From: Kiritimatiellia bacterium
GTDB lineage: Bacteria; Verrucomicrobiota; Kiritimatiellia; RFP12; UBA1067
Reading direction: 5' to 3'
NCBI GenBank assembly: GCA_017631385.1
Contig: JAGBTH010000140.1
Location: 1 to 58,229 of the forward strand
Length of the DNA stretch: 58,229 bases
Part shown: positions 1 to 58,229 of the stretch, one piece after another
How the letters are laid out: every line of letters begins with the position of its first letter
Numbering within the stretch: position 1 is the first letter of the stretch
Position numbers and translations under genes: made by a program
Notes under the pieces: model-generated
Seen by the model: only the letters and a program-made list of their open reading frames with translations
What the model was told of the DNA's origin: nothing
The model's database searches: none

Positions 1-91
1 AATAACCTGCCGATCCGGAAACCAAGCCGCTATGATCGCCAACCGGTATTAAGCGCTGACCTTTGACCTTATAGCGCAATGTTCTTCCCAC
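1..91 (-). CDS. 5' part of a small protein whose ORF runs off the left edge (about 106 aa if the window ends are joined)
   Basis: GGAGGT (99..104, minus) + 7 nt + GTG at 91. The frame MGRTLRYKVKGQRLIPVGDHSGLVSGSAGY stays open to position 1. It continues in frame into 58229..57995 if the shared terminal AATAA is overlapped. Confidence 0.4.
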   Translation of the reverse strand, partial: MGRTLRYKVKGQRLIPVGDHSGLVSGSAGY

Positions 92-114
92 TATGTATAC
101 CTCCGAATCTTAAT

Positions 115-202
115 TACTTTTTAAAAAATAACCCCCGGGGAAAAAATGAGGACCGCCGCGATTTGGGTAGGGGGTGCATTTTTCGTGACCCCCTCCCGTG
201 TC
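115..202 (-). other. GC-rich structured intergenic element at the arm-1/arm-2 boundary (terminator-like hairpin plus CCCCGGGG palindrome flanked by A/T runs)
   Basis: Minus strand reads GGGAGGGGGTCACGAAAAATGCACCCCCTACCC, an approximately 10-bp G/C stem. It is followed by TTTTTTCCCCGGGGGTTATTTTTT. This is a GC island in an otherwise AT-rich spacer. Confidence 0.4.
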
Positions 203-457
203 TCATTCCTCATCAGGGGTTTGTTTAGTTACTTTCTTGTACTTATTCAAGAAGTCGTATTTGATTATTTCATCAATAGCTCTTTCAATCTCTTCATCGC
301 ACTCCACTTGAGACATGTCGTCTTCAATGTTTGCGATTCTCATAAGAAGTGATGAACTATTGTGACCTTTTTCCATATCAAACTCATTCCAAAGGTCGAA
401 TTGTTCAAATGGATCAAAAGGATTGTCGAATGTTGTTAATGCACATTGCTTTGACAT
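203..457 (-). CDS. hypothetical acidic protein (84 aa)
   Basis: ORF abuts the upstream gene with a 3-nt gap and is co-oriented. No motif recognised. Confidence 0.55.
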   Translation of the reverse strand: MSKQCALTTFDNPFDPFEQFDLWNEFDMEKGHNSSSLLMRIANIEDDMSQVECDEEIERAIDEIIKYDFLNKYKKVTKQTPDEE

Positions 458-460
458 CTG

Positions 461-3235
461 TTAATTCGCTCCTTTCAAATAGTTGGATACAGTTGATGTA
501 GATACACCTAGGGCTTTAGCTATCTCCGTTAAGCTATAGTTAGAGTTACTCATAGCCTTAGCTTTAGCTATCTTAGCTGTACTAAGTGTAGTGGTAGCTT
601 TGGGGGTAGCTCTTGCTCTAAGGCTGTCCGCATCCGAGTATTTTAGTATCTTTTTAAGTGATTCTTCGCTAATAGCGCCTGCCTGTATTGCTTCCCACTC
701 TCTATCTGTTATAGTGATGGGGTTTCTTTTAGCTCCTACGGTATCGCGGTACTTGGTAAGAGCCTGTTGCTTAGCTTTCTTTATATCACCCTTTTTCATG
801 GTAGGATCTGAAGCAACTTTTTTATTAACATCAGAGGTGGCTAATAGCTGGGCCATTCTCTCACGTGGTGCGTTGAGCTCCGAATCATTAAGTTTGCTCA
901 TTAGATCATCTACTTCTTTCTTATAGATGGTCTTAGCAGAGGCCTTATATTCTATCTTACCTGCCCTCATCATTTCAACACGGGCCTGGTTAGCAAGGGA
1001 CTTCATTTTATTTGCATAGTCCGCGTAAGCTCTTTCCTGAGGGGTGTTAAAATCTGAAACGAGGGTGTAAGCATCATCAGTTTCGGCCATCTTCGTACTC
1101 TGCTGGTGTCTTTTCTTAGTAACAAGTGTTACCTCGCCGGTCTTTTTATTGACCTTTTTCTGCGTGTAGTATAAGTCATCAGCAGGGCTATATATTAGAG
1201 AACCTTCAGGTCTTGTCGGATCATACCAACTCTTACCCTCAATGTTTACTTTAGGCGAGCCTTGTCTCTTGTCGACCGACACCTGTGACTTGGCTCTAGA
1301 TATTAAGGTGGAAGCTCCACCAGAACCGTCGTCATCTTGGTGCTTCTGATATTTCTTTTTTAACGAAGCTATGTTGTTATCAATTTCACTTTGTTTATAG
1401 TCGAGCTTATGCTTCGCCGCGTCTATAACAACCATGCTATGACGAACGGCTGCTGCTAACTCGTCTGTTGAAGCACCCTTAAGGGTCATATCCGTAATAA
1501 GATTAGATATCTGTCCCATCTGAGACTGAGTGTTATCTTTTCCGGTTTTAGGATCCTTCATATATTTCATTCCGGGTCTTTCGGGATACTGCCCTTTTGG
1601 GTCGAAGCCTTCGAGACCTTTGAGTTTATCCGTAGAGGTTACTTTCACCTTTCCCGATTTGTCATGTGTGGGGATACACATAACGGTATCTCCGTCAAAG
1701 TCGGCACCGGATAATCTTTCAGCAACCTTAGCATTTATACATACGGCGTCGATCGGAGTTGTGCCGATTAACTTTTTACCCATAGGGTTTTTATTGTTTA
1801 CGGTACAAATAGGAATCTCAAACGTTCCACCATGAGGATATCTTACTAAGGCTAATTTAGTACCCTGCTCGTAACCGGGTGCATATATCTCGTTATCCTT
1901 TAATGTATTATTAGGGATAATAACATGATATTTCTGACCAGGAAGAGCGGCTGCTTGTAAGTGAGCGGCTGCTTTATCGCAATCCTCAGCAAACGAATTT
2001 AAGAAATGCTTTTTAACTGTTGGATTGTTAAGCGACATGATCTCATCATATTCTGCTGTTTTATCCACAACTGCTAAATTTAACTGTTTCTTAATCATCG
2101 GCATACTCTGCTTAGATAAGAACTGAGATGGTAATTTATCTTGCCACTCAGACCAGTCACCTTCTTCTGCTCTTTTATTAATAAGAGACAGTTGCTTATT
2201 ACCATCCTTATCGATGTAATAGCTTTGACCGTTTGCCTTAATGAGCGAGCCGAAGGGGTTGTCTGGATCGTTCTTTATATCTTTAAGAACATCCATCTTC
2301 GAGACGTTAGATTTCTTATTAGTGTTAAATATAACGTCGACGCCGTCGGGCATGTCGTCTGAATATACAGCCATACCCTTTATGTATTTAGTATCATCTA
2401 CTAATATACGAACCTGAGCGTAACGCTTACCTTCTCCTAAATATAAATCATCAACACCTCTTCTGATCTCGACAACGCCATCCTTATCGATACCGCCATC
2501 TTCTGCATACCTAATTTGAAGACGCTTAGAATCCATACTCTTAGGATATACAAATTTGTCAAACGATTCACCGCCGTCATGCGATGTATAGTCTTTTAAA
2601 GAATGAATATTATCGGGATTATATATCTCTTTATGCTCGGTGCCGGGAGGACACAGAACTTTAAGCGTTGTGTGTTTTCCAGCATTGGTAACCTGCTCGA
2701 TTCTTCCACCGTATACAGGATATCCTTCCAACTCCAGAATATTGAGCGCCTGGTTGAGTTTCTCCTTAGAAATATTAAGTTCTCTCTCAACGCCTGCTCC
2801 GACGTCAATCATACCTTTTTCTTTAACTCGTTCACGAAGAAAGTCGGCTGTCTCTTTCGCCTTGTTCATTCTTTCTTCCGATTTATCGTTAAACCAGGAT
2901 CTGACCGTCGATTCGTTAACGCCCATCTGTCTACCTATTTCGGTGTCATTAAGACCATCGGCTCTTAACGATTTCGCTCTAGCTACGTTTAAAGCTCTTC
3001 GCTCAGCTCTTGCCAAACCTTTTTCGGTTCGGTATTGAGTGGTGGTTAAACCAAACTCCTCTTTTATATTCTCAGGGGTCTCTTTCCAACCGGTCTTTTT
3101 TAATTCCTCAACACGAGACAGAAAGTCTCTAGATCTTTGATAAGGGTCTTCACCAGAACCCCAAGGATATCGACCAGAACGTTTAGGCATTCCGTAATGC
3201 ATTATCTCGTTCATTTCGTCCACAACGTGATTCAT
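461..3235 (-). CDS. putative single-subunit two-barrel RNA polymerase (YonO/RdRP-like) with N- and C-terminal HTH modules
   Basis: Motifs LALVRYPHGGTFEIPICTV, AERLSGADFDGDTVMCIPTHD, MGQISNLITDM and VVIDAAKHKLDY. Compare beta-prime RAPTLH...NADFDGDQMAVHVP and the RdRP DxDGD...AVDxxK signature. HTH-like LNDTEIGRQMGVNESTVRSWF and YSLTEIAKALGVSTSTVSNYLKG. RBS GAGGGGG upstream. Confidence 0.7.
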   Translation of the reverse strand: MNHVVDEMNEIMHYGMPKRSGRYPWGSGEDPYQRSRDFLSRVEELKKTGWKETPENIKEEFGLTTTQYRTEKGLARAERRALNVARAKSLRADGLNDTEIGRQMGVNESTVRSWFNDKSEERMNKAKETADFLRERVKEKGMIDVGAGVERELNISKEKLNQALNILELEGYPVYGGRIEQVTNAGKHTTLKVLCPPGTEHKEIYNPDNIHSLKDYTSHDGGESFDKFVYPKSMDSKRLQIRYAEDGGIDKDGVVEIRRGVDDLYLGEGKRYAQVRILVDDTKYIKGMAVYSDDMPDGVDVIFNTNKKSNVSKMDVLKDIKNDPDNPFGSLIKANGQSYYIDKDGNKQLSLINKRAEEGDWSEWQDKLPSQFLSKQSMPMIKKQLNLAVVDKTAEYDEIMSLNNPTVKKHFLNSFAEDCDKAAAHLQAAALPGQKYHVIIPNNTLKDNEIYAPGYEQGTKLALVRYPHGGTFEIPICTVNNKNPMGKKLIGTTPIDAVCINAKVAERLSGADFDGDTVMCIPTHDKSGKVKVTSTDKLKGLEGFDPKGQYPERPGMKYMKDPKTGKDNTQSQMGQISNLITDMTLKGASTDELAAAVRHSMVVIDAAKHKLDYKQSEIDNNIASLKKKYQKHQDDDGSGGASTLISRAKSQVSVDKRQGSPKVNIEGKSWYDPTRPEGSLIYSPADDLYYTQKKVNKKTGEVTLVTKKRHQQSTKMAETDDAYTLVSDFNTPQERAYADYANKMKSLANQARVEMMRAGKIEYKASAKTIYKKEVDDLMSKLNDSELNAPRERMAQLLATSDVNKKVASDPTMKKGDIKKAKQQALTKYRDTVGAKRNPITITDREWEAIQAGAISEESLKKILKYSDADSLRARATPKATTTLSTAKIAKAKAMSNSNYSLTEIAKALGVSTSTVSNYLKGAN

Positions 3236-3239
3236 GATG

Positions 3240-3800
3240 TTAAACCCCCTCGTAATCTATTTTGTCTAGCATTTTATCCAAATATACGATTCGATCCATG
3301 ACAGGTACGATCTCGTCTACAGTTGGATTGTGGTATAAAATTTTATCATTCTGATAGATTCTAAGTTCGATCTCTTTTAGATCAGAAGGTTTGATTTTAT
3401 ACTCCAAACAAAAAAGAGCAGTATATACTAATAGCTGCTCCATCTTGGCTGGTGTTTTACCAGTCTTTAAGTCATGTATTCTAAGTACACCATTTCTAAA
3501 AGAAATAGCGTCTGCTGTACCGAAGAATCTATCGGAATAATATAAGACGACTTCAGTGCTCATCTTAAATCCGATAGCGTCGTTTACATAAGCATACAGA
3601 GTCTTAGCCGACTTAGGCTGTTTGATACCCAAATCGATGGTGCTCTTAGCCCAAGCGTGAAGAATGGTTCCTCTTTCGGTGGCTTTCATTTCAGTATATG
3701 ATTGTACGACTTTATCGTCGTCATACCTCAGCCAGCTAGATTTACTTGCGCTAAACGGCGCGTGTAAGCCTTCGTATTGAGTATGTTTAATAAACTTCAT
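3240..3800 (-). CDS. PD-(D/E)XK family nuclease (RecB/Cas4-like fold, no Cys cluster)
   Basis: GTADAISF...LRIHDLKTGK (D...D-x-K) followed by QLLVYTALF (QxxxY). Confidence 0.65.
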   Translation of the reverse strand: MKFIKHTQYEGLHAPFSASKSSWLRYDDDKVVQSYTEMKATERGTILHAWAKSTIDLGIKQPKSAKTLYAYVNDAIGFKMSTEVVLYYSDRFFGTADAISFRNGVLRIHDLKTGKTPAKMEQLLVYTALFCLEYKIKPSDLKEIELRIYQNDKILYHNPTVDEIVPVMDRIVYLDKMLDKIDYEGV

Positions 3801-3812
3801 AAATATCTCCTT

Positions 3813-4115
3813 TTACTTAAATACTTTTTGAAGTTCTTTCAAAACCTCGTTTTTGTTCTCCGGATATATGAATCTAGAGAAAGACATTTTATTCAGTAGT
3901 TCAACATAGTCTTCTTGATTAGGCTGTCTCGCCGCGGTGGCATGTTTTTTACACTCTAAGATCGCCCACTTATTTTTAAACAAAATTAAAAGGTCAGGAA
4001 TTCCTTGAATATAACTAGAATCGAGTTTCATAATAAGACAACCCTTAAATAAGTTTGTTAACTCTTTTATGAGATTGTCCTGAAATCCGCTCTCTAGTCT
4101 AGAACTTCGAGCCAT
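3813..4115 (-). CDS. VRR-NUC domain nuclease
   Basis: GIPDLLILFKNKWAILECKK...QPNQEDYVELL matches the VRR-NUC PD..(D/E)xK core. It is the first gene behind the motif at 4194..4222. Confidence 0.7.
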   Translation of the reverse strand: MARSSRLESGFQDNLIKELTNLFKGCLIMKLDSSYIQGIPDLLILFKNKWAILECKKHATAARQPNQEDYVELLNKMSFSRFIYPENKNEVLKELQKVFK

Positions 4116-4193
4116 AAGCGAGCCTCCTCGGTAATTTAATAAATGTCAAAAGAAAAAGTAGTAAAGGCGTATCAAACGCTTTTAACATCTCTC

Positions 4194-4222
4194 TTCATAA
4201 CAGTCCATGTTTTTTTCGCGAA
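4194..4222 (-). promoter_or_regulatory. tripartite promoter-like motif, copy 1
   Basis: Minus strand: TTCGCG-AAAAAAACATGGACTGT-TATGAA. It lies between the terminator at 4234..4276 and the VRR-NUC gene. Confidence 0.6.
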
Positions 4223-4233
4223 TTTTGAGACAG

Positions 4234-4276
4234 CAAAAAATAAAAGAGAGTGTAAGTATTACTCACACCCTCTCTC
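4234..4276 (-). terminator. rho-independent terminator
   Basis: Minus strand: GAGAGGGTGTGAG-loop-CTTACACTCTCTT followed by TTTATTTTTT. Confidence 0.65.
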
Positions 4277-4279
4277 GTT

Positions 4280-4711
4280 TTACTTTAGTGTTTTCGAAAT
4301 GATCTCGCCATCCACATTGAAATCCAACAATACGGATTTTTCGTACCCGTTCACAAATCTTGAAGCGCCTCCCTCGGAAAGTCCGAAGTCTACATAATTG
4401 TCGCCGTTAGGATTATTTTCTTCATAAATCCAACCAACCACTTGTCCGGCTTTTGAGCGGGGAATACCCAACATGTCATAGACCTCGTTTAAGAATATAT
4501 GACCCACCGACTTCAGTTTATCGTTTGCATATCGTTCCTGAAGTTTGATGAACGCCAAATTCATTTCGCTATTGTCATTCCACATCGGACTACTCTCGTC
4601 AAAAAACCGTGCGTATTGGCTGTATGTTTTTACACCCTTTGCCTCAACCTGTTTGACATCAACCTTTACCGGTTCGTCACTTTCAATTTTGATCGTGATA
4701 ATAGTTTCCAT
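4280..4711 (-). CDS. paralogue containing only the C-terminal domain of the 17845/20459/21496 family
   Basis: IFLNEVYDMLGIPRSKAGQVVGWIYE...VDFGL...VLLDFNVDGEII is closely similar to the C-terminus of the 320-aa protein at 17845..18807. Confidence 0.65.
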   Translation of the reverse strand: METIITIKIESDEPVKVDVKQVEAKGVKTYSQYARFFDESSPMWNDNSEMNLAFIKLQERYANDKLKSVGHIFLNEVYDMLGIPRSKAGQVVGWIYEENNPNGDNYVDFGLSEGGASRFVNGYEKSVLLDFNVDGEIISKTLK

Positions 4712-5010
4712 AATATGTTCTCCTTTAAATATGTGATAGTGACCTTTCGGTCCATAAAAGGAGATGCTGGTAACGCGACTAAAATTTTGCCTAAAATTCG
4801 TCTTTGGTCATTTGCCCACTTTTATTTCTATATTATATATTTTTAAAATTTTTATTTTCACATAAAATAGGGAGAAAAAGTGGGTTTTTGACCAGAACTC
4901 AAATTTTTCTTCAAAAACACCTCAAAATGGGTCCAAAACAGCCCAAAAACGCCCTTTTTTAGCCTTTTTCGACCATTTTTCACGATTTTTCTCTGCCCAC
5001 TTTTATTTTC

Positions 5011-5033
5011 AAAAGTGACCAAAAGCCCACTTT
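5011..5033. repeat. 23-nt direct repeat, copy 1 (AAAAGTGACCAAAAGCCCACTTT)
   Basis: Identical to 5085..5107. Confidence 0.9.
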
Positions 5034-5084
5034 TTTTGACCAAAAACGGTCACCCTTGATCGAAACGCACACAAATGGTCAAAT

Positions 5085-5107
5085 AAAAGTGACCAAAAGC
5101 CCACTTT
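5085..5107. repeat. 23-nt direct repeat, copy 2 (AAAAGTGACCAAAAGCCCACTTT)
   Basis: Identical to 5011..5033. A partial third copy, AAAAGTGACCAC, lies at 5115..5126. Confidence 0.9.
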
Positions 5108-5132
5108 CCAAATCAAAAGTGACCACAAATTT

Positions 5133-5612
5133 TTACTTCCCGAACATGTAAATATCCCGGTTTCCGAGCTTCGTAGCCTCCGCTTCAAGCCAGAAATCGT
5201 CGTACTTACCTAACCTGTCACCATAGCCACGACTCGTCATAAATATCCTGTACCAATATCTCAAAGCGCTAGCGATAGTGAAGAATACCATTACCGGACC
5301 GTACATAGCGTTCTGTATAGAATGACCGAGCTCGTGTCTTTTGGTCGCGCCATTCGCGCCTCTGTGAGTTATGATAAACATACCTAAGCACAACCCGCCC
5401 CAATTGCGTCCGATCTCGAAATGCCAGCAGCCAGCATACTTCCTCGGTCTTTTACCGATCAGTAACAAACCAAGTGCAGCGATGGCTCCGACAATATTCA
5501 TGAGAAGACCCCATGTGAGATTGAGAGTATAATATACTCTACGGTACTCACTCGGCTTCACTGGTCTCGCCTTCGTCAGCGCTGTCTTTATTTTCTGAAT
5601 CAGATTTCTCAT
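5133..5612 (-). CDS. membrane protein with HExxH zincin motif
   Basis: Two or three hydrophobic segments plus TKRHELGHSIQNAMYGP. GGAG lies upstream of the ATG at 5612. The start overlaps the upstream gene by 65 nt, so it is uncertain. Confidence 0.55.
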   Translation of the reverse strand: MRNLIQKIKTALTKARPVKPSEYRRVYYTLNLTWGLLMNIVGAIAALGLLLIGKRPRKYAGCWHFEIGRNWGGLCLGMFIITHRGANGATKRHELGHSIQNAMYGPVMVFFTIASALRYWYRIFMTSRGYGDRLGKYDDFWLEAEATKLGNRDIYMFGK

Positions 5613-6183
5613 TGAACTTCGCTATCTCCTTTCCTAAATTAGCTACTGCTTTGATTGCCCTAGCCGTTGTGTTTGCAAGCGTGTCGGCTTCCGCGGAAAG
5701 CTTGCATATAGAATTTATATCCGAAGTTTTGAATCTATCGGGATATGCCTTCTTGTACAACTCGACGTCCTGCTCCTCGAACGCGGGCTTGTCGTTCCGC
5801 CCCTCGAAGACCTTAACGAGCTCTTTGTTCGAGTACGCCTCTACATACTCGCCGTTGATCTCGAGTTTATTGTAACCATCGACACAGATGTCTGTTTTGT
5901 GCGTTACGACTTCATCCTTATGGATATAAGAAACAGTATAAGCTCGTAAGGGAATGAACTCGAAAAGTCTCTTGACCGCGTAGGTATCAATAACGTACTT
6001 ATTACCATTGGCTTTTTCCTTAAATTCCAGAACCTTAACCTTAGCTTCGAGCTTATTATTGAGAATCTGAAGTGCTTTGACATCTGACGCGAGATCCCTA
6101 ACCTCGTTGATCAGATTAACGTTTGTAAGCTCGAGGGATCTGATACGTTCCTTTAACTTCTTATTAAACATCTTTTTTCTCAC
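5548..6183 (-). CDS. hypothetical coiled-coil protein (211 aa)
   Basis: Long ORF with a heptad-like N-terminus and an acidic C-terminal tail. Confidence 0.6.
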   Translation of the reverse strand: MRKKMFNKKLKERIRSLELTNVNLINEVRDLASDVKALQILNNKLEAKVKVLEFKEKANGNKYVIDTYAVKRLFEFIPLRAYTVSYIHKDEVVTHKTDICVDGYNKLEINGEYVEAYSNKELVKVFEGRNDKPAFEEQDVELYKKAYPDRFKTSDINSICKLSAEADTLANTTARAIKAVANLGKEIAKFNEKSDSENKDSADEGETSEAE

Positions 6184-6544
6184 TTTCTTTTATGTAATTT
6201 TTATAGAGTTCGAGATCGACCATAACGAGCTCGTTTTCCTGTACCTGATAGACTTCCAGAAGCTCGGGATTAGGACCGTCAAACCAGAATTCGAGGAATC
6301 GACCGTTTGCTACGGGTTTCACCCACTGTGAGGGTTTCGGTTGGATAGATACGGCGTGTAACTTGCGATCCCCGCCAATATAATTAACAACCCAGGTGTA
6401 TCGGTGTACGCAGGCGCGTCGGAAAGTATATAACTCGCCCTTGGCTTCGTTTTTGAATTCGAGAATATCGCATCTTTTCGATAAATAATCTACCCTACCG
6501 TGCAAGATCGCGATTTCCCGTAACAACTTTTTCTTAGTAATCAT
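6164..6544 (-). CDS. hypothetical protein (126 aa)
   Basis: ORF with GGAGGAG RBS. Its LEFKNEAKGELY segment echoes LEFKEKANGNKY of the next gene, suggesting weak paralogy. Confidence 0.6.
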   Translation of the reverse strand: MITKKKLLREIAILHGRVDYLSKRCDILEFKNEAKGELYTFRRACVHRYTWVVNYIGGDRKLHAVSIQPKPSQWVKPVANGRFLEFWFDGPNPELLEVYQVQENELVMVDLELYKNYIKESEKKDV

Positions 6545-6553
6545 ATCTCCTCC

Positions 6554-6814
6554 TTAAATATATAAATAGAATGTTGATGTGAGATTGATGAGATCGTCCG
6601 TACGGTTTATCGCCCTAACCTCGCGATCTTTTAAGTGCGGCTCGTTGTTTAAGAATGCCTCTGAAGCCGTCCGTACCATGTTGTATTTACCCGGGAAGAA
6701 GTGATAAACATCGCCGGTGTTTTCGTCTACGATATATACTTCAATGTTGTTGTTTCTAGGAAAATCCTCGCTAGAGCTGTTTTGAACGAGAGTGTCGATT
6801 ATCTTACTGTTCAT
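6554..6814 (-). CDS. hypothetical protein (86 aa)
   Basis: ORF whose start overlaps the stop of the upstream small ORF. Confidence 0.55.
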   Translation of the reverse strand: MNSKIIDTLVQNSSSEDFPRNNNIEVYIVDENTGDVYHFFPGKYNMVRTASEAFLNNEPHLKDREVRAINRTDDLINLTSTFYLYI

Positions 6815-6974
6815 TGTCTACTCCTCCGAACCAGGACTCGATGGACGCTCTCTGCTCGTCTGAGCACTCGCCGAAAATAACTTCGTCGGGTCGTTCGTCG
6901 ATAATATAATCCATGATCCACGCCTTCTGCTCGTCTGTAAGATCGTCGAATTTTATTACGGATTTGTTCTCCAT
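6804..6974 (-). CDS. small acidic protein (56 aa, below the ORF-track cutoff)
   Basis: AAAGAAAGGTAAAAAG-ATG. Translation: MENKSVIKFDDLTDEQKAWIMDYIIDERPDEVIFGECSDEQRASIESWFGGVDNEQ. It fills an otherwise empty 170-nt gap. Confidence 0.45.
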   Translation of the reverse strand: MENKSVIKFDDLTDEQKAWIMDYIIDERPDEVIFGECSDEQRASIESWFGGVDNEQ

Positions 6975-6990
6975 CTTTTTACCTTTCTTT

Positions 6991-7842
6991 TTAAATTAAA
7001 TATGGAACCTCTATGACCTCGCCACGATCGGTAACGATAGATTGCATTACCTCTCCAGAAATAGGATCGACAAATATATCATCGATGCCGCAATTGTTAT
7101 AGCGATAGTCGTCATAAATATTCCGCTCTTCTTCTAGGAACTCTTCCTCGAGTTCGTGTATAGTTTGGGTTCTAGTGAAACATCTACGACTCGTGTTGTT
7201 TGTCTCTTGTAAAGTGCGTAGAATATTCCACAGATCCGGGTGGTTGTAATATATGTGCTGTAGTTCACGCTTACTAGCGTTCGGACAGAAGAAACATCCG
7301 TTCCTGCCGGTTATCTTATAAATAGGAGAAAGTAATCCGGCCCGCTCGCAAATATCCATGGCGTCTTTTTCGGTGATACCGTACTTAGCCAATATGGATA
7401 CTTTGTTAGTTCCTTCGAGTCTCTTCAAGCGTTTTGGCTCGTCGGCGGCTATTCCAACGTACTGAATAAACTCGCCGTCTTGCTCGCTTAGATATTTTCG
7501 TATGGGCGGAATCTTACAGTCTCTATTAATATTACAAAGACCCGGTATGGGGAAACCACGTAGTAACCCCATCGTTGAACCTCTAACTCGTACCGTGTGA
7601 AAATCATCCCACATTGTTTTGTCCGATCGCAGCACAATTGTGTTCAGACCGTAGAGCTCTTTCAACTTTGGGATCGCTACGTTATATATGAAATCTCTGT
7701 GTTCGGGAAACTCGCCGCTAATCTGATCGGTAAACATTACCTCAGAATATATAACCGCGTCGATGGGTTCGCCGTGCTCTTTTGCTACAATTATCTGAGC
7801 CAAGCTATCCTTTCCGAAACTACAGCTTGCTATGTATTTCAT
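6991..7842 (-). CDS. PAPS-reductase-like PP-loop ATPase family protein
   Basis: N-terminal PP-loop SCSFGKDS and a C-terminal Cys pair, GRNGCFFCPN. Confidence 0.75.
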   Translation of the reverse strand: MKYIASCSFGKDSLAQIIVAKEHGEPIDAVIYSEVMFTDQISGEFPEHRDFIYNVAIPKLKELYGLNTIVLRSDKTMWDDFHTVRVRGSTMGLLRGFPIPGLCNINRDCKIPPIRKYLSEQDGEFIQYVGIAADEPKRLKRLEGTNKVSILAKYGITEKDAMDICERAGLLSPIYKITGRNGCFFCPNASKRELQHIYYNHPDLWNILRTLQETNNTSRRCFTRTQTIHELEEEFLEEERNIYDDYRYNNCGIDDIFVDPISGEVMQSIVTDRGEVIEVPYLI

Positions 7843-8156
7843 TCAGTGGGTTTGGGTTCGTTATAGCTTTTCCAGCTTATAGTGAGTATGAAACGGTAAA
7901 CCGGAGTAAACAACGTGTCCCTCGACTCTTGCGATTCCGCATCGACACAATACCCGTAATCTTTCAAACGTTTGATTATACTATAACCACACGTCTTATA
8001 ATCTTCCTCGGATAAGATATACCCGCATTCGTAATTACCGAGCTCGCACTCATGTTTTATACGGTCGCTTATTTCTTCGAGAAGCGTGTCGAGTTTTTCA
8101 TCGGCGTATTGATTGGCTAGCTCCTTAGCTTCCTTCGCGCTGAGTAGTCTGGTCAT
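7839..8156 (-). CDS. hypothetical protein (105 aa)
   Basis: 4-nt overlap coupling with the neighbouring genes. Confidence 0.55.
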   Translation of the reverse strand: MTRLLSAKEAKELANQYADEKLDTLLEEISDRIKHECELGNYECGYILSEEDYKTCGYSIIKRLKDYGYCVDAESQESRDTLFTPVYRFILTISWKSYNEPKPTE

Positions 8157-8335
8157 TCCGTACCCTCCCTACCCGGCTGGTCGGCTGAAGATTCATAAAC
8201 ATCCACCACCTGCTTATAAAGCCGGAGCCGACGTGCAGCCTCATCCAGAAGCTCCGCTATATGGTAGAGAACTCCATCTCGCCAGAGCATCTTTGCTGTT
8301 TTTTCCAGCTTTTCGATTAATTCATTGGTATCCAT
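8153..8335 (-). CDS. hypothetical protein (60 aa)
   Basis: ORF coupled to its neighbours. Confidence 0.5.
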   Translation of the reverse strand: MDTNELIEKLEKTAKMLWRDGVLYHIAELLDEAARRLRLYKQVVDVYESSADQPGREGTE

Positions 8336-8337
8336 TG

Positions 8338-8682
8338 TTATTCCTCCATTTCGGATTCTGTGATATATCTGTATCTGCGTCCTTTGTAGGGCTGACCGGT
8401 TCTACAAGCTTCATATATGCTAGACTCGTAAGCATCCACGGCGTGATCCGCGGCGCTCTTAGCGCTTATGAATATCTGGATAATATTGCCCTTCTCGTCG
8501 ATTAAAGCGACGTGCTTATGTTTCTTGATCGGCTTCACCTTATGGTCGTCGCGGTGATTAAAGCAAGTCCAAGAGCAGTACATTCTTTTACGACTGTCCG
8601 TATATACGTGCTCGGGAGTCGGATAGAATTCCTTGCCACACATCGGACAGAATCGAGTTACAAAATTTTTCTTACCTGGCAT
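8338..8682 (-). CDS. zinc-ribbon plus homing-endonuclease-type DNA-binding-domain protein (114 aa)
   Basis: CPMCGKEF...CSWTCF. The segment VALIDEKGNIIQIFISAKSAADHAVDAYESSIYEACRTGQPYKGRRYRY resembles NUMOD/IENR-type modules. Start trimmed to MPGKK, which has RBS AAGAGG. Confidence 0.55.
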   Translation of the reverse strand: MPGKKNFVTRFCPMCGKEFYPTPEHVYTDSRKRMYCSWTCFNHRDDHKVKPIKKHKHVALIDEKGNIIQIFISAKSAADHAVDAYESSIYEACRTGQPYKGRRYRYITESEMEE

Positions 8683-8687
8683 TTTTC

Positions 8688-8810
8688 TTAACCTCTTATT
8701 TGCATTATTAGAATATAAATGGCTAGGGCGAAACAGTAGAGCCCCGCTAAAATGACGGCGCCACCAGCTATCGCCATAACGCATGAGAATATGATGTCAA
8801 GTGTGGTCAT
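8688..8810 (-). CDS. 40-aa single-pass membrane peptide (not in the ORF track)
   Basis: GGAGGT directly upstream. Translation: MTTLDIIFSCVMAIAGGAVILAGLYCFALAIYILIMQIRG. ATGA overlap with the stop of 8807..9019. Confidence 0.45.
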   Translation of the reverse strand: MTTLDIIFSCVMAIAGGAVILAGLYCFALAIYILIMQIRG

Positions 8811-9019
8811 ACCTCCATGATCCTTTCCGCTATATTGTTTAATAAACAGAACACTTCCGAAACAGACACCTTAGTCTTGTCGGTATACGTTCCGAAGTGT
8901 AGCTCGAAAGTTTCTCGCATTTTTAGAATAGTTTCGAGTTTTGCCTCTCGCATTGCTCTAGCTCTCCCCGCCTCATAACCGTTGCGATATGCCGTTTCCG
9001 CTTTGTCGGGTGTGTACAT
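8807..9019 (-). CDS. hypothetical protein (70 aa)
   Basis: ORF with RBS. Confidence 0.55.
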   Translation of the reverse strand: MYTPDKAETAYRNGYEAGRARAMREAKLETILKMRETFELHFGTYTDKTKVSVSEVFCLLNNIAERIMEV

Positions 9020-9032
9020 GTTAAATCCTCGC

Positions 9033-9434
9033 TTAATGATTTATATCAATGTCGGGTAGCGCGCCATAGAATTTGATCTTGTAATGATAAGGGTCGGTAG
9101 TTGTTCCGGTGATATCTTCAACCACGTAGATTACATACTCGTTGAGATATACATAGTTTTTCTTATACTCGTTCGCGCCCGTTTTGCAGGTAACAACAAG
9201 CTCGCGCGTAGAATTATTGGACAGACTCATGTAGCCTTCCAGCTCCATAACGATAAGATCCGTTCTAGCATTGTAAACCGTAATCTTTCTAGTCACCTGG
9301 AAATTGTCCGCAGCCTGGGATAAGTTATGATTAACGTTATCTGCCGCGGTGCAGGACGATAAGGAGTACATCATGGCGATGCCCCCGAGTGTGATGAAGA
9401 TGTACCAAAGTAATGCGGAAATAATGCTTTTCAT
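9033..9434 (-). CDS. putative lipoprotein
   Basis: Signal peptide with a lipobox-like LSSC (MKSIISALLWYIFITLGGIAMMYSLSSC). Confidence 0.6.
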   Translation of the reverse strand: MKSIISALLWYIFITLGGIAMMYSLSSCTAADNVNHNLSQAADNFQVTRKITVYNARTDLIVMELEGYMSLSNNSTRELVVTCKTGANEYKKNYVYLNEYVIYVVEDITGTTTDPYHYKIKFYGALPDIDINH

Positions 9435-9454
9435 AATTTTTACCTTTCTTTTTT

Positions 9455-9497
9455 TTTCAAAATAAAAGAGAAGACACCGTGTTGATGTCCTCTCTCG
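9455..9497 (-). terminator. rho-independent terminator
   Basis: Minus strand: AGAGAGGACA-loop-TGTCTTCTCT + TTTATTTT. Confidence 0.65.
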
Positions 9498-9502
9498 AAA
9501 AC

Positions 9503-9718
9503 TTAACTTCTCAGATATTCTTTGTCTCGCTTCTCGATTAATTCTCGTGCCTCTTTTCGAGATAAGCCAACAAATTCGCTCTCGGTAAATGATAGTTCGT
9601 CAGGATAATATACTCCTAAACAATAATCATGCGAACCATCATCAAACCAAACAGCTATGAACTGTTGTCTTATGTTCTTCCATATCTCGCATTTAATAAT
9701 AATACTTTCGTCGCTCAT
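9503..9718 (-). CDS. hypothetical protein (71 aa)
   Basis: ORF behind the motif at 9748..9776. RBS AAAGGAG. Confidence 0.6.
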   Translation of the reverse strand: MSDESIIIKCEIWKNIRQQFIAVWFDDGSHDYCLGVYYPDELSFTESEFVGLSRKEARELIEKRDKEYLRS

Positions 9719-9747
9719 TTTTGAAATCTCCTTTATTGTTTTTAGTT

Positions 9748-9776
9748 TTCATAAAGGAGTGTGTTTGCGACGCGAA
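9748..9776 (-). promoter_or_regulatory. tripartite promoter-like motif, copy 2
   Basis: Minus strand: TTCGCG-TCGCAAACACACTCCTT-TATGAA. Confidence 0.6.
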
Positions 9777-9782
9777 TATAAG

Positions 9783-11030
9783 TCACCACTTGACGTACTT
9801 ACTCTCATTGAAGTTTTTCTTGTCACGAAGCGCGCGACTAATCATTAAATCGATACCGGAACGAGATTTCAGATGATAGTAATACAGATCCTTAAAAGGA
9901 GTGTTTAATCTATCAATTCGACCGGCGGACTGCTGCATGATTTTATACGAATAATTCTGAGAATAGAAGACGATCGTATCTGTCGTTATACAATTCCAAC
10001 CCTCGGCTCCAGCGGTATACTGAACTAAATATACCCAGGTTTTACTCTCTGGTACCGGTTGATGTTTGTGACCATTCCACTCGGCTACATCAACGCCCGT
10101 GTTACTAAATATCTCTTTCAGTATTTCGAGCTCGTAGTCGAAGTTGTAGAATATGATCATTTTGGGATGTTTTTCGAATACCTCGAGCAGTGCTACTTGT
10201 CTGGATTGATCGCTGTTTACGATCCTACGCCAAACGTAACACAGCTCGGAAGCATTCTTAATCGGTGCGGGACGTTCTGATCCGTCCGGCCAAATCATAG
10301 TTTTAAAAGGATTTTTTCGTTCTTTAGTAACGTCTCTATATCTTTCGAGATCATACCGAACATATACATCCTCATGGTGCGACACGGTTCCTCTTTCGAA
10401 CTCCATGTCTACCAAGATTTGATTTCGCTGACGGATTAGACGACCAGTATTTACATATCGATCTATCTTCGGATACTTGGAGAAACGAGAATATACAACG
10501 TGTTCGTCTATGAATTCTTGCTTTGTCTTGTAGAACCCATTAGCTCGGAACACCGGAATATAATCCGTCCAAGTATCGCCAGGAGTGGCGGATAGTAGAA
10601 TCCACTTATTTTTTTTCGCTATCTTTAGGAAAGCTTTAACCCACGCTCCTGATCCAACCACACGCTGCTCGTCAAATATAAAGAATGCTCCGTAGACATT
10701 CGAATATTTTTTGATGTTGTTCCAAGAGTCTATAACCACATTTAAACTCTTGTAATAGGTGAGCTCTGGGTCTGGAGATATAAGGAATGGTGTGAGTTCT
10801 CCTTCCCATTCCCTAGTATCTCTTTTTCTAGCAGTGGTGATTATGTATAGATCTCTAGGATTGGTCATGGGTGAATATCGTTTGGGGTCTTCGATACCGC
10901 CTCCGCATTCACGGAAGTAATATGCGATAGCGGTTCTAGATTTACCGGAACCGACTCCTCCGCACAATATACACCCATTTTTCATTTCATTGACGGCTTT
11001 TAACTGATAATCTCGTAGATTAATAGCCAC
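9783..11030 (-). CDS. SF2 (DEAD/SNF2-like) helicase
   Basis: LRDYQ, Walker A GGVGSGKS, Walker B FIFDEQ, LLSATPG and motif VI QQSAGRIDR. Confidence 0.8.
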   Translation of the reverse strand: MAINLRDYQLKAVNEMKNGCILCGGVGSGKSRTAIAYYFRECGGGIEDPKRYSPMTNPRDLYIITTARKRDTREWEGELTPFLISPDPELTYYKSLNVVIDSWNNIKKYSNVYGAFFIFDEQRVVGSGAWVKAFLKIAKKNKWILLSATPGDTWTDYIPVFRANGFYKTKQEFIDEHVVYSRFSKYPKIDRYVNTGRLIRQRNQILVDMEFERGTVSHHEDVYVRYDLERYRDVTKERKNPFKTMIWPDGSERPAPIKNASELCYVWRRIVNSDQSRQVALLEVFEKHPKMIIFYNFDYELEILKEIFSNTGVDVAEWNGHKHQPVPESKTWVYLVQYTAGAEGWNCITTDTIVFYSQNYSYKIMQQSAGRIDRLNTPFKDLYYYHLKSRSGIDLMISRALRDKKNFNESKYVKW

Positions 11031-11040
11031 TAAGCATCAC

Positions 11041-11994
11041 TTATCCTTTGTCGAGAGCCTCGCCAAGATCGCCGATGGCTGCTTCTATAGCCTCGATCAT
11101 CTCAGCCTTGGTCGTTCTCTTTTTATTGAATATCTTAGTGAGTGCATCGTAGGCGTTGTTAACGTTTGTTCTTGCGGCTGTTGTGGTGATTTCGTCAACC
11201 TTCGCGTCATTGTCGTTGACCGCAGCCTTATAGAGAGCCTTAGCCTGTCTTCTGGACATAATGCTGTCAGCCTGGATCTTCTGGATAAAGCACTCTCTTA
11301 TGATATCGTTGAATTTGTTTCCGTTACCGTAAACCTTCTTAGCGATACACATAACGATACCTACCTCGGGATTGTAAGTATCGCCGGACTGAGCCTTAAC
11401 TACAGTCTTAGAGCCATCCGCCCAGATTACGATCGTCGCGGGGTTGTTGAATATAACCTTCTCGATCTCAGGAATGTTGGCGTAGTAACCCTTTACCGGT
11501 TTAGAGTTGGAGCACATCTTAGTGTACGCGGCGTACTTCATGGTGGAGGGCGCGGGCTCCTCGCATCTTATAATGATCTGATCAGGTACAAAAGGGTCGC
11601 CTCTCTTAACGTCGATGGTCTTAGGGGTGATTACCTTATCTCCTATAACTACTTTGAGGTTTGCGAAATCGTAAGTATTCATTTTTTTCTCACTTTCTTT
11701 TATACATTTTACTATTGTTTCCTGTATTGGATTAGATTTGGGCCATTTGAGGGCCGGCCATTTTTGTCTCTCGGCATCGGGTTGGATCTTTAACTTATTT
11801 GTTTCGTCGGAGTCGATCCAGACCGCACGCCAATTATCGCGATGAGCCATCTCACTGTTTGTCGATACGGTGTTGCCAGTATGGCCTATCCCACACGGTA
11901 TTCCTAACGTGCGTTCTATATCATTTTTGATATACGCTGCCGCCTTAGCGATTTTACTATCGAGATAAGCTGTAGTTACAAAATCCGCCATCAC
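11041..11994 (-). CDS. hypothetical protein (317 aa)
   Basis: Long ORF. An internal RBS-like site before MNTYDF means that two products cannot be excluded. Confidence 0.55.
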   Translation of the reverse strand: MMADFVTTAYLDSKIAKAAAYIKNDIERTLGIPCGIGHTGNTVSTNSEMAHRDNWRAVWIDSDETNKLKIQPDAERQKWPALKWPKSNPIQETIVKCIKESEKKMNTYDFANLKVVIGDKVITPKTIDVKRGDPFVPDQIIIRCEEPAPSTMKYAAYTKMCSNSKPVKGYYANIPEIEKVIFNNPATIVIWADGSKTVVKAQSGDTYNPEVGIVMCIAKKVYGNGNKFNDIIRECFIQKIQADSIMSRRQAKALYKAAVNDNDAKVDEITTTAARTNVNNAYDALTKIFNKKRTTKAEMIEAIEAAIGDLGEALDKG

Positions 11995-12155
11995 TTCGTA
12001 TCCTCGTCTTTCTTATAATTAACGGGTTTGTGCGAATATAGGTTTTCCGGAGTCCCTAAGCACTCGTTGCACGGATCTTCCGAACCACTGTCATCTTTAT
12101 GTATACAGGTCTTACAATACTCGTGGAAATATACTTCCTTATATTGATCTTCCAT
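11991..12155 (-). CDS. small Cys-rich (zinc-finger-like) protein
   Basis: CKTC...CNEC. Start trimmed to MEDQYKE (RBS AAAGGAG), because the longer ORF would overlap the terminator at 12172..12211. Confidence 0.5.
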   Translation of the reverse strand: MEDQYKEVYFHEYCKTCIHKDDSGSEDPCNECLGTPENLYSHKPVNYKKDEDTK

Positions 12156-12171
12156 AGTTTTCTCCTTTATA

Positions 12172-12211
12172 AATAGTAAAAGAGAAGACACCGAATCGAT
12201 GCCTCCTCTTT
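12172..12211 (-). terminator. rho-independent terminator
   Basis: Minus strand: AAGAGGAGGCA-loop-TGTCTTCTCTT + TTACTATTT. Confidence 0.55.
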
Positions 12212-12224
12212 TGTGGTGGTAACC

Positions 12225-12797
12225 TTACATCTCGGGATATCTCTCTGCGAAACGGTCGATTTCCTGAACGACGTGCATGTTCTGTAAATATGCAGTACGT
12301 CCCTTCGAACCGTTAACCTCCCAGTCATAAGGTCTGATGTCGAGGTCTACGCCGAGAATATCAATGTCGTCAAGGCAGTCAATACTTTCCTCGTCGAGAG
12401 TAACGGGAGTACTTCTGCTGGACTTGAGATATATAACGGGACCTCTGTCGTTGAATTTGATCTTTACGGGAAGGAACATGAAAGGCGTGTCGCCCTCTTC
12501 ACGAGGAGGCTTAATCTTGATATTCCAACCAAGATCACTGAGAATATCAGCCACCTTTTCTGCCTCAACCCAACGAAGACGCGCGTCAAAGCGATCGTCG
12601 ATTACGTCTTCGAATTCGATTTCGTTTTCGATAAGAAACTTTCTATCGATGAGAGCGTCTGTGATGAGTAACGCGAAGTTACGATCTCCCTCTCGATTAA
12701 ATCTTGACTGACGGCCCGCAAAGTTTCTATAAGAACCGCCTACGAGTTTAGCGTCGTCAATCTGTAAAATGCCTCTAGGTGCAAATTCAATATGCAT
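12225..12797 (-). CDS. possible ssDNA-binding protein (T7 gp2.5-like) next to the replicase
   Basis: The function call rests on position beside the replicase and on a loose resemblance of DLDIRPYDWEVNGSKGRTAYLQNMHVV to the gp2.5-type C-terminal strand. The ORF itself is solid. Confidence 0.4.
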   Translation of the reverse strand: MHIEFAPRGILQIDDAKLVGGSYRNFAGRQSRFNREGDRNFALLITDALIDRKFLIENEIEFEDVIDDRFDARLRWVEAEKVADILSDLGWNIKIKPPREEGDTPFMFLPVKIKFNDRGPVIYLKSSRSTPVTLDEESIDCLDDIDILGVDLDIRPYDWEVNGSKGRTAYLQNMHVVQEIDRFAERYPEM

Positions 12798-12820
12798 TCT
12801 GTTTTTCTCCTTTTGAATTA

Positions 12821-15800
12821 TTAGTTTTTAGGTACAATTTTTCCACCCACGAACGGTGGTGAAATATAAGGCTCGTCGGAAACGAACCAATAGAAATCGC
12901 CGTACTTACCTATTGCGTCGATAGCGGCGTCTACCAACTTGTCATAATATGATCTATCGATGTCGGCTTCTTTTCCGGCATTCTTGACCATCTCTGACTC
13001 GAGCCAACGATAACCCTTCGATCCGGTTGCGGCTGAGAATTTGACATTACCGTCTCGATCCTTACCCTCACGAAGAAGCTCTCCGCCTCCGCATCCAGGC
13101 TTGATGGGACAGAAACTACCAACCTTTCCTACGAACTGATAGTCGTGGTCGTCCGCGAGAGTCTCGTTAAGATCCAAATATAGCGCCGAGCTTACGGATT
13201 TGGTCTCACACATATCAGTGAACTCTATAGGTTCTTTACTAAAGAGTTTCTTAAATACATATGGAACCTGGAACTGCGTACCGGTTGCGGTCCACTGTCC
13301 AGCTTCTTTACCGTCCTTATACTTGGCGATATATACCGCATCATTAACCAGACACATCCTATCGTAAGTAGCCTCATGCTCGAATGTGTAGCCGTACTGC
13401 TTACCATAGTCCATGATAAACTGAATTATCTCAGGGGTCGCATCGGGAATCTTGATCGAATCCGTCTTAATATGAGCCACGGTGTATCCTCTACTCTGAA
13501 CCTCGTGCTTAAGGTTGATCATGAACAGAGCTCCACGCTTGGCTACGATATTATCGATATTTCTGGGATCGCGGAACGGATTATCAAACGCGGCTGAGGT
13601 CAGACCGTAAACCGAGTTGATGGCGATCTTCAGCGCCTGAGCCAGATCCTTTGCTTTAGATTCGTCGTCCAAATATGGAGCGAGCTTGCCGTCCAGCATA
13701 GCTCTAGCCTTGTCGAACTCGCCGTGTTTTATTGCCACGCGAGCGTCTCTTATTTCCTGGAACCGCCTGGTGTACTCTGCGCCAAATAACTGCTCGGCAA
13801 TAATGCTAGCCGGATGCATCGAAGCAATATCCAGCAGCGCTACGTTACCGTACATACCCGGCTCAGAATATACGTAGCCACCCTCGCCTACTTCTTCTCC
13901 GCGATATATGGATTTACCGTTTTCGAATTTGTATCCGGGGAATATGGGTCTTCCGTCCTTGTCGAATACTGTGTAACCGTCTCCGAACTGGTTGTACCAT
14001 ACGTCATCGTCGGTCATGGTGAACCTATAGTGCTCCTCGGGCATTTCTCCCATATTTCTATAGTTGAATTGATCCTGAGGGTTGCGGTTGTTACCAAATA
14101 TAATTCTGGTAGTCAGAGAGTTCGTGGTGTCATTAACACACATGCCAGCCACATCGGCTAGAATCTGTCTAGCGATGAAATCGGCTTTGAGGTGGTTAAA
14201 TACCTTCTCGGTCGCAATAACGTCGTTATCACAATATTCCGCAACTTTGGTCCACATCGACTCCGGTACCGGCTTATCCCACGGTAAACCTAACTCTTGG
14301 TGGTGTATACCCAGCTCAATCTCCCATTTTTTCAGGGATTGCTTGGTGGCAGCAAAGTCGTAAACGTCCGTATACGATAAGTTATAAGCCTCTCCAAAGA
14401 ATGCGTTCTTACTTCCGCTAATTATCTTTTGAGATAGACCGTATAACTGCTCGTTCGTATAACCCATGAGTCGAGCGTAGAGAATATGATTATCGTATCG
14501 TCTACAGTTGAATCCTACCAACCTGAACTTCAGAATATCTTCGATTTCAGAAGGACTCGGGTTGATCATTCGAACAACCGGCTTTCCTTCACCCTCGACC
14601 TTCCAGTTGACCAGGAATAAGTTCGGGAATACCTCGACGTCGTAGAACACGAGCATCGCATTGTCGTTTCGTACGTTTTCAGAAGGGTCGTCTGATTTGA
14701 ATTGCATCTTGTTTACCAACTTGATACAATATTCGGCCTGATTGGTACTGTTTGCGGCAAACGCAAATATGGCATTGCGCATATCGGAAACGTCGTACTT
14801 CAAGCCATTTGCGTGAGCGTCTTCTAATATCTTATAGATAAAGTCGATACTCGGTTTGGTCCCAGGATGAATCTCTTTGTTAAGATTTCTCTTAATGAGA
14901 GTCCTAAGGCCTTTTTCGCTTTGAATAGCTTCGAAATTGACCAACTTACCATCTCCTTTCAGCGGTAATCCGGAGCTGATCGTAGCGATCGGTAAGTCGT
15001 TGCACTTAGTAAGCATTCGTCTCAGTGAGCTCTTCCCACTGAACACTTTTACTTCTATATGATCGTCATATATGCTGCTAAGCTTAGTGGGGTCACCAGA
15101 GTAAATATAATGAAGATGTATACCTTGGCCGCTTTTACTTACCTCGGCGTACGTAGGCGGCCATTTACTAGCCTCTTCAAGATTTTTTTCGAAGCACTTA
15201 TTGCCGTTTTCGTCCGGAATATCAAAGTCTATAACAATATGGTTTTCGGGAACCTTTACGAAGTGGAGCCTGGAGGTATCCAAATCTTTTAGGGCGGTGG
15301 TAACATTGTCCCACTTCTTGAATGGCGTCCCTTTTTCACTGGCGTATTGCGCTGGACAATCGACGCATTCAGCATCCAATATAGACTCTATCTCCTCGAA
15401 TCGAATACGCGTATCGGTAGATTTCTCCTTCTTACCTTTGGTTTGGGTGGTTTCAAATTTATCAGTCCTGAAACCGCTATAATAGCTGCGGACTCGAGAA
15501 CCGTCGTCCAGGTTAAACCTATCGTTGAACTCCCAAAAATAGTTTTTAAGCTCTTCTTTAAAGCTTCTTTGTGATAACGGATAAGGAACCTTCGCGTCAT
15601 CACAATATGTTTTGTACATTTCCCAGGCGGCCTTGAGTGTCGTGCCGTCCTCTTTTTTGAATACGTGATACGAGTCGATAACATAGTTGTAGAAATCGTT
15701 AGAAGCGCCAAGCATAGCTACGGGAATATAATTGTCGTACTTACCCGGATCGTCCAAATATATTTCCTTACAATGCCAAGCTATATGTCCTAACTCGAAC

Positions 15801-16777
15801 GCAACCTGCTTCATTATCGTACTGTATTCTTTAGGGTTTAATTTTTTACCAGACGGAGTTACGTCGATAAGCCTTCGTATAAGACCCGACTTCGCGTCCG
15901 TAATTTTTACCGGTTTATTCGTACCCATAAATAAGAAGCTCATGAAGCGGGTTGTATACCGGCCTTTGAACTTCTCATTAACAGTCATTTCTTCGTGAGA
16001 AACTAAACTGTTTAGTCTAGTGTTGTCTTCTATCCTAGATAGATCTCCATCGTGCTGAATTGCTACTAATGGGTTGGTTTTAAATGCTTCCAACGCGAAT
16101 TGGTCGCTACCCGAACCCAGGGCCCTAGCATCAAATACCGAATAATATCCCTCAAATAGTTGCTGAATAATATTCAAGATAGTCGATTTACCAGTTCCGG
16201 CGGCACCATATAGAACCATGAATTTCTGTAGATATTTCGATTCTCCAGATATAATTGAACCTATAGCCCACTCTATCTTATGTCTCTCTTCTTCTGAATA
16301 TAAAGTAGATATAAGCTTGTCATAAGCCGTAATAGGTCCGGGTTCTAATGGATAGCTAAGCCGTTTGCTGGCGTAATCTTTTTTATTAGTATCGTCGTTC
16401 GAGAATACGAGTTTTTCATCCAATGGTCGGAAAGAATCCCTCATCTGTTTCTGACAATACTTATGCCACTTATCGATCATTCCACTGTCGGCGTCACACA
16501 TATGCATGACCCTGACGGTGCCTTCGAATTTGTGCTTATTTTCTTTGTAATAAGCGTCAAGTTCTCGGTCGATAAGTTGCAAAGCATCTTGTTCTTTTGT
16601 GGACCATAAACCAAGATCTTCGAGCCAAATCGCATAAAAGTCGCGGCCTCGAATCATTAGATCAGAACTTTCACAAATCATAAACTTTGGATAGATTTCA
16701 TAGACATCACGTTTTGGTGAGCGCGTTGAAATCTTCAAAAAGTCGATCATTTCATCCCCAATACTCCTTTCATGCAA
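12821..16777 (-). CDS. fusion replicase: SF3 (D5/P4-type) helicase + AEP prim-pol domain + family B DNA polymerase
   Basis: Helicase: GAAGTGKST, IQHDGD, FLFMGTN. AEP: HIVIDFD, SGQGIHLHY. Exonuclease: FYDVEVF, RRYDNHIL, YCDNDV. Polymerase: LDIASMHPAS, KIAINSVYG, IKTDSI. Confidence 0.9.
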   Translation of the reverse strand: MHERSIGDEMIDFLKISTRSPKRDVYEIYPKFMICESSDLMIRGRDFYAIWLEDLGLWSTKEQDALQLIDRELDAYYKENKHKFEGTVRVMHMCDADSGMIDKWHKYCQKQMRDSFRPLDEKLVFSNDDTNKKDYASKRLSYPLEPGPITAYDKLISTLYSEEERHKIEWAIGSIISGESKYLQKFMVLYGAAGTGKSTILNIIQQLFEGYYSVFDARALGSGSDQFALEAFKTNPLVAIQHDGDLSRIEDNTRLNSLVSHEEMTVNEKFKGRYTTRFMSFLFMGTNKPVKITDAKSGLIRRLIDVTPSGKKLNPKEYSTIMKQVAFELGHIAWHCKEIYLDDPGKYDNYIPVAMLGASNDFYNYVIDSYHVFKKEDGTTLKAAWEMYKTYCDDAKVPYPLSQRSFKEELKNYFWEFNDRFNLDDGSRVRSYYSGFRTDKFETTQTKGKKEKSTDTRIRFEEIESILDAECVDCPAQYASEKGTPFKKWDNVTTALKDLDTSRLHFVKVPENHIVIDFDIPDENGNKCFEKNLEEASKWPPTYAEVSKSGQGIHLHYIYSGDPTKLSSIYDDHIEVKVFSGKSSLRRMLTKCNDLPIATISSGLPLKGDGKLVNFEAIQSEKGLRTLIKRNLNKEIHPGTKPSIDFIYKILEDAHANGLKYDVSDMRNAIFAFAANSTNQAEYCIKLVNKMQFKSDDPSENVRNDNAMLVFYDVEVFPNLFLVNWKVEGEGKPVVRMINPSPSEIEDILKFRLVGFNCRRYDNHILYARLMGYTNEQLYGLSQKIISGSKNAFFGEAYNLSYTDVYDFAATKQSLKKWEIELGIHHQELGLPWDKPVPESMWTKVAEYCDNDVIATEKVFNHLKADFIARQILADVAGMCVNDTTNSLTTRIIFGNNRNPQDQFNYRNMGEMPEEHYRFTMTDDDVWYNQFGDGYTVFDKDGRPIFPGYKFENGKSIYRGEEVGEGGYVYSEPGMYGNVALLDIASMHPASIIAEQLFGAEYTRRFQEIRDARVAIKHGEFDKARAMLDGKLAPYLDDESKAKDLAQALKIAINSVYGLTSAAFDNPFRDPRNIDNIVAKRGALFMINLKHEVQSRGYTVAHIKTDSIKIPDATPEIIQFIMDYGKQYGYTFEHEATYDRMCLVNDAVYIAKYKDGKEAGQWTATGTQFQVPYVFKKLFSKEPIEFTDMCETKSVSSALYLDLNETLADDHDYQFVGKVGSFCPIKPGCGGGELLREGKDRDGNVKFSAATGSKGYRWLESEMVKNAGKEADIDRSYYDKLVDAAIDAIGKYGDFYWFVSDEPYISPPFVGGKIVPKN

Positions 16778-16780
16778 TTA

Positions 16781-17290
16781 TTAAACGATGGTATCTAGAT
16801 ACCAACAAAGCTGCTGCCATATTTCCAGATTACGCAAGTCGCGATTACAGTCTCTGACAGTGAATAAGCCACCAGTACCATCAGGTTCGTAGTTCCGATC
16901 GAGAAATCGGTCGATGACAAAGTTGACCCAATCCTCGTCGTAATTATCATCCGTCATATCACCAAGATCTAGGTTCGTGATCATACCCCAAAACCATTGT
17001 CTAGTTCTATCTCCGAATTGAGGGTCGTCCATAATCGTTTCTTCACAACGGATGGCCAAAGCGACCATCATTTCCAAAACGCTACAAGGTTTGTCGTAGT
17101 CGAAATATGGATCAAATCGTCGCCTTAAATCCAAACCGTCATCTGCTCTGTTGCGGTCTCTCGGTAGCGAATATCTGAAACGTATAGCGTGTAGACGAGT
17201 TAAAAGTTTCCTGAAAGAAATTTGTTCGGAATATCTTTTTCCGCATACTAAATCGAATAACCAGTTGAAATATTCGTCTTTAGTATTCAC
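16781..17290 (-). CDS. hypothetical protein (169 aa)
   Basis: ORF tightly coupled to the replicase gene. Confidence 0.6.
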   Translation of the reverse strand: MNTKDEYFNWLFDLVCGKRYSEQISFRKLLTRLHAIRFRYSLPRDRNRADDGLDLRRRFDPYFDYDKPCSVLEMMVALAIRCEETIMDDPQFGDRTRQWFWGMITNLDLGDMTDDNYDEDWVNFVIDRFLDRNYEPDGTGGLFTVRDCNRDLRNLEIWQQLCWYLDTIV

Positions 17291-17292
17291 CG

Positions 17293-17841
17293 TTATTCCT
17301 CGTCGCTATTGTAGTTTCTAGAATCGTATAAGATTTCGTAATCGTGCTTGGTCGCGTCGTTTCTGATAAATACAGAATCAGCCTCATACTCACCGAAATG
17401 CTCAGCGTAGTCTTCACCTACGGTTCCGTCGATATCGTCAACACGCTCGTCGCTCTCGTCCACAAGAACGCCGTCAGCATAGTGTGTGAACGTCTCTATT
17501 TCGTAATCGTCGTTCTCTCCGAATTCCTCGGGTGAGATCACATAGGGTTCGTCGTATATTTTTTCGTCTCTCACGGGCTCGTCGTCTCCTTTCTCAGATT
17601 CCTCAGAAGGGAGCTCATCGTCCTCGACCGTGTTGTATGCTCCTGCGAGAATTGCAGCCTGCTCCCTCTCATATTCTGCTTCCTCATATGCACGCTTTTT
17701 TTCAGAAAATATCTTTTTGACAGACTCGATCTCCTCGTCTGCGATACGTTCGTACTCGGCCTTGATGAGCTTCTGAGTGACGAGAGAGCCGATGGCGGCT
17801 CCCGCTGAAAATGCAAATATGCAAAGTAACTTGTTACTCAT
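17293..17841 (-). CDS. membrane-anchored, highly acidic protein
   Basis: N-terminal hydrophobic helix followed by a D/E-rich body. Confidence 0.6.
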   Translation of the reverse strand: MSNKLLCIFAFSAGAAIGSLVTQKLIKAEYERIADEEIESVKKIFSEKKRAYEEAEYEREQAAILAGAYNTVEDDELPSEESEKGDDEPVRDEKIYDEPYVISPEEFGENDDYEIETFTHYADGVLVDESDERVDDIDGTVGEDYAEHFGEYEADSVFIRNDATKHDYEILYDSRNYNSDEE

Positions 17842-17844
17842 TTT

Positions 17845-18807
17845 TTATTCTCCTTCGTAAATGCGGTCGATAATTACTCCATCAACGTTAAAGTCAAGCA
17901 GGATGCTTCTCTCACGTCCGTTTACAAAATCGCGTCTTCTAGCGTTATTGTAATATCCATCGTAAATGCCGAAATCTACAAAGCTATCGATCGTAGGATC
18001 TTTCGGATCATAGCGCCAGCCTACAACCTGACCAGCCTTAGACTTAGGGATGCCGAGCATTTCATATACCTCGTTCAAGAATAAATATCCCTCGCGCTCG
18101 AGTCTCTTGCTAGCCTCGGCCTGCTGCATCTTAAGGAACGTGAGATTATAGCCGGGATCTTTGGTCCAGCCAGCGCAATACTCGTCGAAGAACCTAGCGT
18201 AATCACTAACGTTTCTAGGATCAAGCTCGTTTACGGTGGTTTTAACCTTTTTTTCCTTGCCGTTTTCGTCTACGACAACTTCCTCGACCTCTTTCACCTT
18301 GATGTTGTGTCTGAGTTCGCGATCGATCTCCTTGCCGAATCGGTCGACGACACGACCTCTATATTCCTTGAAGCTCTTATCGATGGTTGCGTAAGCAGCG
18401 GCAGTAGCGATGTAACGCTTACGAAGGATGCCGTGAGATGTCAGCATGCAGCCAAGGGATGCCGCGCCGAGAATAACCGCGGGGCCATAAAGCTTGGCAA
18501 GCTTGACACCCGTATGTGCGTATGTGATAGTGAGATCCTTTTTGCTATCTTCCGCAGTATATTCTCTACCATCGGCGGTCGCACCTTTCTCGGTGGCAGT
18601 GTGGATCTCTTCGATGGTTTTCTTTGATTCGGATATAACATCCGTGACCTTCAGCGTTGCCTTACAAGCCAGAACGGCACTCGCCACAACACCAACGGTT
18701 CCGGCTACTGCGAGAATCTCGGGACTATGTTTCTTGAGCTGGAACCCGGTTTTGTAAAATGCTCTGCTCACACCTGAGATAATTTGTGCTTTAGTCATTT
18801 TTATCAT
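17845..18807 (-). CDS. paralogous TM-anchored protein, family member 1 (320 aa)
   Basis: N-terminus KKHSPEILAVAGTVGVVASAVLACKATLKV plus the C-terminal GIPKSKAGQVVGW domain. It resembles what I recall as a DUF6353-type family, which is unverified. Confidence 0.65.
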   Translation of the reverse strand: MIKMTKAQIISGVSRAFYKTGFQLKKHSPEILAVAGTVGVVASAVLACKATLKVTDVISESKKTIEEIHTATEKGATADGREYTAEDSKKDLTITYAHTGVKLAKLYGPAVILGAASLGCMLTSHGILRKRYIATAAAYATIDKSFKEYRGRVVDRFGKEIDRELRHNIKVKEVEEVVVDENGKEKKVKTTVNELDPRNVSDYARFFDEYCAGWTKDPGYNLTFLKMQQAEASKRLEREGYLFLNEVYEMLGIPKSKAGQVVGWRYDPKDPTIDSFVDFGIYDGYYNNARRRDFVNGRERSILLDFNVDGVIIDRIYEGE

Positions 18808-19063
18808 TCTCCTTTTTGTTTTCTTCTTCGAGTTTTCTTACGTGATCTATAAGATACTGAAGATACCACTTTGCTTTCTCCAGATCCTGAAGACCGTTCT
18901 TACCCTTCCATCGGCAAATATACTTTAATACGTTGCCGGTACAAACCGCCTCAATCCCCTTTAAATCAAACGTAAAAGCCTCGATGGCGGTTATAACCTC
19001 GAGACCCGTTTCGGACTGATAGTGGGGCGGATGCGATACCATTACGTCTGTTGAGTCGTACAT
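18791..19063 (-). CDS. DUF3310-like phage protein
   Basis: HPPHYQ...LEVITAIEAF...NVLKYICRWKGKNGLQDLEKAKWYL. Confidence 0.7.
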   Translation of the reverse strand: MYDSTDVMVSHPPHYQSETGLEVITAIEAFTFDLKGIEAVCTGNVLKYICRWKGKNGLQDLEKAKWYLQYLIDHVRKLEEENKKENDKND

Positions 19064-19076
19064 AAATATCGCCTCC

Positions 19077-19250
19077 TTAGAATAATCTGCATATAAGCTT
19101 GACCGTGAGCGCCACTAAGAGAGCCATGGTGCATCCGGATACGGTTACGCCGAGAGCTACGCCTATAGCGTTTCCGATCTTTTTAGCTGCGGTGTTATTG
19201 GTTTCGCAGCAACGCGTGTCTTCGCTCTGATAAATATCCTTGTTGTTCAT
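19077..19250 (-). CDS. 57-aa membrane protein (not in the ORF track)
   Basis: GGAGGAACGT-ATG. Translation: MNNKDIYQSEDTRCCETNNTAAKKIGNAIGVALGVTVSGCTMALLVALTVKLICRLF. Confidence 0.5.
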   Translation of the reverse strand: MNNKDIYQSEDTRCCETNNTAAKKIGNAIGVALGVTVSGCTMALLVALTVKLICRLF

Positions 19251-19263
19251 ACGTTCCTCCTTA

Positions 19264-19863
19264 TTAATCTATGGGTTTAGCTTTGGGTAACTTGATAATA
19301 TAACCGTCTCTACCGCGGACGACTTCTGCCGTGGTGAGGTTTGTCCATCCGTAACGGTTACTGGTGTACGGAGCTGTTAACTCGGACATGTCGTACATGT
19401 CGGCGATGGTTACAAGCTTGTAATGGTCGATCATTTCTTCCATTCCGCTTAACACGGCCTCAGCCTCGCCTCGAGTGTCGTATACGATCTCGTCGACGTC
19501 GAAACGCGGTCTTGACGATGCGGCCGCTCGCCAATCGCCGTCTCTACCCTTATCGTAGTATGCTCCGTAAGATATACGGTCGCCGCTAGAACGCTTCTTA
19601 GAGCGTCCATTACTGCCATACAGAACCATGTCGATACCGTTGGTTACGATATCGGATATAGCCTTCTTTATTGCAGGTACAAGGACATCAAGTAATACGT
19701 AAGACTTTACGTTTTTGATATCCTCAGAAATAAACACACCAGCAAGCTTGGATACTTCGCTTTTCTTCTTAACCTTGCCGCTAGCTATTTTTTCCACCTT
19801 TCTCTCCTCGGTGGGTTCCGCCTTTGATTTGTGAGAGTTTGGTTTGAGATTATCTATATCCAT
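19264..19863 (-). CDS. hypothetical conserved phage protein (199 aa)
   Basis: ORF with RBS GGAGAAT. Confidence 0.6.
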   Translation of the reverse strand: MDIDNLKPNSHKSKAEPTEERKVEKIASGKVKKKSEVSKLAGVFISEDIKNVKSYVLLDVLVPAIKKAISDIVTNGIDMVLYGSNGRSKKRSSGDRISYGAYYDKGRDGDWRAAASSRPRFDVDEIVYDTRGEAEAVLSGMEEMIDHYKLVTIADMYDMSELTAPYTSNRYGWTNLTTAEVVRGRDGYIIKLPKAKPID

Positions 19864-19878
19864 TTACCAATTCTCCTT

Positions 19879-20070
19879 TCATTTAACAAGTTTTATTGGA
19901 CCGGGCAATGTGATTCTGGTTGCCGGTACTCTATTATGTTTTGTTTTAAATTGATATGTTAGATTAGATCGCGCTTTTTCCTCCGACGGTGCGCGGGTGG
20001 TTGATGACCAACGATCCATAATCAATCTATCAAATTCATAAACCGGGCCATCATACGAATATACATGCAT
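19879..20070 (-). CDS. hypothetical protein (63 aa)
   Basis: RBS AAGGAGG. Confidence 0.55.
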   Translation of the reverse strand: MHVYSYDGPVYEFDRLIMDRWSSTTRAPSEEKARSNLTYQFKTKHNRVPATRITLPGPIKLVK

Positions 20071-20081
20071 ATAGCCTCCTT

Positions 20082-20120
20082 AAAAATAAAAAGAGAATAC
20101 CTTGATTTAGTATCCTCTTT
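20082..20120 (-). terminator. rho-independent terminator
   Basis: Minus strand: AAGAGGATAC-loop-GTATTCTCTT + TTTATTTTT. Confidence 0.65.
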
Positions 20121-20148
20121 TATCGTTAAACACCTTTATTAATATTTA

Positions 20149-20385
20149 TCACTTGGTGTTTTCGGAATCGGTCTCGTCAACGTCACCCTCGATATCGCCT
20201 TCGATGGCGTCCTTCTTAGCCTTCTTAGCCTTAATCATATTCATAACCTTCAGACCGAGTGCCGCTATAGTTGCGGTAACAAGTCCGAACGCTACAAACT
20301 TCTTAAAACCTCCGTTTGCGTTAGAAGTAACAGCCTCAACCGCTACATCGTTCGTAGTTTCGTTTACAATGATCTCGTTTTCCAT
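20149..20385 (-). CDS. 78-aa membrane protein with acidic tail
   Basis: Start trimmed to MENEII (RBS AAGGAGAAACAAA). The longer ORF would overlap the preceding gene and the motif at 20429..20457. Confidence 0.6.
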   Translation of the reverse strand: MENEIIVNETTNDVAVEAVTSNANGGFKKFVAFGLVTATIAALGLKVMNMIKAKKAKKDAIEGDIEGDVDETDSENTK

Positions 20386-20428
20386 TTTGTTTCTCCTTAT
20401 GTAAAATATTTTTATTGGGGTGTTATCC

Positions 20429-20457
20429 CTCATAATACCGTTTGTTTTTTTCGCGTT
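20429..20457 (-). promoter_or_regulatory. tripartite promoter-like motif, copy 3
   Basis: Minus strand: AACGCG-AAAAAAACAAACGGTAT-TATGAG. Confidence 0.55.
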
Positions 20458-20458
20458 A

Positions 20459-21229
20459 TCATTCGAAATGGTGCTTTGGCGGACGTACATAATCAAGCAC
20501 GATACAAGGTCTATCGTACTCGTCCTTACCCGGATTGTAGTCGATCTCGATGAGACCGTCGGCAAGATTCCAACCAATATAATCGCTGATATCGGTTTTC
20601 TCCAGACCGATCTCGTAATAGAAATCGGTTAAGGATATGGATCCGCTCATATCAAACATCATTTGTCGGTTGAGCTCATTTACAACCCTTTTGACCTTGT
20701 CGATATCATGCTTAAAATATCTTTTCGATACTGGATCGCAGAATAGTGTATCGCCTTTATCCGTGATATACACCTCATGCTTGCTTATCGGGTTTTCATC
20801 AAGCCTTTTCTGACTGACCTTTTCGCGAACCTCTCGTTCCTTTTTTTCACCGATCGTCTCGATGACTTTTTCTCGATATTCGGTAAGAGCAGTCTCCGAA
20901 ATCTTATAAGCGGTTGCTAGTGCTGCGTTTCTACGAAGATTCACGGATGTAGCGCCGAATATGCAACCACCCGAAACCACTCCGATTACGGCAGCCGGAA
21001 TATAACACCTCCAGCAGGTTTTGATGGTTTCTATCGGCGTTAACTCTTCCCTATCTTCCTCAAACTTACGATCGTCTATCAGCCGTAAAGCTTTTGGCGT
21101 AGCTTTTACTGCTAATACGGTCGAGGTGATCATACCAGCAACGCCAATACCGGTTAGGATTTCCGGACTGTGTTTGGATATCGACGACCCAACGCCTTTT
21201 ACAAGTTTCGTGAAATTTAACTTATTCAA
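20459..21229 (-). CDS. paralogous TM-anchored protein, family member 2 (256 aa)
   Basis: N-terminus SKHSPEILTGIGVAGMITSTVLAVKATPKA. TTG start behind AAAGGAG. Confidence 0.65.
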   Translation of the reverse strand: MNKLNFTKLVKGVGSSISKHSPEILTGIGVAGMITSTVLAVKATPKALRLIDDRKFEEDREELTPIETIKTCWRCYIPAAVIGVVSGGCIFGATSVNLRRNAALATAYKISETALTEYREKVIETIGEKKEREVREKVSQKRLDENPISKHEVYITDKGDTLFCDPVSKRYFKHDIDKVKRVVNELNRQMMFDMSGSISLTDFYYEIGLEKTDISDYIGWNLADGLIEIDYNPGKDEYDRPCIVLDYVRPPKHHFE

Positions 21230-21247
21230 TTAGATGACTCCTTTCGT

Positions 21248-21279
21248 AAAAATAAAAGAGTCCGAATAGACCCCTTTAT
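21248..21279 (-). terminator. rho-independent terminator
   Basis: Minus strand: AAGGGGTC-TATTCG-GACTCTTT + TATTTTT (stem includes G-U pairs). Confidence 0.5.
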
Positions 21280-21287
21280 CTGTTTTT

Positions 21288-21512
21288 TTATTTAGCAAGC
21301 TTATCGTCGATCATGCCTTCGACCAGTTTCAGTAGTTCTTGCTTATCTGCTTCTGCCTTCTGTACCTTAACCTTTTCGGCAATTATATTTCCGCCAAAAG
21401 TCATGATTATGCCAAGAACCGGTAATAACTTCTTAAGAAAATTAACCAACGCTATCGCCTCCTTTCCATAATATAAGTTGTCGCTTTCGCGGTCGTTAAT
21501 ATAAATACTCAA
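21288..21512 (-). CDS. 74-aa membrane protein
   Basis: Central hydrophobic helix LLPVLGIIMTFGGNII. Confidence 0.55.
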   Translation of the reverse strand: MSIYINDRESDNLYYGKEAIALVNFLKKLLPVLGIIMTFGGNIIAEKVKVQKAEADKQELLKLVEGMIDDKLAK

Positions 21513-22257
21513 TTATAGGGTCGTTGTCGATTATTACTATATAACCTTCCATACCGTCTGCAAATTTGACCTTTTCGTGTCTAAATTCAATGCTCGCATG
21601 ATTATAGAACTCCCGCATGGAATCTATAGACCATCCGACCTCGGCGCCATACTCAGTTCGAGCGAGACCAACCATGTCGTAGAAGTCGTTTAGACAAATA
21701 TAACCGCGGGTCTCGAAATCCGCATTAAATTGCCGTTCTACATTTAATAGATCTTCGATGGTTGATTCAAAGAATCGAAGAGAGTGATTATCAAAGAATA
21801 TAAGATTTTCTTTGGTTACAGAATTTTCGAAATCATCATATTCGTCTTTCATGATTTCTTTCCGAACTCGATCATCGGCGTCATCGCCATATAGTTCCTT
21901 GACTTTTTCTCTATATTTTTTAAACGATACATCCAAAAGCGCGTACGCGCTCATTAAAGAAGCTTGTCTGTGTTTATTCAATATATTTGCCCCAACTATA
22001 CAAGCCACCGTGGAAACACCGGTTATAACCGTCGGAATATATGCGGGACTAGCCGCAACAACGGTTTCTAGTTTCGTGAGTTTTTCGCCCTTATCGACCT
22101 CCGCCTCGACCACCAAGCAAATAGCTTTGGGTGTAGCTTTAGCCGCTAACACGGCAGTGGCAACCACGCCAATACCGCCTACGCAAGTTAATATAGTGGA
22201 TGCGTTTTTATGAAGAAACTTACCGGCTTCCGACCCAATCTTTTGTAAAAATGACAT
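21496..22257 (-). CDS. paralogous TM-anchored protein, family member 3 (253 aa)
   Basis: N-terminus NASTILTCVGGIGVVATAVLAAKATPKA and C-terminal ...YGAEVGW. Confidence 0.65.
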   Translation of the reverse strand: MSFLQKIGSEAGKFLHKNASTILTCVGGIGVVATAVLAAKATPKAICLVVEAEVDKGEKLTKLETVVAASPAYIPTVITGVSTVACIVGANILNKHRQASLMSAYALLDVSFKKYREKVKELYGDDADDRVRKEIMKDEYDDFENSVTKENLIFFDNHSLRFFESTIEDLLNVERQFNADFETRGYICLNDFYDMVGLARTEYGAEVGWSIDSMREFYNHASIEFRHEKVKFADGMEGYIVIIDNDPIIEYLY

Positions 22258-22283
22258 GCGATATAAACCTCCTTTCAGAAAAC

Positions 22284-22313
22284 TAAAAATAAGAGAGTTT
22301 GATCACCCTCTTA
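22284..22313 (-). terminator. rho-independent terminator
   Basis: Minus strand: AGAGGGT-GATCAA-ACTCTCT + TATTTTT. Confidence 0.55.
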
Positions 22314-22487
22314 TCTCTTTTTAACTTTTATAATAATTTCGTCGTTTTCGACATAAGCCTCCAACTTGACGTTCTCAGGATGGTCAAATACTTCCTTCAA
22401 GATAGGACACTTACGTTTAATTGTAATTAATCCTATTCTGCTTATTAAGTTCTTAAACCACTCCTTAATTGTCTCGATAGTTTTCAT
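22311..22487 (-). CDS. 58-aa protein (not in the ORF track)
   Basis: AAGGAGGTATAGC-ATG. Translation: MKTIETIKEWFKNLISRIGLITIKRKCPILKEVFDHPENVKLEAYVENDEIIIKVKKR. Confidence 0.5.
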   Translation of the reverse strand: MKTIETIKEWFKNLISRIGLITIKRKCPILKEVFDHPENVKLEAYVENDEIIIKVKKR

Positions 22488-22517
22488 GCTATACCTCCTT
22501 CATAAAAGTTTATTTAT

Positions 22518-22546
22518 TTCATAAAGGGGTATGTTTTTTTCGCGAG
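22518..22546 (-). promoter_or_regulatory. tripartite promoter-like motif, copy 4
   Basis: Minus strand: CTCGCG-AAAAAAACATACCCCTT-TATGAA. Confidence 0.6.
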
Positions 22547-22554
22547 TCGACAGC

Positions 22555-22586
22555 CGCAAAAAGAAGAGACTTTATAGTCCCCTCTT
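22555..22586 (-). terminator. rho-independent terminator
   Basis: Minus strand: AGAGGGGAC-TATAAA-GTCTCTTCT + TTTT. Confidence 0.6.
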
Positions 22587-22820
22587 TTTTATTAGTTTCT
22601 TCTCGCTCCTTAAGTACCTACGCGTTTTCTTCTCTAATTTAGCTACATCCTTATCGTGTCGTTTAATCATTTTATCAGCCACACGCTGTCCGAGCTCATA
22701 TCCGGATTTAAACATGCAACCCAAAGCTACTATGCCTATTACGCACATTAAGCTTATAGAATCCGCATGTATGATAGGTGTTGCTCTAGCGGTCGAACTG
22801 ATTTTTACATATTCGTCCAT
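22572..22820 (-). CDS. 82-aa membrane protein
   Basis: Hydrophobic helix LMCVIGIVALGCMF and a basic tail. Confidence 0.6.
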   Translation of the reverse strand: MDEYVKISSTARATPIIHADSISLMCVIGIVALGCMFKSGYELGQRVADKMIKRHDKDVAKLEKKTRRYLRSEKKLIKKRGL

Positions 22821-22858
22821 GATATTACCTCCTTAATTAAATTTTCGAACACATGGTC

Positions 22859-22887
22859 CTCATAAAATAGCCTGCGTTTTCCGCGAC
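22859..22887 (-). promoter_or_regulatory. tripartite promoter-like motif, copy 5
   Basis: Minus strand: GTCGCG-GAAAACGCAGGCTATTT-TATGAG. Confidence 0.55.
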
Positions 22888-23247
22888 TTAAATATCGCGT
22901 CTATCGAAACAGGTCTCCCAACGTTCTTTTGGGATAGGCTTCATCTTCAAAGCCCACATCGTTTGACGAATTGTCACGGTTGGATATAACCCGTCCTTAC
23001 TTTCTCCAGAACGATCGCCAAAGAATTCTTTGAACTTCGGGTGTAAATATATGTCGTCCGTTAACCAAGGATCTATTGCGTCCCACCAGGTGCTTTTAGA
23101 GCCAGCATCATATCGTTGCTGTATTATAGCTAAACCTCTATCTTGAACTTTAAGTAATGTGCATCTATCGTATACCGGATGATCGCAATAATATATGGAT
23201 CCATACATAGACGAAAATATAGATGGTTTCTCGTAGTGGTATCTCAT
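22888..23247 (-). CDS. hypothetical protein (119 aa)
   Basis: ORF with no recognised motif. Confidence 0.6.
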   Translation of the reverse strand: MRYHYEKPSIFSSMYGSIYYCDHPVYDRCTLLKVQDRGLAIIQQRYDAGSKSTWWDAIDPWLTDDIYLHPKFKEFFGDRSGESKDGLYPTVTIRQTMWALKMKPIPKERWETCFDRRDI

Positions 23248-23261
23248 GGGTCACCTCGAAA

Positions 23262-23292
23262 ACAAAAAGAAGAGACCGTTAAGTCCCCTCTT
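23262..23292 (-). terminator. rho-independent terminator (29-nt core identical to 24938..24966)
   Basis: Minus strand: AGAGGGGAC-TTAACG-GTCTCTTCT + TTTT. Confidence 0.65.
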
Positions 23293-23304
23293 TTTAAGTT
23301 GTAT

Positions 23305-23832
23305 TTACTTCGTTTTCGGGAGAAGTTTGTTAATAAATCCTCTTCCCATTATTGTTGTAACGCTTCCAGTCTCTTCAAACTTCAAAGATTTCAACGTTCC
23401 CCAAATCGTAATTAACGACGGAACCACGATGCCGGTTACCGCTATGATATTTCGAATCAATCGATCCTTATCCTCGCTCTCAGCCTGCTTAGCCTTCAAA
23501 GAGTTTTCAAACTCCGTAACAGCATTAGCGCTTTCGTTCTGCTTGGTCTTGAGGTCCCGCTCAAATTCGGCTGCTAACTCTGCAACCTTAACTTGACGCT
23601 CCTTCAATTCCCGCTCGATTTCAGCAGCTTCTTCTGCATACTTCTGCTTTTCGGCTCTCTCTAGGGCTTCGGCTTCAAGCTTATCTATCTCGATCGCTCG
23701 ATCTACAAGCTTAACCAGTCCTTCGACCGTCACTTTGTACTCATCGGTACCAACGCTCATCTCCTTCAGATATTTCATTTCGTCCTGGATTTCGTCACGT
23801 AATAACTGCCTCATTTCATTATCCATGTTCAA
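23305..23832 (-). CDS. coiled-coil protein with C-terminal membrane anchor (175 aa)
   Basis: E/K/A-rich heptads followed by IIAVTGIVVPSLITIWG. Confidence 0.6.
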   Translation of the reverse strand: MNMDNEMRQLLRDEIQDEMKYLKEMSVGTDEYKVTVEGLVKLVDRAIEIDKLEAEALERAEKQKYAEEAAEIERELKERQVKVAELAAEFERDLKTKQNESANAVTEFENSLKAKQAESEDKDRLIRNIIAVTGIVVPSLITIWGTLKSLKFEETGSVTTIMGRGFINKLLPKTK

Positions 23833-23858
23833 TCCTCCTTTTTAATAAGTTAATACGT

Positions 23859-23887
23859 CTCACAATAGAGGTTGTCATTATTGCGAA
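23859..23887 (-). promoter_or_regulatory. tripartite promoter-like motif, degenerate copy 6
   Basis: Minus strand: TTCGCA-ATAATGACAACCTCTAT-TGTGAG. Same spacing and CA position, with two substitutions. Confidence 0.4.
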
Positions 23888-24090
23888 AGATCGGCGTTAT
23901 TATCGACCTTAAGAACGACTATGCGTTTCTTAGGCAATTTATCCAGATCATCGACACAGAGACGATATATGTCTTTTTCCGGATTAGAATGATCGATCTT
24001 AAGAGTTCCGATTCTCGATTGGGCGACAAATATAATCCATCCAATAAGACATCCGACGATCATTCCTATTACATAAAATAGAAATTCCAT
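23878..24090 (-). CDS. 70-aa membrane protein
   Basis: N-terminal helix FLFYVIGMIVGCLIGWIIFV. Confidence 0.6.
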   Translation of the reverse strand: MEFLFYVIGMIVGCLIGWIIFVAQSRIGTLKIDHSNPEKDIYRLCVDDLDKLPKKRIVVLKVDNNADLSQ

Positions 24091-24217
24091 GCTGACTCCT
24101 TTCTAAAAGTTTTTCGAAAAACCCAACCCGGGATTTTTTCACACTACTAAAATAGCACCGTATTCGGTAACCTACGTACGGGAAAATATAATCTAGATTA
24201 AAAACTTCTAACCTAGA

Positions 24218-24254
24218 ATAAAAAGAAAGAGCCTAAGTTTTTCACTTAGACTCG
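24218..24254 (-). terminator. rho-independent terminator
   Basis: Minus strand: GAGTCTAAG-TGAAAAA-CTTAGGCTC + TTTCTTTTTATT. Confidence 0.7.
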
Positions 24255-24260
24255 ATTTCT

Positions 24261-24455
24261 TTAGGCCTTTGTATCCTCTTTGGATACCAATTTATCGCCA
24301 CAGTACAATTCAAATCCCTGTCCAGGCCATGTATCTTGGGCTTCCTGATACTTTGCTATCGCTTCATCCGTAGTTCCCTTAAACCACAGAATCCTTTTCT
24401 CTTTCAAAGTCTTGATTGTCCAATTGTAGACCTTATTGTTTTTAGTTACTGCCAT
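24261..24455 (-). CDS. hypothetical protein (64 aa)
   Basis: RBS GGAGGT. Confidence 0.6.
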   Translation of the reverse strand: MAVTKNNKVYNWTIKTLKEKRILWFKGTTDEAIAKYQEAQDTWPGQGFELYCGDKLVSKEDTKA

Positions 24456-24485
24456 CGTTAAATACCTCCAAAATTTTTATTATTG

Positions 24486-24514
24486 GCCATAAAAGGCAGT
24501 GCTAAGTTCGCGAT
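24486..24514 (-). promoter_or_regulatory. tripartite promoter-like motif, copy 7
   Basis: Minus strand: ATCGCG-AACTTAGCACTGCCTTT-TATGGC. Confidence 0.5.
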
Positions 24515-24520
24515 GATTAT

Positions 24521-24556
24521 AAATAAAAAGGAGAGACCTTGTTAAGATCCCTCGCT
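24521..24556 (-). terminator. rho-independent terminator
   Basis: Minus strand: GAGGGATC-TTAACAA-GGTCTCTC + CTTTTTATTT. Confidence 0.55.
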
Positions 24557-24715
24557 TTTAGATTGTTTCTTAAATATCGATTTAAGACGATTCTTTACTG
24601 AGTTGATAATTATTTGCTCTTTGCCTTCTATTTTTCCTTGGTATGCCTTAACGGCTAAATAACTAGCCAACGAGCACGCCGCGGATAATGTAATTCTACC
24701 TATAATTTTACCCAT
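24542..24715 (-). CDS. 57-aa membrane protein
   Basis: Start trimmed to MGKIIGRITLSAACSLASYLAV (RBS AAAGGAGGCG). The longer ORF would run through the motif and the terminator. Confidence 0.5.
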   Translation of the reverse strand: MGKIIGRITLSAACSLASYLAVKAYQGKIEGKEQIIINSVKNRLKSIFKKQSKSEGS

Positions 24716-24730
24716 ATAATATCGCCTCCT

Positions 24731-24759
24731 TTCATAAATGAGGGTGTTTGCTTCGCGAA
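24731..24759 (-). promoter_or_regulatory. tripartite promoter-like motif, copy 8
   Basis: Minus strand: TTCGCG-AAGCAAACACCCTCATT-TATGAA. The 3' box directly abuts the SD sequence AGGAGG. Confidence 0.6.
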
Positions 24760-24788
24760 AAGAAGAGGTCGTGTTTAAACCTCTCTTT
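24757..24788 (-). terminator. rho-independent terminator fused to motif copy 8
   Basis: Minus strand: AGAGAGGT-loop-ACCTCTTCT + TTT, running straight into TCGCG. Confidence 0.55.
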
Positions 24789-24811
24789 TTCAATTGAACG
24801 TATATATAAAA

Positions 24812-24892
24812 TCATCTTCCATTTATTACGGCTAACGATACGTATATAAACATCATAGCACCAACAACACCGTAAAATATATCTGTGATCAT
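24812..24892 (-). CDS. 26-aa hydrophobic peptide (speculative)
   Basis: GGAGGATGTATT-ATG. Translation: MITDIFYGVVGAMMFIYVSLAVINGR. It sits between its own motif (24906..24934) and its own terminator. Confidence 0.3.
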   Translation of the reverse strand: MITDIFYGVVGAMMFIYVSLAVINGR

Positions 24893-24905
24893 AATACATC
24901 CTCCT

Positions 24906-24934
24906 TTCATAAGAACCAATGTAAAAACCACGAA
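24906..24934 (-). promoter_or_regulatory. tripartite promoter-like motif, variant copy 9
   Basis: Minus strand: TTCGTG-GTTTTTACATTGGTTCT-TATGAA. The 3' box abuts the SD sequence AGGAGG. Confidence 0.45.
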
Positions 24935-24935
24935 C

Positions 24936-24966
24936 AAAAAAAGAAGAGACCGTTAAGTCCCCTCTT
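24936..24966 (-). terminator. rho-independent terminator (29-nt core identical to 23264..23292)
   Basis: AAAAAGAAGAGACCGTTAAGTCCCCTCTT on the plus strand at 24938..24966. Confidence 0.65.
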
Positions 24967-25034
24967 CGATACCTCTAATTAACATTAGATGATCAGGTAT
25001 GCTAAATAATTGATTTGTAATTATTCGACGCGCA

Positions 25035-25157
25035 TCATATAGTTCCAACAAAGTTGACAATGTCGCATATTACATCGGCAATAATCACAATGTGGCTAAA
25101 CGCCGCACACAGTATAACAAATCCAATCACAACATTAAGCATATTAAAGTTTTTCAT
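25035..25157 (-). CDS. 40-aa membrane peptide
   Basis: Start trimmed to MKNFNMLNVVIGFVILCAAFSHIVIIADVICDIVNFVGTI (RBS AAAGGAGAAC). The longer ORF would cover the motif at 25183..25211. Confidence 0.45.
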   Translation of the reverse strand: MKNFNMLNVVIGFVILCAAFSHIVIIADVICDIVNFVGTI

Positions 25158-25182
25158 AATAGTTCTCCTTTTAGGTTTTGTT

Positions 25183-25211
25183 TTCATAAAGGAGCATGTT
25201 AATTTCGCGAT
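25183..25211 (-). promoter_or_regulatory. tripartite promoter-like motif, copy 10
   Basis: Minus strand: ATCGCG-AAATTAACATGCTCCTT-TATGAA. It overlaps the 3' end of the regulator gene. Confidence 0.6.
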
Positions 25212-25618
25212 TCGCTTAGCAGCCAAAAGAACCGTCTGTACCGATCGTAATACATATCTTTGCCACACGGAATATCCAGCTTAGTTTTCAAATACGTATA
25301 AGATAATTCCTCCGTAACCGCTTTTATTATGTATTCGTACAAATACGGATCAGCCTCTTTAGCACAATCCTCTATTATTCTGATTTTTTCAGAATAAAAA
25401 GTTTTAAGCATTGCCCTTTTCCCGGTTGGATCTCCAGGCAGATTGCTAGTGGTCATACCACCCACCATAGACAACGGTATAGTTGAGTCGGATATCTCTT
25501 CGTACGATTTCTTCCATAACGGGTATTGTAAACAGAAATGCTTTAGTTCGTAGTATCGATGTTTGTCGATCCAGTATTTATTTTTTGTTGATAGTTCCGC
25601 GCGTAATACTGTTGCCAT
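25199..25618 (-). CDS. putative sigma-like (RinA/ArpU-type) transcription regulator
   Basis: The layout YYELKHFCLQYPLW...MVGGMTTSNLPGDPTGKRA...LDIPCGKDMYYDRYRRFFWLL resembles RinA/ArpU-family activators. It is the first sizeable gene of arm 1. Confidence 0.45.
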   Translation of the reverse strand: MATVLRAELSTKNKYWIDKHRYYELKHFCLQYPLWKKSYEEISDSTIPLSMVGGMTTSNLPGDPTGKRAMLKTFYSEKIRIIEDCAKEADPYLYEYIIKAVTEELSYTYLKTKLDIPCGKDMYYDRYRRFFWLLSESRN

Positions 25619-25751
25619 TGGTATTCATCCTTCCCGATATAACTTTTCTCATAAATTTTTCTGTTGCAGTTAGTAATCTTTCTTGAAATTGGTCGTCATC
25701 AGGCATATTCACAATTACCTTACAATTCTCATAAATGTAAATTCTCCTCAT
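25578..25751 (-). CDS. 57-aa protein overlapping the regulator start (not in the ORF track)
   Basis: AAGAGGGTAATT-ATG. Translation: MRRIYIYENCKVIVNMPDDDQFQERLLTATEKFMRKVISGRMNTNGNSITRGTINKK. Confidence 0.4.
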   Translation of the reverse strand: MRRIYIYENCKVIVNMPDDDQFQERLLTATEKFMRKVISGRMNTNGNSITRGTINKK

Positions 25752-25895
25752 AATTACCCTCTTTTGCTTAATTCAGAAATAAATTACTATTTAAATATAA
25801 TAACAGACATCGTCACCTGCGTGCGGGTTTTTAAAAAAGTTGTAATTTTGGATATAATTCTGTAAAATGTGACTAAAGGAGGAGGTTATTAACCA
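25752..25895. promoter_or_regulatory. AT-rich divergent control region between arm 1 and the recombinase gene
   Basis: TATAAT at about 25851 lies upstream of the recombinase RBS AAAGGAGGAGG. A/T palindromes are present (TTTTTAAAAAA). None of the TCGCG motifs occurs here. Confidence 0.4.
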
Positions 25896-27536
25896 ATGTA
25901 TAGGGAATATCCAACATTTACACCAGAAGAAATACTAGAATATGACCGGAAGTCTAGGTTCGACGACCCACTTCTATCGGTCGAGGAGCAGCTCGCAAAG
26001 CACGAACAAATGCTGGACGAATACGCTAGACGCTATTTTGGAGGACCAGTACCGCCGGGCAATAAATATAAGGAGGTCGGTAGCGGAGAAACCCTCAAAT
26101 CAAGACCAGAAGTAAATAAGGTTTTACGACGTATCGAAAAGCCAGATATTAAAGGCGTATTAATCGTAGACGTACAACGTTTATCTCGCGGTAATCTCAA
26201 GGATGCTGGTAAACTTATTGAACTGTTTCAGTTTTCGAATACGTACGTAATCACGCCGTATAAAATATACGACATTCGCGACGAGTATGATCGTGACGCA
26301 TTCGAGCGAGAGCTGAAACGAGGTAACGAGTATCTCGAATATTTCAAGAAAATACAGATGCGCGGTAAATTAGCAAGTGTTAAGGAGGGTAATTATGTGG
26401 GATCCGTAGCCCCGTTCGGATTCGATCGTATTAAGAAAATGTATCCAGACGGCAAACGGCACTATTGGACTTTAACCGAAAAACCCGAAGAGGCGGTGAT
26501 CGTACGTACCGTATTTGACTGGTATTGTAACGACGGCGTGGGCGTATCAACTATATGTAGACGTTTGGAAAAGATGGGGGTCGCGGCCAAAAGCGGTAAA
26601 GTCAAATGGACCCCGGGAGCTATATACAATATGATAGAGAATGTGCATTATATCGGCTACGTAAGATGGAATTGGAGAAAGGTTATAAAAATAATAGAAG
26701 ATCAAGAAGTCAAAGTGTTGCGTCCGCACGCTAAGGACGGAGAATATTTGATATTCGAGGGCAAGCACGAGGGGTTAATATCCGAGGAATTATTCAAGAA
26801 AGCAAAACAAATTAGGGGTTCTAAACCTCGCAGCCACGTAGACAACTCGCTTAAAAATATACTAGCCGGCTTGGTTTATTGCAAATGCGGATATAGTCTC
26901 GTTCATAATACGTATGTACAAAACGGAGTAGAACTCGCAGCGCCCAAACTAAAATGCAGTAATCAGGTACATTGTAAAAGTGGATCGGTCGACTATAAAG
27001 AAATCGTAGATCGAGTGCGCGAATCCCTTCATGAGGCTATCGAGAATTTCGAAATAAGAGTAGTAAACGACCAAGCAGACTCGGCTAAACTTCATAAAAG
27101 TTTGATAAAGAGTCTCGAACGAAAGTTGGTAAAATTAAAAGAACAAGAGCTTCTGCAATGGAAAGCTCAGACTGATCCAGACCCAGCCAAACGAATGCCG
27201 GAGGAAATATTCAAAACTCTGAATGAGAATTTGCGTAAAGAGAAATCCGATCTCGAAGAAGCGCTGAGTGAGGCGTACGAGTCCTTACCGGAACCTATAG
27301 ATTACGAAGAGAAAATAGTTCAATTCACCGACGTATTAAATATTATGGACGATCCGAACGTGTCTGTTGAAGATAGAAATATGTATTTGAAGGATATAAT
27401 AGAGCGCATAGATTATAGACGTGACCCATATATTCAAGTCACCAGAGATAATTATGAGAAATTAGGCGCACCGAAACCGAAACGAGGTTTAACGTGGTTC
27501 GCCCCACCATTCGAGATCGAATTACACCTGAGATAA
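25896..27536 (+). CDS. large serine recombinase (integrase)
   Basis: N-terminal resolvase-type domain (YDRKSR...SVEEQ, VLIVDVQRLSRG), recombinase domain, Cys-rich zinc ribbon (CKCGYSL...LKCSNQVHC) and a C-terminal coiled coil. It is the only plus-strand gene. Confidence 0.9.
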   Translation: MYREYPTFTPEEILEYDRKSRFDDPLLSVEEQLAKHEQMLDEYARRYFGGPVPPGNKYKEVGSGETLKSRPEVNKVLRRIEKPDIKGVLIVDVQRLSRGNLKDAGKLIELFQFSNTYVITPYKIYDIRDEYDRDAFERELKRGNEYLEYFKKIQMRGKLASVKEGNYVGSVAPFGFDRIKKMYPDGKRHYWTLTEKPEEAVIVRTVFDWYCNDGVGVSTICRRLEKMGVAAKSGKVKWTPGAIYNMIENVHYIGYVRWNWRKVIKIIEDQEVKVLRPHAKDGEYLIFEGKHEGLISEELFKKAKQIRGSKPRSHVDNSLKNILAGLVYCKCGYSLVHNTYVQNGVELAAPKLKCSNQVHCKSGSVDYKEIVDRVRESLHEAIENFEIRVVNDQADSAKLHKSLIKSLERKLVKLKEQELLQWKAQTDPDPAKRMPEEIFKTLNENLRKEKSDLEEALSEAYESLPEPIDYEEKIVQFTDVLNIMDDPNVSVEDRNMYLKDIIERIDYRRDPYIQVTRDNYEKLGAPKPKRGLTWFAPPFEIELHLR

Positions 27537-27562
27537 AGCCTGATATGACGGGCTTTCTCATT

Positions 27563-27610
27563 TTTGGTGTCATCTCCACCCTCATTCATGGGGATATATA
27601 TGATACCAAA
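27563..27610. other. candidate attP core for the serine recombinase
   Basis: 48-bp imperfect inverted repeat: TTTGGTGTCATCTCCACCCTCAT-TC-ATGGGGATATATATGATACCAAA. About 16 of 23 arm positions are symmetric. The central non-palindromic TC is at 27586..27587. The element starts 27 nt after the recombinase stop. Confidence 0.4.
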
Positions 27611-27612
27611 GC

Positions 27613-27655
27613 AAAAACGAAGAGGGGTTGTAGCTTTCGCTAGCCCCTCTTTTTG
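27613..27655. terminator. bidirectional rho-independent terminator between convergent genes
   Basis: AAAAACGA-AGAGGGGTTGTAGC-TTTC-GCTAGCCCCTCT-TTTT. Confidence 0.75.
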
Positions 27656-28099
27656 TTATGGATTATCGGGCTCCGCATACAGGTAATCACCATGCGCCCT
27701 AACTTTGGAGTAGATTTCATGCACATACACATTACCCATCTTGTCTTTCAAGGTTGTCGTTATATACTGTCGACCGTCGGCTTCATACTCTGGTTCGATA
27801 TCTACGGTATATTTCTTGGACAACGTTTTGGCGTATTTAGTACACCATCTCAGTCCAGTACTAGCCCGAGTTGCAAGAAACGAGAGTGCCTCGTCGGGGA
27901 TCGTAGCGTTACCTCGATCTTTTTGAGCCTTCAACTGACGATACATGACAAGTTCGCGATGCGCGCGTGCATAGTGTTCGGATAGTTTCCGTACTTCTTT
28001 GTTGGTCTTGTAACCGAGCTGCTCTGGAGTACGTCTAACGCCCCACTTCATACCTTTGACTCCGTGATGATAGAGCACATTGTTATATATCCACATCAT
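27656..28099 (-). CDS. YH(Y/H)GV.GMKWGVRR-tag protein, paralogue 1 (147 aa)
   Basis: N-terminus MMWIYNNVLYHHGVKGMKWGVRRTPEQ. It is the last gene of arm 2, next to the candidate attP. Confidence 0.65.
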   Translation of the reverse strand: MMWIYNNVLYHHGVKGMKWGVRRTPEQLGYKTNKEVRKLSEHYARAHRELVMYRQLKAQKDRGNATIPDEALSFLATRASTGLRWCTKYAKTLSKKYTVDIEPEYEADGRQYITTTLKDKMGNVYVHEIYSKVRAHGDYLYAEPDNP

Positions 28100-28108
28100 A
28101 CCCTCCTT

Positions 28109-28453
28109 TTAGTCCCTAATCGGTAGTTCTTGGATCTCTTCTTCCATGTGGTCGATCATGCCGTTTCCGCCAAGGGCTTTGTACGCTTTATACATCGCCA
28201 ACCCGTTTTCGAGTGCGTGCGGCGTAATATAACCCTCTTGCGTCCAGCGTTCGTGCTCGTCCATAAGGTGTTTTCGCAAGATACATACCAGACCGTTTTC
28301 GATAGCAGCTTCGTGCTTCGATTTTTGAGCCTCTTGCTCGCGTTTCAGCGCATTGTTTTCCCTGATCTTCTGTTGGAGAATATAAAGTAATACTCCGGCA
28401 ACGACCGTGGATACAATACTCAGTAATATAGCTCCGATATCCATGTCACTCAT
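28109..28453 (-). CDS. membrane-anchored coiled-coil protein of the lysis cassette
   Basis: N-terminal TM segment IGAILLSIVSTVVAGVLLYIL. 8-nt overlap with the holin gene. Confidence 0.6.
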   Translation of the reverse strand: MSDMDIGAILLSIVSTVVAGVLLYILQQKIRENNALKREQEAQKSKHEAAIENGLVCILRKHLMDEHERWTQEGYITPHALENGLAMYKAYKALGGNGMIDHMEEEIQELPIRD

Positions 28454-28673
28454 CCTTTTCTACGGTTTCTTCGTCCTTAACTTCAGGTAAACCGGCTACG
28501 GACGTAGCAAGGGATAACACGGCAGCGAGAGCAGCGGCTGACAACGTCAACCCCCAATTTACCTCGCCGAGAAACGCGGCACCCATGGGGACCATTGAAA
28601 GAAATGTCTGAGCGAAAGTCTTAGCGGCACGTACGAGCGCGCTCTTAATCCATGATTTGAAGTTTTTAATCAT
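28446..28673 (-). CDS. holin (r1t-type)
   Basis: ALVRAAKTFAQTFLSMV...EVNWGLTLSAAALAAVLSLATSVAG parallels the r1t holin ERAIKTFAQAMIG...VDW..ALS. Two TM segments and an acidic tail. Confidence 0.75.
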   Translation of the reverse strand: MIKNFKSWIKSALVRAAKTFAQTFLSMVPMGAAFLGEVNWGLTLSAAALAAVLSLATSVAGLPEVKDEETVEKDE

Positions 28674-28881
28674 TCTGATCAGTCCTTTCTTCTGTTTCTT
28701 TTAAAGATTTCTCGTAGTTGATCTTGTCCTGAATATATTCTTGTTCGAGTTTAGATTCTACAGCGACGAGAATATCTTTTAAAATAGGTTTTACTACTAT
28801 TAAAGATAGTCCGGAACAATTCACCAGATCTATAGCCGCCTTTTCAAACTCTTTTACTCTTATGCTAATTGGTTTTTCCAT
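28666..28881 (-). CDS. hypothetical protein (71 aa)
   Basis: ORF between the fibre and holin genes. Confidence 0.55.
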   Translation of the reverse strand: MEKPISIRVKEFEKAAIDLVNCSGLSLIVVKPILKDILVAVESKLEQEYIQDKINYEKSLKETEERTDQND

Positions 28882-28898
28882 ATTGTTTTAGTCCCCTT

Positions 28899-31832
28899 TT
28901 AATCTACAAAGAATGTTGTGTGGAACGGTAACCATGTCGCCGCCGGAAGATCGACACACGAGGAGCCGTCGCTATATCGCGAATATCGTAACTCTCCTGC
29001 CGCAGTGATGGAGAACAACCACGAGTGTCCCCCGCTACCTTGAGCTCGTTCCGTTATGGCGTATGACGGTCTGTATCCAGACGGGAGCGTTGCGAAAACG
29101 TAATTGGTGGTTCCGCCATCCAACGCTTTCTTGGGTTTAACCGCTCCGACCACTTCAACCATTTTTCCGATTTTTCTGTATCGTATGTTGTCGGCGTCGC
29201 TATATACCGTAAAATCTCCGCTTGTGTTTATTGCGCAGGTTAGCCAACCGCTGTCCATAAGTTTATAGAAGTTACCCGTATCTAATATAGAATACGTCGC
29301 CGCGGTTGACGGATGGTTACGCGTTATGTAAGATTCCGTTCCGCTAGCAACCATGCCTATACTTCCGAGCACGCCGCTGGTGTTAGCGAACTGGATCGCG
29401 ACTTTACCGGATACAGTACTCGTAACACATAGCGGGTTGTAAGTTCCCTGTATTTCGGTAGCGTTAGGCGTATCGATCACGAACACCGTGTCATACGAAT
29501 ACTTACTCTCATGACGAAGTTCAACGAGACCATTACAAAGATCGATCTTCGCGTTACGACTATGCTTTGCTAGATATAAGTAATCTTCGCCGAAGCTAGC
29601 TCTTACGTTCGTACCAGATCTGATATCCACGCTGTCGTTATCGATCAAGATATTCTTACCGAGCGTTGACGCGGTTAAATCACCGACGATCAGACCGTTA
29701 GAGCTAACATTCAGATAGTTCGTGGCGGTTTTAGAAGCGTCGATAATACCATTCTCAGTATTTGTAATGCGGGCCGTCAGTCCAGTAGCAGTTTGTTCAA
29801 CCGTAGACATTCTGGTACCGAGGTTCGTAATATCAGTAACGTTTAGAACGATTTTATCGGATAATTGAGCGATGCTTGATTCGTTGGTCGACACTCTCGT
29901 AGAAAGGTCGTTTGTGTTAGTCTCAGCATCCTCAGGGGCCGGCGTCCAATCCGTAACCTTATTGCCACGTTCTAGTTTAGGGGCATACAAATATGCTGGG
30001 TTATCGCTAGAAGCACCGTCATATACTTGTAAGGTCCATTTAATAGTGCCGCCATCATTAATTAGATCGACCCAACCTTGTGTTACCGAAAACGTTATAT
30101 GTACTCGTTGATCTTGTTCTTCTTCGGCGTTAGTAGTAACGATCGATGCACTATTAAACTGTCCGGTTTCGTAATCAGGATATACTCTCGTCCCGTCGGC
30201 AGTGTTACACATAGCATAAAAACTTAACTTACACGTGTCGGACGTTTTAATATTTACTGAATATGTAAAACTATCACCGACTTTACTATCTAAAATAAGT
30301 TTTTTAGCGTCGTAGCTCACACCATGCCAATCGCCCGTACATTTAAAAGCCGTAAAACCATTATCAAGAACCAATTTACCGTTATAGTTAGTAGAACCAG
30401 TCCCATTAAGGTTTCTAGATCCGAGTATAAAGTTTCGACCGCCTATAGATATATTTTCTATATCGGACATTTTTGCTACGGTTTCGGACCCCATTTTGAT
30501 CGAGTCCGCTACTATGTCTACTTTATCGTTTACGGCATCGTATGTGATCGCGCCGCTACCGATAGAAACAGAGCCATCGTACTTAAGCCAAGTCTTACCG
30601 CCGCTACCCAGCGAAATATAATCCGAGCCGAGATATACGCCGTCTTTAGCGGTGTTATATGCCGAATGATCGTTGGAATATATAGCGTTGTTAATAGCAA
30701 AAGAGCCTATCTTAGCGACGATAGACTCGAGGGAGGTTACGCTTATTTTACTAGCGGTTACAGCGCCTGCCAAAATCTTATCAGATGTTATCGCCCCCGA
30801 ATGAATTTCGTTGGCTGTTATAGATCCAGCCACAATATGATCGGCAGTTATGGTTCGCTCTTTGATAACCCCGCCTTCGAGTCTATTAAACTCCGAAGCC
30901 TCTAAGTCGCCGAGTTTGTTCAGCTCATACAGGATCGATTTGTCGTTGCCGGATATAACGAGTCTATCCACGGTAAGCGTACCAGTGTTAATATTATTGG
31001 CATTGATCTTTACCGCGTCCAAGAATCCGGTAACATGACCGTTCACCATAGTTGTCGTATCGATCAGACCGACTTTCGCTAAGAGCGAACCTATATCGGC
31101 ATTTTCAACGTTCGCCAACTTAATATCGGCATATTTCGAATCTAAATTACCGAACTTACCATCCACGGCATTAAGCTCCTCCACCGTAGCATAGGTCGCG
31201 TATAAGTCGTTTATGGTTGCGGTGTTCGCTAACAGCTCGTCGATTCGGGCTATTTTGGCGTCCAACACGGTCGTGTCAACTCTATTAGCCTTGAGGGTGG
31301 CTATTTCGCCTTCGGCTGCGGTCAACAACCCGTATATCGAAGCTTCTCGGGCTACGAACAAAGCGGTCTCGACATTCGACGCAAATAGCGAACCGTTCAC
31401 GAACAATGTATCTGCTACGATTTTTTTGAACATTCCGGCCTTGTCACCAAGTAATGCATTAAGGTCTTTAATGATTTGGGCGCTATTAAGCGCTCCGGTG
31501 TCGTCTACTAAATATTGGGCTAAGGCCGCAATAAGAAGACTTATGTCGTAGGCAGTTGTCGACGGTGACGTTATATTTCCGGTTACGATCGCTGTATGAT
31601 TTTTTATCATGACGGTTACTCGGTCGCCAGCCTTTAAGCCGGTGGTCGATAGTACTGGCGTTACTGCGTTCGAACCGTCGATCTGAACACCTTCAACGCT
31701 CTCGATCACTTGACCCATAATCGTTTGTTTCTTCGTAACAACGGTGCCGTATACGGTGGACTCGGTCTTCTTTTTAGATCCGTCATTTGTGATTTTGGCG
31801 AATTGTGATATTAACCTGTCTGTTAAAGCCAT
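28899..31832 (-). CDS. tail fibre / host-specificity protein (977 aa)
   Basis: Repeats ITADHIVAGSITANEIHSGAITSDKILAGAVTASKISV. It is the last large gene of the tail module. Confidence 0.8.
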   Translation of the reverse strand: MALTDRLISQFAKITNDGSKKKTESTVYGTVVTKKQTIMGQVIESVEGVQIDGSNAVTPVLSTTGLKAGDRVTVMIKNHTAIVTGNITSPSTTAYDISLLIAALAQYLVDDTGALNSAQIIKDLNALLGDKAGMFKKIVADTLFVNGSLFASNVETALFVAREASIYGLLTAAEGEIATLKANRVDTTVLDAKIARIDELLANTATINDLYATYATVEELNAVDGKFGNLDSKYADIKLANVENADIGSLLAKVGLIDTTTMVNGHVTGFLDAVKINANNINTGTLTVDRLVISGNDKSILYELNKLGDLEASEFNRLEGGVIKERTITADHIVAGSITANEIHSGAITSDKILAGAVTASKISVTSLESIVAKIGSFAINNAIYSNDHSAYNTAKDGVYLGSDYISLGSGGKTWLKYDGSVSIGSGAITYDAVNDKVDIVADSIKMGSETVAKMSDIENISIGGRNFILGSRNLNGTGSTNYNGKLVLDNGFTAFKCTGDWHGVSYDAKKLILDSKVGDSFTYSVNIKTSDTCKLSFYAMCNTADGTRVYPDYETGQFNSASIVTTNAEEEQDQRVHITFSVTQGWVDLINDGGTIKWTLQVYDGASSDNPAYLYAPKLERGNKVTDWTPAPEDAETNTNDLSTRVSTNESSIAQLSDKIVLNVTDITNLGTRMSTVEQTATGLTARITNTENGIIDASKTATNYLNVSSNGLIVGDLTASTLGKNILIDNDSVDIRSGTNVRASFGEDYLYLAKHSRNAKIDLCNGLVELRHESKYSYDTVFVIDTPNATEIQGTYNPLCVTSTVSGKVAIQFANTSGVLGSIGMVASGTESYITRNHPSTAATYSILDTGNFYKLMDSGWLTCAINTSGDFTVYSDADNIRYRKIGKMVEVVGAVKPKKALDGGTTNYVFATLPSGYRPSYAITERAQGSGGHSWLFSITAAGELRYSRYSDGSSCVDLPAATWLPFHTTFFVD

Positions 31833-31839
31833 ATAAATA

Positions 31840-32898
31840 TCACCTCCACAAATTCATAGTAAACGTTGCGGTCTCAGTAACCGGAGTTCCAGATTCGCAC
31901 TTGATGGACTGACTTATAACTTTTGCTTTAACGTTATTGATGCCGGCCTTTGTGTAATTAAGACGCACACAGTCTCCAACACGAACTGGGCAATATCCGT
32001 GACTATACGTAACGGTGTATTCGAGAGTTGACATACTATCGAGGACCTGTTTGGCATAGTCGTCTATTTGGCTATTTGTCGGGTTGCCTATCAAGCTAGG
32101 GTCGGTAATTCTATATATAATTTCACGACCTCGGTTTGGAATTGAAACCGGGCTATTGACGTTTTCATTTTTAACGGTTGCCTGATAGATGCCGACGCCG
32201 CTGGAATATAAAACCTCGACGACATTCGGAATACCGTATAAATCGCAGTCGGTCGTGAAGTCCGGATATAGAATCGAACTGTTGCCATCGTCATAAGTCC
32301 ATACGGGCTGTAACGATGCCATATCCTGTTTTGGCGCAAATAAAATACGACCCATCTCGTCGAGGTCGTAATTATAATTCGCATTAGCGATAAGGTCGGT
32401 TAAGAAGGAGCACCAGGTGTCACTCGTGTCCGCGACGAAATCGTTGAATAACTTGTCGGAAGACGAAGTTTGCACGACTGGCGCTCTTGCGTGCTCTCTG
32501 GTTAGTCGATATGCAATATCCATGATATTCGTATCCTTACTCACATAATACCCTATATCTGTTGGATTTTCTTTAAGCTCGAGCAATGGTGTGTAGGCAT
32601 CTATGGATGTAGTGCTAATCTTACCATCGAAACGTGTTGACGGCGTTTGAATGAGAAACGTGCCCAATGGGAACTTCTCCTTAACGCCATCTTGAACCGT
32701 GACGAGATATACTCTCACGTACGTTTCGCCCAAAGACTCGGTTATGTCCAAGGTGGCTGATCCGAGAGTTTCTGCCGATAAATCTCGGTTTATAGTACAG
32801 CCCTTAACGGTTCGAATTATATTTTTATCCTTCCAAGTGTTAGGGTCGACGGTGTAGTACTCAAATGTTTGCCGCATTGATTTGGTCCAATCGGGCAT
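31840..32898 (-). CDS. baseplate / tail-associated protein (352 aa)
   Basis: Position between the Dit-like protein and the fibre. No specific motif recognised. Confidence 0.6.
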   Translation of the reverse strand: MPDWTKSMRQTFEYYTVDPNTWKDKNIIRTVKGCTINRDLSAETLGSATLDITESLGETYVRVYLVTVQDGVKEKFPLGTFLIQTPSTRFDGKISTTSIDAYTPLLELKENPTDIGYYVSKDTNIMDIAYRLTREHARAPVVQTSSSDKLFNDFVADTSDTWCSFLTDLIANANYNYDLDEMGRILFAPKQDMASLQPVWTYDDGNSSILYPDFTTDCDLYGIPNVVEVLYSSGVGIYQATVKNENVNSPVSIPNRGREIIYRITDPSLIGNPTNSQIDDYAKQVLDSMSTLEYTVTYSHGYCPVRVGDCVRLNYTKAGINNVKAKVISQSIKCESGTPVTETATFTMNLWR

Positions 32899-32900
32899 TA

Positions 32901-35570
32901 TTAAGCACCTCCTTCGACTCTAACAACTTCGATTGATACGGGTATGGTTAACTCGTTATGTGTTTGATTAAATGATACGGATACAGAGGCCCAATAACCG
33001 CTGCCGGAAGGCTCTCTTATATACACGTCACCGGGCCAAACTGACAGACGACGTAGTGCGTATAGCGTTTCAGCATCGTCCTTCTCGATTTCCATACTCC
33101 AGGTGGACGTTTCTCCTCTTTGAGTTCCGTAATAACTCACAGGGTGGTTACGTCCGATATATTCGACGAGAGATACGTCGGGTTTGTGGTTATCAGAGAT
33201 ATCAACGTTATAGTGGAGTTTGAGCATTGATCCGGATAGCACGGGACGCTCTAAAGCATCTTCGTTTTCCGCAACATCAAAATTAGACCAAGCCTCGCCC
33301 CACTGAATTATTACGGAATCACAACCGATCGGATAACTAGGCATATCGCGATAGCTAACAGCTCCTGTGTTTTTATCAATCGCTACAATTCTATATCTCG
33401 CATAATCCAACGCAGGGTGAGGATCCGTAATGAAAGTTCCGGACGTGTTACTTACTCCCGTTGCCAACTCGGTGAATCTGCCATCGAATTCGCGTCTGTA
33501 CACAGATAATGATATATGGTTGACACGATCAATACCATCCTCTATACAGCAATAGACCGAAGCGCCATAAGGGTTCGTTGCGCTGTATACTTCTTCGCCG
33601 GTTTCCGTACGTATGCTTTTTCCAGTGTTCGGATCGAATAACAATGAGACATCCGTCGCATAGTCTATAATCCAGTCGGTTTTCCTATAAGTCTGGGGAT
33701 ATTTATCGACTCTTCGATAGATCGGTTTATATTTTCCCGCATAAGGACCGATACTCATCGAGTAATTGTCCTCGTCTATAAATAATTCAGCATTTATTTC
33801 GTATTCTTGATCGGTCCAGTTTACTGTAAATTCAAAAGATTCAGAAACAGTAAGACCGGAGTTCATTGCAACCAGGCAGGTTATTGTATAGCTTTTGTTG
33901 TTATCGAGATTAACATCGCTTGCTGATATGGCGGCGTATAGTTTCTTCGAAATATCGAAATGTTCGGAGTAAACTTCATCTCCAGGGCTAATTAATTGAT
34001 CGTTACCAAGGTTATCCACCGTTTCATAACCCTCATTAGCGACTATTGTCAGGCTATAAGATATCGGGGTTTGAGTGCTCGGTCCAGCCAAAGCTGAAAC
34101 CTCCAACGGAAATGATCCTAAAATGGCGACGTTGTTATTTACGATAAATTCGAGGGTTGGCGGAGCATAGATATTTATAATTCTCTGCATGGACCAGTCT
34201 CCAACGCTTTCGGTTACTCCGGCGGTTCTTACTCGCCATTTGATAACGGCGCCGTCCTGATACGAAGAGGTGTCTATCGAATACTCCAAGGTTTTGTCTT
34301 TATTTTCGCCGCTGTTTGTATTTCGAACCACAATAGATTCTTGCGGGACATCGTTGATAATCAACTCCAGCTCAGCAAATGTTTGGCTTGAGTTATCTTT
34401 CGCGTTATGAATCCAATATAACAGCAGAGGCTCGCCCACGACCGCACTGGTCGTCGATGACCAAGTCGTAGGAGCAGCCGGAAGACCGCCTATTGTACAG
34501 GAAGATATTTCCGACCAATCTGACGCTCCGATGTCGTTTTTAGCCCTTACTCTGATAAAGTATTCATTACCAGATACGAGGTTTGGTATCTCTAAGCTGG
34601 TGAGGTTTTCCAAATCGTTTATGGAATTAACTTCACCAGTTCCGTCAAAATATGCTCTGTTTAAAGTATACTGTACATCGTGCTTATTATTAGCCGATCC
34701 CGACCACTCAATGAAGATAGAGGTGGTGGAGCTAGCCTTACACTGTGTGAGCTTTGTTATTTTTGCAGGGACGGTTTGATAGTTCGTGGAGTAGGTAGTC
34801 CATTCGCTATATAAGTTTCCTTTTATAGCGCGGCATCTAACCTTATAAGATCCACCCGCAGTCACCGTGCACGAATAAGACGAAGTCTGGGTGTTGACTT
34901 TAGACTTTCCGGTTTTTACAACGGTGACGTCATCTTTCACCACCTCGAACTGAACGAGGTTGACTTCTTCATCGGTCACCGTTGCGCTCGCCGTTAGTTT
35001 AAAATCTGAACCAAGAGTTACCGACAAATTAGTCGGTGCTGCCGGGGGATACTGTATACTATGTATCTCGGCATTCGACCAGGTAGCGGTCCAGTATACA
35101 GTATCCTTGTCGTTTACTTTATGCGTCTCGGAGACAGGTCTGACAATGAATTTTACACGTTTAGCGTTACCCGGAGGGTTATATGTGCATTGCTTGTCGG
35201 TAACAGTCGAGGAATTACCAACGAACCAGATATAATCTCCGGTGTCGTAATACCATTTGACTTCGTAATGTTTTACATTACCTTTGTCCCAGCTCCAAGT
35301 GACATATAGCACTTTTGTTTCCGAGTCGCTCTGCTCTCCAAATACTTTGATCACAGCCTTTTCGGAAATGTTCTTCGCGGGAGTCGATACCGTTCCGTCC
35401 AATTTTATTTTCTGACCAACGACGATATAATCGGGATCTTTTATATTGTTTAACTGCACGAGGTAATTCATGTACGCCTGCCAGTTGGCGTATGATGCTC
35501 CGTACGAACTATACTTGTCGTAGGCAATCTCACTAAGTGTGTCGCCCCTTACAACTACATATTCTGCCAA
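32901..35570 (-). CDS. LysM + FN3-repeat decorated distal-tail (Dit-like) protein (889 aa)
   Basis: LysM segment YVVVRGDTLSEIA...IVVGQKIKL. Several Ig/FN3-like repeats. It lies immediately downstream of the tape measure gene. Confidence 0.7.
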   Translation of the reverse strand: MAEYVVVRGDTLSEIAYDKYSSYGASYANWQAYMNYLVQLNNIKDPDYIVVGQKIKLDGTVSTPAKNISEKAVIKVFGEQSDSETKVLYVTWSWDKGNVKHYEVKWYYDTGDYIWFVGNSSTVTDKQCTYNPPGNAKRVKFIVRPVSETHKVNDKDTVYWTATWSNAEIHSIQYPPAAPTNLSVTLGSDFKLTASATVTDEEVNLVQFEVVKDDVTVVKTGKSKVNTQTSSYSCTVTAGGSYKVRCRAIKGNLYSEWTTYSTNYQTVPAKITKLTQCKASSTTSIFIEWSGSANNKHDVQYTLNRAYFDGTGEVNSINDLENLTSLEIPNLVSGNEYFIRVRAKNDIGASDWSEISSCTIGGLPAAPTTWSSTTSAVVGEPLLLYWIHNAKDNSSQTFAELELIINDVPQESIVVRNTNSGENKDKTLEYSIDTSSYQDGAVIKWRVRTAGVTESVGDWSMQRIINIYAPPTLEFIVNNNVAILGSFPLEVSALAGPSTQTPISYSLTIVANEGYETVDNLGNDQLISPGDEVYSEHFDISKKLYAAISASDVNLDNNKSYTITCLVAMNSGLTVSESFEFTVNWTDQEYEINAELFIDEDNYSMSIGPYAGKYKPIYRRVDKYPQTYRKTDWIIDYATDVSLLFDPNTGKSIRTETGEEVYSATNPYGASVYCCIEDGIDRVNHISLSVYRREFDGRFTELATGVSNTSGTFITDPHPALDYARYRIVAIDKNTGAVSYRDMPSYPIGCDSVIIQWGEAWSNFDVAENEDALERPVLSGSMLKLHYNVDISDNHKPDVSLVEYIGRNHPVSYYGTQRGETSTWSMEIEKDDAETLYALRRLSVWPGDVYIREPSGSGYWASVSVSFNQTHNELTIPVSIEVVRVEGGA

Positions 35571-35572
35571 AC

Positions 35573-38500
35573 TTATCTCCTCCTTTCTATCTTCGCGGCT
35601 CTAACGAGCGCGTTGACCGCGTTGGAAACGCTGGTGCCATCATCATAAGTAACACCGTTAATGTTATATGACGTGTTGCCAACGCCCGCGAGGTCTTTGC
35701 GAAGTTTGTTGATTGCGGAAACTACGTCTTCGTTTCCTCCATTTTGATTTCTAGAGTTCATCATAGAACTTATAGATCCGACATTTGCCAGCACTCCTAC
35801 GGAGGCATCGCCAAACATGCCGCCTATGGAATTGGCGCCAGACCTAATAGCGCTAAGATCGAGAACCGGACGAATTGTCGGTTGAGAATCGATATCGTCG
35901 TTAATGACTTCGGATATACCAGCCATAGACTTTCTCATGGAAGACAGGGCCGAGTCGCCTACGGAAGTGGCCGAATTAGCGACCACACCTGCGAACTTAG
36001 ACAAGCCTTTCGCGAAACCTTCGTCCGAATATCTACCGATCTCCATAAACTCCCTCGAAGGCGATTTGATGCCGAGGAAGTTCTTGAGACCATTAAGAGC
36101 GTTCTGTCCGACCTCTTTAACTTTATTGACAACAGAGGTCGCGTTCTCTTTTATACCGTTAGCCAAGCCGACTATCATGTCTTTTCCGACATTTTTAAAT
36201 TCTGACAATTTGGTCTTGATTCCCTCCAGAGCGTTCTTACCGACCTCTTTCGCTTTCGCAACAACGTCTGATATTTTATCGCCGATGCCCTTGATAAATC
36301 CTTGTACGGTGTCGTCACCGATGGATTTCATCTCTGTCGAGGGCGATTTTATACCTAAGAAGCTCTTTATACTGTCTAGAATATTTTTACCGAGATCCGA
36401 CATCGCCTGTCCGATTTTGCTGAATCCTCCGAATATACCGTCAATGAAACCGTCAAGCAGCGCTTCCGCTAGTTCTCCAGCCGACGCTAATATACGGGAT
36501 AAGCCGTTTTCGCTCTTTACCGCCTCGGTTAAACCGTCGATGAAGCTTATTACCAAATTGAATCCAGCTTGAATTATCTCTGGTAATTTTGTGCTAAGCG
36601 CGTTTAGGAAGTTTACAATAATATCGGAAGCGATCGTAACGATCGAACCGATGTTGTTTCGTATGCCGGCTAGCAATGCGAGCAGTAACTTGAATCCAGC
36701 GTCAACGATCATCGGGGTATACTGGACTAAGAACCCTAAAAGAGCTACTAGCAAATTACCCAGACATTCGAGCAGCGGACCGGTTATGTCGTTTATACAT
36801 TTAAGTACGGCTAATAAGACGGTAGTGACCGCCAGTCCGATCGAGGGTGCCGCATCTATGATGATCTGACATAATATGAGCAGCGCCTCTCCGAGCTTAG
36901 CTACGATTACCGGTATCAAACCGGCAAGACCGGAGCCTATGGCTATAATTGCCGCCGTTATACCCGCAGCGCCAGCCGTTGTGGCGGTAGCCAATGCGGT
37001 GAGACCTACAGCTATCGCAGATAAACCGAGACCTAAAGCTAGTGCACCGACGCCAATAAGAGCGAACGCCGCAGCTAGTCCTATGATAATAGGAGTGACG
37101 GGACCTAATGCTAAGCCCGCAACGCCCAATATGGTAAATACGCCAGCCAACGTAACTAGGGATTTTAATATTGCTTCCCAGCTCATTGTTCCCAATAACA
37201 TAATTGAGGGCGTGAATACACTTATAGCTGCCGCAGCAACAAGTAGAGCTGCTGATCCAGACAGCGTTCCGCTCATTGCGGCTAATCCGACTGCTAATAT
37301 AAGAAGTGCTCCACCGAGAACGGTCATACCTCGTCCTATCTCTTCCCATGACATAAGCGCCATATTTCTAAGAGCGTTCGACAATATGACCATGGCGGCC
37401 GAAACTGCTATTAAGCCGATGCCGGTTCCTATAAGATTTTTAGGCATGAGATTGACGGCTATCGTTACTGCTGCCAATCCTCCAGCCATACCGACAAGTC
37501 CTCTGGCTATCTCTTCCCAGGACAAGTTCGCGATACACGACATTGCTGAACCGAGTATTTTGATAGCCGTTGCTATAGCAATCATGCCTATGCCGGTAGA
37601 CATCATGTTTTTAGCATTGCCAGTTAATTTCGTAAATGCGGCTAGTTCGACGAGGAGTATTCCTATGGCAGACAAGCCCTTCACTATATCACGCGTAGCC
37701 ATATTAGCAAATGCGCTGCAACTAGAAGCTAGTATTTTTATAGCTGCCGCCAATATGACGATTCCTGTCGCGGTGGATATCGCTTTACCGCTGAATTTTG
37801 CGGTTTTTAAGAATATAGCAACCTCAGCCAATAAGACGCCAACGCCGACCAAACCTTTACCCATCTCATTCCAGCTTAATGAGGACAGATCCTTGCAAGC
37901 AGAGGCGAGTATTTTAATGGCCGCTGCAAATATGACCATCTGCACGGCGCCTTTTATTACTTTTTTATCGCTACTAGCCAACGCTTTGGCCGCCACCACA
38001 ACTATCGCGGTTAAACCCGCTACTCCGGCTACGCCTTTGATCATATCGTTAGTGTCAATTTTACTGAGCATCTTCAACGCAGACGCCAATAAAAGAACTG
38101 CCACGGATATACCAATCATGGTCGTGCCTATGGTCATCATTCCTTTGGTGTCTCCGATTCTGCTCAATAGGGACATAACTCCGACCAACTCAACAAATAG
38201 CGTGGATATGGCTCCGAGAGCTATTGCCAATTTGTCGTTGTCGATGAATGTCAGCACTAACACTGCCGCCGCTAAAATTCCGATCGCGCCAGCAATCTTT
38301 AACAGGGTTCCGGCTTTTAATTGATCCTGCCAAGCCGAGAGGCATCCTCTTATATCATCGAGAATTCCTTTTACACCATCGAATAAGTCCGCAAATATAC
38401 TGGTTTGTTCTCCGCCTTTGTTTAAACCTTTTATAAATTTGATAAGGCTTATGCCGAGTCCTCCGGCCACGATGCTATTGACGGTATCTATGGCGCTTTT

Positions 38501-40357
38501 GAGATCACCATTGCCTAAGGCTTTTGTGATTCCGCTGGCAAGCGATCCGAACGCTTTAGCCAAACCAGAGCCTATAATTTTCATAGCGCCCCAGAGTGAG
38601 CTTATAAACGTGCCGAAGTTAGACGCGGTTAAAGCGCTACCTATTTTATTAAACGCCGACACTACGACGTTTTTCATTTTTGAAGCTATTTCACCGATGC
38701 CGGTCAAACCGCTACCTAGCTTAGATATCACCTCGCTAAAGCTTTCAAATCCGGGGAATTTAAATTTACTTTTTATAAAACCTATAACTGAAGCTATTCC
38801 ATCGATTACCAGCTTTACAAAACCGCTTATCTTTCCAAGGACAACCGTAAATACGTCGCTACTTTTTACAAAGTCTCTAAGTTTCACAAGCCAGTCTCCG
38901 AAAGTTCCAGTGACCTCTAATATACCGCCACCGAGTTTGGCTACGCCACCTGTCATCGGGAATATAGCTTTTACTATGGCAGTGAATGCTTCTTTGACTA
39001 TGTCTACAACGGCAAATAAGCCGCGGAACGTAGATTTTAGATTGCTAGATGCGGAATCACTCAACGTCAATTTCGACGTTAAATTTTTTAAGTTTTCTGT
39101 TATTTTGAACAACTGTTCGGCGGTCATGGGCGGAAATATATCTCTAAAAGCATCTTTTATAGGCGTAATGACACTCATGATGCCTTTAAATACATTTCCT
39201 ATCGACTCGATTACATCGGCTCTACCGCCCATCTCTTTCCAGTTTTCGAGCATGGAATTACGAGCTTCCGCAGAAGAGCTTATCATTTCGCCGATCGTAT
39301 CGGACACTTTCGTTAAGAGTTCCTTGGCTTCTTCGAAGTCGCCTACGAGAATTTCCCAAGTTTGAGTCCATCCGGACTGAGCCGCCTCCTTTAAAGTATC
39401 CATTAACTGCGAGAACGTTTTGACCTTCGTCGCAGCATCGTTCGCAGTTTTACCCATTTTGAGGATGCCCTGGATTTGCTCTTCGGTATAGCCCATCGTC
39501 TTGAGCTGCTCGGCATTAAGGTCGCCAGTGAACTTAGAAAGGGTCTCGGTCAATATCTCAGATGTCAACCAGCCCTTACTCAGTGTTTCTCGGAACGATC
39601 CTTCTTGTGCTATAAGATCATCGATCGCAATACCGTGTACTCTAGCGGTCTCTTTTAATGCGTCCTGGAAGACCTGACCGCCCATGCCAGCATTTACGAC
39701 CGAGTTCCAGTCCATAAGCTTTACAGTACCGGAAGCCAAAGCCTGCGATAACTGATACATCGCGGTGCTCGCCTGCTGCGATGTCGAACCCGACACTGCC
39801 GCTAAGTTAGCGATACCCTTAATCGCTGATACAGAGGTATCCAGATCGACACCCGCTGCTGTGAATGTACCTATGTTACGGGTCATCTCCGTAAAGTTGT
39901 AAATGGTTTTGTCGGCGTAAGCGTTAAGCTCGTCCAACGCGGAATTTACATCATCCAGAGTTTTACCCTTACTTTCAGTATTTGCTAAGATTGTCTGGAC
40001 CGCGTTAATCTGAGTCTCGTATTCTTGGAAACCCATCTTTATCGGGTCGATCGTCAATGACGATATGATTTTTTTACCATACATCATCGCCGAATCGGTA
40101 ATTCTTCGGAGGGCCTGGTCGGCTATAGTGTACAAAGAGTTAAACTTCAAACCAACTTGATGGACCGCGTCGCCTATTATGCCGATATTACAGCTTTTAG
40201 CCGCTCTATCCACTTCTTCTAGACCTTTTGTGGCTCCATTTAAGTTAAGTTTTTGTTTAAGTTTGTCAAGAGTCGACATTGTATCAGAGACGTTAGATTC
40301 GAACTGTTTGTTGTCGAATTGCATTTCGACGACTCTTTGATCAATTGTTGTACTCAT
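35573..40357 (-). CDS. tape measure protein (1594 aa)
   Basis: Size and position. Central Gly/Ala-rich hydrophobic repeats of about 55 aa (..AAAIKILASxC..LSWEEIxRGL..). C-terminal LGIKSPS(T/R)E motifs occur twice. Confidence 0.9.
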   Translation of the reverse strand: MSTTIDQRVVEMQFDNKQFESNVSDTMSTLDKLKQKLNLNGATKGLEEVDRAAKSCNIGIIGDAVHQVGLKFNSLYTIADQALRRITDSAMMYGKKIISSLTIDPIKMGFQEYETQINAVQTILANTESKGKTLDDVNSALDELNAYADKTIYNFTEMTRNIGTFTAAGVDLDTSVSAIKGIANLAAVSGSTSQQASTAMYQLSQALASGTVKLMDWNSVVNAGMGGQVFQDALKETARVHGIAIDDLIAQEGSFRETLSKGWLTSEILTETLSKFTGDLNAEQLKTMGYTEEQIQGILKMGKTANDAATKVKTFSQLMDTLKEAAQSGWTQTWEILVGDFEEAKELLTKVSDTIGEMISSSAEARNSMLENWKEMGGRADVIESIGNVFKGIMSVITPIKDAFRDIFPPMTAEQLFKITENLKNLTSKLTLSDSASSNLKSTFRGLFAVVDIVKEAFTAIVKAIFPMTGGVAKLGGGILEVTGTFGDWLVKLRDFVKSSDVFTVVLGKISGFVKLVIDGIASVIGFIKSKFKFPGFESFSEVISKLGSGLTGIGEIASKMKNVVVSAFNKIGSALTASNFGTFISSLWGAMKIIGSGLAKAFGSLASGITKALGNGDLKSAIDTVNSIVAGGLGISLIKFIKGLNKGGEQTSIFADLFDGVKGILDDIRGCLSAWQDQLKAGTLLKIAGAIGILAAAVLVLTFIDNDKLAIALGAISTLFVELVGVMSLLSRIGDTKGMMTIGTTMIGISVAVLLLASALKMLSKIDTNDMIKGVAGVAGLTAIVVVAAKALASSDKKVIKGAVQMVIFAAAIKILASACKDLSSLSWNEMGKGLVGVGVLLAEVAIFLKTAKFSGKAISTATGIVILAAAIKILASSCSAFANMATRDIVKGLSAIGILLVELAAFTKLTGNAKNMMSTGIGMIAIATAIKILGSAMSCIANLSWEEIARGLVGMAGGLAAVTIAVNLMPKNLIGTGIGLIAVSAAMVILSNALRNMALMSWEEIGRGMTVLGGALLILAVGLAAMSGTLSGSAALLVAAAAISVFTPSIMLLGTMSWEAILKSLVTLAGVFTILGVAGLALGPVTPIIIGLAAAFALIGVGALALGLGLSAIAVGLTALATATTAGAAGITAAIIAIGSGLAGLIPVIVAKLGEALLILCQIIIDAAPSIGLAVTTVLLAVLKCINDITGPLLECLGNLLVALLGFLVQYTPMIVDAGFKLLLALLAGIRNNIGSIVTIASDIIVNFLNALSTKLPEIIQAGFNLVISFIDGLTEAVKSENGLSRILASAGELAEALLDGFIDGIFGGFSKIGQAMSDLGKNILDSIKSFLGIKSPSTEMKSIGDDTVQGFIKGIGDKISDVVAKAKEVGKNALEGIKTKLSEFKNVGKDMIVGLANGIKENATSVVNKVKEVGQNALNGLKNFLGIKSPSREFMEIGRYSDEGFAKGLSKFAGVVANSATSVGDSALSSMRKSMAGISEVINDDIDSQPTIRPVLDLSAIRSGANSIGGMFGDASVGVLANVGSISSMMNSRNQNGGNEDVVSAINKLRKDLAGVGNTSYNINGVTYDDGTSVSNAVNALVRAAKIERRR

Positions 40358-40731
40358 TTTCTAGTAACCTCCCTCCATATTTCGTTTGTGATTTTATCAA
40401 AAACAGGTCGGATAGAAGGGTTAATGTAATCTCTACCCTCTACCCAACCTCCGTTTCGAGTTCCGTGACCGTACTGTATGATTACGGCTATTGGTACTCC
40501 ATTTTGAATGTTTGAGTTGTTGAACGTCAGTTTTAATTTACCGTCGTTATTAACTATCTCGTAATACCACGAATTGGCCGTTTTTCCACTAGCCACAGGA
40601 GTGGCAGCGGCAAGCGCCGCAACACCTTCGTTTGCATATTTCTCGATAATTCTGATATTAATGGACTGTTTAATATCTTTAAGATAGGTGGTTAATTTGG
40701 AAAAATTACCCCTATGTTTTATGCGAATCAT
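40354..40731 (-). CDS. HK97 gp10-like tail-completion protein
   Basis: AAATPVASGKTANSWYYEI...IIQYGHGT. 4-nt overlap with the tape measure gene. Confidence 0.65.
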   Translation of the reverse strand: MIRIKHRGNFSKLTTYLKDIKQSINIRIIEKYANEGVAALAAATPVASGKTANSWYYEIVNNDGKLKLTFNNSNIQNGVPIAVIIQYGHGTRNGGWVEGRDYINPSIRPVFDKITNEIWREVTRK

Positions 40732-40743
40732 TAGTAAATCTCC

Positions 40744-41481
40744 TTAGATCTTTGTTGTGTAATCCAGGGAAATCCATCCGACGCCGCTTTTTAGTTTCCC
40801 CCAACCAGATTTGGAACCTGGGCCATTAGCCGTTTCATTTATAGTGAATATGCCCGTGCCGGTTACCTTTCCGGTTTTGGCGTAATTTGTGCCGGGACCT
40901 TTGCGAATGTTTAAGTCTGAAATATAAACTCGAACCTTGTAGCTCGGGTTTAAACGGGAATTAACCTCTTTCGCTATTTTCCCATGCCGCGTATATAAAT
41001 ACTCGCCGGGACAATCCTTGTTAGCAAACCATCTATGAACCGTCATATTCTGTTTACTAACCTTGCCGATTAAGGACTTGTCGGCGTTCCATTTTAGCTC
41101 TTTTATTTCATTGCGTTTACAAATATCGACGAGTAAATCGATCAAAGCTTCATACGCCTTGTCGGTCACTTTATAGGGATGCGTGGTATCTGATGCGACC
41201 TCTATTGTTATGGCGCGATGGTCGTTAGCTCGATTTGACGTGCACCAAGAACGGTCTTTCTCCTCTACGCCCAACCCGATGGAACCGTCATAACCGATCG
41301 CATAGTTACAAGAAGACCCCGTTTTGGAATTGTAATTGACGAAATTACTTAAATTGAGAATCTTCTTAGCTGTAAACTGACCGACGGCGCAATGAATGCT
41401 GATCGTGTCGATTTTGTGATTTCTAGGACTAGTTCTGTTAGGACTAATTTTTCGATAAGTTACTAAAGAACTGTTACTCAT
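40744..41481 (-). CDS. N-acetylmuramoyl-L-alanine amidase with C-terminal SH3b domain (endolysin or virion lysin)
   Basis: IDTISIHCAVG...SCNYAIGYDGSIG...DRSWCTS..ANDHRAITIEV, plus the SH3b-like NIRKGPGTNYAKTGKV...GWGKLKSGVGWISLDY. Confidence 0.8.
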   Translation of the reverse strand: MSNSSLVTYRKISPNRTSPRNHKIDTISIHCAVGQFTAKKILNLSNFVNYNSKTGSSCNYAIGYDGSIGLGVEEKDRSWCTSNRANDHRAITIEVASDTTHPYKVTDKAYEALIDLLVDICKRNEIKELKWNADKSLIGKVSKQNMTVHRWFANKDCPGEYLYTRHGKIAKEVNSRLNPSYKVRVYISDLNIRKGPGTNYAKTGKVTGTGIFTINETANGPGSKSGWGKLKSGVGWISLDYTTKI

Positions 41482-41535
41482 TAGTTATCAACCCTTTTCA
41501 ATGTTTTCGGACTAGCAATAACTATTAGGTTGGGT

Positions 41536-42078
41536 TTAACCCTTGGAATTTAATTGTTTTCTTCGAGCAGCATTAAGTGCTTGGTATCTACTCATCGTTT
41601 CTCTCTTACTCATCTTCTTAGGAGGAGCGTTCTTTATGTTAGCAATCCTAATCAAAGTAAGGAGTCTGTTTAAGTGCCATTTCTGGCATTCGAACGGGAT
41701 GTTTAACGCAGTCATCCAGTAATATATAAGCTCCGACGTGACAATCTCGTTGGATTTTTTGCCGCCATTCGCTTGGGAAAAGGTAGTGGCTGTGGCGGGA
41801 TGACTTATATAGTCGTTTATCCGCTTGATGTTGTCGTTGGACAATCGCAAATATACTTCCGGATTGACGTTCTGCGTTATCGTCATGAATTTTATATAAT
41901 CTAGGATCTCTTCGTCGGTCTTTTCCGCTTTAGAAAGAAACGGTTTACACCACTTAGATTCCCATTTTGAAAGAGAGACGAGAGAATGTTCCAGCTGTAA
42001 AGTTTGTTCTTTTCCATAGATGAATTCTTGGTTTTTTTCATCCCACAATTCAACTCCCGGTATTATAATAGTAAGCAT
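41536..42078 (-). CDS. tail assembly chaperone-like protein (Gp15-type)
   Basis: LQLEHSLVSLSKWESKWCKPF, and position upstream of the tape measure gene. Confidence 0.55.
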   Translation of the reverse strand: MLTIIIPGVELWDEKNQEFIYGKEQTLQLEHSLVSLSKWESKWCKPFLSKAEKTDEEILDYIKFMTITQNVNPEVYLRLSNDNIKRINDYISHPATATTFSQANGGKKSNEIVTSELIYYWMTALNIPFECQKWHLNRLLTLIRIANIKNAPPKKMSKRETMSRYQALNAARRKQLNSKG

Positions 42079-42109
42079 TTCTCGTCACCTCTATGATTTT
42101 CGTATTTAC

Positions 42110-42511
42110 TTAGACGGTTGTCTTAATAGCGGCGCCGTCCACGATCTTGTCGAGATCGGAGGGAATAATGCCCTTGACAAATTCGGTTGCCGCAGGAACG
42201 TTTGTAGAGAGCTCCATGTACAGGATTGCATATGCCTCGGTCTGCGAGAATGCGGTGGAGAGCTCCTCGGACTTGATGAAGCGTCTACCGTCGGGACTCT
42301 TTTCGCCGTAAGCTTTAAGGATCATCTCTTTGAACACCTTAACAATGGTTGCGTGATCCTTTGCATCGATAATTCTCTGTAAATATTCCGAGAATCCACC
42401 GGTGGTGCCCATCTGAAGTTCCATGACCTCAGCCTTGTTGAGATTGAAGTGGAACGTTTCGGTTCTTTCCTCGCCGTTATAGTCCTTATAGGTGATAGTC
42501 TTCTTAATCAT
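42110..42511 (-). CDS. tail assembly chaperone
   Basis: ITYKDYNGEERTETFHFNLNKAEVMELQ. It follows the tail tube gene. Confidence 0.6.
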   Translation of the reverse strand: MIKKTITYKDYNGEERTETFHFNLNKAEVMELQMGTTGGFSEYLQRIIDAKDHATIVKVFKEMILKAYGEKSPDGRRFIKSEELSTAFSQTEAYAILYMELSTNVPAATEFVKGIIPSDLDKIVDGAAIKTTV

Positions 42512-42531
42512 TTTTAATTCTCCTTTTCAAA

Positions 42532-42571
42532 TTAAAACGAGGGCCGCCAGCCAAACTGAATACGACCCTCT
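42532..42571 (-). terminator. leaky terminator after the tail tube gene
   Basis: Minus strand: GAGGGTCG-16 nt-CGGCCCTC + GTTTTAATTT. Confidence 0.45.
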
Positions 42572-42602
42572 AAACTTAACGTTAGTTTTTCAGATTATAG
42601 AT

Positions 42603-43280
42603 TTATGCCGCAGGCTCGGTGTAACCGAGTGTCGAAAGGACCTCCACGGGAAGAGGAAGCCTAGCAGCTTTATCGGCGGTGCCATAAAGAATATCCTCAA
42701 GGGCAGCAAGCTTATCCGCATCCACCGTGGTAGAATCTATCTCGATATGAGCGAAGGGCTTATAGCCAGCCATGGCAATAGGAGTGGTAGTGAACTCCCA
42801 AGAAAGAGTAGTCGCCTCGGGCGACTCGTTAATAGACGTATTCGCCTTCTCCGAGGGATTTACAACGCAACCGTAAACGAGGTGAAGTTTGTAACCGTAA
42901 TCGGTCGCCTGCTCGTCATTGCCGATAAGCGTCTTATATACGAGACCGAACGGCTTACGGGTCTGCTGTCTGATCTTGACGCCGGCTACGGGGCTCTTAG
43001 AGCCGTCGCACTCAGCGAATTCATCGGGGTATGTGTAAGCCTCGATGGTGCCGCCGAACTCCTCATTAGATCTGAGTTCAAGATACTTTTTGTTGTTAGC
43101 ATAAAGAGGGGTTGCCTCCGCGCCGGAAGGACTTTCCGTTACGGAAATAAGACCATTCCATGCTGCGCCAGCAGGATATGTGCCGTTAACCTGGGGGTAG
43201 ATGGCGGCCTGCTCGACACCAGTTTCATAAAGCTTTTCGCCGGTCTGGTCCCAGACGAGCTTTTTAGATGTTTCAGCCAT
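42603..43280 (-). CDS. major tail (tube) protein, TP901-1/phi13-like
   Basis: Size, position, and an N-terminal ...KLYETGVEQAAIYPQ...GLISVTESPSGAEATPLYANN pattern. Confidence 0.7.
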   Translation of the reverse strand: MAETSKKLVWDQTGEKLYETGVEQAAIYPQVNGTYPAGAAWNGLISVTESPSGAEATPLYANNKKYLELRSNEEFGGTIEAYTYPDEFAECDGSKSPVAGVKIRQQTRKPFGLVYKTLIGNDEQATDYGYKLHLVYGCVVNPSEKANTSINESPEATTLSWEFTTTPIAMAGYKPFAHIEIDSTTVDADKLAALEDILYGTADKAARLPLPVEVLSTLGYTEPAA

Positions 43281-43294
43281 TTTTTATTCTCCTT

Positions 43295-43600
43295 TTAGTA
43301 ATATAATGTGTACACATCATGATAAAGATTGTCGGATATAAAGCGCCTATCGAATCTACAATATGGTAGAGCTAATAGTTCTGCATGTATCTCCGAGTCA
43401 GGATCTTCGTGAATGTGTGTGAGTTTGTAAGCTTTGTTTAGCTTGTAATTTTTGTTGTTAGCTTTTAGGGTGTTAATCCCGTCAAGCGAATAGACTATAG
43501 CGTCGTACTTGATCATCAGGGACTCGGGAGGTTGAAAGTACACATTTCTAGATCCGAGTATTCTTTCCAACTCACTTTGCAGATTAAGCCTGCTTGCCAT
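43295..43600 (-). CDS. head-tail joining protein (101 aa, function by position)
   Basis: ORF between the adaptor and tube genes. Confidence 0.5.
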   Translation of the reverse strand: MASRLNLQSELERILGSRNVYFQPPESLMIKYDAIVYSLDGINTLKANNKNYKLNKAYKLTHIHEDPDSEIHAELLALPYCRFDRRFISDNLYHDVYTLYY

Positions 43601-43913
43601 TGTACAAACCTCCTATCGTCAAGATGAGTCTGGGGTACTGAACTCGAACGCTAGAAACTTTCCAGTTAGCACCCATAAACTTCACATAGCGTATCGACTT
43701 GACATTCTCATTAGCAAATGGATCGGCTACTATGCTGATCTCATTTGTAATATTAATGTTGTCGTTAATATCACCAGAGGACTCTGATCTACGGGTCCAT
43801 TGAATTACATCGCCGCGATGGTCGCGCTCGGTGATAACTTCCTTCCATACACCAGGTTTAGTCTCTTTCAACACTGCGTAGCCGATAGGGCCAAAGAATT
43901 TAGCCATGTCCAT
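43584..43913 (-). CDS. head-tail adaptor / head-closure protein
   Basis: ...IRYVKFMGANWKVSSVRVQYPRLILTIGG is a typical adaptor C-terminus. It lies downstream of the capsid gene. Confidence 0.55.
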   Translation of the reverse strand: MDMAKFFGPIGYAVLKETKPGVWKEVITERDHRGDVIQWTRRSESSGDINDNINITNEISIVADPFANENVKSIRYVKFMGANWKVSSVRVQYPRLILTIGGLYNGKQA

Positions 43914-43934
43914 TTACTCCATTTTGAATTTTAA

Positions 43935-45683
43935 TTAAGCGCCAGCCTCAACGCACTCGAGAGCGATTGCAGAGTAGGGCTTGATAAGCGCGCCAGAGCA
44001 ACGAGTCTCGATAAGGTACTTCTGCTGGTTGTAGTCGATGTCGAAGTCGTCGAACATGTTAACAGCGCCACCCTTATCTGCACCTACGTTGTAGTCCTTA
44101 AGGTTGACGATGATACCCATGAGGTCGCCGCCATTCTTACCCTTAGCACCCTCCATAACGGGAACCGTAACGATCTCCTTTACGCGAAGAGTGTTAGCGA
44201 GCTTAGCTACGGAATCATAGAGGGGATGACCGATACCGTCCTCGATAAGAAGGCACTCGGTAAGAACATCCTCGGTGGTGTAGAGTACGGGCTCGCCGGA
44301 ACCCTTGTAGTTCTTTCTTGCTCTGATAGCAGCCTTGATGAACGCCTTAGCCTTAACATCTTCAGCAGCACCGTTGGCAACGTTTACTGTAGCCTTGATG
44401 GTGTAGAGGTCCTCATCGTTGAAGATGGGGCGGATGTTCTGCTCGTTGATCTTGTCGTCGGAAGAAGCGAGACGACCGTCGCCGATAAGGAATGCACGAG
44501 CAAGCTCCTCATCGAGCATCATTCTCATCTCGGCCTTGATCCACGCTACTACGTCGAAGTCGGTGATGTCGACTACATCGTCGCGATCGAGCTTCTGCTT
44601 CTTGTAGACCGTGGTAGGAGTAGTGGTTCTCTTAAGAAGCGAGAACACCTCATCCTTCTTAAGATTGCCCTTGATGTAACCCTTTGCTCTTGCGTCCTCT
44701 TCGGTGATGTTAGCGAACATGGACTTGATACGAGAGAAGGGAGTGTGGTGTACGGCAGCCATAACCTTAGCTACCCAACCGGTATCTCTCTTGATGAACT
44801 CGGGGGGAGTGTTGAGGTTCTTAGCCTCGGGGAAGAGCCAGTCGATATCCTCGATACCGTGCTGGAGTACAGCATCCTTAAGGCTGCCGTAGCGCTTTGC
44901 GTCACCCATGATTGCCTCGATGTCCGAGTGGGTGAGTACATTCTCGTTGTTTTCGGTCTGATCAAATGCGTTGTGCTTCACGTTAGTTTCTCCTTCGTTA
45001 TTGTTATTGTTTTTAGAGTCTTCGATTGCCTGGCCGATGATCGCGTAAACTACGTTCTTCTGCTTCTCGGTCAGAGTTTCAAATACATCGGCAACGGTTT
45101 CTTCCTTGCCAGTATTTTCGGTCTTCTTGGTTTCTTCTGCCATGGTGGCCTCCTTTGTTGTTTCGGACTTTTCCGACTTTTCTTCGGCGTGAGACAGATC
45201 AATGCCTTCGCCGGTAAATATGCAAGCTTCTTCGCTATGCGCGAGCGCGTCGACCAGCTCGTCGTCGCTCATGTTATCCACATCTACGCCGTGGGCAAGA
45301 ACATTTTCAATTCGTGCGCCCTTATTGGCACCAGCAAGAACGAGGCTTAATTCACGGATTGATCCATGGATCACGTTACTGCCCTGCTGTTTAAGCTCGT
45401 TGGCATAGATTGATAGACTTTTAACGTCGCCGTGCTGAACTAAAAGCTTGGCTGTCTTACCCGCTTCGGTGTCGTTGAACGAGCCATATGCGAATACGCC
45501 TTCTTCTCTATTCTCGAGAAGTGCATGTCCAAGAACCTCATTCGGGTCGTTGTGCTGGTGATTCCAAACTAACGGAACGATTTCGCCGTTGTTGTGCTTA
45601 AATGCATCTTTCATGATAACGCGTCCATCAGAGCATCTAATGTTAGCTTTGGTCGCCCAGCCGCTAAAATCATATTTAGCCAT
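43935..45683 (-). CDS. prohead protease (HK97/S78-like) fused to an HK97-fold major capsid protein
   Basis: N-terminus: VPLVWNHQHNDPNEVLGHA...SLSIYAN...IRELSLVLAGANKGA. An acidic/E-K linker follows. The C-terminal approximately 340 aa are capsid-like. Start trimmed to MAKYDFSGW behind GGAGGAAAAATTCAAA. Confidence 0.8.
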   Translation of the reverse strand: MAKYDFSGWATKANIRCSDGRVIMKDAFKHNNGEIVPLVWNHQHNDPNEVLGHALLENREEGVFAYGSFNDTEAGKTAKLLVQHGDVKSLSIYANELKQQGSNVIHGSIRELSLVLAGANKGARIENVLAHGVDVDNMSDDELVDALAHSEEACIFTGEGIDLSHAEEKSEKSETTKEATMAEETKKTENTGKEETVADVFETLTEKQKNVVYAIIGQAIEDSKNNNNNEGETNVKHNAFDQTENNENVLTHSDIEAIMGDAKRYGSLKDAVLQHGIEDIDWLFPEAKNLNTPPEFIKRDTGWVAKVMAAVHHTPFSRIKSMFANITEEDARAKGYIKGNLKKDEVFSLLKRTTTPTTVYKKQKLDRDDVVDITDFDVVAWIKAEMRMMLDEELARAFLIGDGRLASSDDKINEQNIRPIFNDEDLYTIKATVNVANGAAEDVKAKAFIKAAIRARKNYKGSGEPVLYTTEDVLTECLLIEDGIGHPLYDSVAKLANTLRVKEIVTVPVMEGAKGKNGGDLMGIIVNLKDYNVGADKGGAVNMFDDFDIDYNQQKYLIETRCSGALIKPYSAIALECVEAGA

Positions 45684-46950
45684 TTTGAATTTTTCCTCCT
45701 TCTTCTTTATTTTGCTCGGTTGCTTCATCTTCGAGATTCTCCGGAGAAGTCGGTTCGAGACCTTCTGTCGACTGGTTGATGTTGCTATTGATTAGCTTGT
45801 CAGCCTTCGGATCGTCAGAGGGTTGCATTCCGATGATCTGGCGGAATTCGTTCTTCGACATGATCTCGTTACGCGTAAACTTGTCCGCGATCTCGGCAAG
45901 ATTGTCGATGGGGACGAGCTTAAACGGATCTCGGAAGAACAAAATCGAGTGTTTCTGCGATCGAGCGGTTTTTGTTAGAAACTTTCGTTTCATTTCGTCA
46001 ACAATTGCTGATAATATAGGCTCAATAGTCCTATTGTTGTAGTTGAGCATTGTCTTCTCGTCAGCGGTTCCATCTAATACAGCTTGTGTCATTCCTAACT
46101 GGCTATATAGCATGCTCGTCAAGTATTCGATCTGCTTCATTAGATTGTTTTCCACTGGACGATTCAACTGTGTAATACGCTCTGTACCATCGGTATAAGC
46201 GATACCATACTTTGAACCTGCCAACTGCATCTCTATGTCTTTGCGCCTATTTTCGGCCTGTTGACGTCTTGTTTCGGTTTTGATGACGTAGGGTAGCTGA
46301 ATGATAAGATCCAGCTTACCGGATCCGCTCTGTTCGTCTATTGCGTCTAGGAGGTTTAACTTTCTAGTCAAACGCTGTAGAGTTGAACTCGGCTCGTTCA
46401 TCACCGCGAATAGCGGATTTTCTATGATGGCTACTGTACTTTTGGGAAGTATCAGCTCCTCTTTCCTACCAGTTCGGTCGTTATAGACCTGAAGTCTCAC
46501 CTTACTAGGAAACCATTCCAGAATCTTACCGGTTCTGATTGAATGGATATCATACGATCCGCTAACTGCCGGATCTAGCGACGTGTCTATCGGGACTAGC
46601 GCTACGACACCTTCGTCCAGCATTGATAATACGCAGTCCATGATAAAAGCTCGCCCGGTCTGGTCCATATTAGCCTCCAGAGTTAGACACTGGTCCAAGC
46701 CATCGGTTATGTAGGAATTGAATCTGTTTTTATCGTCGAGCTTAACATGACGAATGTTTATTGCGGCAACATCCATCGCTATTCTGTTACAAATAGCCGT
46801 TATGATCGAACGTTCGTTACCCTTAGTTAGTCGCGGTCTATCGGGGCGGTATGTATTGCCGCTACCGAGATCGTGATAGTAAGCGGTGGGGTCTCGATTG
46901 AAGAAAGCGTTCCAGGCATGTCTCAACCTAGATCCAAATGATTCTCCCAT
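45676..46950 (-). CDS. putative portal protein
   Basis: 424 aa, located between the TerL and protease-capsid genes. No motif recognised with certainty. Confidence 0.6.
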   Translation of the reverse strand: MGESFGSRLRHAWNAFFNRDPTAYYHDLGSGNTYRPDRPRLTKGNERSIITAICNRIAMDVAAINIRHVKLDDKNRFNSYITDGLDQCLTLEANMDQTGRAFIMDCVLSMLDEGVVALVPIDTSLDPAVSGSYDIHSIRTGKILEWFPSKVRLQVYNDRTGRKEELILPKSTVAIIENPLFAVMNEPSSTLQRLTRKLNLLDAIDEQSGSGKLDLIIQLPYVIKTETRRQQAENRRKDIEMQLAGSKYGIAYTDGTERITQLNRPVENNLMKQIEYLTSMLYSQLGMTQAVLDGTADEKTMLNYNNRTIEPILSAIVDEMKRKFLTKTARSQKHSILFFRDPFKLVPIDNLAEIADKFTRNEIMSKNEFRQIIGMQPSDDPKADKLINSNINQSTEGLEPTSPENLEDEATEQNKEEGGKIQNG

Positions 46951-46990
46951 TTTGAATTTTCTCCTTTACTACTGGTTCGGGTTAGCGTCG

Positions 46991-47467
46991 TCAACGTATA
47001 GTACCAAACATCGTATCTATAGGCGTACGCAAAAATTTAATCATATCGGGTACGGCCGATATGATATCCCAATTGTCCTTTGTAAATTTTGCCAGCTCGA
47101 CCGTATCTGCTATGAGTTTAGCTCCTCCGATCACTCCCAACGCGGTCAAGGCGACGCGGGCGCCGCGGCTCATTTGGGTAGCGCGTTTTGCTTCTTTGTA
47201 TTCAGCCTTTGCCGCTTTAGTGGCTTCTCTGAACTTCTTTTCCGCAGCTGACGATCGAGCTAAGTCTTCCTTCGAAAGAGTCTGACCTCTCTTATAAGAT
47301 TTTTCGATATCGTTGATTTCGCGCTCGTACTCATCAAACGCATCTTTTGTGCGTTTCTTATACGTACGCTTAGCTTCTTTCCTTAAAGCTCTTCTTACTC
47401 CCCACTTCATTCCGGGTACGCCGTAATGGTAGAGTTCGTTAGACGTTGTATGGTTATAAGCCCACAT
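46991..47467 (-). CDS. YHYGVPGMKWGVRR-tag protein, paralogue 2 (158 aa)
   Basis: N-terminus ...NELYHYGVPGMKWGVRRALRKE, a basic coiled coil and a C-terminal hydrophobic segment. Confidence 0.65.
   Translation of the reverse strand: MWAYNHTTSNELYHYGVPGMKWGVRRALRKEAKRTYKKRTKDAFDEYEREINDIEKSYKRGQTLSKEDLARSSAAEKKFREATKAAKAEYKEAKRATQMSRGARVALTALGVIGGAKLIADTVELAKFTKDNWDIISAVPDMIKFLRTPIDTMFGTIR
47408..47440. repeat. 33-nt repeat identical to 49574..49606
   Basis: CATTCCGGGTACGCCGTAATGGTAGAGTTCGTT, which encodes NELYHYGVPGM. Confidence 0.9.
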
Positions 47468-47482
47468 TCGTGTTTTCCTCCT

Positions 47483-49228
47483 TTACTCAAAAGCATCTCT
47501 GTTGTTTTTATAAGCAATATACGCGTCCATCATAGCTGCTACTGCGTCTATCTTCTGGGCGTATCGCTTTTTGTGTAGTTTACGGTTTCCGTTTGTATCT
47601 TCGAGAGTGATACAGTTACCCATGGCGAATGACATGAGTTCTTCGTCAAATAAAAGAAGCCGCTCTTCGGACAGCTTTTTAAGCTCACCCAAAGGAACGG
47701 ATTCCGTCTTTGCACCCTGTATTACTTTTTCAATACCAAAAGGACCGTTTTCTGCTTCCCATCTAGCTATGAAGTCTTTCGCGTTGTAAGGGTCGAAGCC
47801 CAAACATCTGACATCATAACCCGAGTCGGCGATGTGCCGGTCTAAGTCCTCGTAAACATCGATCATATCTAGAACCGTGCCGTCCAGCACGACCAAACTA
47901 CCTTCTTCCATAAACTCGTTGTACTTCTGACGCATTGCCGACGGAAGTTTTGAAAGAGTTAGCGAAGATATGTAGTTACGAGTCTTTATACCGAACGCGC
48001 CGTTTGGTAATGGGAATAAGAATGTAAATGCGCAGAAGTCATCGCCTTGCGAAAGGTCGGCTCCCATTGCGCATGGCATGTTCCAGAAATCTCGTTTTTT
48101 ATGGGGGAGGGTTTCTTCATATGTGAAGTAATATGTATAACCCTCCATCGGGATTCCGAAACGTTTTGCCAAAATATCATTTCGAGTAGCGGGAGCTTTC
48201 TCGGCTCTCTCTACGTCCAAGTGATAAGTTTCATAGGTTACTGTCTTACCGAGATTCGGATTTGCCTTGACCCACTTGTCGGGGTCCGCCACCTCGTCTA
48301 CGGAATCCAGTTTGTAGTACCAGATTGATACGTGGGGGTTAATGTAGTCACCTTTTAAGATGTCCATTAACTCCATTTTGATTGTGTCGCCGGAGCCATT
48401 ACGAACCGTACCCTCTGAACTGATCGCAACTATTAGATAGTCGTCGTTCTTCGAGGCACCCTGCTCGATAGCACCGATTACATCCTCGCGTATGTCTCCC
48501 GAGAGCCATTCGTCGACCGTGGCGATCTTACACCTTAGACCCTGGAGCTTATCAATGCTCATAGGTCTTACCTCTAAGAGCGAACCGGTTAGGAAGTTCT
48601 CAACACCCTTCTTGGTGGATGCCAACTTCACTCGATTCGACTTAGATCCGGTCGTGTTCTGGATGGAGCCTTCGGTGAGGAACTTAAATAGTGGTCCTCT
48701 GGCTCTGGTGATGGCGGTTCGGATCGGAGACATCACCTCTTCGGCCTGCTTCATGGTAGGAGCGGTCGTAATCTGGTGCGTGGTGGACGTGTCAACATTC
48801 AAGAAGTAGTTCTGAATGCACGACGCGTACATCGATTTGGCTGCACCTCTGGCTATGATGAGGTACTGTTTGTTGATGAGACGCTTCTTCGTACGCTTTG
48901 TAACATACCGACCGCCGTGACCATCCGGAGATGGCTGGTAGACGGTACGTTCGACGAAGTAATACCATCCGAATATCTGCTCAGCCCAAAGCTTAAAGGT
49001 GTCCAGAAGATGCAGATCTTCGCCATCGGTTAGCGTGAGCTCGTGTTCGCAGTACTTGACAAAACCCTCTACGGCTTTATCATCGTAGTAGATTCCCGGA
49101 TTATCGATAAGATCGTCGATTCGGTTCATCTCCATCTCGATGGTCTTGCATACCGGGATCTCACCTCGCATTACGGCATCTCTGAACTGACCGTAATACT
49201 TTGGTACGGCTGTGTTTGATAATGCCAT
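47483..49228 (-). CDS. terminase large subunit
   Basis: Terminase_1-like layout: LIIARGAAKSMYAS (P-loop-like), ATVDEW (Walker B) and a C-terminal nuclease region ...KIDAVAAMMDA. Confidence 0.85.
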   Translation of the reverse strand: MALSNTAVPKYYGQFRDAVMRGEIPVCKTIEMEMNRIDDLIDNPGIYYDDKAVEGFVKYCEHELTLTDGEDLHLLDTFKLWAEQIFGWYYFVERTVYQPSPDGHGGRYVTKRTKKRLINKQYLIIARGAAKSMYASCIQNYFLNVDTSTTHQITTAPTMKQAEEVMSPIRTAITRARGPLFKFLTEGSIQNTTGSKSNRVKLASTKKGVENFLTGSLLEVRPMSIDKLQGLRCKIATVDEWLSGDIREDVIGAIEQGASKNDDYLIVAISSEGTVRNGSGDTIKMELMDILKGDYINPHVSIWYYKLDSVDEVADPDKWVKANPNLGKTVTYETYHLDVERAEKAPATRNDILAKRFGIPMEGYTYYFTYEETLPHKKRDFWNMPCAMGADLSQGDDFCAFTFLFPLPNGAFGIKTRNYISSLTLSKLPSAMRQKYNEFMEEGSLVVLDGTVLDMIDVYEDLDRHIADSGYDVRCLGFDPYNAKDFIARWEAENGPFGIEKVIQGAKTESVPLGELKKLSEERLLLFDEELMSFAMGNCITLEDTNGNRKLHKKRYAQKIDAVAAMMDAYIAYKNNRDAFE

Positions 49229-49246
49229 TTTGAATTTCTCACCTAC

Positions 49247-49615
49247 TTACTTCTTAATAAACGCGGAAGCTACCTTTTTGCCGGCTTTAACCAGTTTGTT
49301 GCTGTTATCGTAAAGGGTGCACACCGTACCCATAACGGCAGCGGCGCCTATTACATAACCCCAACCCTTTTTCACAGCATTCGGATTTAGGCTCTTATAC
49401 TCTCTTTCGAGTCTGGTTCTCTCGTTAAGAGCCCTGATTTCAGCATTACTCATCTGCTTGAGGCTTTTACGTTTCGTCTCGGAAGCAGCTCTGGCCTCGG
49501 AGGACCAGTTTTCCGACTCGGCACGACGTTTGTTTCTGTCGGCTGTTTTTTGACGTCTTCTCACACCCCATCGCATTCCGGGTACGCCGTAATGGTAGAG
49601 TTCGTTGTTGTACAT
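49247..49615 (-). CDS. YHYGVPGMRWGVRR-tag protein, paralogue 3 (122 aa)
   Basis: MYNNELYHYGVPGMRWGVRRRQK, a basic region and a C-terminal hydrophobic GWGYVIGAAAVMGTVCTL. Confidence 0.65.
   Translation of the reverse strand: MYNNELYHYGVPGMRWGVRRRQKTADRNKRRAESENWSSEARAASETKRKSLKQMSNAEIRALNERTRLEREYKSLNPNAVKKGWGYVIGAAAVMGTVCTLYDNSNKLVKAGKKVASAFIKK
49574..49606. repeat. 33-nt repeat identical to 47408..47440
   Basis: Exact identity read directly from the sequence. Confidence 0.9.
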
Positions 49616-49630
49616 GACGTGTTTCCCTCC

Positions 49631-50713
49631 TTAAATATAGTGAATGGATTTCAGCTTATCGAAGCTCCAGTCGAACAGCATAAATCTCTTATGCGTTCCA
49701 ACATAGTCTTCTTTGTCCGACCATTCGTCTGTTTTATTCCCGGAAGAGAGTCTTCGGACCATTATTCCGTGAATATCGGTATCCGATTCACTATGAAGAT
49801 GGCCGGCATGAACCTCCCTAATATTCGCCTTTGCGAACTGCTCTGCAAAAGCCACCGGGAATATAGAGGCTAAATTGCGAGGTGTTGCTTGCTTGGAGTC
49901 TCCGTGGGTTATCATGATCGTGTTTTTGCCGTAGCTTATGCACTTTCTGAACTCCATAGAGTCGTCTACGATATCGGAACCGTAACGCTCGAGGAGAACC
50001 TGCGTAAACATCCACGATATACTCCTGTCATGATTACCGGGAGAATATAAAACTTTAACATTGTTGGCATGACTAATAGCCGTATCGATAATGGCATACA
50101 TAAACGTTTGCCCTTCCTTTACGGCTCTCTTCATATCAACTTTTTCGATAAGCGTACCTTTGGTGGTGTGCCCATTCACGATACTATCGTTATGGAAGAA
50201 ATCCTGGCCAAACGGGATAAATATAGTATCCCAATTCCGACTAGTTATAAGTTCTAGGATTGAATTGAGAACCGGCCGATAGTGATCAAGGAACGCCACA
50301 CCCCAATGCATGTCGAATAAGGGTATTTCCAACATGCCATGAGAATCGTTTCTCTCTACCGGAATGTAAGTATAAGGTTCGACTTTACCCTCGATAGCTT
50401 CTATGAATTTCTCAGGGTCTACATCGGTAGCCTTCTGTTTAATCCATGCTTGTACTATCTCGCCGTCGGCTGAGACTTGCACGGTTGCGTCGTGGGCTAT
50501 AAAGCCCTTATACGTTCCCGCGGCTAGGGTCTCGTCGTCTGGGTACCCCTTCTTTTCCCATCGCCTTATCATGGAGTCGAACCCGCTAAAAGCCGTGGGT
50601 TTATCGAAATGGTGTTTGAAGTACGAGTCGTAGATCTCCCTTGTGGTGAGACCCTTTTCTCGCAGTTCAACGCAACTTCGCTTAACCTCGATGGGTATTC
50701 TGTTTCTTATCAA
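49631..50713 (-). CDS. calcineurin-like metallophosphoesterase with N-terminal HTH-like segment
   Basis: DMHWG, GQDFFHND, PGNHDR, ITHGD and AGHLHSE. N-terminus VELREKGLTTREIYDSY. Confidence 0.75.
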   Translation of the reverse strand: MIRNRIPIEVKRSCVELREKGLTTREIYDSYFKHHFDKPTAFSGFDSMIRRWEKKGYPDDETLAAGTYKGFIAHDATVQVSADGEIVQAWIKQKATDVDPEKFIEAIEGKVEPYTYIPVERNDSHGMLEIPLFDMHWGVAFLDHYRPVLNSILELITSRNWDTIFIPFGQDFFHNDSIVNGHTTKGTLIEKVDMKRAVKEGQTFMYAIIDTAISHANNVKVLYSPGNHDRSISWMFTQVLLERYGSDIVDDSMEFRKCISYGKNTIMITHGDSKQATPRNLASIFPVAFAEQFAKANIREVHAGHLHSESDTDIHGIMVRRLSSGNKTDEWSDKEDYVGTHKRFMLFDWSFDKLKSIHYI

Positions 50714-50724
50714 TTCGCATCACC

Positions 50725-51054
50725 TCACTTGTCGGCGATCACGGACAGACGCCATTGCGCTTCGTCAGCCGAGCGTTTAAGAGCGTCCGCCATGGTTGAA
50801 CTTTGAGGTGGGTCGAATGAGAGTTTTACTTTTGCGTAGACGAAGGTTTTCACCCTCTCTAATCTCAGGTCTCCAGAAGTGAAGTCACTCCATATCGAGG
50901 TGTCATCGTAGATTATGAATCCCTCGGGAGGACCCACTCCGATGTCGGTTAGGTCTCCCAAAGCGGAGTTGATATGTACGATAATCTCCTGATCGAAGTG
51001 GTCGTCTTCATGGATACCGAGCATTTGCTTAATCGTTGTAAGTATGCTCTCCAT
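50725..51054 (-). CDS. gp6-like head-tail connector protein
   Basis: MESILTTIKQMLGIHEDDHFDQEIIVHINSALGDL...LSFDPPQSS...EAQWRL. Start trimmed to MESIL behind AAGGAGAAAATTCAAA. Confidence 0.6.
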   Translation of the reverse strand: MESILTTIKQMLGIHEDDHFDQEIIVHINSALGDLTDIGVGPPEGFIIYDDTSIWSDFTSGDLRLERVKTFVYAKVKLSFDPPQSSTMADALKRSADEAQWRLSVIADK

Positions 51055-51068
51055 TTTGAATTTTCTCC

Positions 51069-51494
51069 TTATGTGTGTCGCCAAGGACACGTGTCGTTTC
51101 TCATTCTCTCGATCGGACCTTGGTAAAGCAACTCGTCGTTACCATAATGTATGGCGTCGTGAGTATTCTTTATGGTGCTTATTAGGTATTCCGGATCGAG
51201 AAGAAACTTAGTTCTGTATAACAAGTCTTCTACGGTTATGGGGTTCATATGATGGACTATAATTCTCTGTCCTTCTGCGAACTCGCGACCAGGCATGGCT
51301 AGATCGCAGCCATCTCGAATGATGACTTTATCGCGGACGGCTAGCCACTCTCTATCCCTAGTGTAGAATTCTTGGTTGAGGTATCTGTCGAATCCGAACG
51401 TCTCTTCTCCGACTCTACCTCCTAGCTTTAGGTATTTGTAACGGTCAATAAAGGTCGGGATTTCGATTAGTTCACTATAAGTCCTGATCTTCAT
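51069..51494 (-). CDS. HNH endonuclease
   Basis: RIIVHHMNPITVEDL...DPEYLISTIKNTHDAIHYG. The start is uncertain (51494 or 51503) and overlaps the upstream gene. Confidence 0.75.
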   Translation of the reverse strand: MKIRTYSELIEIPTFIDRYKYLKLGGRVGEETFGFDRYLNQEFYTRDREWLAVRDKVIIRDGCDLAMPGREFAEGQRIIVHHMNPITVEDLLYRTKFLLDPEYLISTIKNTHDAIHYGNDELLYQGPIERMRNDTCPWRHT

Positions 51495-51819
51495 CGTAAT
51501 CATCACCTTGTCCGTTGTAGTTTCGCATAGCTTTGAGAGCATCTGCGTATAGTTCTTCGACCCTTTTCTGGGACTTTAGAGCCTCTGTCTTGGCGGTAAT
51601 TAGCTCTTTCTGCTTTTCAAGAATCTCTTTTTCGAGTCTTTCTTTGGCAGTGCCAAGTTTTAAAAAGTGAGTAATTACCTGAGAAGAAGCGGTTCCATCT
51701 CTAAGTTGTTTCTCGGCTAAGTCGACCGCATAGGAAATCATCTGATTTTCCCTGGCTTCCGGGGATAGAGCCGGTCTTCTCTTTTGAGGTTCGGAAGAAC
51801 TTGCTATCTTAGCAGGCAT
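51475..51819 (-). CDS. possible small terminase subunit
   Basis: ALSPEARENQMISYAVDLAEKQLRDGTASSQVITHFLKLGT plus a coiled coil. The call rests on position and on recollection of similar TerS N-termini. Confidence 0.45.
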   Translation of the reverse strand: MPAKIASSSEPQKRRPALSPEARENQMISYAVDLAEKQLRDGTASSQVITHFLKLGTAKERLEKEILEKQKELITAKTEALKSQKRVEELYADALKAMRNYNGQGDDYDEDQDL

Positions 51820-51886
51820 CTGTTATACCGCCTCCTTCTCTTTGGTTATGTTTTGGCTAACGCTCTGTCTAGCGGCTTGGAAGGTG

Positions 51887-53374
51887 TTAGTTTGTGATTC
51901 CGTGGAAAGCGTTCAACTTCTTTTCGAGGTTATAAATCCTTAGCGCTAGGCTATGCAGTCGGTTGATGTCAATAATAGAGGACGTATCACAAAGCCAATA
52001 TACTTGGGTGGTATATCTGTCGAGGTCGCCGCCAAGCCACGAATCTTCTGTAATAAAAGACCCGTCCTTCTTCATCGCTTTAGGCCAGCCAACAGGCTCG
52101 TCGGCAATAGAAAACCAAACGTAAACTACAAGGTTTGGGCAATCGCGAAATACATTTTTACCCATTGTTTGCACGCTTTTCGGGATCGTTACCGCTTCCA
52201 AATTTGTACACCCCTTAAACGCTTCGTGTTCTATAGAGATTACGGTATCGGATATTGCGACTCTCTTAAGGCCCGTGCAATCCTTGAATGCGGACGCCTG
52301 AACGGTTCGAACATTCTCACTTAGAATAACTTTTTTTATGCTCGTACAACCCTTGAATGCCTCGGCACTTATAGAAGTTACAGGTACACCGTAATGTGTC
52401 GATGGGATTCTAATTTCCGTATCTGTACAACTGCCTATACCAGAAACCGACCATTCGCCGTCTGCGTTGACTGAAAGTAACAAACCATTACTCGCCCTGT
52501 ATTCCGCGCCAGCGTAAACCGCGGTTCCTCCTTGTGAGACTTCAGGAGCATTATAATGCACGGGGTGTCCGTCCTCTGATACGCCCTCTTGTCTATTCCA
52601 GCTACCCACCCAACCATCGGGCACGCTCGGCATACCTCTGAGATATACTTCGACTTTTGGGCAATTGTTAAATATACATGGTCCCATTATTTTTACACTC
52701 GCTGGTATGGATACGAATTCGAGACTTTCGCAGTATTCGAATACGTATCCACCGTTGGAGCCGATATCTGTTACGCCGTGTGGTATTGTTACACTCTTGA
52801 GTTTTTTACATTTATAAAACGCTTTTTCATCTATAAATGTAATACCAGATGGTATCGTTACGCTCACAAGGTTCGGACACTCTTCGAAGGCGTGGATGCT
52901 AGTATCACGCGGTGCGCGTATCTGCGTTACGGGTTTACCTTGATGCGTCGACGGTATTATCAGGTTTGTTAACGAGTTTTTGACTCCGCTGTCTTTACAC
53001 CATACTGCATACGTGCCGTTATTTAACGCCTCATACGACAGACCTGGCGTGGCTACTTCGGTAGCTGCACCTCCGACGTAGCCATCATCTCCAACATCAA
53101 TCTGTATTGATGTTCCAAGCACATTCGCCTCGACCCACGTTGCGTCGCCCTGCTCGCTGATCGATTTACAAAAATAGAATTTACCTTCTAGTTGACAATA
53201 ACACAGAGAGCCGGGTACAATCGTGCCGTAGGGAACTCCGAGACCGTCCTCCGCCACTTTCAATTTACTTAAATCGGCCTTTTCCGCAACGACAAAGTAA
53301 CCACCTTGAATGTATTTGGCGCTTGTTAAATAATTATCATCGCCCGTAGGTCCTAGTTCATCATATAATGCCAT
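51887..53374 (-). CDS. BspA-type leucine-rich-repeat protein with fibre-like N-terminus
   Basis: Repeats ...FEECPNLVSVTIPSGITFIDEKAFYKCKKLKSVTIPHGVTDIG... and ...AFKGCTSIKKVILSENVRTVQASAFKDCTGLKRVAISDTV.... N-terminus GGYFVV...GSLCYCQLEGKFY is shared with 53385..55469. Confidence 0.75.
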   Translation of the reverse strand: MALYDELGPTGDDNYLTSAKYIQGGYFVVAEKADLSKLKVAEDGLGVPYGTIVPGSLCYCQLEGKFYFCKSISEQGDATWVEANVLGTSIQIDVGDDGYVGGAATEVATPGLSYEALNNGTYAVWCKDSGVKNSLTNLIIPSTHQGKPVTQIRAPRDTSIHAFEECPNLVSVTIPSGITFIDEKAFYKCKKLKSVTIPHGVTDIGSNGGYVFEYCESLEFVSIPASVKIMGPCIFNNCPKVEVYLRGMPSVPDGWVGSWNRQEGVSEDGHPVHYNAPEVSQGGTAVYAGAEYRASNGLLLSVNADGEWSVSGIGSCTDTEIRIPSTHYGVPVTSISAEAFKGCTSIKKVILSENVRTVQASAFKDCTGLKRVAISDTVISIEHEAFKGCTNLEAVTIPKSVQTMGKNVFRDCPNLVVYVWFSIADEPVGWPKAMKKDGSFITEDSWLGGDLDRYTTQVYWLCDTSSIIDINRLHSLALRIYNLEKKLNAFHGITN

Positions 53375-53384
53375 TCGTATTCTC

Positions 53385-55469
53385 CTATTCGACTTTGTAT
53401 GTTTCAGTGCAAACCACTATCTTTTTTCTCGTTCGATAAGCGTAGTAGGTTCTACCCGAGCCATTAAAATCGTCGACCTCGAACGGACCTCTCGTTAACG
53501 AGCTCTCCCATAGATTTTGCACTGGGTCATACAAATGCCAAATTTGGCTGTACTCAGCGCTTTCCATAAGAAACCAAAGATACACCGACTCGGAGTTCGA
53601 CAGGGTATGCTGCGTTTCATTGCCGATTGATTCTGCCTTAATTATCGTGTTCGTGGTCGACGTCGATTGAGGGGGAGTATTAGTGTCTTCGGTTCCATAA
53701 AATATATAATTACCGGTTGTCGGGGTGGTTGCGCCACTATCGCCACTATCGCCACTATCGCCACTATCGCCACTATCGCCACTATCGCCACTATCGCCAC
53801 TATCATCAGCATCAACGATGCGATACTCAACGCTACGATCAGTTATGTAATGGTATCCTCTATATGCGAAGTATGAGATTTCCAAACCAGTTCCTGTTAT
53901 AAACGACTGAACGGGGATGGCATCTGATGTAATAGTAGGAACCCAAGACGAATCGACCTTATACTCAATTTGTTTCTTACCGGCATTCCAAGGCAGTAAG
54001 AACCAAATATATTCGGCTGAGGAGTATACGCTCGTAATCGTGTCGGTACCAATTTGTTTTACGCCCATTGTATCAGCCGACGTAGGGGGATTCTCGCCGT
54101 TTGACATTGCTATATAATTGTATTCATGAAACCAAAAATGGGCACTGCCCGATCGCGTATTCGTACCGTCACTCAACTGGCAGGTTATCGTGTTATAGCC
54201 GTCGGTGAATCTTGGCTTGTTTGTTAGCGTAATTGACTCGCCGCTTTTTATATTAGTACCTGAGGCGGTATATAAGGTTGCGCCATCGCATGTAATAATG
54301 ATCGAGGTGACAGGCAAAGTGCCTTCGTCGAATACGGGGGTCACCGTAGAAACTTCTTTTACCGTGCCCTTCTCGAATTCTCCAGAGGCAGGATCAGTAT
54401 AAATTTCGGGAAAACCAAACGGCTCATAATAGGTAAGCATCTTGCCTAATACCTCTGGCATTGATTTTCCAGAAAGGTCTTCACCTTGTACTATGCCGCC
54501 GAACGCGGTCATGGCCGTTAACGGTTTATTGTTTGCATCCTTTTCGGGTAAATAAATGTCCGCTTTCGTTGCGAACTTCGTGTTCACATAGAACTTGTTA
54601 ACGCAAGCTTGCTGGCTATATACGTTAACGGTTTGACCCATTTCGTTTACCGTGGTGTCATCGTTAACGTTGCATCTTATCTCGCCGTTTGCTTTTCTTA
54701 GGGGGATGGTATCGGATTTCGATGTGAAATTTAGATCCACATAAGAATATTGAAGCTTGCTTTGTAAGGTTGCGAGGTTCACAGCGTCTGCTGAGTCTCT
54801 CGGTGTACCGGTTCTTACATTACCATCCATCGTTCTAACAACAATCGAGCCGAGTCGAGGGTGATAGGTAAGTCCCGTGTCTTGTGTGCCGCATTCGATA
54901 TAATGCTTTCCTAGTTCTACGTTGAGCGAAGTCCATCCCTTTGCTTCTTTTAAGTCGTGAAGTGTGCTGTATCCACGGGGATCGAATACCTTCGAAGCAT
55001 TAAAGTCAATATAGTAGTATGGGTTTATACCAGCATTATTCGCTTCCTCTACATATACCCTGCTTCGGTTTTCGGTTAGAGTGTTGAAAAGAACCTCATT
55101 AAAAACCGGATTGTTTTCATTTGCTTCTTTTTTTGCGGCGTCCACTTCGGACATGTCCGGTGCGTAATCATCGTGACTATGATCTTTAGGTGCGTAATCA
55201 TCGTGACCATGATCTTTAGGTGCGTAATCACCTTCGCTAAAGTTCTTTTCTACCCAGCCAACCACATGTTCGTCGACTACCGAGTCGTCATAAATATAAA
55301 ACTTTCCGTCGGCTTGACAATAACATAAAGAGCCGCCTACGATAGATGATTTTAACGCGTTTCTAGCTTCTATCGTACTAACTACGAAATAACCGCCTTT
55401 TACATCGGTGCCTTCACACAAAAAGCCGTCGGCGGTATTCGTTAAGGGCATTTTTGTATTAACTGCCAT
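53385..55469 (-). CDS. fibre/adhesin-like protein with HxH repeats and a (DSG)n linker
   Basis: YAPKDHGHDDYAPKDHSHDDYAP, a (DSG)8 linker, and two copies of a C-terminal ...Y.WF...YYAYRT... domain. Confidence 0.7.
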   Translation of the reverse strand: MAVNTKMPLTNTADGFLCEGTDVKGGYFVVSTIEARNALKSSIVGGSLCYCQADGKFYIYDDSVVDEHVVGWVEKNFSEGDYAPKDHGHDDYAPKDHSHDDYAPDMSEVDAAKKEANENNPVFNEVLFNTLTENRSRVYVEEANNAGINPYYYIDFNASKVFDPRGYSTLHDLKEAKGWTSLNVELGKHYIECGTQDTGLTYHPRLGSIVVRTMDGNVRTGTPRDSADAVNLATLQSKLQYSYVDLNFTSKSDTIPLRKANGEIRCNVNDDTTVNEMGQTVNVYSQQACVNKFYVNTKFATKADIYLPEKDANNKPLTAMTAFGGIVQGEDLSGKSMPEVLGKMLTYYEPFGFPEIYTDPASGEFEKGTVKEVSTVTPVFDEGTLPVTSIIITCDGATLYTASGTNIKSGESITLTNKPRFTDGYNTITCQLSDGTNTRSGSAHFWFHEYNYIAMSNGENPPTSADTMGVKQIGTDTITSVYSSAEYIWFLLPWNAGKKQIEYKVDSSWVPTITSDAIPVQSFITGTGLEISYFAYRGYHYITDRSVEYRIVDADDSGDSGDSGDSGDSGDSGDSGDSGATTPTTGNYIFYGTEDTNTPPQSTSTTNTIIKAESIGNETQHTLSNSESVYLWFLMESAEYSQIWHLYDPVQNLWESSLTRGPFEVDDFNGSGRTYYAYRTRKKIVVCTETYKVE
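53733..53804. repeat. perfect 9-nt tandem repeat (GCCACTATC) x8, in frame, encoding (DSG)8
   Basis: 72 nt counted directly in the sequence. Confidence 0.9.
55159..55230. repeat. 30-nt tandem repeat, 2.4 copies
   Basis: GGTGCGTAATCATCGTGAC(T/C)ATGATCTTTA, which encodes KDH(G/S)HDDYAP. Confidence 0.85.
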
Positions 55470-55482
55470 AAATATCTCCTCC

Positions 55483-57378
55483 TTATTTCAATCTAAAGGT
55501 TGCATAATCTCCGGCACCAGCGGTATTCTTAGTCCTATAAGCAAAGAACGTGTCTTCGACATCGTTAGCCTTAACGAAATCAATCGTTCCCATCAACTCC
55601 GTGCCACCCAAGAAAGAGCCCCAATCTTTTGCTATATCAGAATATGCTTGGATGGTCTTGGTCGGCTGACTTGTTGTGTCTCCCTTTCTTACAAAAATCC
55701 ATACGTAAGCATTGGCGTAGTAATCGAACTTTGCGCCGGTGTTGGTCGTCAAGTTGGTAGATTTTTGAGATATGGTTATACCTTTAAGCCCATTAATTGT
55801 CGACGCGCTGTTGGAAATATAGTAAGGATAATCGACCGCGGTCTTTGAGAATGATGCGGAAGGCGAGGTACAAGAACCAGCAGAGATCTGAACGACGGGA
55901 TTCGAATTATTTCCAAGGTTTGTTTTTGCTATATTACCCTCGGAATATTGTGCGGTGACTGACGCTTCAACTGCGGGAGACTGGCCCACAATATAGTCTT
56001 CCGTCAGTGTGAGTGTTCCCGAAGTTAACGTGGTAGAAGATGGCGTTCCGTCTGAGAAGGAGTACGTTCCCATCTTACAACCCGTTGTGTCGTTCGTGGA
56101 ATAAGCACCGTCTTCAAATGTTATTGAGTAAGAAAGTGAGGAAATGGTGGTTCCTCTCTCATCGCTCTCGCTCGAACTTAGCGTGAGCCTAACGGAAGGA
56201 TGTGTCTTAATCGTTGGCTGATCTTCGGCCATGACGAATAGATTGTTAAAAACATCCCGCAACGAATCGCCTTCTTCGCCGATGGGAACCGGGTTTGTAC
56301 CGCTTGCGGTGGTGATTTTTCCGACATTATAGTGGGTCTTCAACTGAGATGACAGCTTTACATTTGTGTCCAACAGGTCCTTCGTTTCGTCTCTTTTGAC
56401 ATACCTACCGTCTGCGTATCCTTTGTTTATAAGGGTGTCGTTTGACGAGGAGTTACTGACGCGACCCTTGATCGATCCATCTGGCTTTCTCGCAACCGAC
56501 GTATACATCCTCGGGTGGTAGCTGGTCGTACGGTCCGCAATTTTGATTACGTATTCGGTTCCTTCTTGCACTTTATCGATGTCGAGGTCTCGTGCGGCGC
56601 ATAACTCGGCTAGTGACCGATAACCGTAAGGGTTATATATCGCCGAAGAGCCCGCATGGAAAACGTATAGCGAATTCAAGCCTCGACCGTTCTCTTCCGA
56701 GTTCTCCATATACACTCTTTCTTTTGCTAAAAGTTCCGCATAGAGTTCTTCGTTGAATACCCTATCTTCTTCGGGCTCGGGATCTCTTAATATCTGCTCA
56801 TCGACGAATGACATCGTATCGGTTTTATGCAGGAGTCTCGTGTCGAATCGACTATACCACTCTTGAAGGACTTCGATACACGCGCTGATATTCGCGTCGA
56901 TTATGACTGGCTTATTGTCGTAGCCCTCTTCGACGTTTGCCGCAGTAAGAGGTCTCGTGTTCCATACGTAGTCGGCATCGCTAGATGTCGTCTCTGGGTC
57001 GCCGCATATGAATTTAACAGCAAATGAGAGAGTGCCGGCGTACTTTGTCGCGGTGGACGATAACAACCAGCTAAATTCTATTTCATTGTCAACGACCTCA
57101 GCGTCCTTAACTGTGTAAATACCGGAGGATGTCTGATCTCCCGACGAGTTAACGTTTATGTAATGAATTTCAATCCTGTCGCATTCGGACATGTCATGAC
57201 CTTCGATTTCCAGAGGAGCTTTAAACCTGAAACGCTCAGCGTTCTTATCACCTTGGACGATTATCTGTTGATGGCGCTTATTCGAACCATCGGTTGGTCT
57301 TTCTACAGCTCTAGTGTCAGGATTAATTATAAAGGGACTTTCGTCGTCGATAATATTACACTTATGTAATTCGCTCAT
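55483..57378 (-). CDS. BppU_N-like baseplate-anchored receptor-binding protein (631 aa)
   Basis: N-terminus ...VQGDKNAERFRFKAPLEIEGHDMSECDRIEIHYIN...TLSFAVKF.... C-terminal ...FFAYRTKNT domain. Confidence 0.65.
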   Translation of the reverse strand: MSELHKCNIIDDESPFIINPDTRAVERPTDGSNKRHQQIIVQGDKNAERFRFKAPLEIEGHDMSECDRIEIHYINVNSSGDQTSSGIYTVKDAEVVDNEIEFSWLLSSTATKYAGTLSFAVKFICGDPETTSSDADYVWNTRPLTAANVEEGYDNKPVIIDANISACIEVLQEWYSRFDTRLLHKTDTMSFVDEQILRDPEPEEDRVFNEELYAELLAKERVYMENSEENGRGLNSLYVFHAGSSAIYNPYGYRSLAELCAARDLDIDKVQEGTEYVIKIADRTTSYHPRMYTSVARKPDGSIKGRVSNSSSNDTLINKGYADGRYVKRDETKDLLDTNVKLSSQLKTHYNVGKITTASGTNPVPIGEEGDSLRDVFNNLFVMAEDQPTIKTHPSVRLTLSSSESDERGTTISSLSYSITFEDGAYSTNDTTGCKMGTYSFSDGTPSSTTLTSGTLTLTEDYIVGQSPAVEASVTAQYSEGNIAKTNLGNNSNPVVQISAGSCTSPSASFSKTAVDYPYYISNSASTINGLKGITISQKSTNLTTNTGAKFDYYANAYVWIFVRKGDTTSQPTKTIQAYSDIAKDWGSFLGGTELMGTIDFVKANDVEDTFFAYRTKNTAGAGDYATFRLK

Positions 57379-57442
57379 GCCTACCTCCTTACTTTAATTT
57401 TTTACTATTGGCATCTTGCGTTATGCAAATCTGCCGACGGGT

Positions 57443-57979
57443 CTAAACCCAATTATCGTAGCCCTCTTCGACGTTTGCGCCGGTGACTGGTTTGGTGTTC
57501 CATGCGTATTCGATGTTGCTAGCCGGGGGCTGGATCGCATCGTTGATGCATAGAAATTTGACAGCAAACGAAAGAGTGCCAACATACTTTGTTGCGTTTC
57601 CTGGTATCAACCAGGTAAATCGGAGTTTCAGTTTTTCCAGATCGTCTACTGCGCTCTTATCTGTTACTTTAGCTCCGTTCTCGTCTACGACGTCCTTGTC
57701 GGTTACTTCGTAAACATCGGATGACTTCAGCTCGCCATCCGGGCTCTTGTTTATATAATGGATTTCGATTTTGTTACATTCGGACATATCATGACCTTCA
57801 ACGATCAACGGTACTTCGAATGTGAATCGCTCCGAGTTTTTATCTCCACGAACCATAACTGGGCGGCTATAATAATCGTTCAAATCAATGGCCGAATTAT
57901 TTATAACCCTTTTGTTAGTCTCGATTATAAAGTGATGATCGTCTTTGTCGGTGACGATACAATCATGTGTAAGAGCCAT
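57443..57979 (-). CDS. BppU_N-like protein containing the N-terminal domain only (178 aa)
   Basis: Paralogue of the first approximately 160 aa of 55483..57378. A 23-nt stretch is identical between them (56918..56940 and 57456..57478). Confidence 0.65.
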   Translation of the reverse strand: MALTHDCIVTDKDDHHFIIETNKRVINNSAIDLNDYYSRPVMVRGDKNSERFTFEVPLIVEGHDMSECNKIEIHYINKSPDGELKSSDVYEVTDKDVVDENGAKVTDKSAVDDLEKLKLRFTWLIPGNATKYVGTLSFAVKFLCINDAIQPPASNIEYAWNTKPVTGANVEEGYDNWV

Positions 57980-57994
57980 GACTACCTCCTTATT

Positions 57995-58229
57995 TTAGTT
58001 TCTTACTACTGATGTCTGACGCTCTGTAAAGGTATTGGTGGTGATGCTTAGACCTCGACCAACGCCAACTATACGAACGCCGAAGGATGAGCTAGTAAGG
58101 GCCTGGGGCGGTATCTTGCACTCGTCGTCGACGATACGTACAGGATAATCAACGGTTCCGTTTACGAATATGACTTTCTTTTCGCAACCCAACCAAAGTT
58201 CGTCGAACTCGAACTTGACGGTTAAATAA
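57995..58229 (-). CDS. 3' part of a small protein whose ORF enters from the right edge (see 1..91)
   Basis: The frame is open from 58229 (YLTVKFEFDELWLGCEKK...) to the stop at 57995. The TTG start in the ORF track is probably internal. Confidence 0.5.
   Translation of the reverse strand, partial: YLTVKFEFDELWLGCEKKVIFVNGTVDYPVRIVDDECKIPPQALTSSSFGVRIVGVGRGLSITTNTFTERQTSVVRN

What the first reader, a model, noticed from the sequence alone, without database searches (positions are those of the whole stretch)
461..3235. Candidate YonO/RdRP-type two-barrel RNA polymerase carrying two HTH modules
Seen: the 924-aa ORF contains four motifs in order. They are KLALVRYPHGGTFEIPICTV, INAKVAERLSGADFDGDTVMCIPTHD, QMGQISNLITDM and SMVVIDAAKHKLDY.
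Established: the catalytic double-psi beta-barrel of RNAP beta-prime reads RAPTLH...NADFDGDQMAVHVP. The same R.P...DxDGD...(A/I)D..K pattern marks eukaryotic RdRPs (QDE-1/RDR) and the phage single-subunit enzymes YonO (SPbeta) and crAss-like gp66.
Also seen: two sigma-region-4/LuxR-like HTH strings. One is near the N-terminus (LNDTEIGRQMGVNESTVRSWF) and one is in the last 25 aa (YSLTEIAKALGVSTSTVSNYLKG).
Inference: this is a self-sufficient phage RNAP with built-in DNA-recognition modules. I do not know that architecture from YonO or gp66. The gene is the last large gene of arm 1, directly before the virion arm, which is where a late-gene polymerase would be expected.
Basis: partly seen in the sequence, partly recalled or inferred. 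Interest (0 to 1): 0.85.

Follow-up and report, generated by a model that had tools for sequence, protein, structure and literature searches.

The report
Phage two-barrel RNA polymerase with HTHs
This phage gene encodes a single-chain RNA polymerase distantly related to cellular RNA polymerases. The family and its two DNA-binding modules were already predicted in print, but I found a phage-specific promoter-like motif, shared across host phyla, that makes its promoter recognition testable.

Summary
A 924-aa ORF (461-3235, minus strand) contains all four motifs and both HTH strings. R465-x-P467 and D512-F-D-G-D516 are invariant in 55 homologues.

The AlphaFold models match only two-barrel polymerases (QDE-1, RDR2, phage P74-26 gp62, P23-45 gp96) and DPBB domains.

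The architecture is not new. The "1706 family" of YonO-like proteins was defined in 2010. HTH domains at both ends plus DxDGD were reported in 2021. PHROG 4291 matches full-length. The family holds about 1,260 clusters at 50% identity.

The "late-gene polymerase" inference is not supported:
- A long conserved promoter-like motif (TCGCR-N6-ACA-N4/7-TATAAT-like) occurs 8-15 times per genome.
- It lies only on the coding strand of the early/replication arm, and directly upstream of the nuclease-polymerase operon.
- It is shared by Lactococcus, Gordonia, Streptomyces and Arthrobacter phages and this window.
- It co-occurs with the polymerase among 50,697 phage records.
- Homologues in phages 1706 and ReqiPoco6 are annotated as virion proteins.

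Best model: a promoter-specific DNA-dependent RNA polymerase, possibly delivered in the virion, that drives early/middle genes. Biochemistry is untested.

The parts
461..3235 (-). 924-aa single-subunit two-barrel RNA polymerase of the '1706-type' YonO-like family (PHROG 4291)
   Evidence: ORF. PHROG 4291 matches full-length, E=0. Foldseek hits to QDE-1, RDR2 and RNAP large subunits. Family of 1,263 clusters at 50% identity.
3152..3211 (-). N-terminal tag, aa 9-28: NEIMHYGMPKRSGRYPWGSG. Predicted disordered and family-invariant. Resembles the DUF7211 tag.
   Evidence: H13, Y14, G15, S20, G21, R22, Y23, P24, G26, S27 and G28 are invariant. pLDDT is below 50 for aa 1-35. hhalign against DUF7211 N-termini gives probability 59%, E=9e-5 over 12 columns. 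There is no direct Pfam hit.
2888..2983 (-). N-terminal helix-turn-helix module (aa 85-116)
   Evidence: Pfam HTH_23, E=2e-10. Helices 97-104 and 108-114 in the model. Conserved across lineages.
2162..2530 (-). First beta-barrel (beta-subunit-like DPBB), aa ~236-358. Candidate active-site residues are D252, R276 and K286.
   Evidence: Strand pattern in the model. These residues are invariant. Their assignment to QDE-1 D709/R738/K743 is inferred from order and spacing only.
1661..1939 (-). Second beta-barrel (beta-prime-like DPBB), aa ~433-525. Carries R465-Y-P467 (nt 1835-1843) and the metal-binding loop D512-F-D-G-D516 (nt 1688-1702).
   Evidence: Invariant residues. RxP lies 45 residues before DxDxD, against 43 in QDE-1. 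Foldseek.
1409..1531 (-). Conserved helical hairpin, aa 569-609 (QMGxISNLITDM ... HSMVVIDAxKH). Possibly the bridge-helix equivalent.
   Evidence: Helices 569-585 and 590-609. M573, G574, N578, L579, D582, M583, H599, D605 and K608 are invariant. The functional assignment is inferred.
470..559 (-). C-terminal helix-turn-helix module (aa 893-922)
   Evidence: Pfam HTH_3, HTH_38, Sigma70_r4 and Sigma70_r4_2, E=1e-6 to 1e-5, marginally above gathering scores. PHROG 664.
4194..4221 (-). Promoter-like motif TCGCGAAAAAAACATGGACTGTTATGAA, heading the VRR-Nuc / Cas4 / polymerase operon
   Evidence: A syntenic copy is present in relatives L005, L006 and L007. It is found in 40 of 65 IMG/VR loci, median 985 nt upstream of the polymerase start, against 6 on the opposite strand and 2 after shuffling.
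4242..4276 (-). Strong intrinsic terminator (16-bp stem plus T-run) ending the preceding unit
3813..4115 (-). VRR-Nuc-like endonuclease, first gene of the operon
   Evidence: PHROG 93. Syntenic 'VRR-Nuc domain protein' in actinophages.
3240..3800 (-). Cas4-family exonuclease. Its stop lies 4 nt before the polymerase start.
   Evidence: PHROG 3953, E=4e-71. Synteny.
203..457 (-). 84-aa acidic protein that always follows the polymerase gene (PHROG 4303). Function unknown.
   Evidence: Syntenic small gene in 1706, Tanis, BenitoAntonio, Soshi, Roney, Namo and SscP1EGY. No Pfam hit.
4751..4778 (-). Promoter-like motif copy
9748..9775 (-). Promoter-like motif copy, downstream of the helicase gene
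   Evidence: A syntenic copy is present in L007.
20429..20456 (-). Promoter-like motif copy
22518..22545 (-). Promoter-like motif copy, directly after a terminator hairpin
22859..22886 (-). Weaker promoter-like motif copy
23859..23886 (-). Weaker promoter-like motif copy
24486..24513 (-). Weaker promoter-like motif copy
24731..24758 (-). Promoter-like motif copy. It follows a terminator and directly abuts the RBS AGGAGG.
24906..24933 (-). Promoter-like motif copy. It follows a terminator and directly abuts the RBS.
25183..25210 (-). Promoter-like motif copy, first of the early arm, next to the integrase region

Best explanation
The gene encodes a single-polypeptide, two-barrel RNA polymerase of the 1706-type YonO-like family. 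Its catalytic core is a beta-like DPBB followed by a beta-prime-like DPBB with the RxP and DFDGD signatures. DNA-binding HTH modules flank the core at both ends.

Most likely it is a DNA-dependent, promoter-specific transcriptase. I infer that it recognises a long phage-specific promoter on its own, with the HTH modules as the obvious candidates for reading the upstream elements. The promoter reads TCGCR-N6-ACA followed by a TATAAT-like box. In this clade it is TCGCGAAAAAAACA-N7-TTATGAA.

These promoters head about 11 short, terminator-bounded units in the early/replication arm. The last of them heads the VRR-Nuc / Cas4 / polymerase operon. No terminator separates that last unit from the joined genome ends or from the tightly packed virion arm. 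Late genes could therefore be reached by read-through once the genome is circular or concatemeric, as in lambda.

Homologues are annotated as virion proteins. The enzyme is therefore probably made late, packaged, and injected to start early transcription.

Status of each step:
- Shown: the fold class, the invariant catalytic residues, the HTH modules, the existence of the motif, its strand and arm bias, its cross-phylum conservation, and its co-occurrence with the gene.
- Inferred: DNA-dependent activity, that this enzyme reads the motif, the role of the HTHs, virion delivery, and read-through.
For: Fold:
- The full-length AF2 model has pLDDT 80. Foldseek gives QDE-1 at E=4e-8, RDR2 at 1e-5 to 1e-3, then RNAP largest subunits.
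- The core-only model matches P74-26 gp62 (1.6e-5), RDR2 and P23-45 gp96, plus p97 N-domain DPBBs at about 3.5 A over roughly 100 residues.
- Catalytic residues are invariant.
- PHROG 4291 matches full-length.
- The YonO precedent is a processive DNA-dependent RNAP (PMC5467207).

Motif in this window:
- 8 strict matches against 0.05 expected, and 11 weight-matrix matches against 0.35.
- All are on the coding strand and all lie between 4 and 25 kb.
- Each lies 10-80 nt before an RBS and ATG. Four follow terminators.

Motif in other lineages:
- The repeat finder picked it up independently in 1706 and Tanis.
- The shared half-element then found it in BenitoAntonio and Soshi. There the TATAAT box, which was not part of the search pattern, also appeared.
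- There are no copies in the left or virion arms of 1706 and Tanis.
- A syntenic copy precedes the polymerase operon in 40 of 65 IMG/VR loci, against 6 and 2 in controls.

Co-occurrence:
- The motif is in 102 of 50,697 phage records: Gordonia 55, Streptomyces 40, Rhodococcus 4, Arthrobacter 3.
- The polymerase is in Gordonia 55, Streptomyces 54, Rhodococcus 4, Arthrobacter 95.
- 3 of 3 spot checks were positive.
- The 1706-type motif occurs only in 1706-like phages.

Not host-type:
- The hexamer spacing is 13 nt in 1706, Tanis and Soshi.
- The box in this window lacks the final T.
- Sigma-70-type matches are not enriched.
- The same motif serves hosts of 35% and 67% GC.

Virion: orf75 of 1706 and the ReqiPoco6 homologue are annotated as structural proteins, although they lie outside the morphogenesis module.

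Operon map.
Against: - No biochemical or transcript data exist for any member in the searchable literature.
- Motif and polymerase could co-occur simply because both are inherited traits of one phage supercluster.
- Another conserved phage factor, or host RNAP, could read the motif. The actinophage version contains a perfect TATAAT, and the window version has sigma-70-like 16-nt spacing.
- This phage carries an integrase (25896-27536, plus strand). Prophage induction would have to start without any virion enzyme.
- Virion association rests on database annotations. I could not read the primary papers.
- 25 of 65 IMG/VR loci lack a recognisable copy upstream of the polymerase gene. Soshi has only a degenerate one, and 1706 has a different repeat-rich region there.
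- Global TM-scores are low (0.29-0.39).
- No sequence-level match was found to YonO, Pfam RdRP or any PDB chain.
Confidence: 0.6

Rival explanations
1. This is a non-virion, YonO-style late polymerase. Host RNAP makes it from the replication arm, and it then transcribes the virion arm from promoters of its own.
For: YonO transcribes the SPbeta late genes. The gene lies immediately upstream of the virion arm across the joined ends, with no terminator in between. Sigma-70-like promoters are not enriched in the virion arm (20 found against 28.5 expected), so something other than host RNAP may transcribe it.
Against: No repeated phage-specific motif occurs in the virion arm of this window, 1706 or Tanis. 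The only such motif is in the early/replication arm and in front of the polymerase's own operon. Homologues are annotated as virion proteins. A hybrid remains possible, in which the same enzyme reaches late genes by read-through from the promoter at 4194-4221.
Confidence: 0.2
2. Host RNAP, or host RNAP plus another conserved phage factor, reads the motif. The two-barrel protein does something else with nucleic acids. It could synthesise primers or RNA on single-stranded DNA during replication or recombination, in keeping with its VRR-Nuc and Cas4 neighbours. Or it could act mainly as an HTH regulator.
For: QDE-1, the best structural match, works on single-stranded DNA and on RNA (PMC9508822 abstract). 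The gene is translationally coupled to nucleases. The actinophage motif contains a perfect TATAAT. The window motif has 16-nt hexamer spacing. The phage is probably temperate.
Against: The upstream half of the motif is identical in spacing in phages of Lactococcus and of three actinobacterial genera, which argues against host sigma specificity. The phage already encodes a fused primase-polymerase. The invariant catalytic triad argues against a purely regulatory role.
Confidence: 0.12
3. It is a true RNA-dependent RNA polymerase, as many database records call it, and it amplifies or copies phage or host RNAs.
For: PHROG 4291 and GenBank product names. The nearest solved structures are the eukaryotic RdRPs QDE-1 and RDR2. 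HHpred matches Pfam RdRP at 95.7% probability, as reported in 10.1101/842583.
Against: The name derives only from remote homology. YonO, the only characterised bacterial or phage relative of this group, is DNA-dependent. Ruprich-Robert & Thuriaux note that no RNA-mediated control of this kind is known in bacteria. Two or more DNA-binding HTH modules and a promoter-like DNA motif fit a DNA template better.
Confidence: 0.05

Closest known systems
'1706 family' of YonO-like proteins (Ruprich-Robert & Thuriaux 2010), equal to PHROG 4291 and to the HTH/RdRP-like signature protein of the actinophage-Firmicute supercluster (bioRxiv 10.1101/842583)
   Same: Full-length homology at 38-56% identity to isolate phage proteins. 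Same length, HTHs at both ends and catalytic motifs. Same position at the right genome end, after VRR-Nuc and Cas4 and before a small gene.
   Different: Nothing essential. This is a divergent metagenomic member: the best isolate or MAG phage record is 55.8% identical, and the exact protein is filed in NCBI under a Kiritimatiellae MAG. Its clade uses a promoter variant with a 3-nt longer spacer and TTATGAA in place of CTATAAT.
YonO of Bacillus prophage SPbeta
   Same: A single-chain two-barrel RNAP of about 100 kDa from a siphophage, lacking most msRNAP domains. YonO is a proven processive DNA-dependent RNAP.
   Different: No detectable sequence or profile similarity (hhalign probability 0.4%). 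I saw no report of terminal HTH modules in YonO. YonO is a late-gene enzyme, and its promoter and any cofactor requirement are unknown. Here the candidate promoters are early/middle, and homologues are annotated as virion proteins.
Eukaryotic RNA-silencing polymerases QDE-1 and RDR2
   Same: Best structural neighbours of the full-length model (E=4e-8 and 1e-5). Same order of barrels in one chain. RxP to DxDGD spacing is 45 residues here and 43 in QDE-1.
   Different: TM-score is only 0.25-0.29 at 9-11% identity. There is no Pfam RdRP hit by HMMER. The setting is a phage, with HTH modules, and the template is probably double-stranded DNA.
Virion and non-virion two-barrel RNAPs of phages P23-45/P74-26 (gp96, gp64/gp62) and the crAss-like gp66
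   Same: Single-subunit two-barrel phage RNAPs that read phage-specific promoter motifs. gp96 and gp66 are injected and transcribe the earliest genes. gp62 and gp96 are top hits for the core model.
   Different: No sequence similarity. gp96 is fused to the tape-measure protein and gp66 is a giant protein. Neither description I read mentions built-in HTH modules. Virion packaging here is only annotated, not shown.
Bacterial sigma-70 region 4 and other simple HTH domains
   Same: The C-terminal HTH scores just above the Pfam gathering thresholds of Sigma70_r4 and Sigma70_r4_2. Bipartite promoter geometry.
   Different: A dozen unrelated HTH families score equally well, so this is a generic HTH. 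No sigma region 2 equivalent was detected.

Membership tests
Two-barrel (DPBB) RNA polymerase superfamily | Two double-psi beta-barrels forming one active site | tested here: met
   This rests on predicted structures only. Foldseek hits are exclusively two-barrel polymerases. One barrel also matches the p97/VCP N-domain DPBB at about 3.5 A over roughly 100 residues.
Two-barrel (DPBB) RNA polymerase superfamily | DxDxD metal-binding loop and RxP motif in the beta-prime-like barrel | tested here: met
   D512-F-D-G-D516 and R465-Y-P467 are invariant in 55 sequences and in six lineages. The spacing is 45 residues, against 43 in QDE-1.
Two-barrel (DPBB) RNA polymerase superfamily | Acidic residue plus two basic residues from the beta-like barrel (QDE-1 D709, R738, K743) | tested here: inconclusive
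   Invariant D252, R276 and K286 lie in the first barrel in the right order. No structural superposition was available to confirm equivalence.
Two-barrel (DPBB) RNA polymerase superfamily | Template-dependent NTP polymerisation | not testable with these tools
   Needs purified protein.
1706-type YonO-like family (PHROG 4291) | Full-length homology to Lactococcus phage 1706 orf75 and the actinophage orthologues | tested here: met
   PHROG 4291 matches at E=0, covering aa 5-923 of the protein and 6-908 of 909 profile positions. tblastn finds 249 records covering at least 80% of the query.
1706-type YonO-like family (PHROG 4291) | HTH modules at both termini, and position at the right genome end after VRR-Nuc and Cas4 | tested here: met
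   The catalytic core starts at about residue 225-300 in all full-length representatives.
YonO family sensu stricto (SPbeta) | Detectable sequence or profile homology to YonO | tested here: not met
   hhalign of the 55-sequence profile against YonO gives probability 0.4%. Only a single YonO sequence was used, so this test is weak.
YonO family sensu stricto (SPbeta) | Transcribes the phage late genes | not testable with these tools
   Indirect evidence points elsewhere: the motif lies only in the early/replication arm.
Eukaryotic-type RdRP (Pfam PF05183) | Match to the Pfam model at its gathering score | tested here: not met
   hmmscan gives no hit, even at E<=10 on the core alone. An HHpred probability of 95.7% is reported by others.
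Virion-packaged phage RNA polymerases (N4 vRNAP, crAss gp66, P23-45 gp96) | Protein present in the virion and ejected with the DNA | not testable with these tools
   The only evidence is 'structural protein' annotations for 1706 orf75 and the ReqiPoco6 homologue. The primary papers are not held.
Virion-packaged phage RNA polymerases (N4 vRNAP, crAss gp66, P23-45 gp96) | Conserved phage-specific promoters in front of the earliest genes | tested here: met
   A long conserved motif sits in front of the early small-gene clusters in five lineages. That this enzyme uses it is inferred.
Sigma-70 region 4 | Specific match to the sigma r4 models rather than to HTHs in general | tested here: inconclusive
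   PF04545 scores 25.1 bits against a cut-off of 24.1. PF08281 scores 26.9 against 25.7. HTH_3, HTH_38, HTH_11 and others score equally or better on the same residues.

The most novel reading that the evidence does not exclude
The 1706-type enzymes are self-sufficient, promoter-specific minimal two-barrel RNA polymerases. Their own HTH modules read a bipartite promoter (TCGCR-N6-ACA plus a TATAAT-like box). That promoter has been conserved with the enzyme across phages of Actinobacteria and Firmicutes. The enzyme is carried in siphophage virions, perhaps by way of the invariant N-terminal HYG...GRYPWGSG tag, which is related to the DUF7211 tags on packaging-module proteins. It launches host-independent early transcription. 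This would be the first two-barrel RNAP shown to combine catalysis and sigma-like promoter recognition in one small polypeptide.
Probability: 0.35. Interest if true: 0.8.

Novelty: new member of a known kind. Interest (0 to 1): 0.6.

Why it matters
Two-barrel RNA polymerases are the universal cellular transcription enzymes, and single-chain versions are viewed as models of their ancestor. For YonO, the only characterised bacterial or phage example of this group, the promoter and any cofactor requirement are still unknown (PMC5467207).

The 1706-type family is large: about 1,260 clusters at 50% identity. It is present in hundreds of cultured, easily grown phages, including SEA-PHAGES actinophages and dairy lactococcal phages.

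As shown here, it comes with a well-defined candidate promoter conserved across host phyla. That turns one question into a simple run-off, footprint and 5'-end-mapping experiment: how does a minimal two-barrel RNAP find promoters?

It would also correct widespread mis-annotation ('HTH DNA-binding protein', 'RNA-dependent RNA polymerase', 'structural protein'). It could also yield a compact, orthogonal transcription system that works in both high-GC and low-GC Gram-positive hosts.

Tried and rejected
Sequence searches that found nothing for the core:
- phmmer and a family profile against PDB sequences returned only HTH or spurious hits.
- Pfam on the core alone at E<=10 returned nothing relevant.
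- Pfam on the N-terminus, on aa 130-235 and on aa 640-924 returned only the C-terminal HTH.
- hhalign of the family profile against a single YonO sequence showed no relationship.

Promoter scans:
- Sigma-70-type promoter scans were not enriched over shuffles anywhere. I therefore rejected ordinary host promoters as the organising signal.

Structure:
- A core-only AF2 model, made to get better-normalised scores, was less confident (pLDDT 68 against 80). It still returned two-barrel RNAPs and DPBB domains.

Literature:
- I could not retrieve Garneau 2008 or Summer 2011, so virion detection is not verified from primary sources.
- Searching for the motif strings and for DUF7211 found nothing relevant. 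The motif may still appear in figures, or in papers that are not held.

Other searches:
- A BLAST of the window-type motif against isolate phages gave no hit. This is possibly an effect of the low-complexity filter.
- The small 84-aa neighbour and the junction and left-arm proteins have no Pfam family, apart from a BspA-type LRR protein, a connector and the portal.

Considered and set aside:
- A primase, relaxase or terminase identity has no support in any search.
- A PolD-like DNA polymerase is unlikely. PolD was not among the Foldseek hits listed, and the phage has its own primase-polymerase fusion.

Full report
OBSERVATION

The ORF is real. It runs 461..3235 on the minus strand, starts with ATG and encodes 924 aa.

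Pfam sees only the two HTH modules. HTH_23 matches aa 85-116 at E=2e-10. HTH_3, HTH_38, Sigma70_r4 and Sigma70_r4_2 match aa 893-922 at E about 1e-6 to 1e-5. The sigma models score only marginally above their cut-offs, and many other HTH families score alike.

The catalytic-looking motifs are not chance. I aligned 55 homologues drawn from three searches (39-77% identical to the query). In that alignment R465, P467, D512-F-D-G-D516, D605 and K608 are invariant. They remain invariant across the window, Lactococcus phage 1706, Gordonia phage Tanis, Arthrobacter phage BenitoAntonio and Streptomyces phage Soshi.

WHAT IT IS

PHROGs gives a full-length match (aa 5-923, E=0) to PHROG 4291, 'RNA-dependent RNA polymerase'. 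tblastn finds the protein in 250 phage records: Arthrobacter 95, Gordonia 55, Streptomyces 54, Lactococcus 13 and others. In the isolate genomes listed it lies at the right genome end. It is variously annotated 'HTH DNA-binding protein', 'RNA-dependent RNA polymerase', 'hypothetical' or 'structural protein'.

HMM-level searches do not connect the core to anything solved or to Pfam RdRP. A family profile against YonO gives nothing. The fold does connect it.
- An AlphaFold2 model built from the 55-sequence alignment has mean pLDDT 80.1.
- Foldseek retrieves QDE-1 (7y7r_A, E=4e-8, probability 1.0), plant RDR2 (E=1e-5 to 1e-3), and then only the largest subunits of archaeal, eukaryotic, bacterial and viral RNAPs.
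- BFVD returns phage proteins called RNA-dependent RNA polymerase.
- A core-only model (aa 225-640, pLDDT 68) retrieves the phage two-barrel RNAPs P74-26 gp62 (E=1.6e-5, TM 0.39) and P23-45 gp96, and RDR2. It also retrieves dozens of p97/VCP N-domains, the textbook double-psi beta-barrel, at about 3.5 A over roughly 100 residues.

Ruprich-Robert & Thuriaux list eight residues invariant in all two-barrel RNAPs. In QDE-1 these are D709, R738, K743, R962, P964, D1007, D1009 and D1011. Here R465-x-P467 lies 45 residues before D512-x-D514-x-D516, against 43 in QDE-1. The first barrel offers invariant D252, R276 and K286 in the right order. That last assignment is inferred.

A DPBB fold is predicted, the motifs are conserved, and no primase, relaxase or terminase signal appears.

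ALREADY KNOWN

The family is in the literature as a prediction.
- Ruprich-Robert & Thuriaux 2010 allocate YonO-like proteins to five families, one typified by phage 1706 (PMC2919709).
- The preprint 10.1101/842583 describes exactly this protein as the signature gene of a supercluster of actinophages plus 1706-like and Faecalibacterium phages. [quoted passage not shown]

I found no biochemical or transcriptomic study of any member.

The family is large and uniform. A search with the core alone gives 1,263 clusters at 50% identity, of which 691 score E<=1e-30. Full-length members are 900-1,090 aa, with the core starting near residue 225-300.

CONTEXT

Almost every gene in the window is on the minus strand. 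Read in the coding direction, the order is:
- unknown large proteins, a BspA-type LRR protein, a connector and a phosphoesterase;
- the large terminase, portal, protease-capsid fusion, tape-measure protein and tail genes;
- an oppositely oriented integrase;
- many small genes;
- a fused primase-polymerase and a helicase;
- VRR-Nuc, Cas4, the polymerase and an 84-aa acidic protein.

A second contig carrying the identical protein runs through the window's ends, so the assembly is circular or concatemeric. The block VRR-Nuc / Cas4 / polymerase / small gene / genome end is conserved in Tanis, BenitoAntonio, Soshi, Roney, Namo and SscP1EGY. Phage 1706 keeps polymerase / small gene / genome end.

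A PHAGE-SPECIFIC PROMOTER-LIKE MOTIF

The repeat finder turned up a family that reads TCGCGAAAAAAACA-N7-TTATGAA on the coding strand.
- A strict pattern gives 8 matches against 0.05 expected.
- A weight matrix gives 11 against 0.35.
- All are on the coding strand and all lie between 4.2 and 25.2 kb.
- Each lies 10-80 nt upstream of an RBS and ATG. Four directly follow terminator hairpins. In two copies the RBS abuts the motif, so the start site must lie at or within the motif's 3' end if that RBS is used.
- One copy (4194-4221) sits between a 16-bp-stem terminator (4242-4276) and the VRR-Nuc / Cas4 / polymerase operon.

The same copy is found at the same place in relatives whose polymerases are 73-76% identical. 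It is also found in 40 of 65 IMG/VR loci with 53-70% identical polymerases, against 6 on the opposite strand and 2 after shuffling. The median distance to the polymerase start is 985 nt.

Independently, the top repeat families of 1706 and Tanis are equivalent elements: at least 12 and 11-12 copies respectively, all on the coding strand. Many follow terminator-like T-runs, and most precede an RBS. Aligned at the ACA element, the lineages share element order and upstream spacing:
- 1706: TCGCA-N6-ACA-N4-CTATAGT-AGA
- Tanis and Soshi: TCGCA-N6-ACA-N4-CTATA(A/G)T-GAGACCCC
- BenitoAntonio: TCGCG-N6-ACA-N4-(C/G)TATAAT
- the window clade: TCGCG-N6-ACA-N7-TTATGAA

In BenitoAntonio and Soshi I searched only for TCGC[AG]-N6-ACA, and the TATAAT box appeared unasked. 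I found no copies in the left (lysis and packaging) ends of 1706 or Tanis, or in the virion arm of the window.

Among 50,697 phage records the actinophage-type motif occurs in 102, at 608 places: Gordonia 55, Streptomyces 40, Rhodococcus 4 and Arthrobacter 3. These numbers and names mirror the polymerase-bearing set. Three spot checks were positive. The 1706-type motif occurs only in 1706-like lactococcal phages.

The geometry does not fit host sigma-A or sigma-70. The hexamer spacing is 13 nt in 1706, Tanis and Soshi. The window's box lacks the final T. The same design also serves hosts of about 35% and 67% GC. Sigma-70-type matches are not enriched anywhere in the window. No paper in the library contains the motif strings. 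Genome papers I could not read may still mention individual repeat families.

HOW IT MOST LIKELY WORKS

The enzyme class is well supported. I infer from the motif data that it is a promoter-specific DNA-dependent RNAP whose cognate promoter is this motif. The terminal HTH modules are the natural candidates for reading the upstream elements.

Strong coding-strand terminators occur only in the 4-25 kb arm. None separates the last promoter (4194-4221) from the joined ends or from the tightly packed virion arm. In 1706 and Tanis the genes after the junction are lysis and packaging genes. A lambda-like read-through from the polymerase operon into the late genes is therefore plausible. It would put the polymerase gene in the late unit.

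That would fit the 'structural protein' labels on 1706 orf75 and on the ReqiPoco6 homologue. In 1706 that label otherwise falls on the morphogenesis module, apart from orf62 and orf71, so it is presumably experimental. Virion delivery followed by early transcription from the motif promoters is then the most economical reading. It parallels N4, crAss gp66 and P23-45 gp96.

Caveats:
- Co-occurrence may reflect common descent.
- Host RNAP or another phage factor might read the motif.
- This phage has an integrase, so induction must work without a virion enzyme.
- 25 of 65 IMG/VR loci, Soshi and 1706 lack a clear copy in front of the polymerase gene.

COMPARISON AND VERDICT

This is a new, divergent member of a known but experimentally uncharacterised family.
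- It works like YonO, QDE-1 and the phage two-barrel RNAPs.
- It is not a member of the YonO family proper, or of Pfam RdRP, by sequence tests.
The novelty claim and the 'late polymerase' role do not.

The cross-phylum promoter-like motif, its operon map, and the possible link between the invariant N-terminal HYG...GRYPWGSG tag and the DUF7211 tags are the parts that appear to be new and testable.

Noticed in passing
window 49247-49615 (-), 46991-47467 (-), 27656-28099 (-); Tanis L013 8831-9214, 9227-10069, ~6549 (inside gp12); L009 92-568: Three small, very basic proteins begin with the 25-aa Pfam DUF7211 motif (NELYHYGVPGMKWGVRR; E=3e-10 to 8e-12). Two of them bracket the large terminase. 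Gordonia phage Tanis has the same tag on gp14, gp15 and gp16, and internally in its phosphoesterase gp12. The polymerase's invariant N-terminal tag resembles it (hhalign probability 59%). It could be a common targeting or processing signal for packaged proteins. I found nothing published on DUF7211.
   Followed up: partly
window 4935-5107 (three 23-nt direct repeats spaced ~75 nt) within the non-coding stretch ~4780-5133; Soshi L011 44776-45225: Iteron-like repeats (coding strand AAAGTGGGCTTTTGGTCACTTTT) lie in a ~350-nt non-coding region a few hundred nt upstream of the nuclease-polymerase operon. Streptomyces phage Soshi has GCCACTTTT/AAAAGTGGC repeats in the equivalent 444-nt gap. 1706 has three copies of CTATCACGAAAAAAC... 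directly upstream of its polymerase gene. These are possibly a replication origin or a packaging site.
   Followed up: no
window 203-457 (-): An 84-aa acidic protein (PHROG 4303, no Pfam family) follows the polymerase gene in every lineage examined, as the last gene before the genome end. It is a candidate cofactor of the polymerase or an anti-host factor.
   Followed up: partly
window 25896-27536 (+): The only large gene on the opposite strand matches PHROG 95 'integrase' (E=6e-73), so this member is probably temperate. Phage 1706 and many of the actinophage relatives are lytic. The densest cluster of promoter-like motifs and terminators (22.5-25.2 kb) lies next to it.
   Followed up: no
window 53714-53821: About ten tandem copies of a 9-nt unit (CGCCACTAT on the + strand) lie inside the 694-aa ORF 53385-55469 (-). 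They would encode a 3-residue peptide repeat. That protein and its 631-aa and 178-aa neighbours have no recognisable family. The 178-aa and 631-aa genes share a duplicated upstream region and a 71-nt segment.
   Followed up: no
window 51887-53374 (-): A 495-aa protein carries BspA-type leucine-rich repeats (Pfam LRR_5, E=8e-43) in the block between the joined ends and the terminase. This is unusual cargo for that position.
   Followed up: no
window 12821-16777 (-): A 1,318-aa protein matches PHROG 4210 'DNA polymerase' (E=0) and several DNA primase families. It is the counterpart of 1706 gp55, which Kazlauskas et al. 2016 (PMC4889955) describe as an SF3 helicase / AEP primase / PolB fusion.
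   Followed up: partly
whole window; protein P0001: The identical polymerase protein is deposited in NCBI as 'MAG: helix-turn-helix domain-containing protein [Kiritimatiellae bacterium]'. The contig is a complete phage genome, so the MAG assignment is probably a binning artefact. The strong AGGAGG ribosome-binding sites suggest a Gram-positive-like host.
   Followed up: no
1706 L012 2139-3889; Tanis L013 5134-7043; window 49631-51090: In 1706 the phosphoesterase-like orf7 and the small orf6 just upstream of the terminase are annotated as structural proteins. Tanis gp11 is also annotated as a virion protein. The window has the same connector / phosphoesterase / DUF7211 / terminase order. A nuclease-like phosphoesterase in the virion would be unusual.
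   Followed up: no

Follow-up and report, generated by a model that had tools for sequence, protein, structure and literature searches.

A 29-base motif that stands ahead of non-structural phage genes in the window (the whole stretch of 58,229 nucleotides analysed here) is probably a promoter for the RNA polymerase that the phage itself encodes, and its putative reader is a predicted 924-aa enzyme encoded at 461..3235 on the minus strand. The motif was confirmed, at a frequency far above that expected by chance. Six exact matches to TCGCG-N7-CA-N8-TATGAR were identified in the window, all on the minus strand, where shuffled sequences give an expectation of 0.01; at least six were reached in none of 100 shuffles. 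When up to two mismatches were allowed, 12 matches were found, again only on the minus strand (2.8 expected), between 4.2 and 25.2 kb. In a scan of both strands with a 34-nt weight matrix, 12 sites scored 20.5-39.3 bits, whereas the next best match on either strand scored 10.5 bits. Nothing matched in 27.6-58.2 kb, consistent with a preliminary description of this DNA that had seen no copy in the second arm. All ten copies listed in that description were located as given, on the minus strand, but two more had been overlooked (4778..4751 and 21492..21465). Its 17-nt spacer with CA at spacer positions 8-9 is true of all 12 copies, and of the features that it proposed to check, the enrichment was confirmed in the window, and the strand and position bias in both the window and relatives.

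The motif is better written as ttCGCG-N7-ACA-N5-TwTTAT-G-RRA; in this form, three conserved patches follow one another at intervals of about 10.5 bp. The 3′ box is best registered as a TATAAT-like hexamer followed by G. It reads TwTTAT-G in the window, and distant relatives have precisely TATAAT-G or TATAGT-A/G; the earlier view that the boxes do not match TATAAT was therefore only half right.

The copies, all on the minus strand, are given here mostly in descending coordinates. The one at 25183..25210 (TCGCGAAATTAACATGCTCCTTTATGAA, 39.3 bits) overlaps the last codons and stop of a 139-aa ORF and is followed by an ORF for a 40-aa membrane peptide (25035..25157). The copy at 24906..24933 (TCGTGGTTTTTACATTGGTTCTTATGAA) lies directly past an intrinsic-terminator-like hairpin and T-run (24940..24967, minus strand) that ends the upstream unit, and a 26-aa ORF comes next; its Shine-Dalgarno (SD) sequence, AGGAGG, begins 3 nt past the conserved G. 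The same SD distance was observed for the copy at 24731..24758, which has a hairpin and T-run before it and a 57-aa ORF (24542..24715) after it. A further copy (24486..24513), directly past a terminator at 24553..24531, has a 64-aa ORF (24261..24455) downstream, and a copy with the variant boxes TCGCA ... TGTGAG (23859..23886) overlaps the 3′ end of a 70-aa ORF and precedes a 173-aa ORF (23305..23826). The copy at 22859..22886 is just past the stop of a 119-aa ORF and upstream of an 82-aa ORF (22572..22820), and that at 22518..22545 stands between a hairpin with T-run and a 58-aa ORF (22311..22487). Of the two copies new to the list, 21465..21492 (CCGCGAAAGCGACAACTTATATTATGGA, 27.3 bits) precedes a 53-aa ORF (21288..21449), with an SD that begins 4 nt past the conserved G, and 4751..4778 (31.0 bits) precedes a conserved 143-aa ORF (4280..4711). 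The copy at 20429..20456 (ACGCG...) lies past the stop of a DUF6353 gene, with a 78-aa ORF (20149..20385) downstream, and that at 9748..9775 lies directly past the helicase stop codon, with a 71-aa ORF (9503..9718) downstream. Finally, the copy at 4194..4221, past a terminator at 4276..4242, heads the endonuclease-exonuclease-RNAP operon. A counterpart 920-1380 nt upstream of the RNAP start was detected in 51 of 69 IMG/VR relatives, and Arthrobacter phage Arcadia also has a copy ahead of this operon.

As previously described, all copies are intergenic or overlap just the last codons of the upstream gene, and a hairpin with T-run directly precedes five of them (24933, 24758, 24513, 22545 and 4221). 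An SD and a start codon follow every copy, the start codon 16-81 nt past the conserved G. Besides that at 24940..24967, terminators of such terminator-promoter-gene cassettes were found at 24553..24531, 24253..24229, 22318..22285, 20121..20089, 12212..12178, 9496..9466 and 4276..4242. Sigma-70-type consensus sites were not enriched in the motif arm (28 versus 24.8 expected; 38 versus 36.6), and no other promoter candidates were found there for the roughly one dozen terminator-bounded units.

Related phages of the gut and prophages of Clostridia have the motif geometry at about 500 sites, always on the gene strand. IMG/VR relatives contributed 468 unique sites with none on the opposite strand, and in 21 loci of Clostridia genomes, which include the isolates Cuneatibacter caecimuris DSM 29486 and Clostridium leptum DSM 753, 60 sites were on the gene strand versus 2 on the other. 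Around RNAP homologues (74 loci), the strand counts were 99 versus 3 upstream of the RNAP gene and 1 versus 0 in 362 kb downstream. With a third box that reads TATAAT or TATAGT, this geometry was also detected in Arthrobacter, Streptomyces, Gordonia, oral-metagenome and Lactococcus phages: Arcadia (TCGCGTAAAtTACAnGGGCTATAATrr), Streptomyces phages DrGrey and Scap1 (the latter with TATAGT), Gordonia phage Secretariat, oral contig89, and Lactococcus phages P092 and 1706. In P092, the motif lacks box 1 and lies directly ahead of two tRNA-like genes (Rfam tRNA, 43.8 and 39.2 bits), suggesting that it works on transcription and not on translation. A 46-nt actinophage version, whose conservation runs into the leader (GAGACCCCTAcGAAAGGA), matched 130 of 50,697 phage records (by host, Gordonia 55, Streptomyces 53, contig89 11 and Rhodococcus 4). 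RNAP homologues were found in Gordonia (55), Streptomyces (54), Siphovirus (12) and Rhodococcus (4) records, and per-host counts were reported as equal for the five hosts common to both sets. Judged by sequence, a near-identical motif is present in all distant relatives with the polymerase, from phages of gut Clostridia to those of soil Actinobacteria, a co-occurrence that partly reflects shared ancestry and does not represent independent events. In phage 1706, one of the motif copies is followed by what, by eye, is a tRNA-like sequence.

The strict strand bias, the order terminator-motif-SD, the tRNA-like genes, the occurrence in hundreds of genomes and the SD positions all support the original proposal that the motif is a phage-specific promoter within which transcription begins. 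It is quite unlikely that the motif is instead a protein site of another kind, for example a repressor site resembling stoperators, a site of antitermination or roadblocking, or a signal for replication or packaging. Three patches on one face of DNA do point to duplex binding; however, the terminator-bounded units would be left with no promoter candidates, and the constant relation to the SD with its sharp lower bound, the tRNA-like genes directly downstream and the promoter-like end (AT-rich hexamer plus purine) argue against such a site. In addition, the motif-carrying actinobacteriophage relatives are presumably lytic. Like the stoperators of Cluster A/CA actinophages, the motif is short, asymmetric, multicopy, in one orientation to transcription, and located between genes or at gene ends (PMC13313380); but stoperators belong to temperate phages and need a cognate repressor, whereas no repressor common to the motif-carrying phages was found. 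Start-associated sequences of Cluster K mycobacteriophages share these general features, and an RNA element of that sort (a translation enhancer, 5′-UTR structure or processing site) is the least probable of the alternatives. Proximity to gene starts and the actinophage conservation that reaches the leader would fit it. However, the Cluster K sequences keep a fixed short distance to the start codon and the motif does not, RNAalifold predicted no base pair in the 12 copies, the tRNA-like genes are untranslated, and the 10.5-bp period at which the patches recur is a sign of duplex DNA.

Of the three readers that the preliminary description offered, the evidence favors the HTH-bearing RNAP-like protein. 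This 924-aa protein (phrog_4291, 1260 bits) has an N-terminal HTH (about residues 85-116), a catalytic loop SGADFDGD (residues 509-516) that is invariant among the homologues compared, and a C-terminal sigma-region-4-like HTH (about residues 893-922). Its top PDB fold matches were QDE-1 (7y7t_A, E 3.5e-4; 2j7n) and RDR2, then Pol II and beta′ chains; Pfam RdRP matched its homologues below threshold, and its AlphaFold model is poor (pLDDT 62). HHpred is reported to support a polymerase identity (bioRxiv 10.1101/842583). Thus, it looks like a single-chain two-barrel (QDE-1/YonO-like) polymerase. Non-structural proteins common to the motif phages are the replication core and this protein, and of those that the window has in common with Arcadia, DrGrey and P092, the RNAP is the only one with DNA-binding domains. 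The recognition helix of the N-terminal HTH, ES[ST][VIF]R, was kept in the eight phages examined with a CGCR or CRCA box 1, including 1706, whereas PGSVT stands in its place in P092, where box 1 is missing; as far as sequence comparison goes, this co-variation stems from one lineage change. The C-terminal recognition helix is similar, but not identical, in all eight.

Another of the three candidates, the 139-aa protein (25199..25618), is highly unlikely to steer host RNAP to the motif as a sigma-like or RinA/ArpU-like activator. Its gene is the first in the arm, a motif copy overlaps the 3′ end of this gene, and the FP_oengus homologue is arranged likewise. Distant homologues are encoded 1.5-2.5 kb upstream of large-terminase genes, where Gram-positive phages classically have their late activators. 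However, the motif occurs in Arthrobacter, Streptomyces and Lactococcus phages that have no homologue: tblastn against whole records of Arcadia, DrGrey and P092 detected none, and the best hit of a profile HMM in these three had an E of 0.46 versus 1.5e-31 for the positive control. Conversely, homologues with 32-51% identity occur in loci without any motif, adjoining terminase genes of unrelated phages. The protein matched nothing in Pfam or NCBIfam, and its confident all-helical model (pLDDT 83) had no PDB fold match, so that neither search gave a sigma-like hit; as the reader of the motif it is contradicted by the evidence.

A redirected host holoenzyme, the third candidate, stays as a rival, but as a minority reading that we regard as rather unlikely. 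Here, the host primary-sigma holoenzyme would use the hexamer as a -10 element, and a phage factor on CGCG and ACA would replace the -35 contact, as with T4 MotA/AsiA or crAss-like middle promoters; the HTH domains of the 924-aa protein could themselves be the activator. In many relatives, the third box matches the sigma-A -10 hexamer perfectly (exactly TATAAT in those of Arthrobacter, Streptomyces, Gordonia and Lactococcus P092), which speaks against a dedicated polymerase. In addition, the polymerase gene itself lies behind a motif copy, so that prophage induction would need another source of the first polymerase molecules, a bootstrapping problem that host transcription solves. The 30-kb structural arm has no motif, whereas YonO transcribes late genes; with host reading, the phage polymerase would be free for late genes, as YonO is. 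There is also a precedent in the crAss-like phage phi14:2, which has a conserved motif, likewise tripartite, that is read by the host and not the phage polymerase (bioRxiv 10.1101/2020.03.07.982082).

On the other hand, 16-18 bp upstream of the hexamer there is no sequence like a -35 element, TTCGCG is only 14 bp away, and the key -11 A is present in just 57% of sites in the window's own family. The boxes are conserved across phyla at positions where sigma makes no base contacts, and the invariant catalytic loop would be unexpected in a mere activator. SD positions bear most directly on the start site. Among 457 motif sites, the SD never begins before the conserved G; its starts peak at +3/+4 (81 sites), with 14 sites at 0..+2. 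A start 7 nt past the hexamer is unlikely because the SD would be cut off, and about one-fifth of the sites would lose it with a start 6-8 nt past the hexamer. We infer initiation at about the conserved G, which would fit a phage-polymerase promoter and not sigma-70 geometry.

With this G as +1, the promoter of the phage polymerase would extend from about -25 to +4, with box 1 (tCGCG) at -24..-21, box 2 (ACA) at -14..-12, an AT-rich hexamer (TwTTAT in the window, TATAAT in relatives) at -6..-1 that would melt, and a purine start, G-R-R-A, at +1. Since the three patches are one helical turn apart, all would lie on one face of the duplex, the pattern expected of a protein docking with HTH modules. 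The N-terminal HTH may read box 1 and the C-terminal HTH the invariant downstream part. The genes under such promoters would be those of some twelve short terminator-bounded units, which encode small and mostly membrane proteins, certain genes of the replication arm, and the endonuclease-exonuclease-RNAP operon as well. More speculatively, virions may carry the polymerase and inject it, which would explain why the promoters precede early genes while the polymerase gene is beside structural genes. The basis is Lactococcus phage 1706 orf75, a full-length homologue (38% identity) labelled 'structural protein' by its depositors, a label echoed in ReqiPepy6.

A published promoter for this polymerase family was not found in the literature. 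T7/T3/SP6-type promoters are similar in being contiguous (about 25-30 bp), repeated before many genes on one strand, AT-rich just upstream of a purine +1, and conserved in the first transcribed bases. There too, one phage polypeptide without sigma is the reader, as we propose here, and the polymerase gene is in its own regulon. However, those enzymes are Pol-I-like right hands unrelated to the two-barrel (beta′/QDE-1-like) fold and use a specificity loop where fused HTH domains are proposed here, and the present promoter would be longer and tripartite. Thermus phage P23-45 has two-barrel polymerases (virion gp96, non-virion gp64) with their own conserved motifs, located upstream of mapped start sites, and the earliest genes are transcribed by the enzyme from the virion (bioRxiv 10.1101/2022.12.01.518664). 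As here, motif presence tracks polymerase presence among relatives; but the P23-45 motifs consist of one AT-rich and one GC-rich block of different sequence, the enzymes have no terminal HTH domains (one is fused to the tape-measure protein), and start sites were measured there and inferred here. YonO of the Bacillus prophage SPbeta, a single-chain polymerase of a temperate Firmicute phage, is homologous to multisubunit RNAP, uses a dedicated phage promoter to transcribe one late operon, and is the only characterised relative in kind (PMC5467207). The sequence of the YonO promoter has yet to be defined, and no terminal HTH domains have been reported for the enzyme; the present motif, unlike a promoter of one late operon, is spread over the non-structural arm and missing from the late one. 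The middle/late promoters known from crAss-like phages are likewise three-block, sense-oriented, intergenic and sometimes before tRNA genes, in phages that encode a two-barrel polymerase. In those promoters, however, two of the blocks correspond to properly spaced -35 and -10 elements, from which the E. coli sigma-70 holoenzyme starts transcription, whereas here there is no -35 at 16-18 bp and the SD positions speak against sigma geometry.

In addition, an 84-aa ORF (203..457, minus strand) immediately downstream of the RNAP gene is kept at the same position in Faecalibacterium, Arthrobacter, Streptomyces and Lactococcus phages, and may encode a polymerase companion.

Within the 58,229 bases of the window, the tripartite motif TCGCG-N7-CA-N8-TATGAR had six exact matches, all on the minus strand, versus 0.01 in dinucleotide-preserving shuffles. 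When up to two mismatches were allowed, 12 matches were found, again all on the minus strand, versus 2.8 expected. The preliminary description had reported ten copies with this strand and geometry; all ten were recovered, and two more (4778..4751 and 21492..21465) were added. With a 34-nt weight matrix made from the 12 copies, they scored 20.5-39.3 bits, versus 10.5 bits for the next best position when both strands were scanned. A chance origin of the set is excluded. The refined consensus, ttCGCG-N7-ACA-N5-TwTTAT-G-RRA, contains box 1 (CGCG), box 2 (ACA) and an AT-rich hexamer followed by a conserved G. A megablast search of the region against phages gave no match.

The placement of the copies also agreed with what had been described, namely that they lie between genes or at gene 3′ ends, are oriented with the genes and often come right after a terminator. 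All 12 were on the gene strand, behind terminators or stop codons; they were intergenic or reached no further than the final codons of the gene before them, and each was followed by a Shine-Dalgarno (SD) sequence and then by a start codon 16-81 nt past the conserved G. A hairpin plus T-run directly preceded five of them. As noted earlier, the structural arm was devoid of copies: none was present in the structural/lysis arm (~30 kb; 27656..58229 and 1..202, minus strand), and the matrix scan of 27.6-58.2 kb gave no match. Interpretation of the motif as a structured RNA element was not borne out, as no conserved pairing was detected (0 pairs and 0 kcal/mol in the RNAalifold consensus of the 12 copies).

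The window comprises an entire phage genome, circularly permuted, with an ORF spanning the 1/58229 junction, and the same contig of ~58.2-58.4 kb was present in at least two independent assemblies. Its gene order parallels that of Faecalibacterium phage FP_oengus: integrase, a long arm of small genes, three DUF6353 paralogues, a 1318-aa primase-polymerase, helicase, endonuclease, exonuclease, a 924-aa protein (461..3235, minus strand; the predicted polymerase discussed below) and then structural genes. The DUF6353 paralogues (17845..18807, 20459..21229 and 21496..22257, minus strand) each have an N-terminal hydrophobic segment, and DUF6353 genes are kept in all distant relatives in one to three copies. 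Integrated relatives were found in Clostridia genomes, including those of the isolates Cuneatibacter caecimuris DSM 29486 and Clostridium leptum DSM 753. Strong AGGAGG SD sequences, synteny with FP_oengus and the prophage relatives in Clostridia isolates point to a host in Clostridia. NCBI lists an identical polymerase protein for a Kiritimatiellae MAG, an assignment that is probably a binning artefact.

If the motif is functional, it had been expected to recur in relatives with a strand bias, and it was indeed present in FP_oengus and in Clostridia and IMG/VR loci, nearly always on the gene strand. Among ~80 IMG/VR loci around homologues of the 139-aa protein (25199..25618, minus strand), ~55 carried 2-25 matrix hits each, all on the gene strand and none on the opposite strand. 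The logo of 468 unique sites (ttCGCGAAAwwwACAnnbyCTwTTATGRRA) is partly circular because the matrix itself picked the sites. Its information is concentrated in CGC, CA and TwTTATG; the centres of these patches are ~10.5 bp apart, and the patches would therefore lie on one helix face. All 14 matrix hits in FP_oengus fell within the non-structural arm, and one copy was located at the 3′ end of the 139-aa homologue, the same arrangement as in the window. In 21 Clostridia genome loci, 60 sites were on the gene strand versus two on the other.

We also applied a relaxed pattern, CG[CT][GA]-N7-CA-N5-T[AT]T[AT]AT, to 74 IMG/VR loci with the polymerase gene at their centre. Upstream of this gene (578 kb), 99 matches were on the gene strand versus three on the other strand; downstream (362 kb), there was one match on the gene strand and none on the other. 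In 51 of 69 loci, a copy was present 920-1380 nt ahead of the polymerase start, heading the endonuclease-exonuclease-polymerase operon; this copy is the counterpart of 4221..4194 (minus strand) in the window. A separate pattern scan of IMG/VR, aimed at polymerase genes on motif-rich contigs, yielded short loci, of which 32 motif-rich pieces ended before the polymerase gene.

Polymerase homologues with 38-48% identity were detected in 250 phage records, including 95 of Arthrobacter, 55 of Gordonia, 54 of Streptomyces and 13 of Lactococcus phages. The early arms of these distant phages contained the tripartite element with unchanged spacings, and the motif was found in all eight polymerase-bearing lineages examined. 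Arthrobacter phage Arcadia had eight copies, on the gene strand only (TCGCGTAAAtTACAnGGGCTATAATrr), Streptomyces phage DrGrey six (cTCGCAaGAAtTACAyGyCCTATAATGAGACCC) and Gordonia phage Secretariat ten (TTCGCAnnnATTACAyGCCyTATAATGAGACCCC); five copies with the Secretariat pattern were present in an oral metagenome siphovirus (contig89), and two copies of a variant with TATAGT in Streptomyces phage Scap1. About ten copies were found in Lactococcus phage 1706 (C[GA]CAyrTTTTACAynnnCTATAGTAGAAAG) and ten in Lactococcus phage P092, where the element lacks box 1 (TTTTACAyACCCTATAATGArAg). These carriers range from 33% to 60% G+C and have hosts in two phyla. We regard the occurrence of the element in the early arms of distant relatives as the decisive result of the comparison.

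A blastn search of 50,697 phage records with a 46-nt Gordonia copy gave matches at 840 places in 130 records; every one among the matches listed was on the plus strand. The records were from phages of Gordonia (55), Streptomyces (53), contig89 (11), Arthrobacter (6), Rhodococcus (4) and Microbacterium (1). Numbers of motif and polymerase records were equal or nearly so for Gordonia, Streptomyces, contig89 and Rhodococcus; with this query, motif records were fewer than polymerase records for Arthrobacter and Microbacterium. Five hosts present in both listings had identical per-host counts, and all accessions visible in both agreed. In these comparisons, the motif occurred where the polymerase did and not elsewhere, though the events are phylogenetically non-independent. 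In the actinophages, conservation runs well past the hexamer (TATAATGAGACCCCTAyGAAAGGA in Secretariat, locus L308, and in Streptomyces and Rhodococcus relatives). This extended element showed 88-96% identity among Gordonia, Streptomyces and Rhodococcus phages, and identity of the surrounding DNA was much lower.

Arrays of this kind might instead be stoperator-like sites bound by a repressor. However, no repressor or other regulator is common to the window, Arcadia, DrGrey and P092, and the actinophages that carry the motif, which we take to be lytic, also count against an operator array; this reading was not borne out. The non-structural proteins that the four phages do share are the product of an 84-aa ORF, the polymerase, the exonuclease, the endonuclease, the product of a 143-aa ORF, the helicase, the primase-polymerase and DUF6353 proteins. 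Among these, recognised DNA-binding domains were detected only in the polymerase, which has an HTH near its N-terminus and a sigma-region-4-like HTH at its C-terminus. The recognition helix of the N-terminal HTH is ES[ST][VIF]R in eight phages with a CGCR or CRCA box 1, including Lactococcus phage 1706, and PGSVT in P092, in which box 1 is lost; the C-terminal recognition helix is alike, though non-identical, in all eight. This apparent co-variation of the N-terminal HTH with box 1 is suggestive only, because it reflects a single lineage change.

Several features suggest that the 924-aa protein is an RNA polymerase. It matched PHROG 4291 (phrog_4291) over its whole length with 1260 bits, and contains an invariant SGADFDGD loop; the GADFDGD part of this loop (residues 510-516) does not vary across 28 close and eight distant homologues and agrees with the DxDGD metal-binding loop of two-barrel RNA polymerases. 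Bacterial beta′ subunits carry the closely similar NADFDGD. The Pfam RdRP profile did not match the window protein and was below the gathering score in three homologues (E 5e-4 to 6e-3), and phmmer of the window protein against PDB found nothing. The AlphaFold model was poor (pLDDT 62). Foldseek of this model gave QDE-1 (7y7t_A; E 3.5e-4, probability 1.00, but TM 0.24), 2j7n and RDR2 as best PDB matches, with the largest subunits of Pol II/III and bacterial RNA polymerase ranking next; because AlphaFold confidence was low, we treat these fold hits as supportive only. The same polymerase assignment was made by HHpred in a preprint, which describes the polymerase as the signature gene of a supercluster uniting Actinobacteria and Firmicutes phages and is silent on promoters (10.1101/842583). 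The window is predicted, then, to encode its own RNA polymerase. Directly after the polymerase gene lies an acidic 84-aa ORF (203..457, minus strand), whose position is kept in Faecalibacterium, Arthrobacter, Streptomyces and Lactococcus phages (38-46% identity); its product is a candidate polymerase partner.

The boxes had been described as unlike TTGACA/TATAAT. This was true of the upstream part, as nothing TTGACA-like was found 16-18 bp upstream of the hexamer; however, the hexamer itself is -10-like and reads TATAAT in many relatives. TTCGCG sits 14 bp from this hexamer, and the previously described register of 17 bp gives a 3′ hexamer, TATGAA, without the -7 T. A sigma-70 consensus scanner showed no enrichment in the arm. 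By these geometry tests, the motif is not a sigma-70 promoter. A serious alternative is that host sigma-A reads the motif together with a phage factor, given the TATAAT hexamer of many relatives and the precedent of crAss-like phage phi14:2, in which tripartite middle promoters are host-RNAP promoters (bioRxiv 10.1101/2020.03.07.982082); but the absence of a -35 element at 16-18 bp, a -11 A that is only 57% conserved in the window's family and incompatible SD positions all argue against it.

As an indirect guide to the start of transcription, we analyzed the SD positions of 457 sites for which SD, start codon and ORF were all clear. In none of them did the SD start before the G that follows the hexamer; it started 0-2 nt past this G in 14 sites and 3-4 nt past it in 81. 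Three window copies have the SD at this short distance, and phage 1706 shows the same arrangement (CTATAGTAGAAGGAGG). A sigma-70-type start 6-8 nt downstream of the hexamer would therefore remove the SD in a fifth of the units (95 of 457 sites, with the SD 0-4 nt past G). A start at the conserved purine would fit these positions, as it keeps the SD, and would place the hexamer at -6..-1, ACA at -14..-12 and CGCG at -24..-21. T7-class promoters have a similar layout with a purine start.

In P092, the motif lies directly ahead of two tRNA-like genes (20099-20165 and 20487-20553 of the retrieved locus L084) that score 39-44 bits with Rfam tRNA, above the gathering score; ARAGORN made no call on them because the anticodon arm is shortened. 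A tRNA-like sequence, judged by eye, also follows one motif copy in phage 1706 (locus L312, about 11120-11190). An element that precedes tRNA-like genes is therefore not a translation signal. The RNAs themselves may be decoys or have a regulatory function. Overall, the motif is very probably a transcription initiation signal, and we consider it somewhat probable that the 924-aa enzyme reads it directly. The motif set behaves as a predicted set of phage-polymerase promoters.

The 139-aa protein had been put forward as a sigma-like regulator that could read the motif, one of three possible readers. This proposal did not survive, as motif and protein were dissociated in both directions and no sigma-like domain or fold was detected. 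Tblastn of the protein gave matches in just four phage records, of which none was from Actinobacteria or Lactococcus, and a profile HMM that detected FP_oengus at 1.5e-31 found nothing in the motif carriers Arcadia, P092 and DrGrey (best E 0.46). Conversely, homologues with 32-47% identity occur in phages that are otherwise unrelated and lack the motif, where they lie 1.5-2.5 kb upstream of the large-terminase gene; no variant motif was found near these distant homologues (loci L062-L081). The protein had no Pfam or NCBIfam match, and its good AlphaFold model had no PDB fold match (E > 2). The family is very large in gut metagenomes (6558 hits). A site upstream of large-terminase genes is typical for RinA/ArpU-type late activators, and kinship of the 139-aa protein with these fits by this gene position alone; by eye, the protein may resemble RinA. 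In the phage type of the window, the gene is relocated to the head of the early arm, adjoining the integrase gene. The intergenic region between the two (25700..25770, minus strand) has no motif copy and contains TATGAG, TATGAG and TGTGAA ~20 bp apart (ATTATGAGGAGAATTTACATTTATGAGAATTGTAAGGTAATTGTGAATATG), and its sigma-70-like sites point toward the integrase; this region may be a lysogeny switch.

Among related phage polymerases, the promoter and factor requirement of YonO were left undefined by the authors (PMC5467207), the study of crAss gp66 found no shared early motif (bioRxiv 10.1101/2020.03.07.982082), and the two motifs known for P23-45 (bioRxiv 10.1101/2022.12.01.518664) are unrelated to that of the window. 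Our literature search, in which many subscription papers were beyond reach, found no description of the motif or of a promoter for the HTH-flanked polymerase family. We tentatively propose that the motif could be the first promoter consensus for a sigma-independent, single-chain two-barrel polymerase family, recognised by HTH modules fused to both ends of the enzyme, kept nearly unchanged together with that enzyme across phages of Actinobacteria, Bacilli and Clostridia, and served by a virion-borne enzyme that transcribes early genes independently of the host. Such a module would work like T7, yet be built on the fold of cellular polymerases, and would bear on promoter finding by minimal relatives of the cellular polymerase. 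The enzyme family comes with a candidate promoter that is sharply defined, with natural variation in each of its boxes and corresponding variation in one HTH, and the system is therefore directly testable in easy hosts such as Arthrobacter, Gordonia, Streptomyces and Lactococcus. If confirmed, it would reveal sigma-free promoter recognition via HTH modules fused to a two-barrel enzyme, account for the transcription programme in a widespread supercluster of phages, among them abundant gut prophages, and provide a compact orthogonal polymerase/promoter pair for Gram-positive bacteria.

Delivery of the polymerase in the virion is an idea that we hold with some doubt. The homologue in phage 1706, orf75 (EU081845.1; 3083-6172 of locus L313), shares 38% identity with the window protein along its entire length and was labelled 'structural protein' by its depositors; its RefSeq name is RNA-dependent RNA polymerase. 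Two other small ORFs of the non-structural arm of 1706 have the same label, which is repeated in the record of ReqiPepy6 (GU580941.1 gp106). If the 1706 label rests on virion proteomics, the polymerase is packaged. A packaged and injected enzyme would account for promoters ahead of the earliest genes and for a polymerase gene adjoining the structural genes, a logic like that of N4, crAss gp66 and P23-45 gp96 (bioRxiv 10.1101/2022.12.01.518664; bioRxiv 10.1101/2020.03.07.982082). Because the polymerase gene lies behind its own promoter, prophage induction would need a primer source.

No second promoter class for the late arm was found between the polymerase operon and the first structural gene, where only GC-rich palindromes were present; late genes may be transcribed by read-through from the polymerase operon or from another signal. 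The palindromes (about 115..200, minus strand) separate the 84-aa ORF from the first structural ORF and comprise GGGAGGGGGT...ACCCCCTACCC, and CCCCGGGGG followed by a T-run. They may represent a cos site, or else a terminator of unusual type; actinophage relatives have cos ends at the matching position. In the replication arm, strong terminator-like hairpins at 20089..20121, 12178..12212 and 9466..9496 (minus strand) have no motif copy after them, and the genes downstream therefore need read-through, a hint that some intrinsic terminators do not stop the transcribing enzyme.

Follow-up and report, generated by a model that had tools for sequence, protein, structure and literature searches.

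The 421-nt gap at positions 4712-5132, the longest non-coding stretch of the window (by which we mean the whole 58,229-base stretch of DNA analysed here; the next longest gaps are 202, 170 and 164 nt), is a real and conserved array of predicted protein-binding words, clamped around an easily melted, promoter-like core. Judging from its sequence and from that of its relatives, we consider it about equally probable that the gap is, or is not, a cis-regulatory hub, that is, a promoter/operator field gated by a multi-site protein-DNA complex. This gated promoter is ranked first among the readings that we weighed. Ranked second, as a tentative possibility, is a replication origin, in which the words would serve an initiator as iterons, and the helicase-primase-polymerase would be loaded at the AT core, acting as the unwinding element; the embedded promoter could then activate or prime initiation, and the two readings are not mutually exclusive.

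The window is an entire contig in a 2.0-Mb metagenome-assembled genome bin and represents a gut phage. Nearly all phage genes are on the minus strand, and apart from the virion genes and the serine integrase (Table 1) the layout consists of an early and replication arm followed, at the far end of the window, by a 924-aa protein with a full-length match to PHROG 4291. Proteins of this type have been described as putative two-barrel RNA polymerases with HTH domains at both ends (bioRxiv 10.1101/842583, a preprint), and according to the same preprint the two-barrel polymerase is the signature of a supercluster that includes FP_oengus, Lactococcus phage 1706 and the actinophage clusters BI, AM, AU, AW, DJ, CC and EL. 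This membership was borne out by tblastn. The polymerases of phage 1706 (ORF75) and of ReqiPoco6 (gp106) are annotated as 'structural protein'. The helicase-primase-polymerase replicase of the phage (SF3 helicase, AEP primase and PolB) is universal across the same set of phages. Three DUF6353/phrog_2152 proteins are encoded further upstream, and the product of the first gene past the array is paralogous to their C-terminal domain; in relatives other genes take the place of this first gene. The VRR-NUC, Cas4/RecB-like and polymerase genes (461-4115) come after the array in every relative.

Repeated words, bent spacer and clamped core

The first-pass annotation had described the gap as an array of repeats, and these could be recovered. 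The perfect 23-nt repeat AAAAGTGACCAAAAGCCCACTTT is present twice (Table 1), with no further match in the window at up to three mismatches (0 expected), and a partial third copy, AAAAGTGACCAC, lies at 5115-5126 and contains the half-site AAAGTGACC. The word GCCCACT is found at 4814, 4995, 5025 and 5099 and its inverted form AAGTGGG at 4878/4879, while the inverted pair TGACCAAAAACGGTCA at 5037-5052 consists of degenerate TGGCCA-type half-sites. Seven or more half-sites had been claimed, and TGACC/GGTCA, the inverted pair at 5037-5052 counted in, occurs nine times in the gap versus 0.64 times expected from its frequency in the window. The segment 5099-5128 is 80% identical to 4995-5024.

Both types of word belong to one family, with AAAGTG common to AAAGTGACC and to AAAGTGGGC, the reverse complement of GCCCACTTT. 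The family pattern AAAGTGRSC, i.e. AAAGTG(G/A)(G/C)C, has seven copies within 310 nt (4814-5124) and a single one elsewhere in the 58,229 bases; 100 shuffles gave a mean of 1.42 copies and a maximum of 5, none attaining the observed count. The 23-mer itself is a 22-bp quasi-palindrome, AAAGTGACC-AAAA-GCCCACTTT, with hexamer cores 10 bp (one helical turn) apart, and this half-site spacing is the layout predicted for the site of a dimeric protein. The half-site cores GCCCAC (4995) and GTGACC (5015) start 20 bp apart, which places them on one helical face.

Read on the gene strand from 5132, three word pairs (5124-4995) and the inverted pair (5052-5037) are followed by the A/T tracts. In this field upstream of the tracts the 9-10 bp word (A)AAAGTG(G/A)(G/C)C occurs six times or more, two of the 22-bp quasi-palindromes included. 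The tracts follow one another on the gene strand as four A-tracts, four T-tracts and one A-tract, and being phased over about 90 bp they predict intrinsically bent DNA. Beyond this spacer is the clamp, two inverted words 52 nt apart around the AT core. Given where it begins relative to the -10 (Table 1), the downstream arm would overlap the expected transcript start.

The core between these arms had been reported as a pure A/T tract at 4824-4865. That span contains four C's, and the purity holds for a shorter run of 30 nt, 4829-4858, which is the sole pure A/T run of at least 20 nt in the window. At -47.1 kcal/mol the segment 4820-4869 is the least stable 50 bp of the whole window, about 4.4 sd above the average of -67.0 (sd 4.5). 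What is new here is that this tract is not merely AT-rich: it holds a conserved, predicted -35/-10 promoter between the inverted words of the clamp. In its two-block geometry the core matches the TTCGCG-N17-TATGAA motif ahead of the VRR-NUC gene, and the gene-strand layout ends, after the CGCG-N17-TATGGA copy, with AAGGAG and the ATG at 4711.

Table 1. Coordinates of features in and around the gap (positions in the window)
Feature	Position	Strand	Remark
Virion genes	58-28 kb		
Serine integrase	25,896-27,536	plus	
159-aa membrane-like protein	5133-5612	minus	upstream neighbour of the gap
23-nt repeat, copy 2	5085-5107		quasi-palindromic
23-nt repeat, copy 1	5011-5033		quasi-palindromic
61-aa ORF	4858-5043	minus	TTG start
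Word GCCCACTTT	4995-5003		everted partner of 5012-5020
Nine A/T tracts, 4-6 nt each, spaced 9-11 bp	4905-4992		between upstream sites and clamp
Upstream clamp arm GGTCAAAAACCCACTTT (gene strand)	4877-4895		inverted partner of 4806-4823
Predicted -35/-10 type promoter, GTGAAA-18-TATAAT or overlapping ATGTGA-18-TATATA	4832-4861	minus	points towards 4711
Downstream clamp arm AAAAGTGGGCAAATGACC (gene strand)	4806-4823		starts 12 nt past -10
Promoter-like motif copy CGCG-N17-TATGGA	4751-4777	minus	39 nt before ATG at 4711; second promoter-like motif of the family, CGCG-N17-TATG(A/G)A
143-aa soluble protein	4280-4711	minus	first gene past the array
Intrinsic-terminator-like hairpin, 16-pair stem and T run	4242-4276	minus	closes one-gene cassette
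Motif TTCGCG-N17-TATGAA	4194-4222	minus	precedes VRR-NUC/Cas4/RNA polymerase genes
VRR-NUC-like protein	3813-4115	minus	
Cas4/RecB-like exonuclease	3240-3800	minus	
Two-barrel RNA polymerase with HTH modules	461-3235	minus	

An AT core with inverted words and bent DNA is the classical arrangement of an origin too, and this counts against the gated promoter. The words in both orientations, the phased A/T tracts and the inverted words flanking the least stable 50 bp would all suit the origin reading, and so would the clustering of at least three repeated words next to an easily melted AT-rich segment. The first-pass annotation had proposed that an origin would be contradicted by the lack of a skew inflection together with a lack of conservation of the repeats in relatives. 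Only the first of these was found: neither a skew step nor a change of sign is seen at the array, while the repeats are strongly conserved, and the origin reading is weakened to this extent. The strand bias of the primase motif CCAAC is likewise equal on both sides of the array, although this and the absence of a GC/AT skew step are weak arguments, all genes being co-oriented.

Conservation of the array and its promoter-like module

Using the polymerase as an anchor, we collected 80 related loci with 61-70% identity in the polymerase. Most of them carry 4-9 copies of the same word in about 400 nt, located 1-2.5 kb upstream of the RNA polymerase gene, and the window genes that flank the array are not conserved in these 80 loci. 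The array is present in nearly all relatives and in seven host genera, and none of the four complete genomes examined has a second non-coding iteron array, as would be expected of an origin. One 96%-complete relative has the replicase and no array, which speaks against an essential origin.

The promoter-proximal module was aligned from 32 distinct sequences, including that of the cultured Faecalibacterium phage FP_oengus. Its plan in these relatives is GCCCACTT(T/G)CCCACTTTT, 14-15 nt, TTG(C/T)GA, a spacer, TATATA, 12-16 nt and AAAGTGGGC. The upstream element is thus a word doublet that ends 14-15 nt before the -35, and the downstream inverted word, which begins 12-16 nt after the -10, is often extended to AAAGTGGGC-WTT-TGGCCAC. 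TTG(C/T)GA-17(+/-1)-TATATA was found in all 32 modules (the spacer is 17 nt in 26, 16 nt in 5 and 18 nt in 1), the window having the variant ATGTGA-18-TATATA. In the divergent members (the window, FP_oengus, L071, L024 and L055) the hexamers and distances are kept and the spacer sequence has changed. To keep hexamers and distances while the spacer drifts is the manner in which promoters evolve, and a plain unwinding element would not need it; the conservation of the AT core in sequence and spacing as a -35/-10 pair therefore argues against the core being an unwinding element only. The predicted promoter of the relatives is always oriented with the genes, and a leader and ribosome-binding site come after it. 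The first gene behind it varies, being an XRE-type HTH gene in many relatives, a membrane protein or lipoprotein gene in others and a DUF6353 fragment in the window; in L024 and L055 the VRR-NUC gene follows directly, with no intervening gene.

Phages of Faecalibacterium, Lactococcus, Arthrobacter, Streptomyces, Gordonia, Rhodococcus and Microbacterium have an equivalent syntenic array ahead of their VRR-NUC/Cas4/RNA-polymerase genes, and those of Arthrobacter and Streptomyces share the window's word. Arthrobacter phage BenitoAntonio has the window's word (5/8 matches in 200 nt) and shares the block TTTTATGTGAAA with the window core. Streptomyces phage Soshi has GCCACTT (8/11 matches in 350 nt), arranged as a doublet and an inverted copy on either side of a 77-nt AT-rich core. 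In Lactococcus phage 1706, where the array abuts the polymerase gene itself, ACTTCGGGA occurs six times and CTATCACGAAAAAAC three times, with 41-nt inverted arms around an AT-rich core. In Microbacterium phage Count there are eight copies of GCCATAAT and four of GGCCAAATCTG. Tight palindromic TTAATAC-type sites, an operator-like arrangement, are present in Gordonia phage Tanis and Rhodococcus phage ReqiPoco6. Cultured carriers of the array are BenitoAntonio and Arcadia on Arthrobacter sp. ATCC 21022, both with the window's word, phage 1706 on L. lactis SMQ-450 and FP_oengus on F. prausnitzii. The AT-rich core is retained in the Arthrobacter and Streptomyces phages; the locus of the Streptomyces phage is 57% G+C. 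This retention favours an origin, and a melting role explains it at least as well as a host-type promoter would.

The link of the array to the RNA polymerase gene survives the turnover of its other neighbours. Judged by this synteny, the array is characteristic of the supercluster, lytic and temperate members included, and has the polymerase gene as its constant neighbour. Its presence in both kinds of member, within the replication arm, would also suit an origin, as would the rapid change of word specificity, which resembles that of lambdoid ori/O pairs.

These comparisons also bear on whether the gap acts as RNA or encodes a small protein. The 61-aa ORF predicted in it had been called an artefact; no homologue of this ORF or of a 59-aa ORF (5009-5188) was found in about 160 related loci, which do conserve the DNA words, and the label is justified for both. 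A structured non-coding RNA, or a small protein gene such as the 61-aa ORF, in place of a DNA-level element seems to us extremely improbable. The 421-nt gap does fold far better than its shuffles (z = -5.4), but it is the inverted words themselves that give this signal, the A/T spacers within the sites are not complementary between inverted copies, and the 5' leader by itself is unremarkable (z = -2.0). A search of Rfam 15 gave no match at the gathering score, only two chance-level matches at E 0.3-1. Furthermore, L055 switches GGGC to GGCC in all copies together (AAAGTGGCCA, five copies), regardless of strand, and such a concerted change is a prediction of co-evolution with a binding protein. 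Small ORFs inside such arrays, for example gene 95 of Arthrobacter phage BenitoAntonio, are therefore probably spurious annotations.

Candidate proteins reading the words

The word is not enriched in the host bin, where AAAGTGGGC occurs eight times in the 1.96 Mb outside the phage, and a site for a host transcription factor was ruled out on this ground. Because the word is not host-enriched and is conserved across host phyla, a phage-encoded reader is argued for. A cluster of DnaA boxes was also looked for, and the word matches TTATCCACA at only 6/9 positions and is, as stated, not enriched in the host bin.

The most direct indication of a reader comes from some close relatives that lack the window word and keep the same plan, with three iterons ahead of phased T-tracts and an AT-rich core, and one more iteron beyond it. 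All six of these alternative-iteron loci encode, directly upstream of the array, an RHH protein of 60-79 aa (phrog_876, 'transcriptional repressor'), and an XRE HTH gene lies directly downstream. The RHH beta-strand is ISVRV in L002 and L005, which have the iteron TTGTCGGACA, VTVRV in L004 and L007 (TTGTAAGACA), CGLRM in L006 (TGTACGTACA) and VEIRI in L008 (GCCGTACA). The DNA-reading beta-strand thus appears to track the iteron, a pattern that is supportive and not conclusive, consisting of six related loci in four states, a count that kinship inflates. The XRE recognition helix does not track the iteron: ISPAS(I/V)TKY is common to L005 and L004/L007 despite their different iterons, and L002 has the same iteron as L005 and a different XRE helix. 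The RHH covariation is the sole direct protein-array link among the array versions, and it supports a role for the repressor family; for an origin, it is a difficulty that the one family covarying with the iterons is a repressor and not an initiator.

None of the RHH, XRE and p67 proteins of these relatives has a homologue in the window. An HMM search for RHH proteins across all six-frame ORFs found none in the window and weak matches to RHH-MazG fusions in three relatives, and a wider search of viral contigs for such RHH loci added no loci to those already in the comparison. With Pfam, the only HTH modules detected in the window are those of the RNA polymerase. The polymerase modules were rejected as readers of the word, given that both recognition helices are essentially invariant across six iteron types. 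They are also invariant in 1706, Tanis and ReqiPoco6, which use other words, and it is more likely that these helices read something universal. A PDB sequence search with the polymerase gave no match.

Two binders had been suggested from the window sequence, and neither gained support from the comparison. The N-terminus of the replicase does not covary with the word, and no 60-residue segment of the replicase is more alike in same-word than in different-word phages, whether among close relatives or across phyla. For example, residues 61-120 of BenitoAntonio are 46% identical to those of ReqiPoco6 and 39% to those of Tanis, versus 36% to Soshi and 35% to the window. The zinc-ribbon protein (8338-8784) has one homologue in about 160 loci, at a locus without an AAAGTGRSC cluster. 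Among the other candidates, the two proteins encoded beside the replicase, the helicase, Cas4 and the product of the last gene were rejected for want of covariation with the word. VRR-NUC shows a slight trend, with BenitoAntonio closer to same-word phages, which over about 95 residues is not robust. Presence/absence profiles of all window ORFs across the approximately 160 loci revealed no accessory protein that tracks the word. The 143-aa product was set aside as a DNA binder: its AlphaFold model has a pLDDT of 74 (moderate) and no PDB fold match at E <= 0.001.

Thus a cognate initiator covarying with the iterons was not found among the replicase, its adjacent proteins, the helicase, Cas4 and the last gene product, and this weighs against the origin. 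That no word-binding protein was found among the window proteins by homology, Pfam and HMM searches weighs against the gated promoter as well.

Gated promoter, origin and comparable systems

The first-pass annotation had inferred either a replication origin or a multi-operator site. The second of these fits the comparative evidence better because of the clamped, conserved -35/-10 in the A/T tract, the RHH-covarying iterons and the frequent XRE gene after the array, whereas the origin has lost ground. An operator-promoter would be expected to have a conserved -35/-10 at fixed spacing towards a gene and sites at fixed flanking positions, and both are found here.

In the gated promoter that we propose, a sequence-specific phage protein would bind the words, probably as a dimer since the half-sites are 10 bp apart. 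The bent spacer would let the upstream word field contact the clamp, and occupancy of the clamp, with one site some 14 nt ahead of the -35 and its partner over the transcript start, would control open-complex formation. The core promoter would be aimed at the next gene and then onward to the VRR-NUC/Cas4/RNA-polymerase genes. Through such control the hub would time expression of the downstream cassette and possibly also of the polymerase operon. Annotation suggests that the polymerase is virion-borne and hence a late product, and such lateness would agree with a timed promoter ahead of the polymerase gene.

The gated promoter has in its favour the clustering of the words, their conservation, the fixed geometry of the module, its orientation with the genes and its linkage to the polymerase, together with the adjacent RHH/XRE regulators and RHH-iteron covariation in relatives and the operator-like Gordonia and Rhodococcus palindromes. 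Besides the points already raised against it, among them the small and kinship-inflated sample behind the RHH covariation, a terminator-like hairpin (4276-4242) lies between the promoter and the polymerase operon. The origin gains from the universality of the replicase in the same phages, a replicase for which no origin is known (PMC12205980). In the literature on phage 1706, ReqiPoco6 and the actinophage relatives we found no origin or transcription map.

Four groups of known systems resemble the array in part. RHH-bound operator-promoters include ParR/parC of plasmid R1, omega of pSM19035 and Mnt/Arc of P22 immI. There as here, short direct and inverted sites are found on either side of a -35/-10 promoter, and close relatives of the phage have sites that covary with an adjacent RHH protein. 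However, the window phage is without a detectable RHH protein, no partition or immunity partner genes were seen, and the window word AAAGTGGGC is common to phages of different host phyla, suggesting that its binder is a different and conserved one.

RHH proteins on promoter-flanking iterons are typical of plasmid partition and copy control, as in ParR/parC of R1 and omega of pSM19035, and since arrays of relatives adjoin RHH genes, some other protein-loading site has to be weighed, be it a centromere-like partition site, a packaging/terminase recognition site or an attachment site. We judge this quite improbable. No ParA, ParM or TubZ-type gene was seen among the genes searched, and the array is also present in lytic actinophages. 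A packaging site is disfavoured by the genome end, which lies about 4.7 kb from the array (many related contigs stop 300-460 nt beyond the polymerase gene, and in ReqiPoco6 the 3' cos end is annotated at the corresponding genome end), and an attachment site by the position of the integrase and its candidate attP at 25.9-27.6 kb, away from the array (Table 1).

Origins made of iterons and an unwinding element are known from lambda ori, P4 ori/crr and the SaPI ori read by SF3 Rep helicases. They share with the array dyad-type repeats, phased A-tract bending, inverted sites around the most meltable DNA, occurrence once per genome and a word specificity that shifts between relatives. Their iterons, however, covary with an initiator domain, whereas here no part of the replicase does; the AT core of the array has promoter hexamers at fixed spacing, and one relative is without the array.

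Activator-dependent late promoters with repeat arrays, such as the Alt sites of lactococcal phage TP901-1 and the p4 sites of phi29, likewise place repeat sites and bent DNA ahead of a promoter from which a timed unit near a virion-gene junction is transcribed. In contrast to these, the array has an extra site over the predicted transcript start, which looks more like repression, and no activator was found for the window array.

The primary origin of T7 consists of tandem phage-polymerase promoters followed by an AT-rich region. The window phage also has its own RNA polymerase, and promoter-like elements adjoin an AT-rich melting region near the polymerase gene. T7 differs in having no iteron field and a polymerase of another family, and the array here is upstream, not downstream, of the polymerase gene. 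It is conceivable, and in our estimate unlikely, that the gap is a combined start site, at which a core protein conserved from Actinobacteria to Firmicutes phages would bind the words and open the AT core, the phage polymerase would start there, and the transcript would switch on the polymerase/late unit and also prime or activate loading of the helicase-primase-polymerase. A start of the phage polymerase at the AT core is proposed on account of the two-block geometry shared with TTCGCG-N17-TATGAA. If true, the array would be a single coordination point of transcription and replication for the whole supercluster.

Such arrays should in any case not be named "ori" from their appearance. The supercluster brings together Oengus-like gut phages, Lactococcus phage 1706 and several hundred actinophages with an unusual single-chain RNA polymerase and a four-in-one replicase, and besides the array no other large non-coding element keeps a fixed place in its genomes. 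Since the array immediately precedes the polymerase genes, work on gene timing and on replication start in these phages should obviously begin with it. A 9-bp word that is kept across host phyla, and that is replaced in a few relatives by RHH-specific iterons, makes the question tractable in cultured Arthrobacter, Lactococcus and Faecalibacterium systems.

Promoter-like motif and the genes flanking the array

A scan of the window with the promoter-like motif CGCG-N17-TATG(A/G)A returned seven copies on the gene strand. The early and replication arm holds all seven, and the same scan found none on that strand in the virion half. Further copies would probably be recovered under a looser model.

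The gene adjoining the array is one of four DUF6353/phrog_2152 paralogues in the window, and has a predicted promoter motif and terminator of its own. The structure model of its product (pLDDT 74) gave no fold match in the PDB. On the upstream side of the array, the gene at 5133-5612 encodes a 159-aa product that contains an HELGH (HExxH-like) motif as well as hydrophobic segments, and a single homologue of this product was found among about 160 related loci.

Coordinates of motif copies, paralogues, fusions and example sites (window positions unless a related phage locus, L, is named)
Feature	Location	Strand
CGCG-N17-TATG(A/G)A	25209-25183	minus
CGCG-N17-TATG(A/G)A	24757-24731	minus
CGCG-N17-TATG(A/G)A	22544-22518	minus
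CGCG-N17-TATG(A/G)A	21491-21465	minus
CGCG-N17-TATG(A/G)A	9774-9748	minus
CGCG-N17-TATG(A/G)A	4777-4751	minus
CGCG-N17-TATG(A/G)A	4222-4194	minus
DUF6353/phrog_2152, soluble C-terminal fragment, adjoining array	4280-4711	
DUF6353/phrog_2152, N-terminal membrane helix	17845-18807	
DUF6353/phrog_2152, N-terminal membrane helix	20459-21229	
DUF6353/phrog_2152, N-terminal membrane helix	21496-22257	
RHH-MazG-like fusion	L081:2373-2918	
RHH-MazG-like fusion	L101:18451-18957	
RHH-MazG-like fusion	L102:19715-20260	
GTACGGAC(G/A)A	L022:3650-3665	
GTACGGAC(G/A)A	L055:4800-4815	
GTACGGAC(G/A)A	L081:3750-3765	

Other words and repeats in the window and its relatives

The arrays of one subgroup of relatives contain the palindrome CATTTTCTGAAAATG (L022:3740-3760, with an equivalent site in L027, L048, L054, L056, L077 and L081), which is similar to the CodY box AATTTTCWGAAAATT. 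The arrays of many relatives also share a second word, GTACGGAC(G/A)A, which is conserved, often occurs once or twice per array and in both orientations, and is similar to the ribbon-helix-helix (RHH)-type iterons TTGTCGGACA and GCCGTACA. Neither the palindrome nor this second word is present in the window. An N-terminal RHH module (MTDNKKRGRPK...YRIRLTDDE) was also identified on a MazG-like pyrophosphohydrolase in three relatives; the remaining relatives carry the MazG domain without it. Gene 95 of Arthrobacter phage BenitoAntonio (L180:3800-3937), annotated as a 45-aa hypothetical gene, lies within the word array and is probably not a real gene.

Outside the array, the repeat scan of the window detected densely repeated words, GATAGTGGCGA among them, at about 53,730-54,230, inside the virion-arm ORF 53385-55469, probably representing a repetitive protein segment. 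A repeat-array signal in G005, the genome to which locus L010 belongs, was rejected as false, its source at 49,270-49,968 being a 232-aa protein that consists of the hexapeptide NA(W/R/Q)V(C/S)(G/D) repeated about 20 times.

Genome end and the polymerase

Many independent related contigs end 300-460 nt past the polymerase gene, as does the window, in which this stretch is 1-460, and a 3' cos overhang is annotated at the corresponding end of Rhodococcus phage ReqiPoco6. These observations fit a fixed physical genome end beyond the polymerase gene, which makes it probable that the window represents a complete genome.

Homologues of the polymerase in Lactococcus phage 1706 (orf75, L179:6956-10045) and in ReqiPoco6 (gp106, L183:3498-6218) are annotated as structural proteins, which suggests that the polymerase is packaged in virions. 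If so, it would be a late product and also an injected enzyme acting early.
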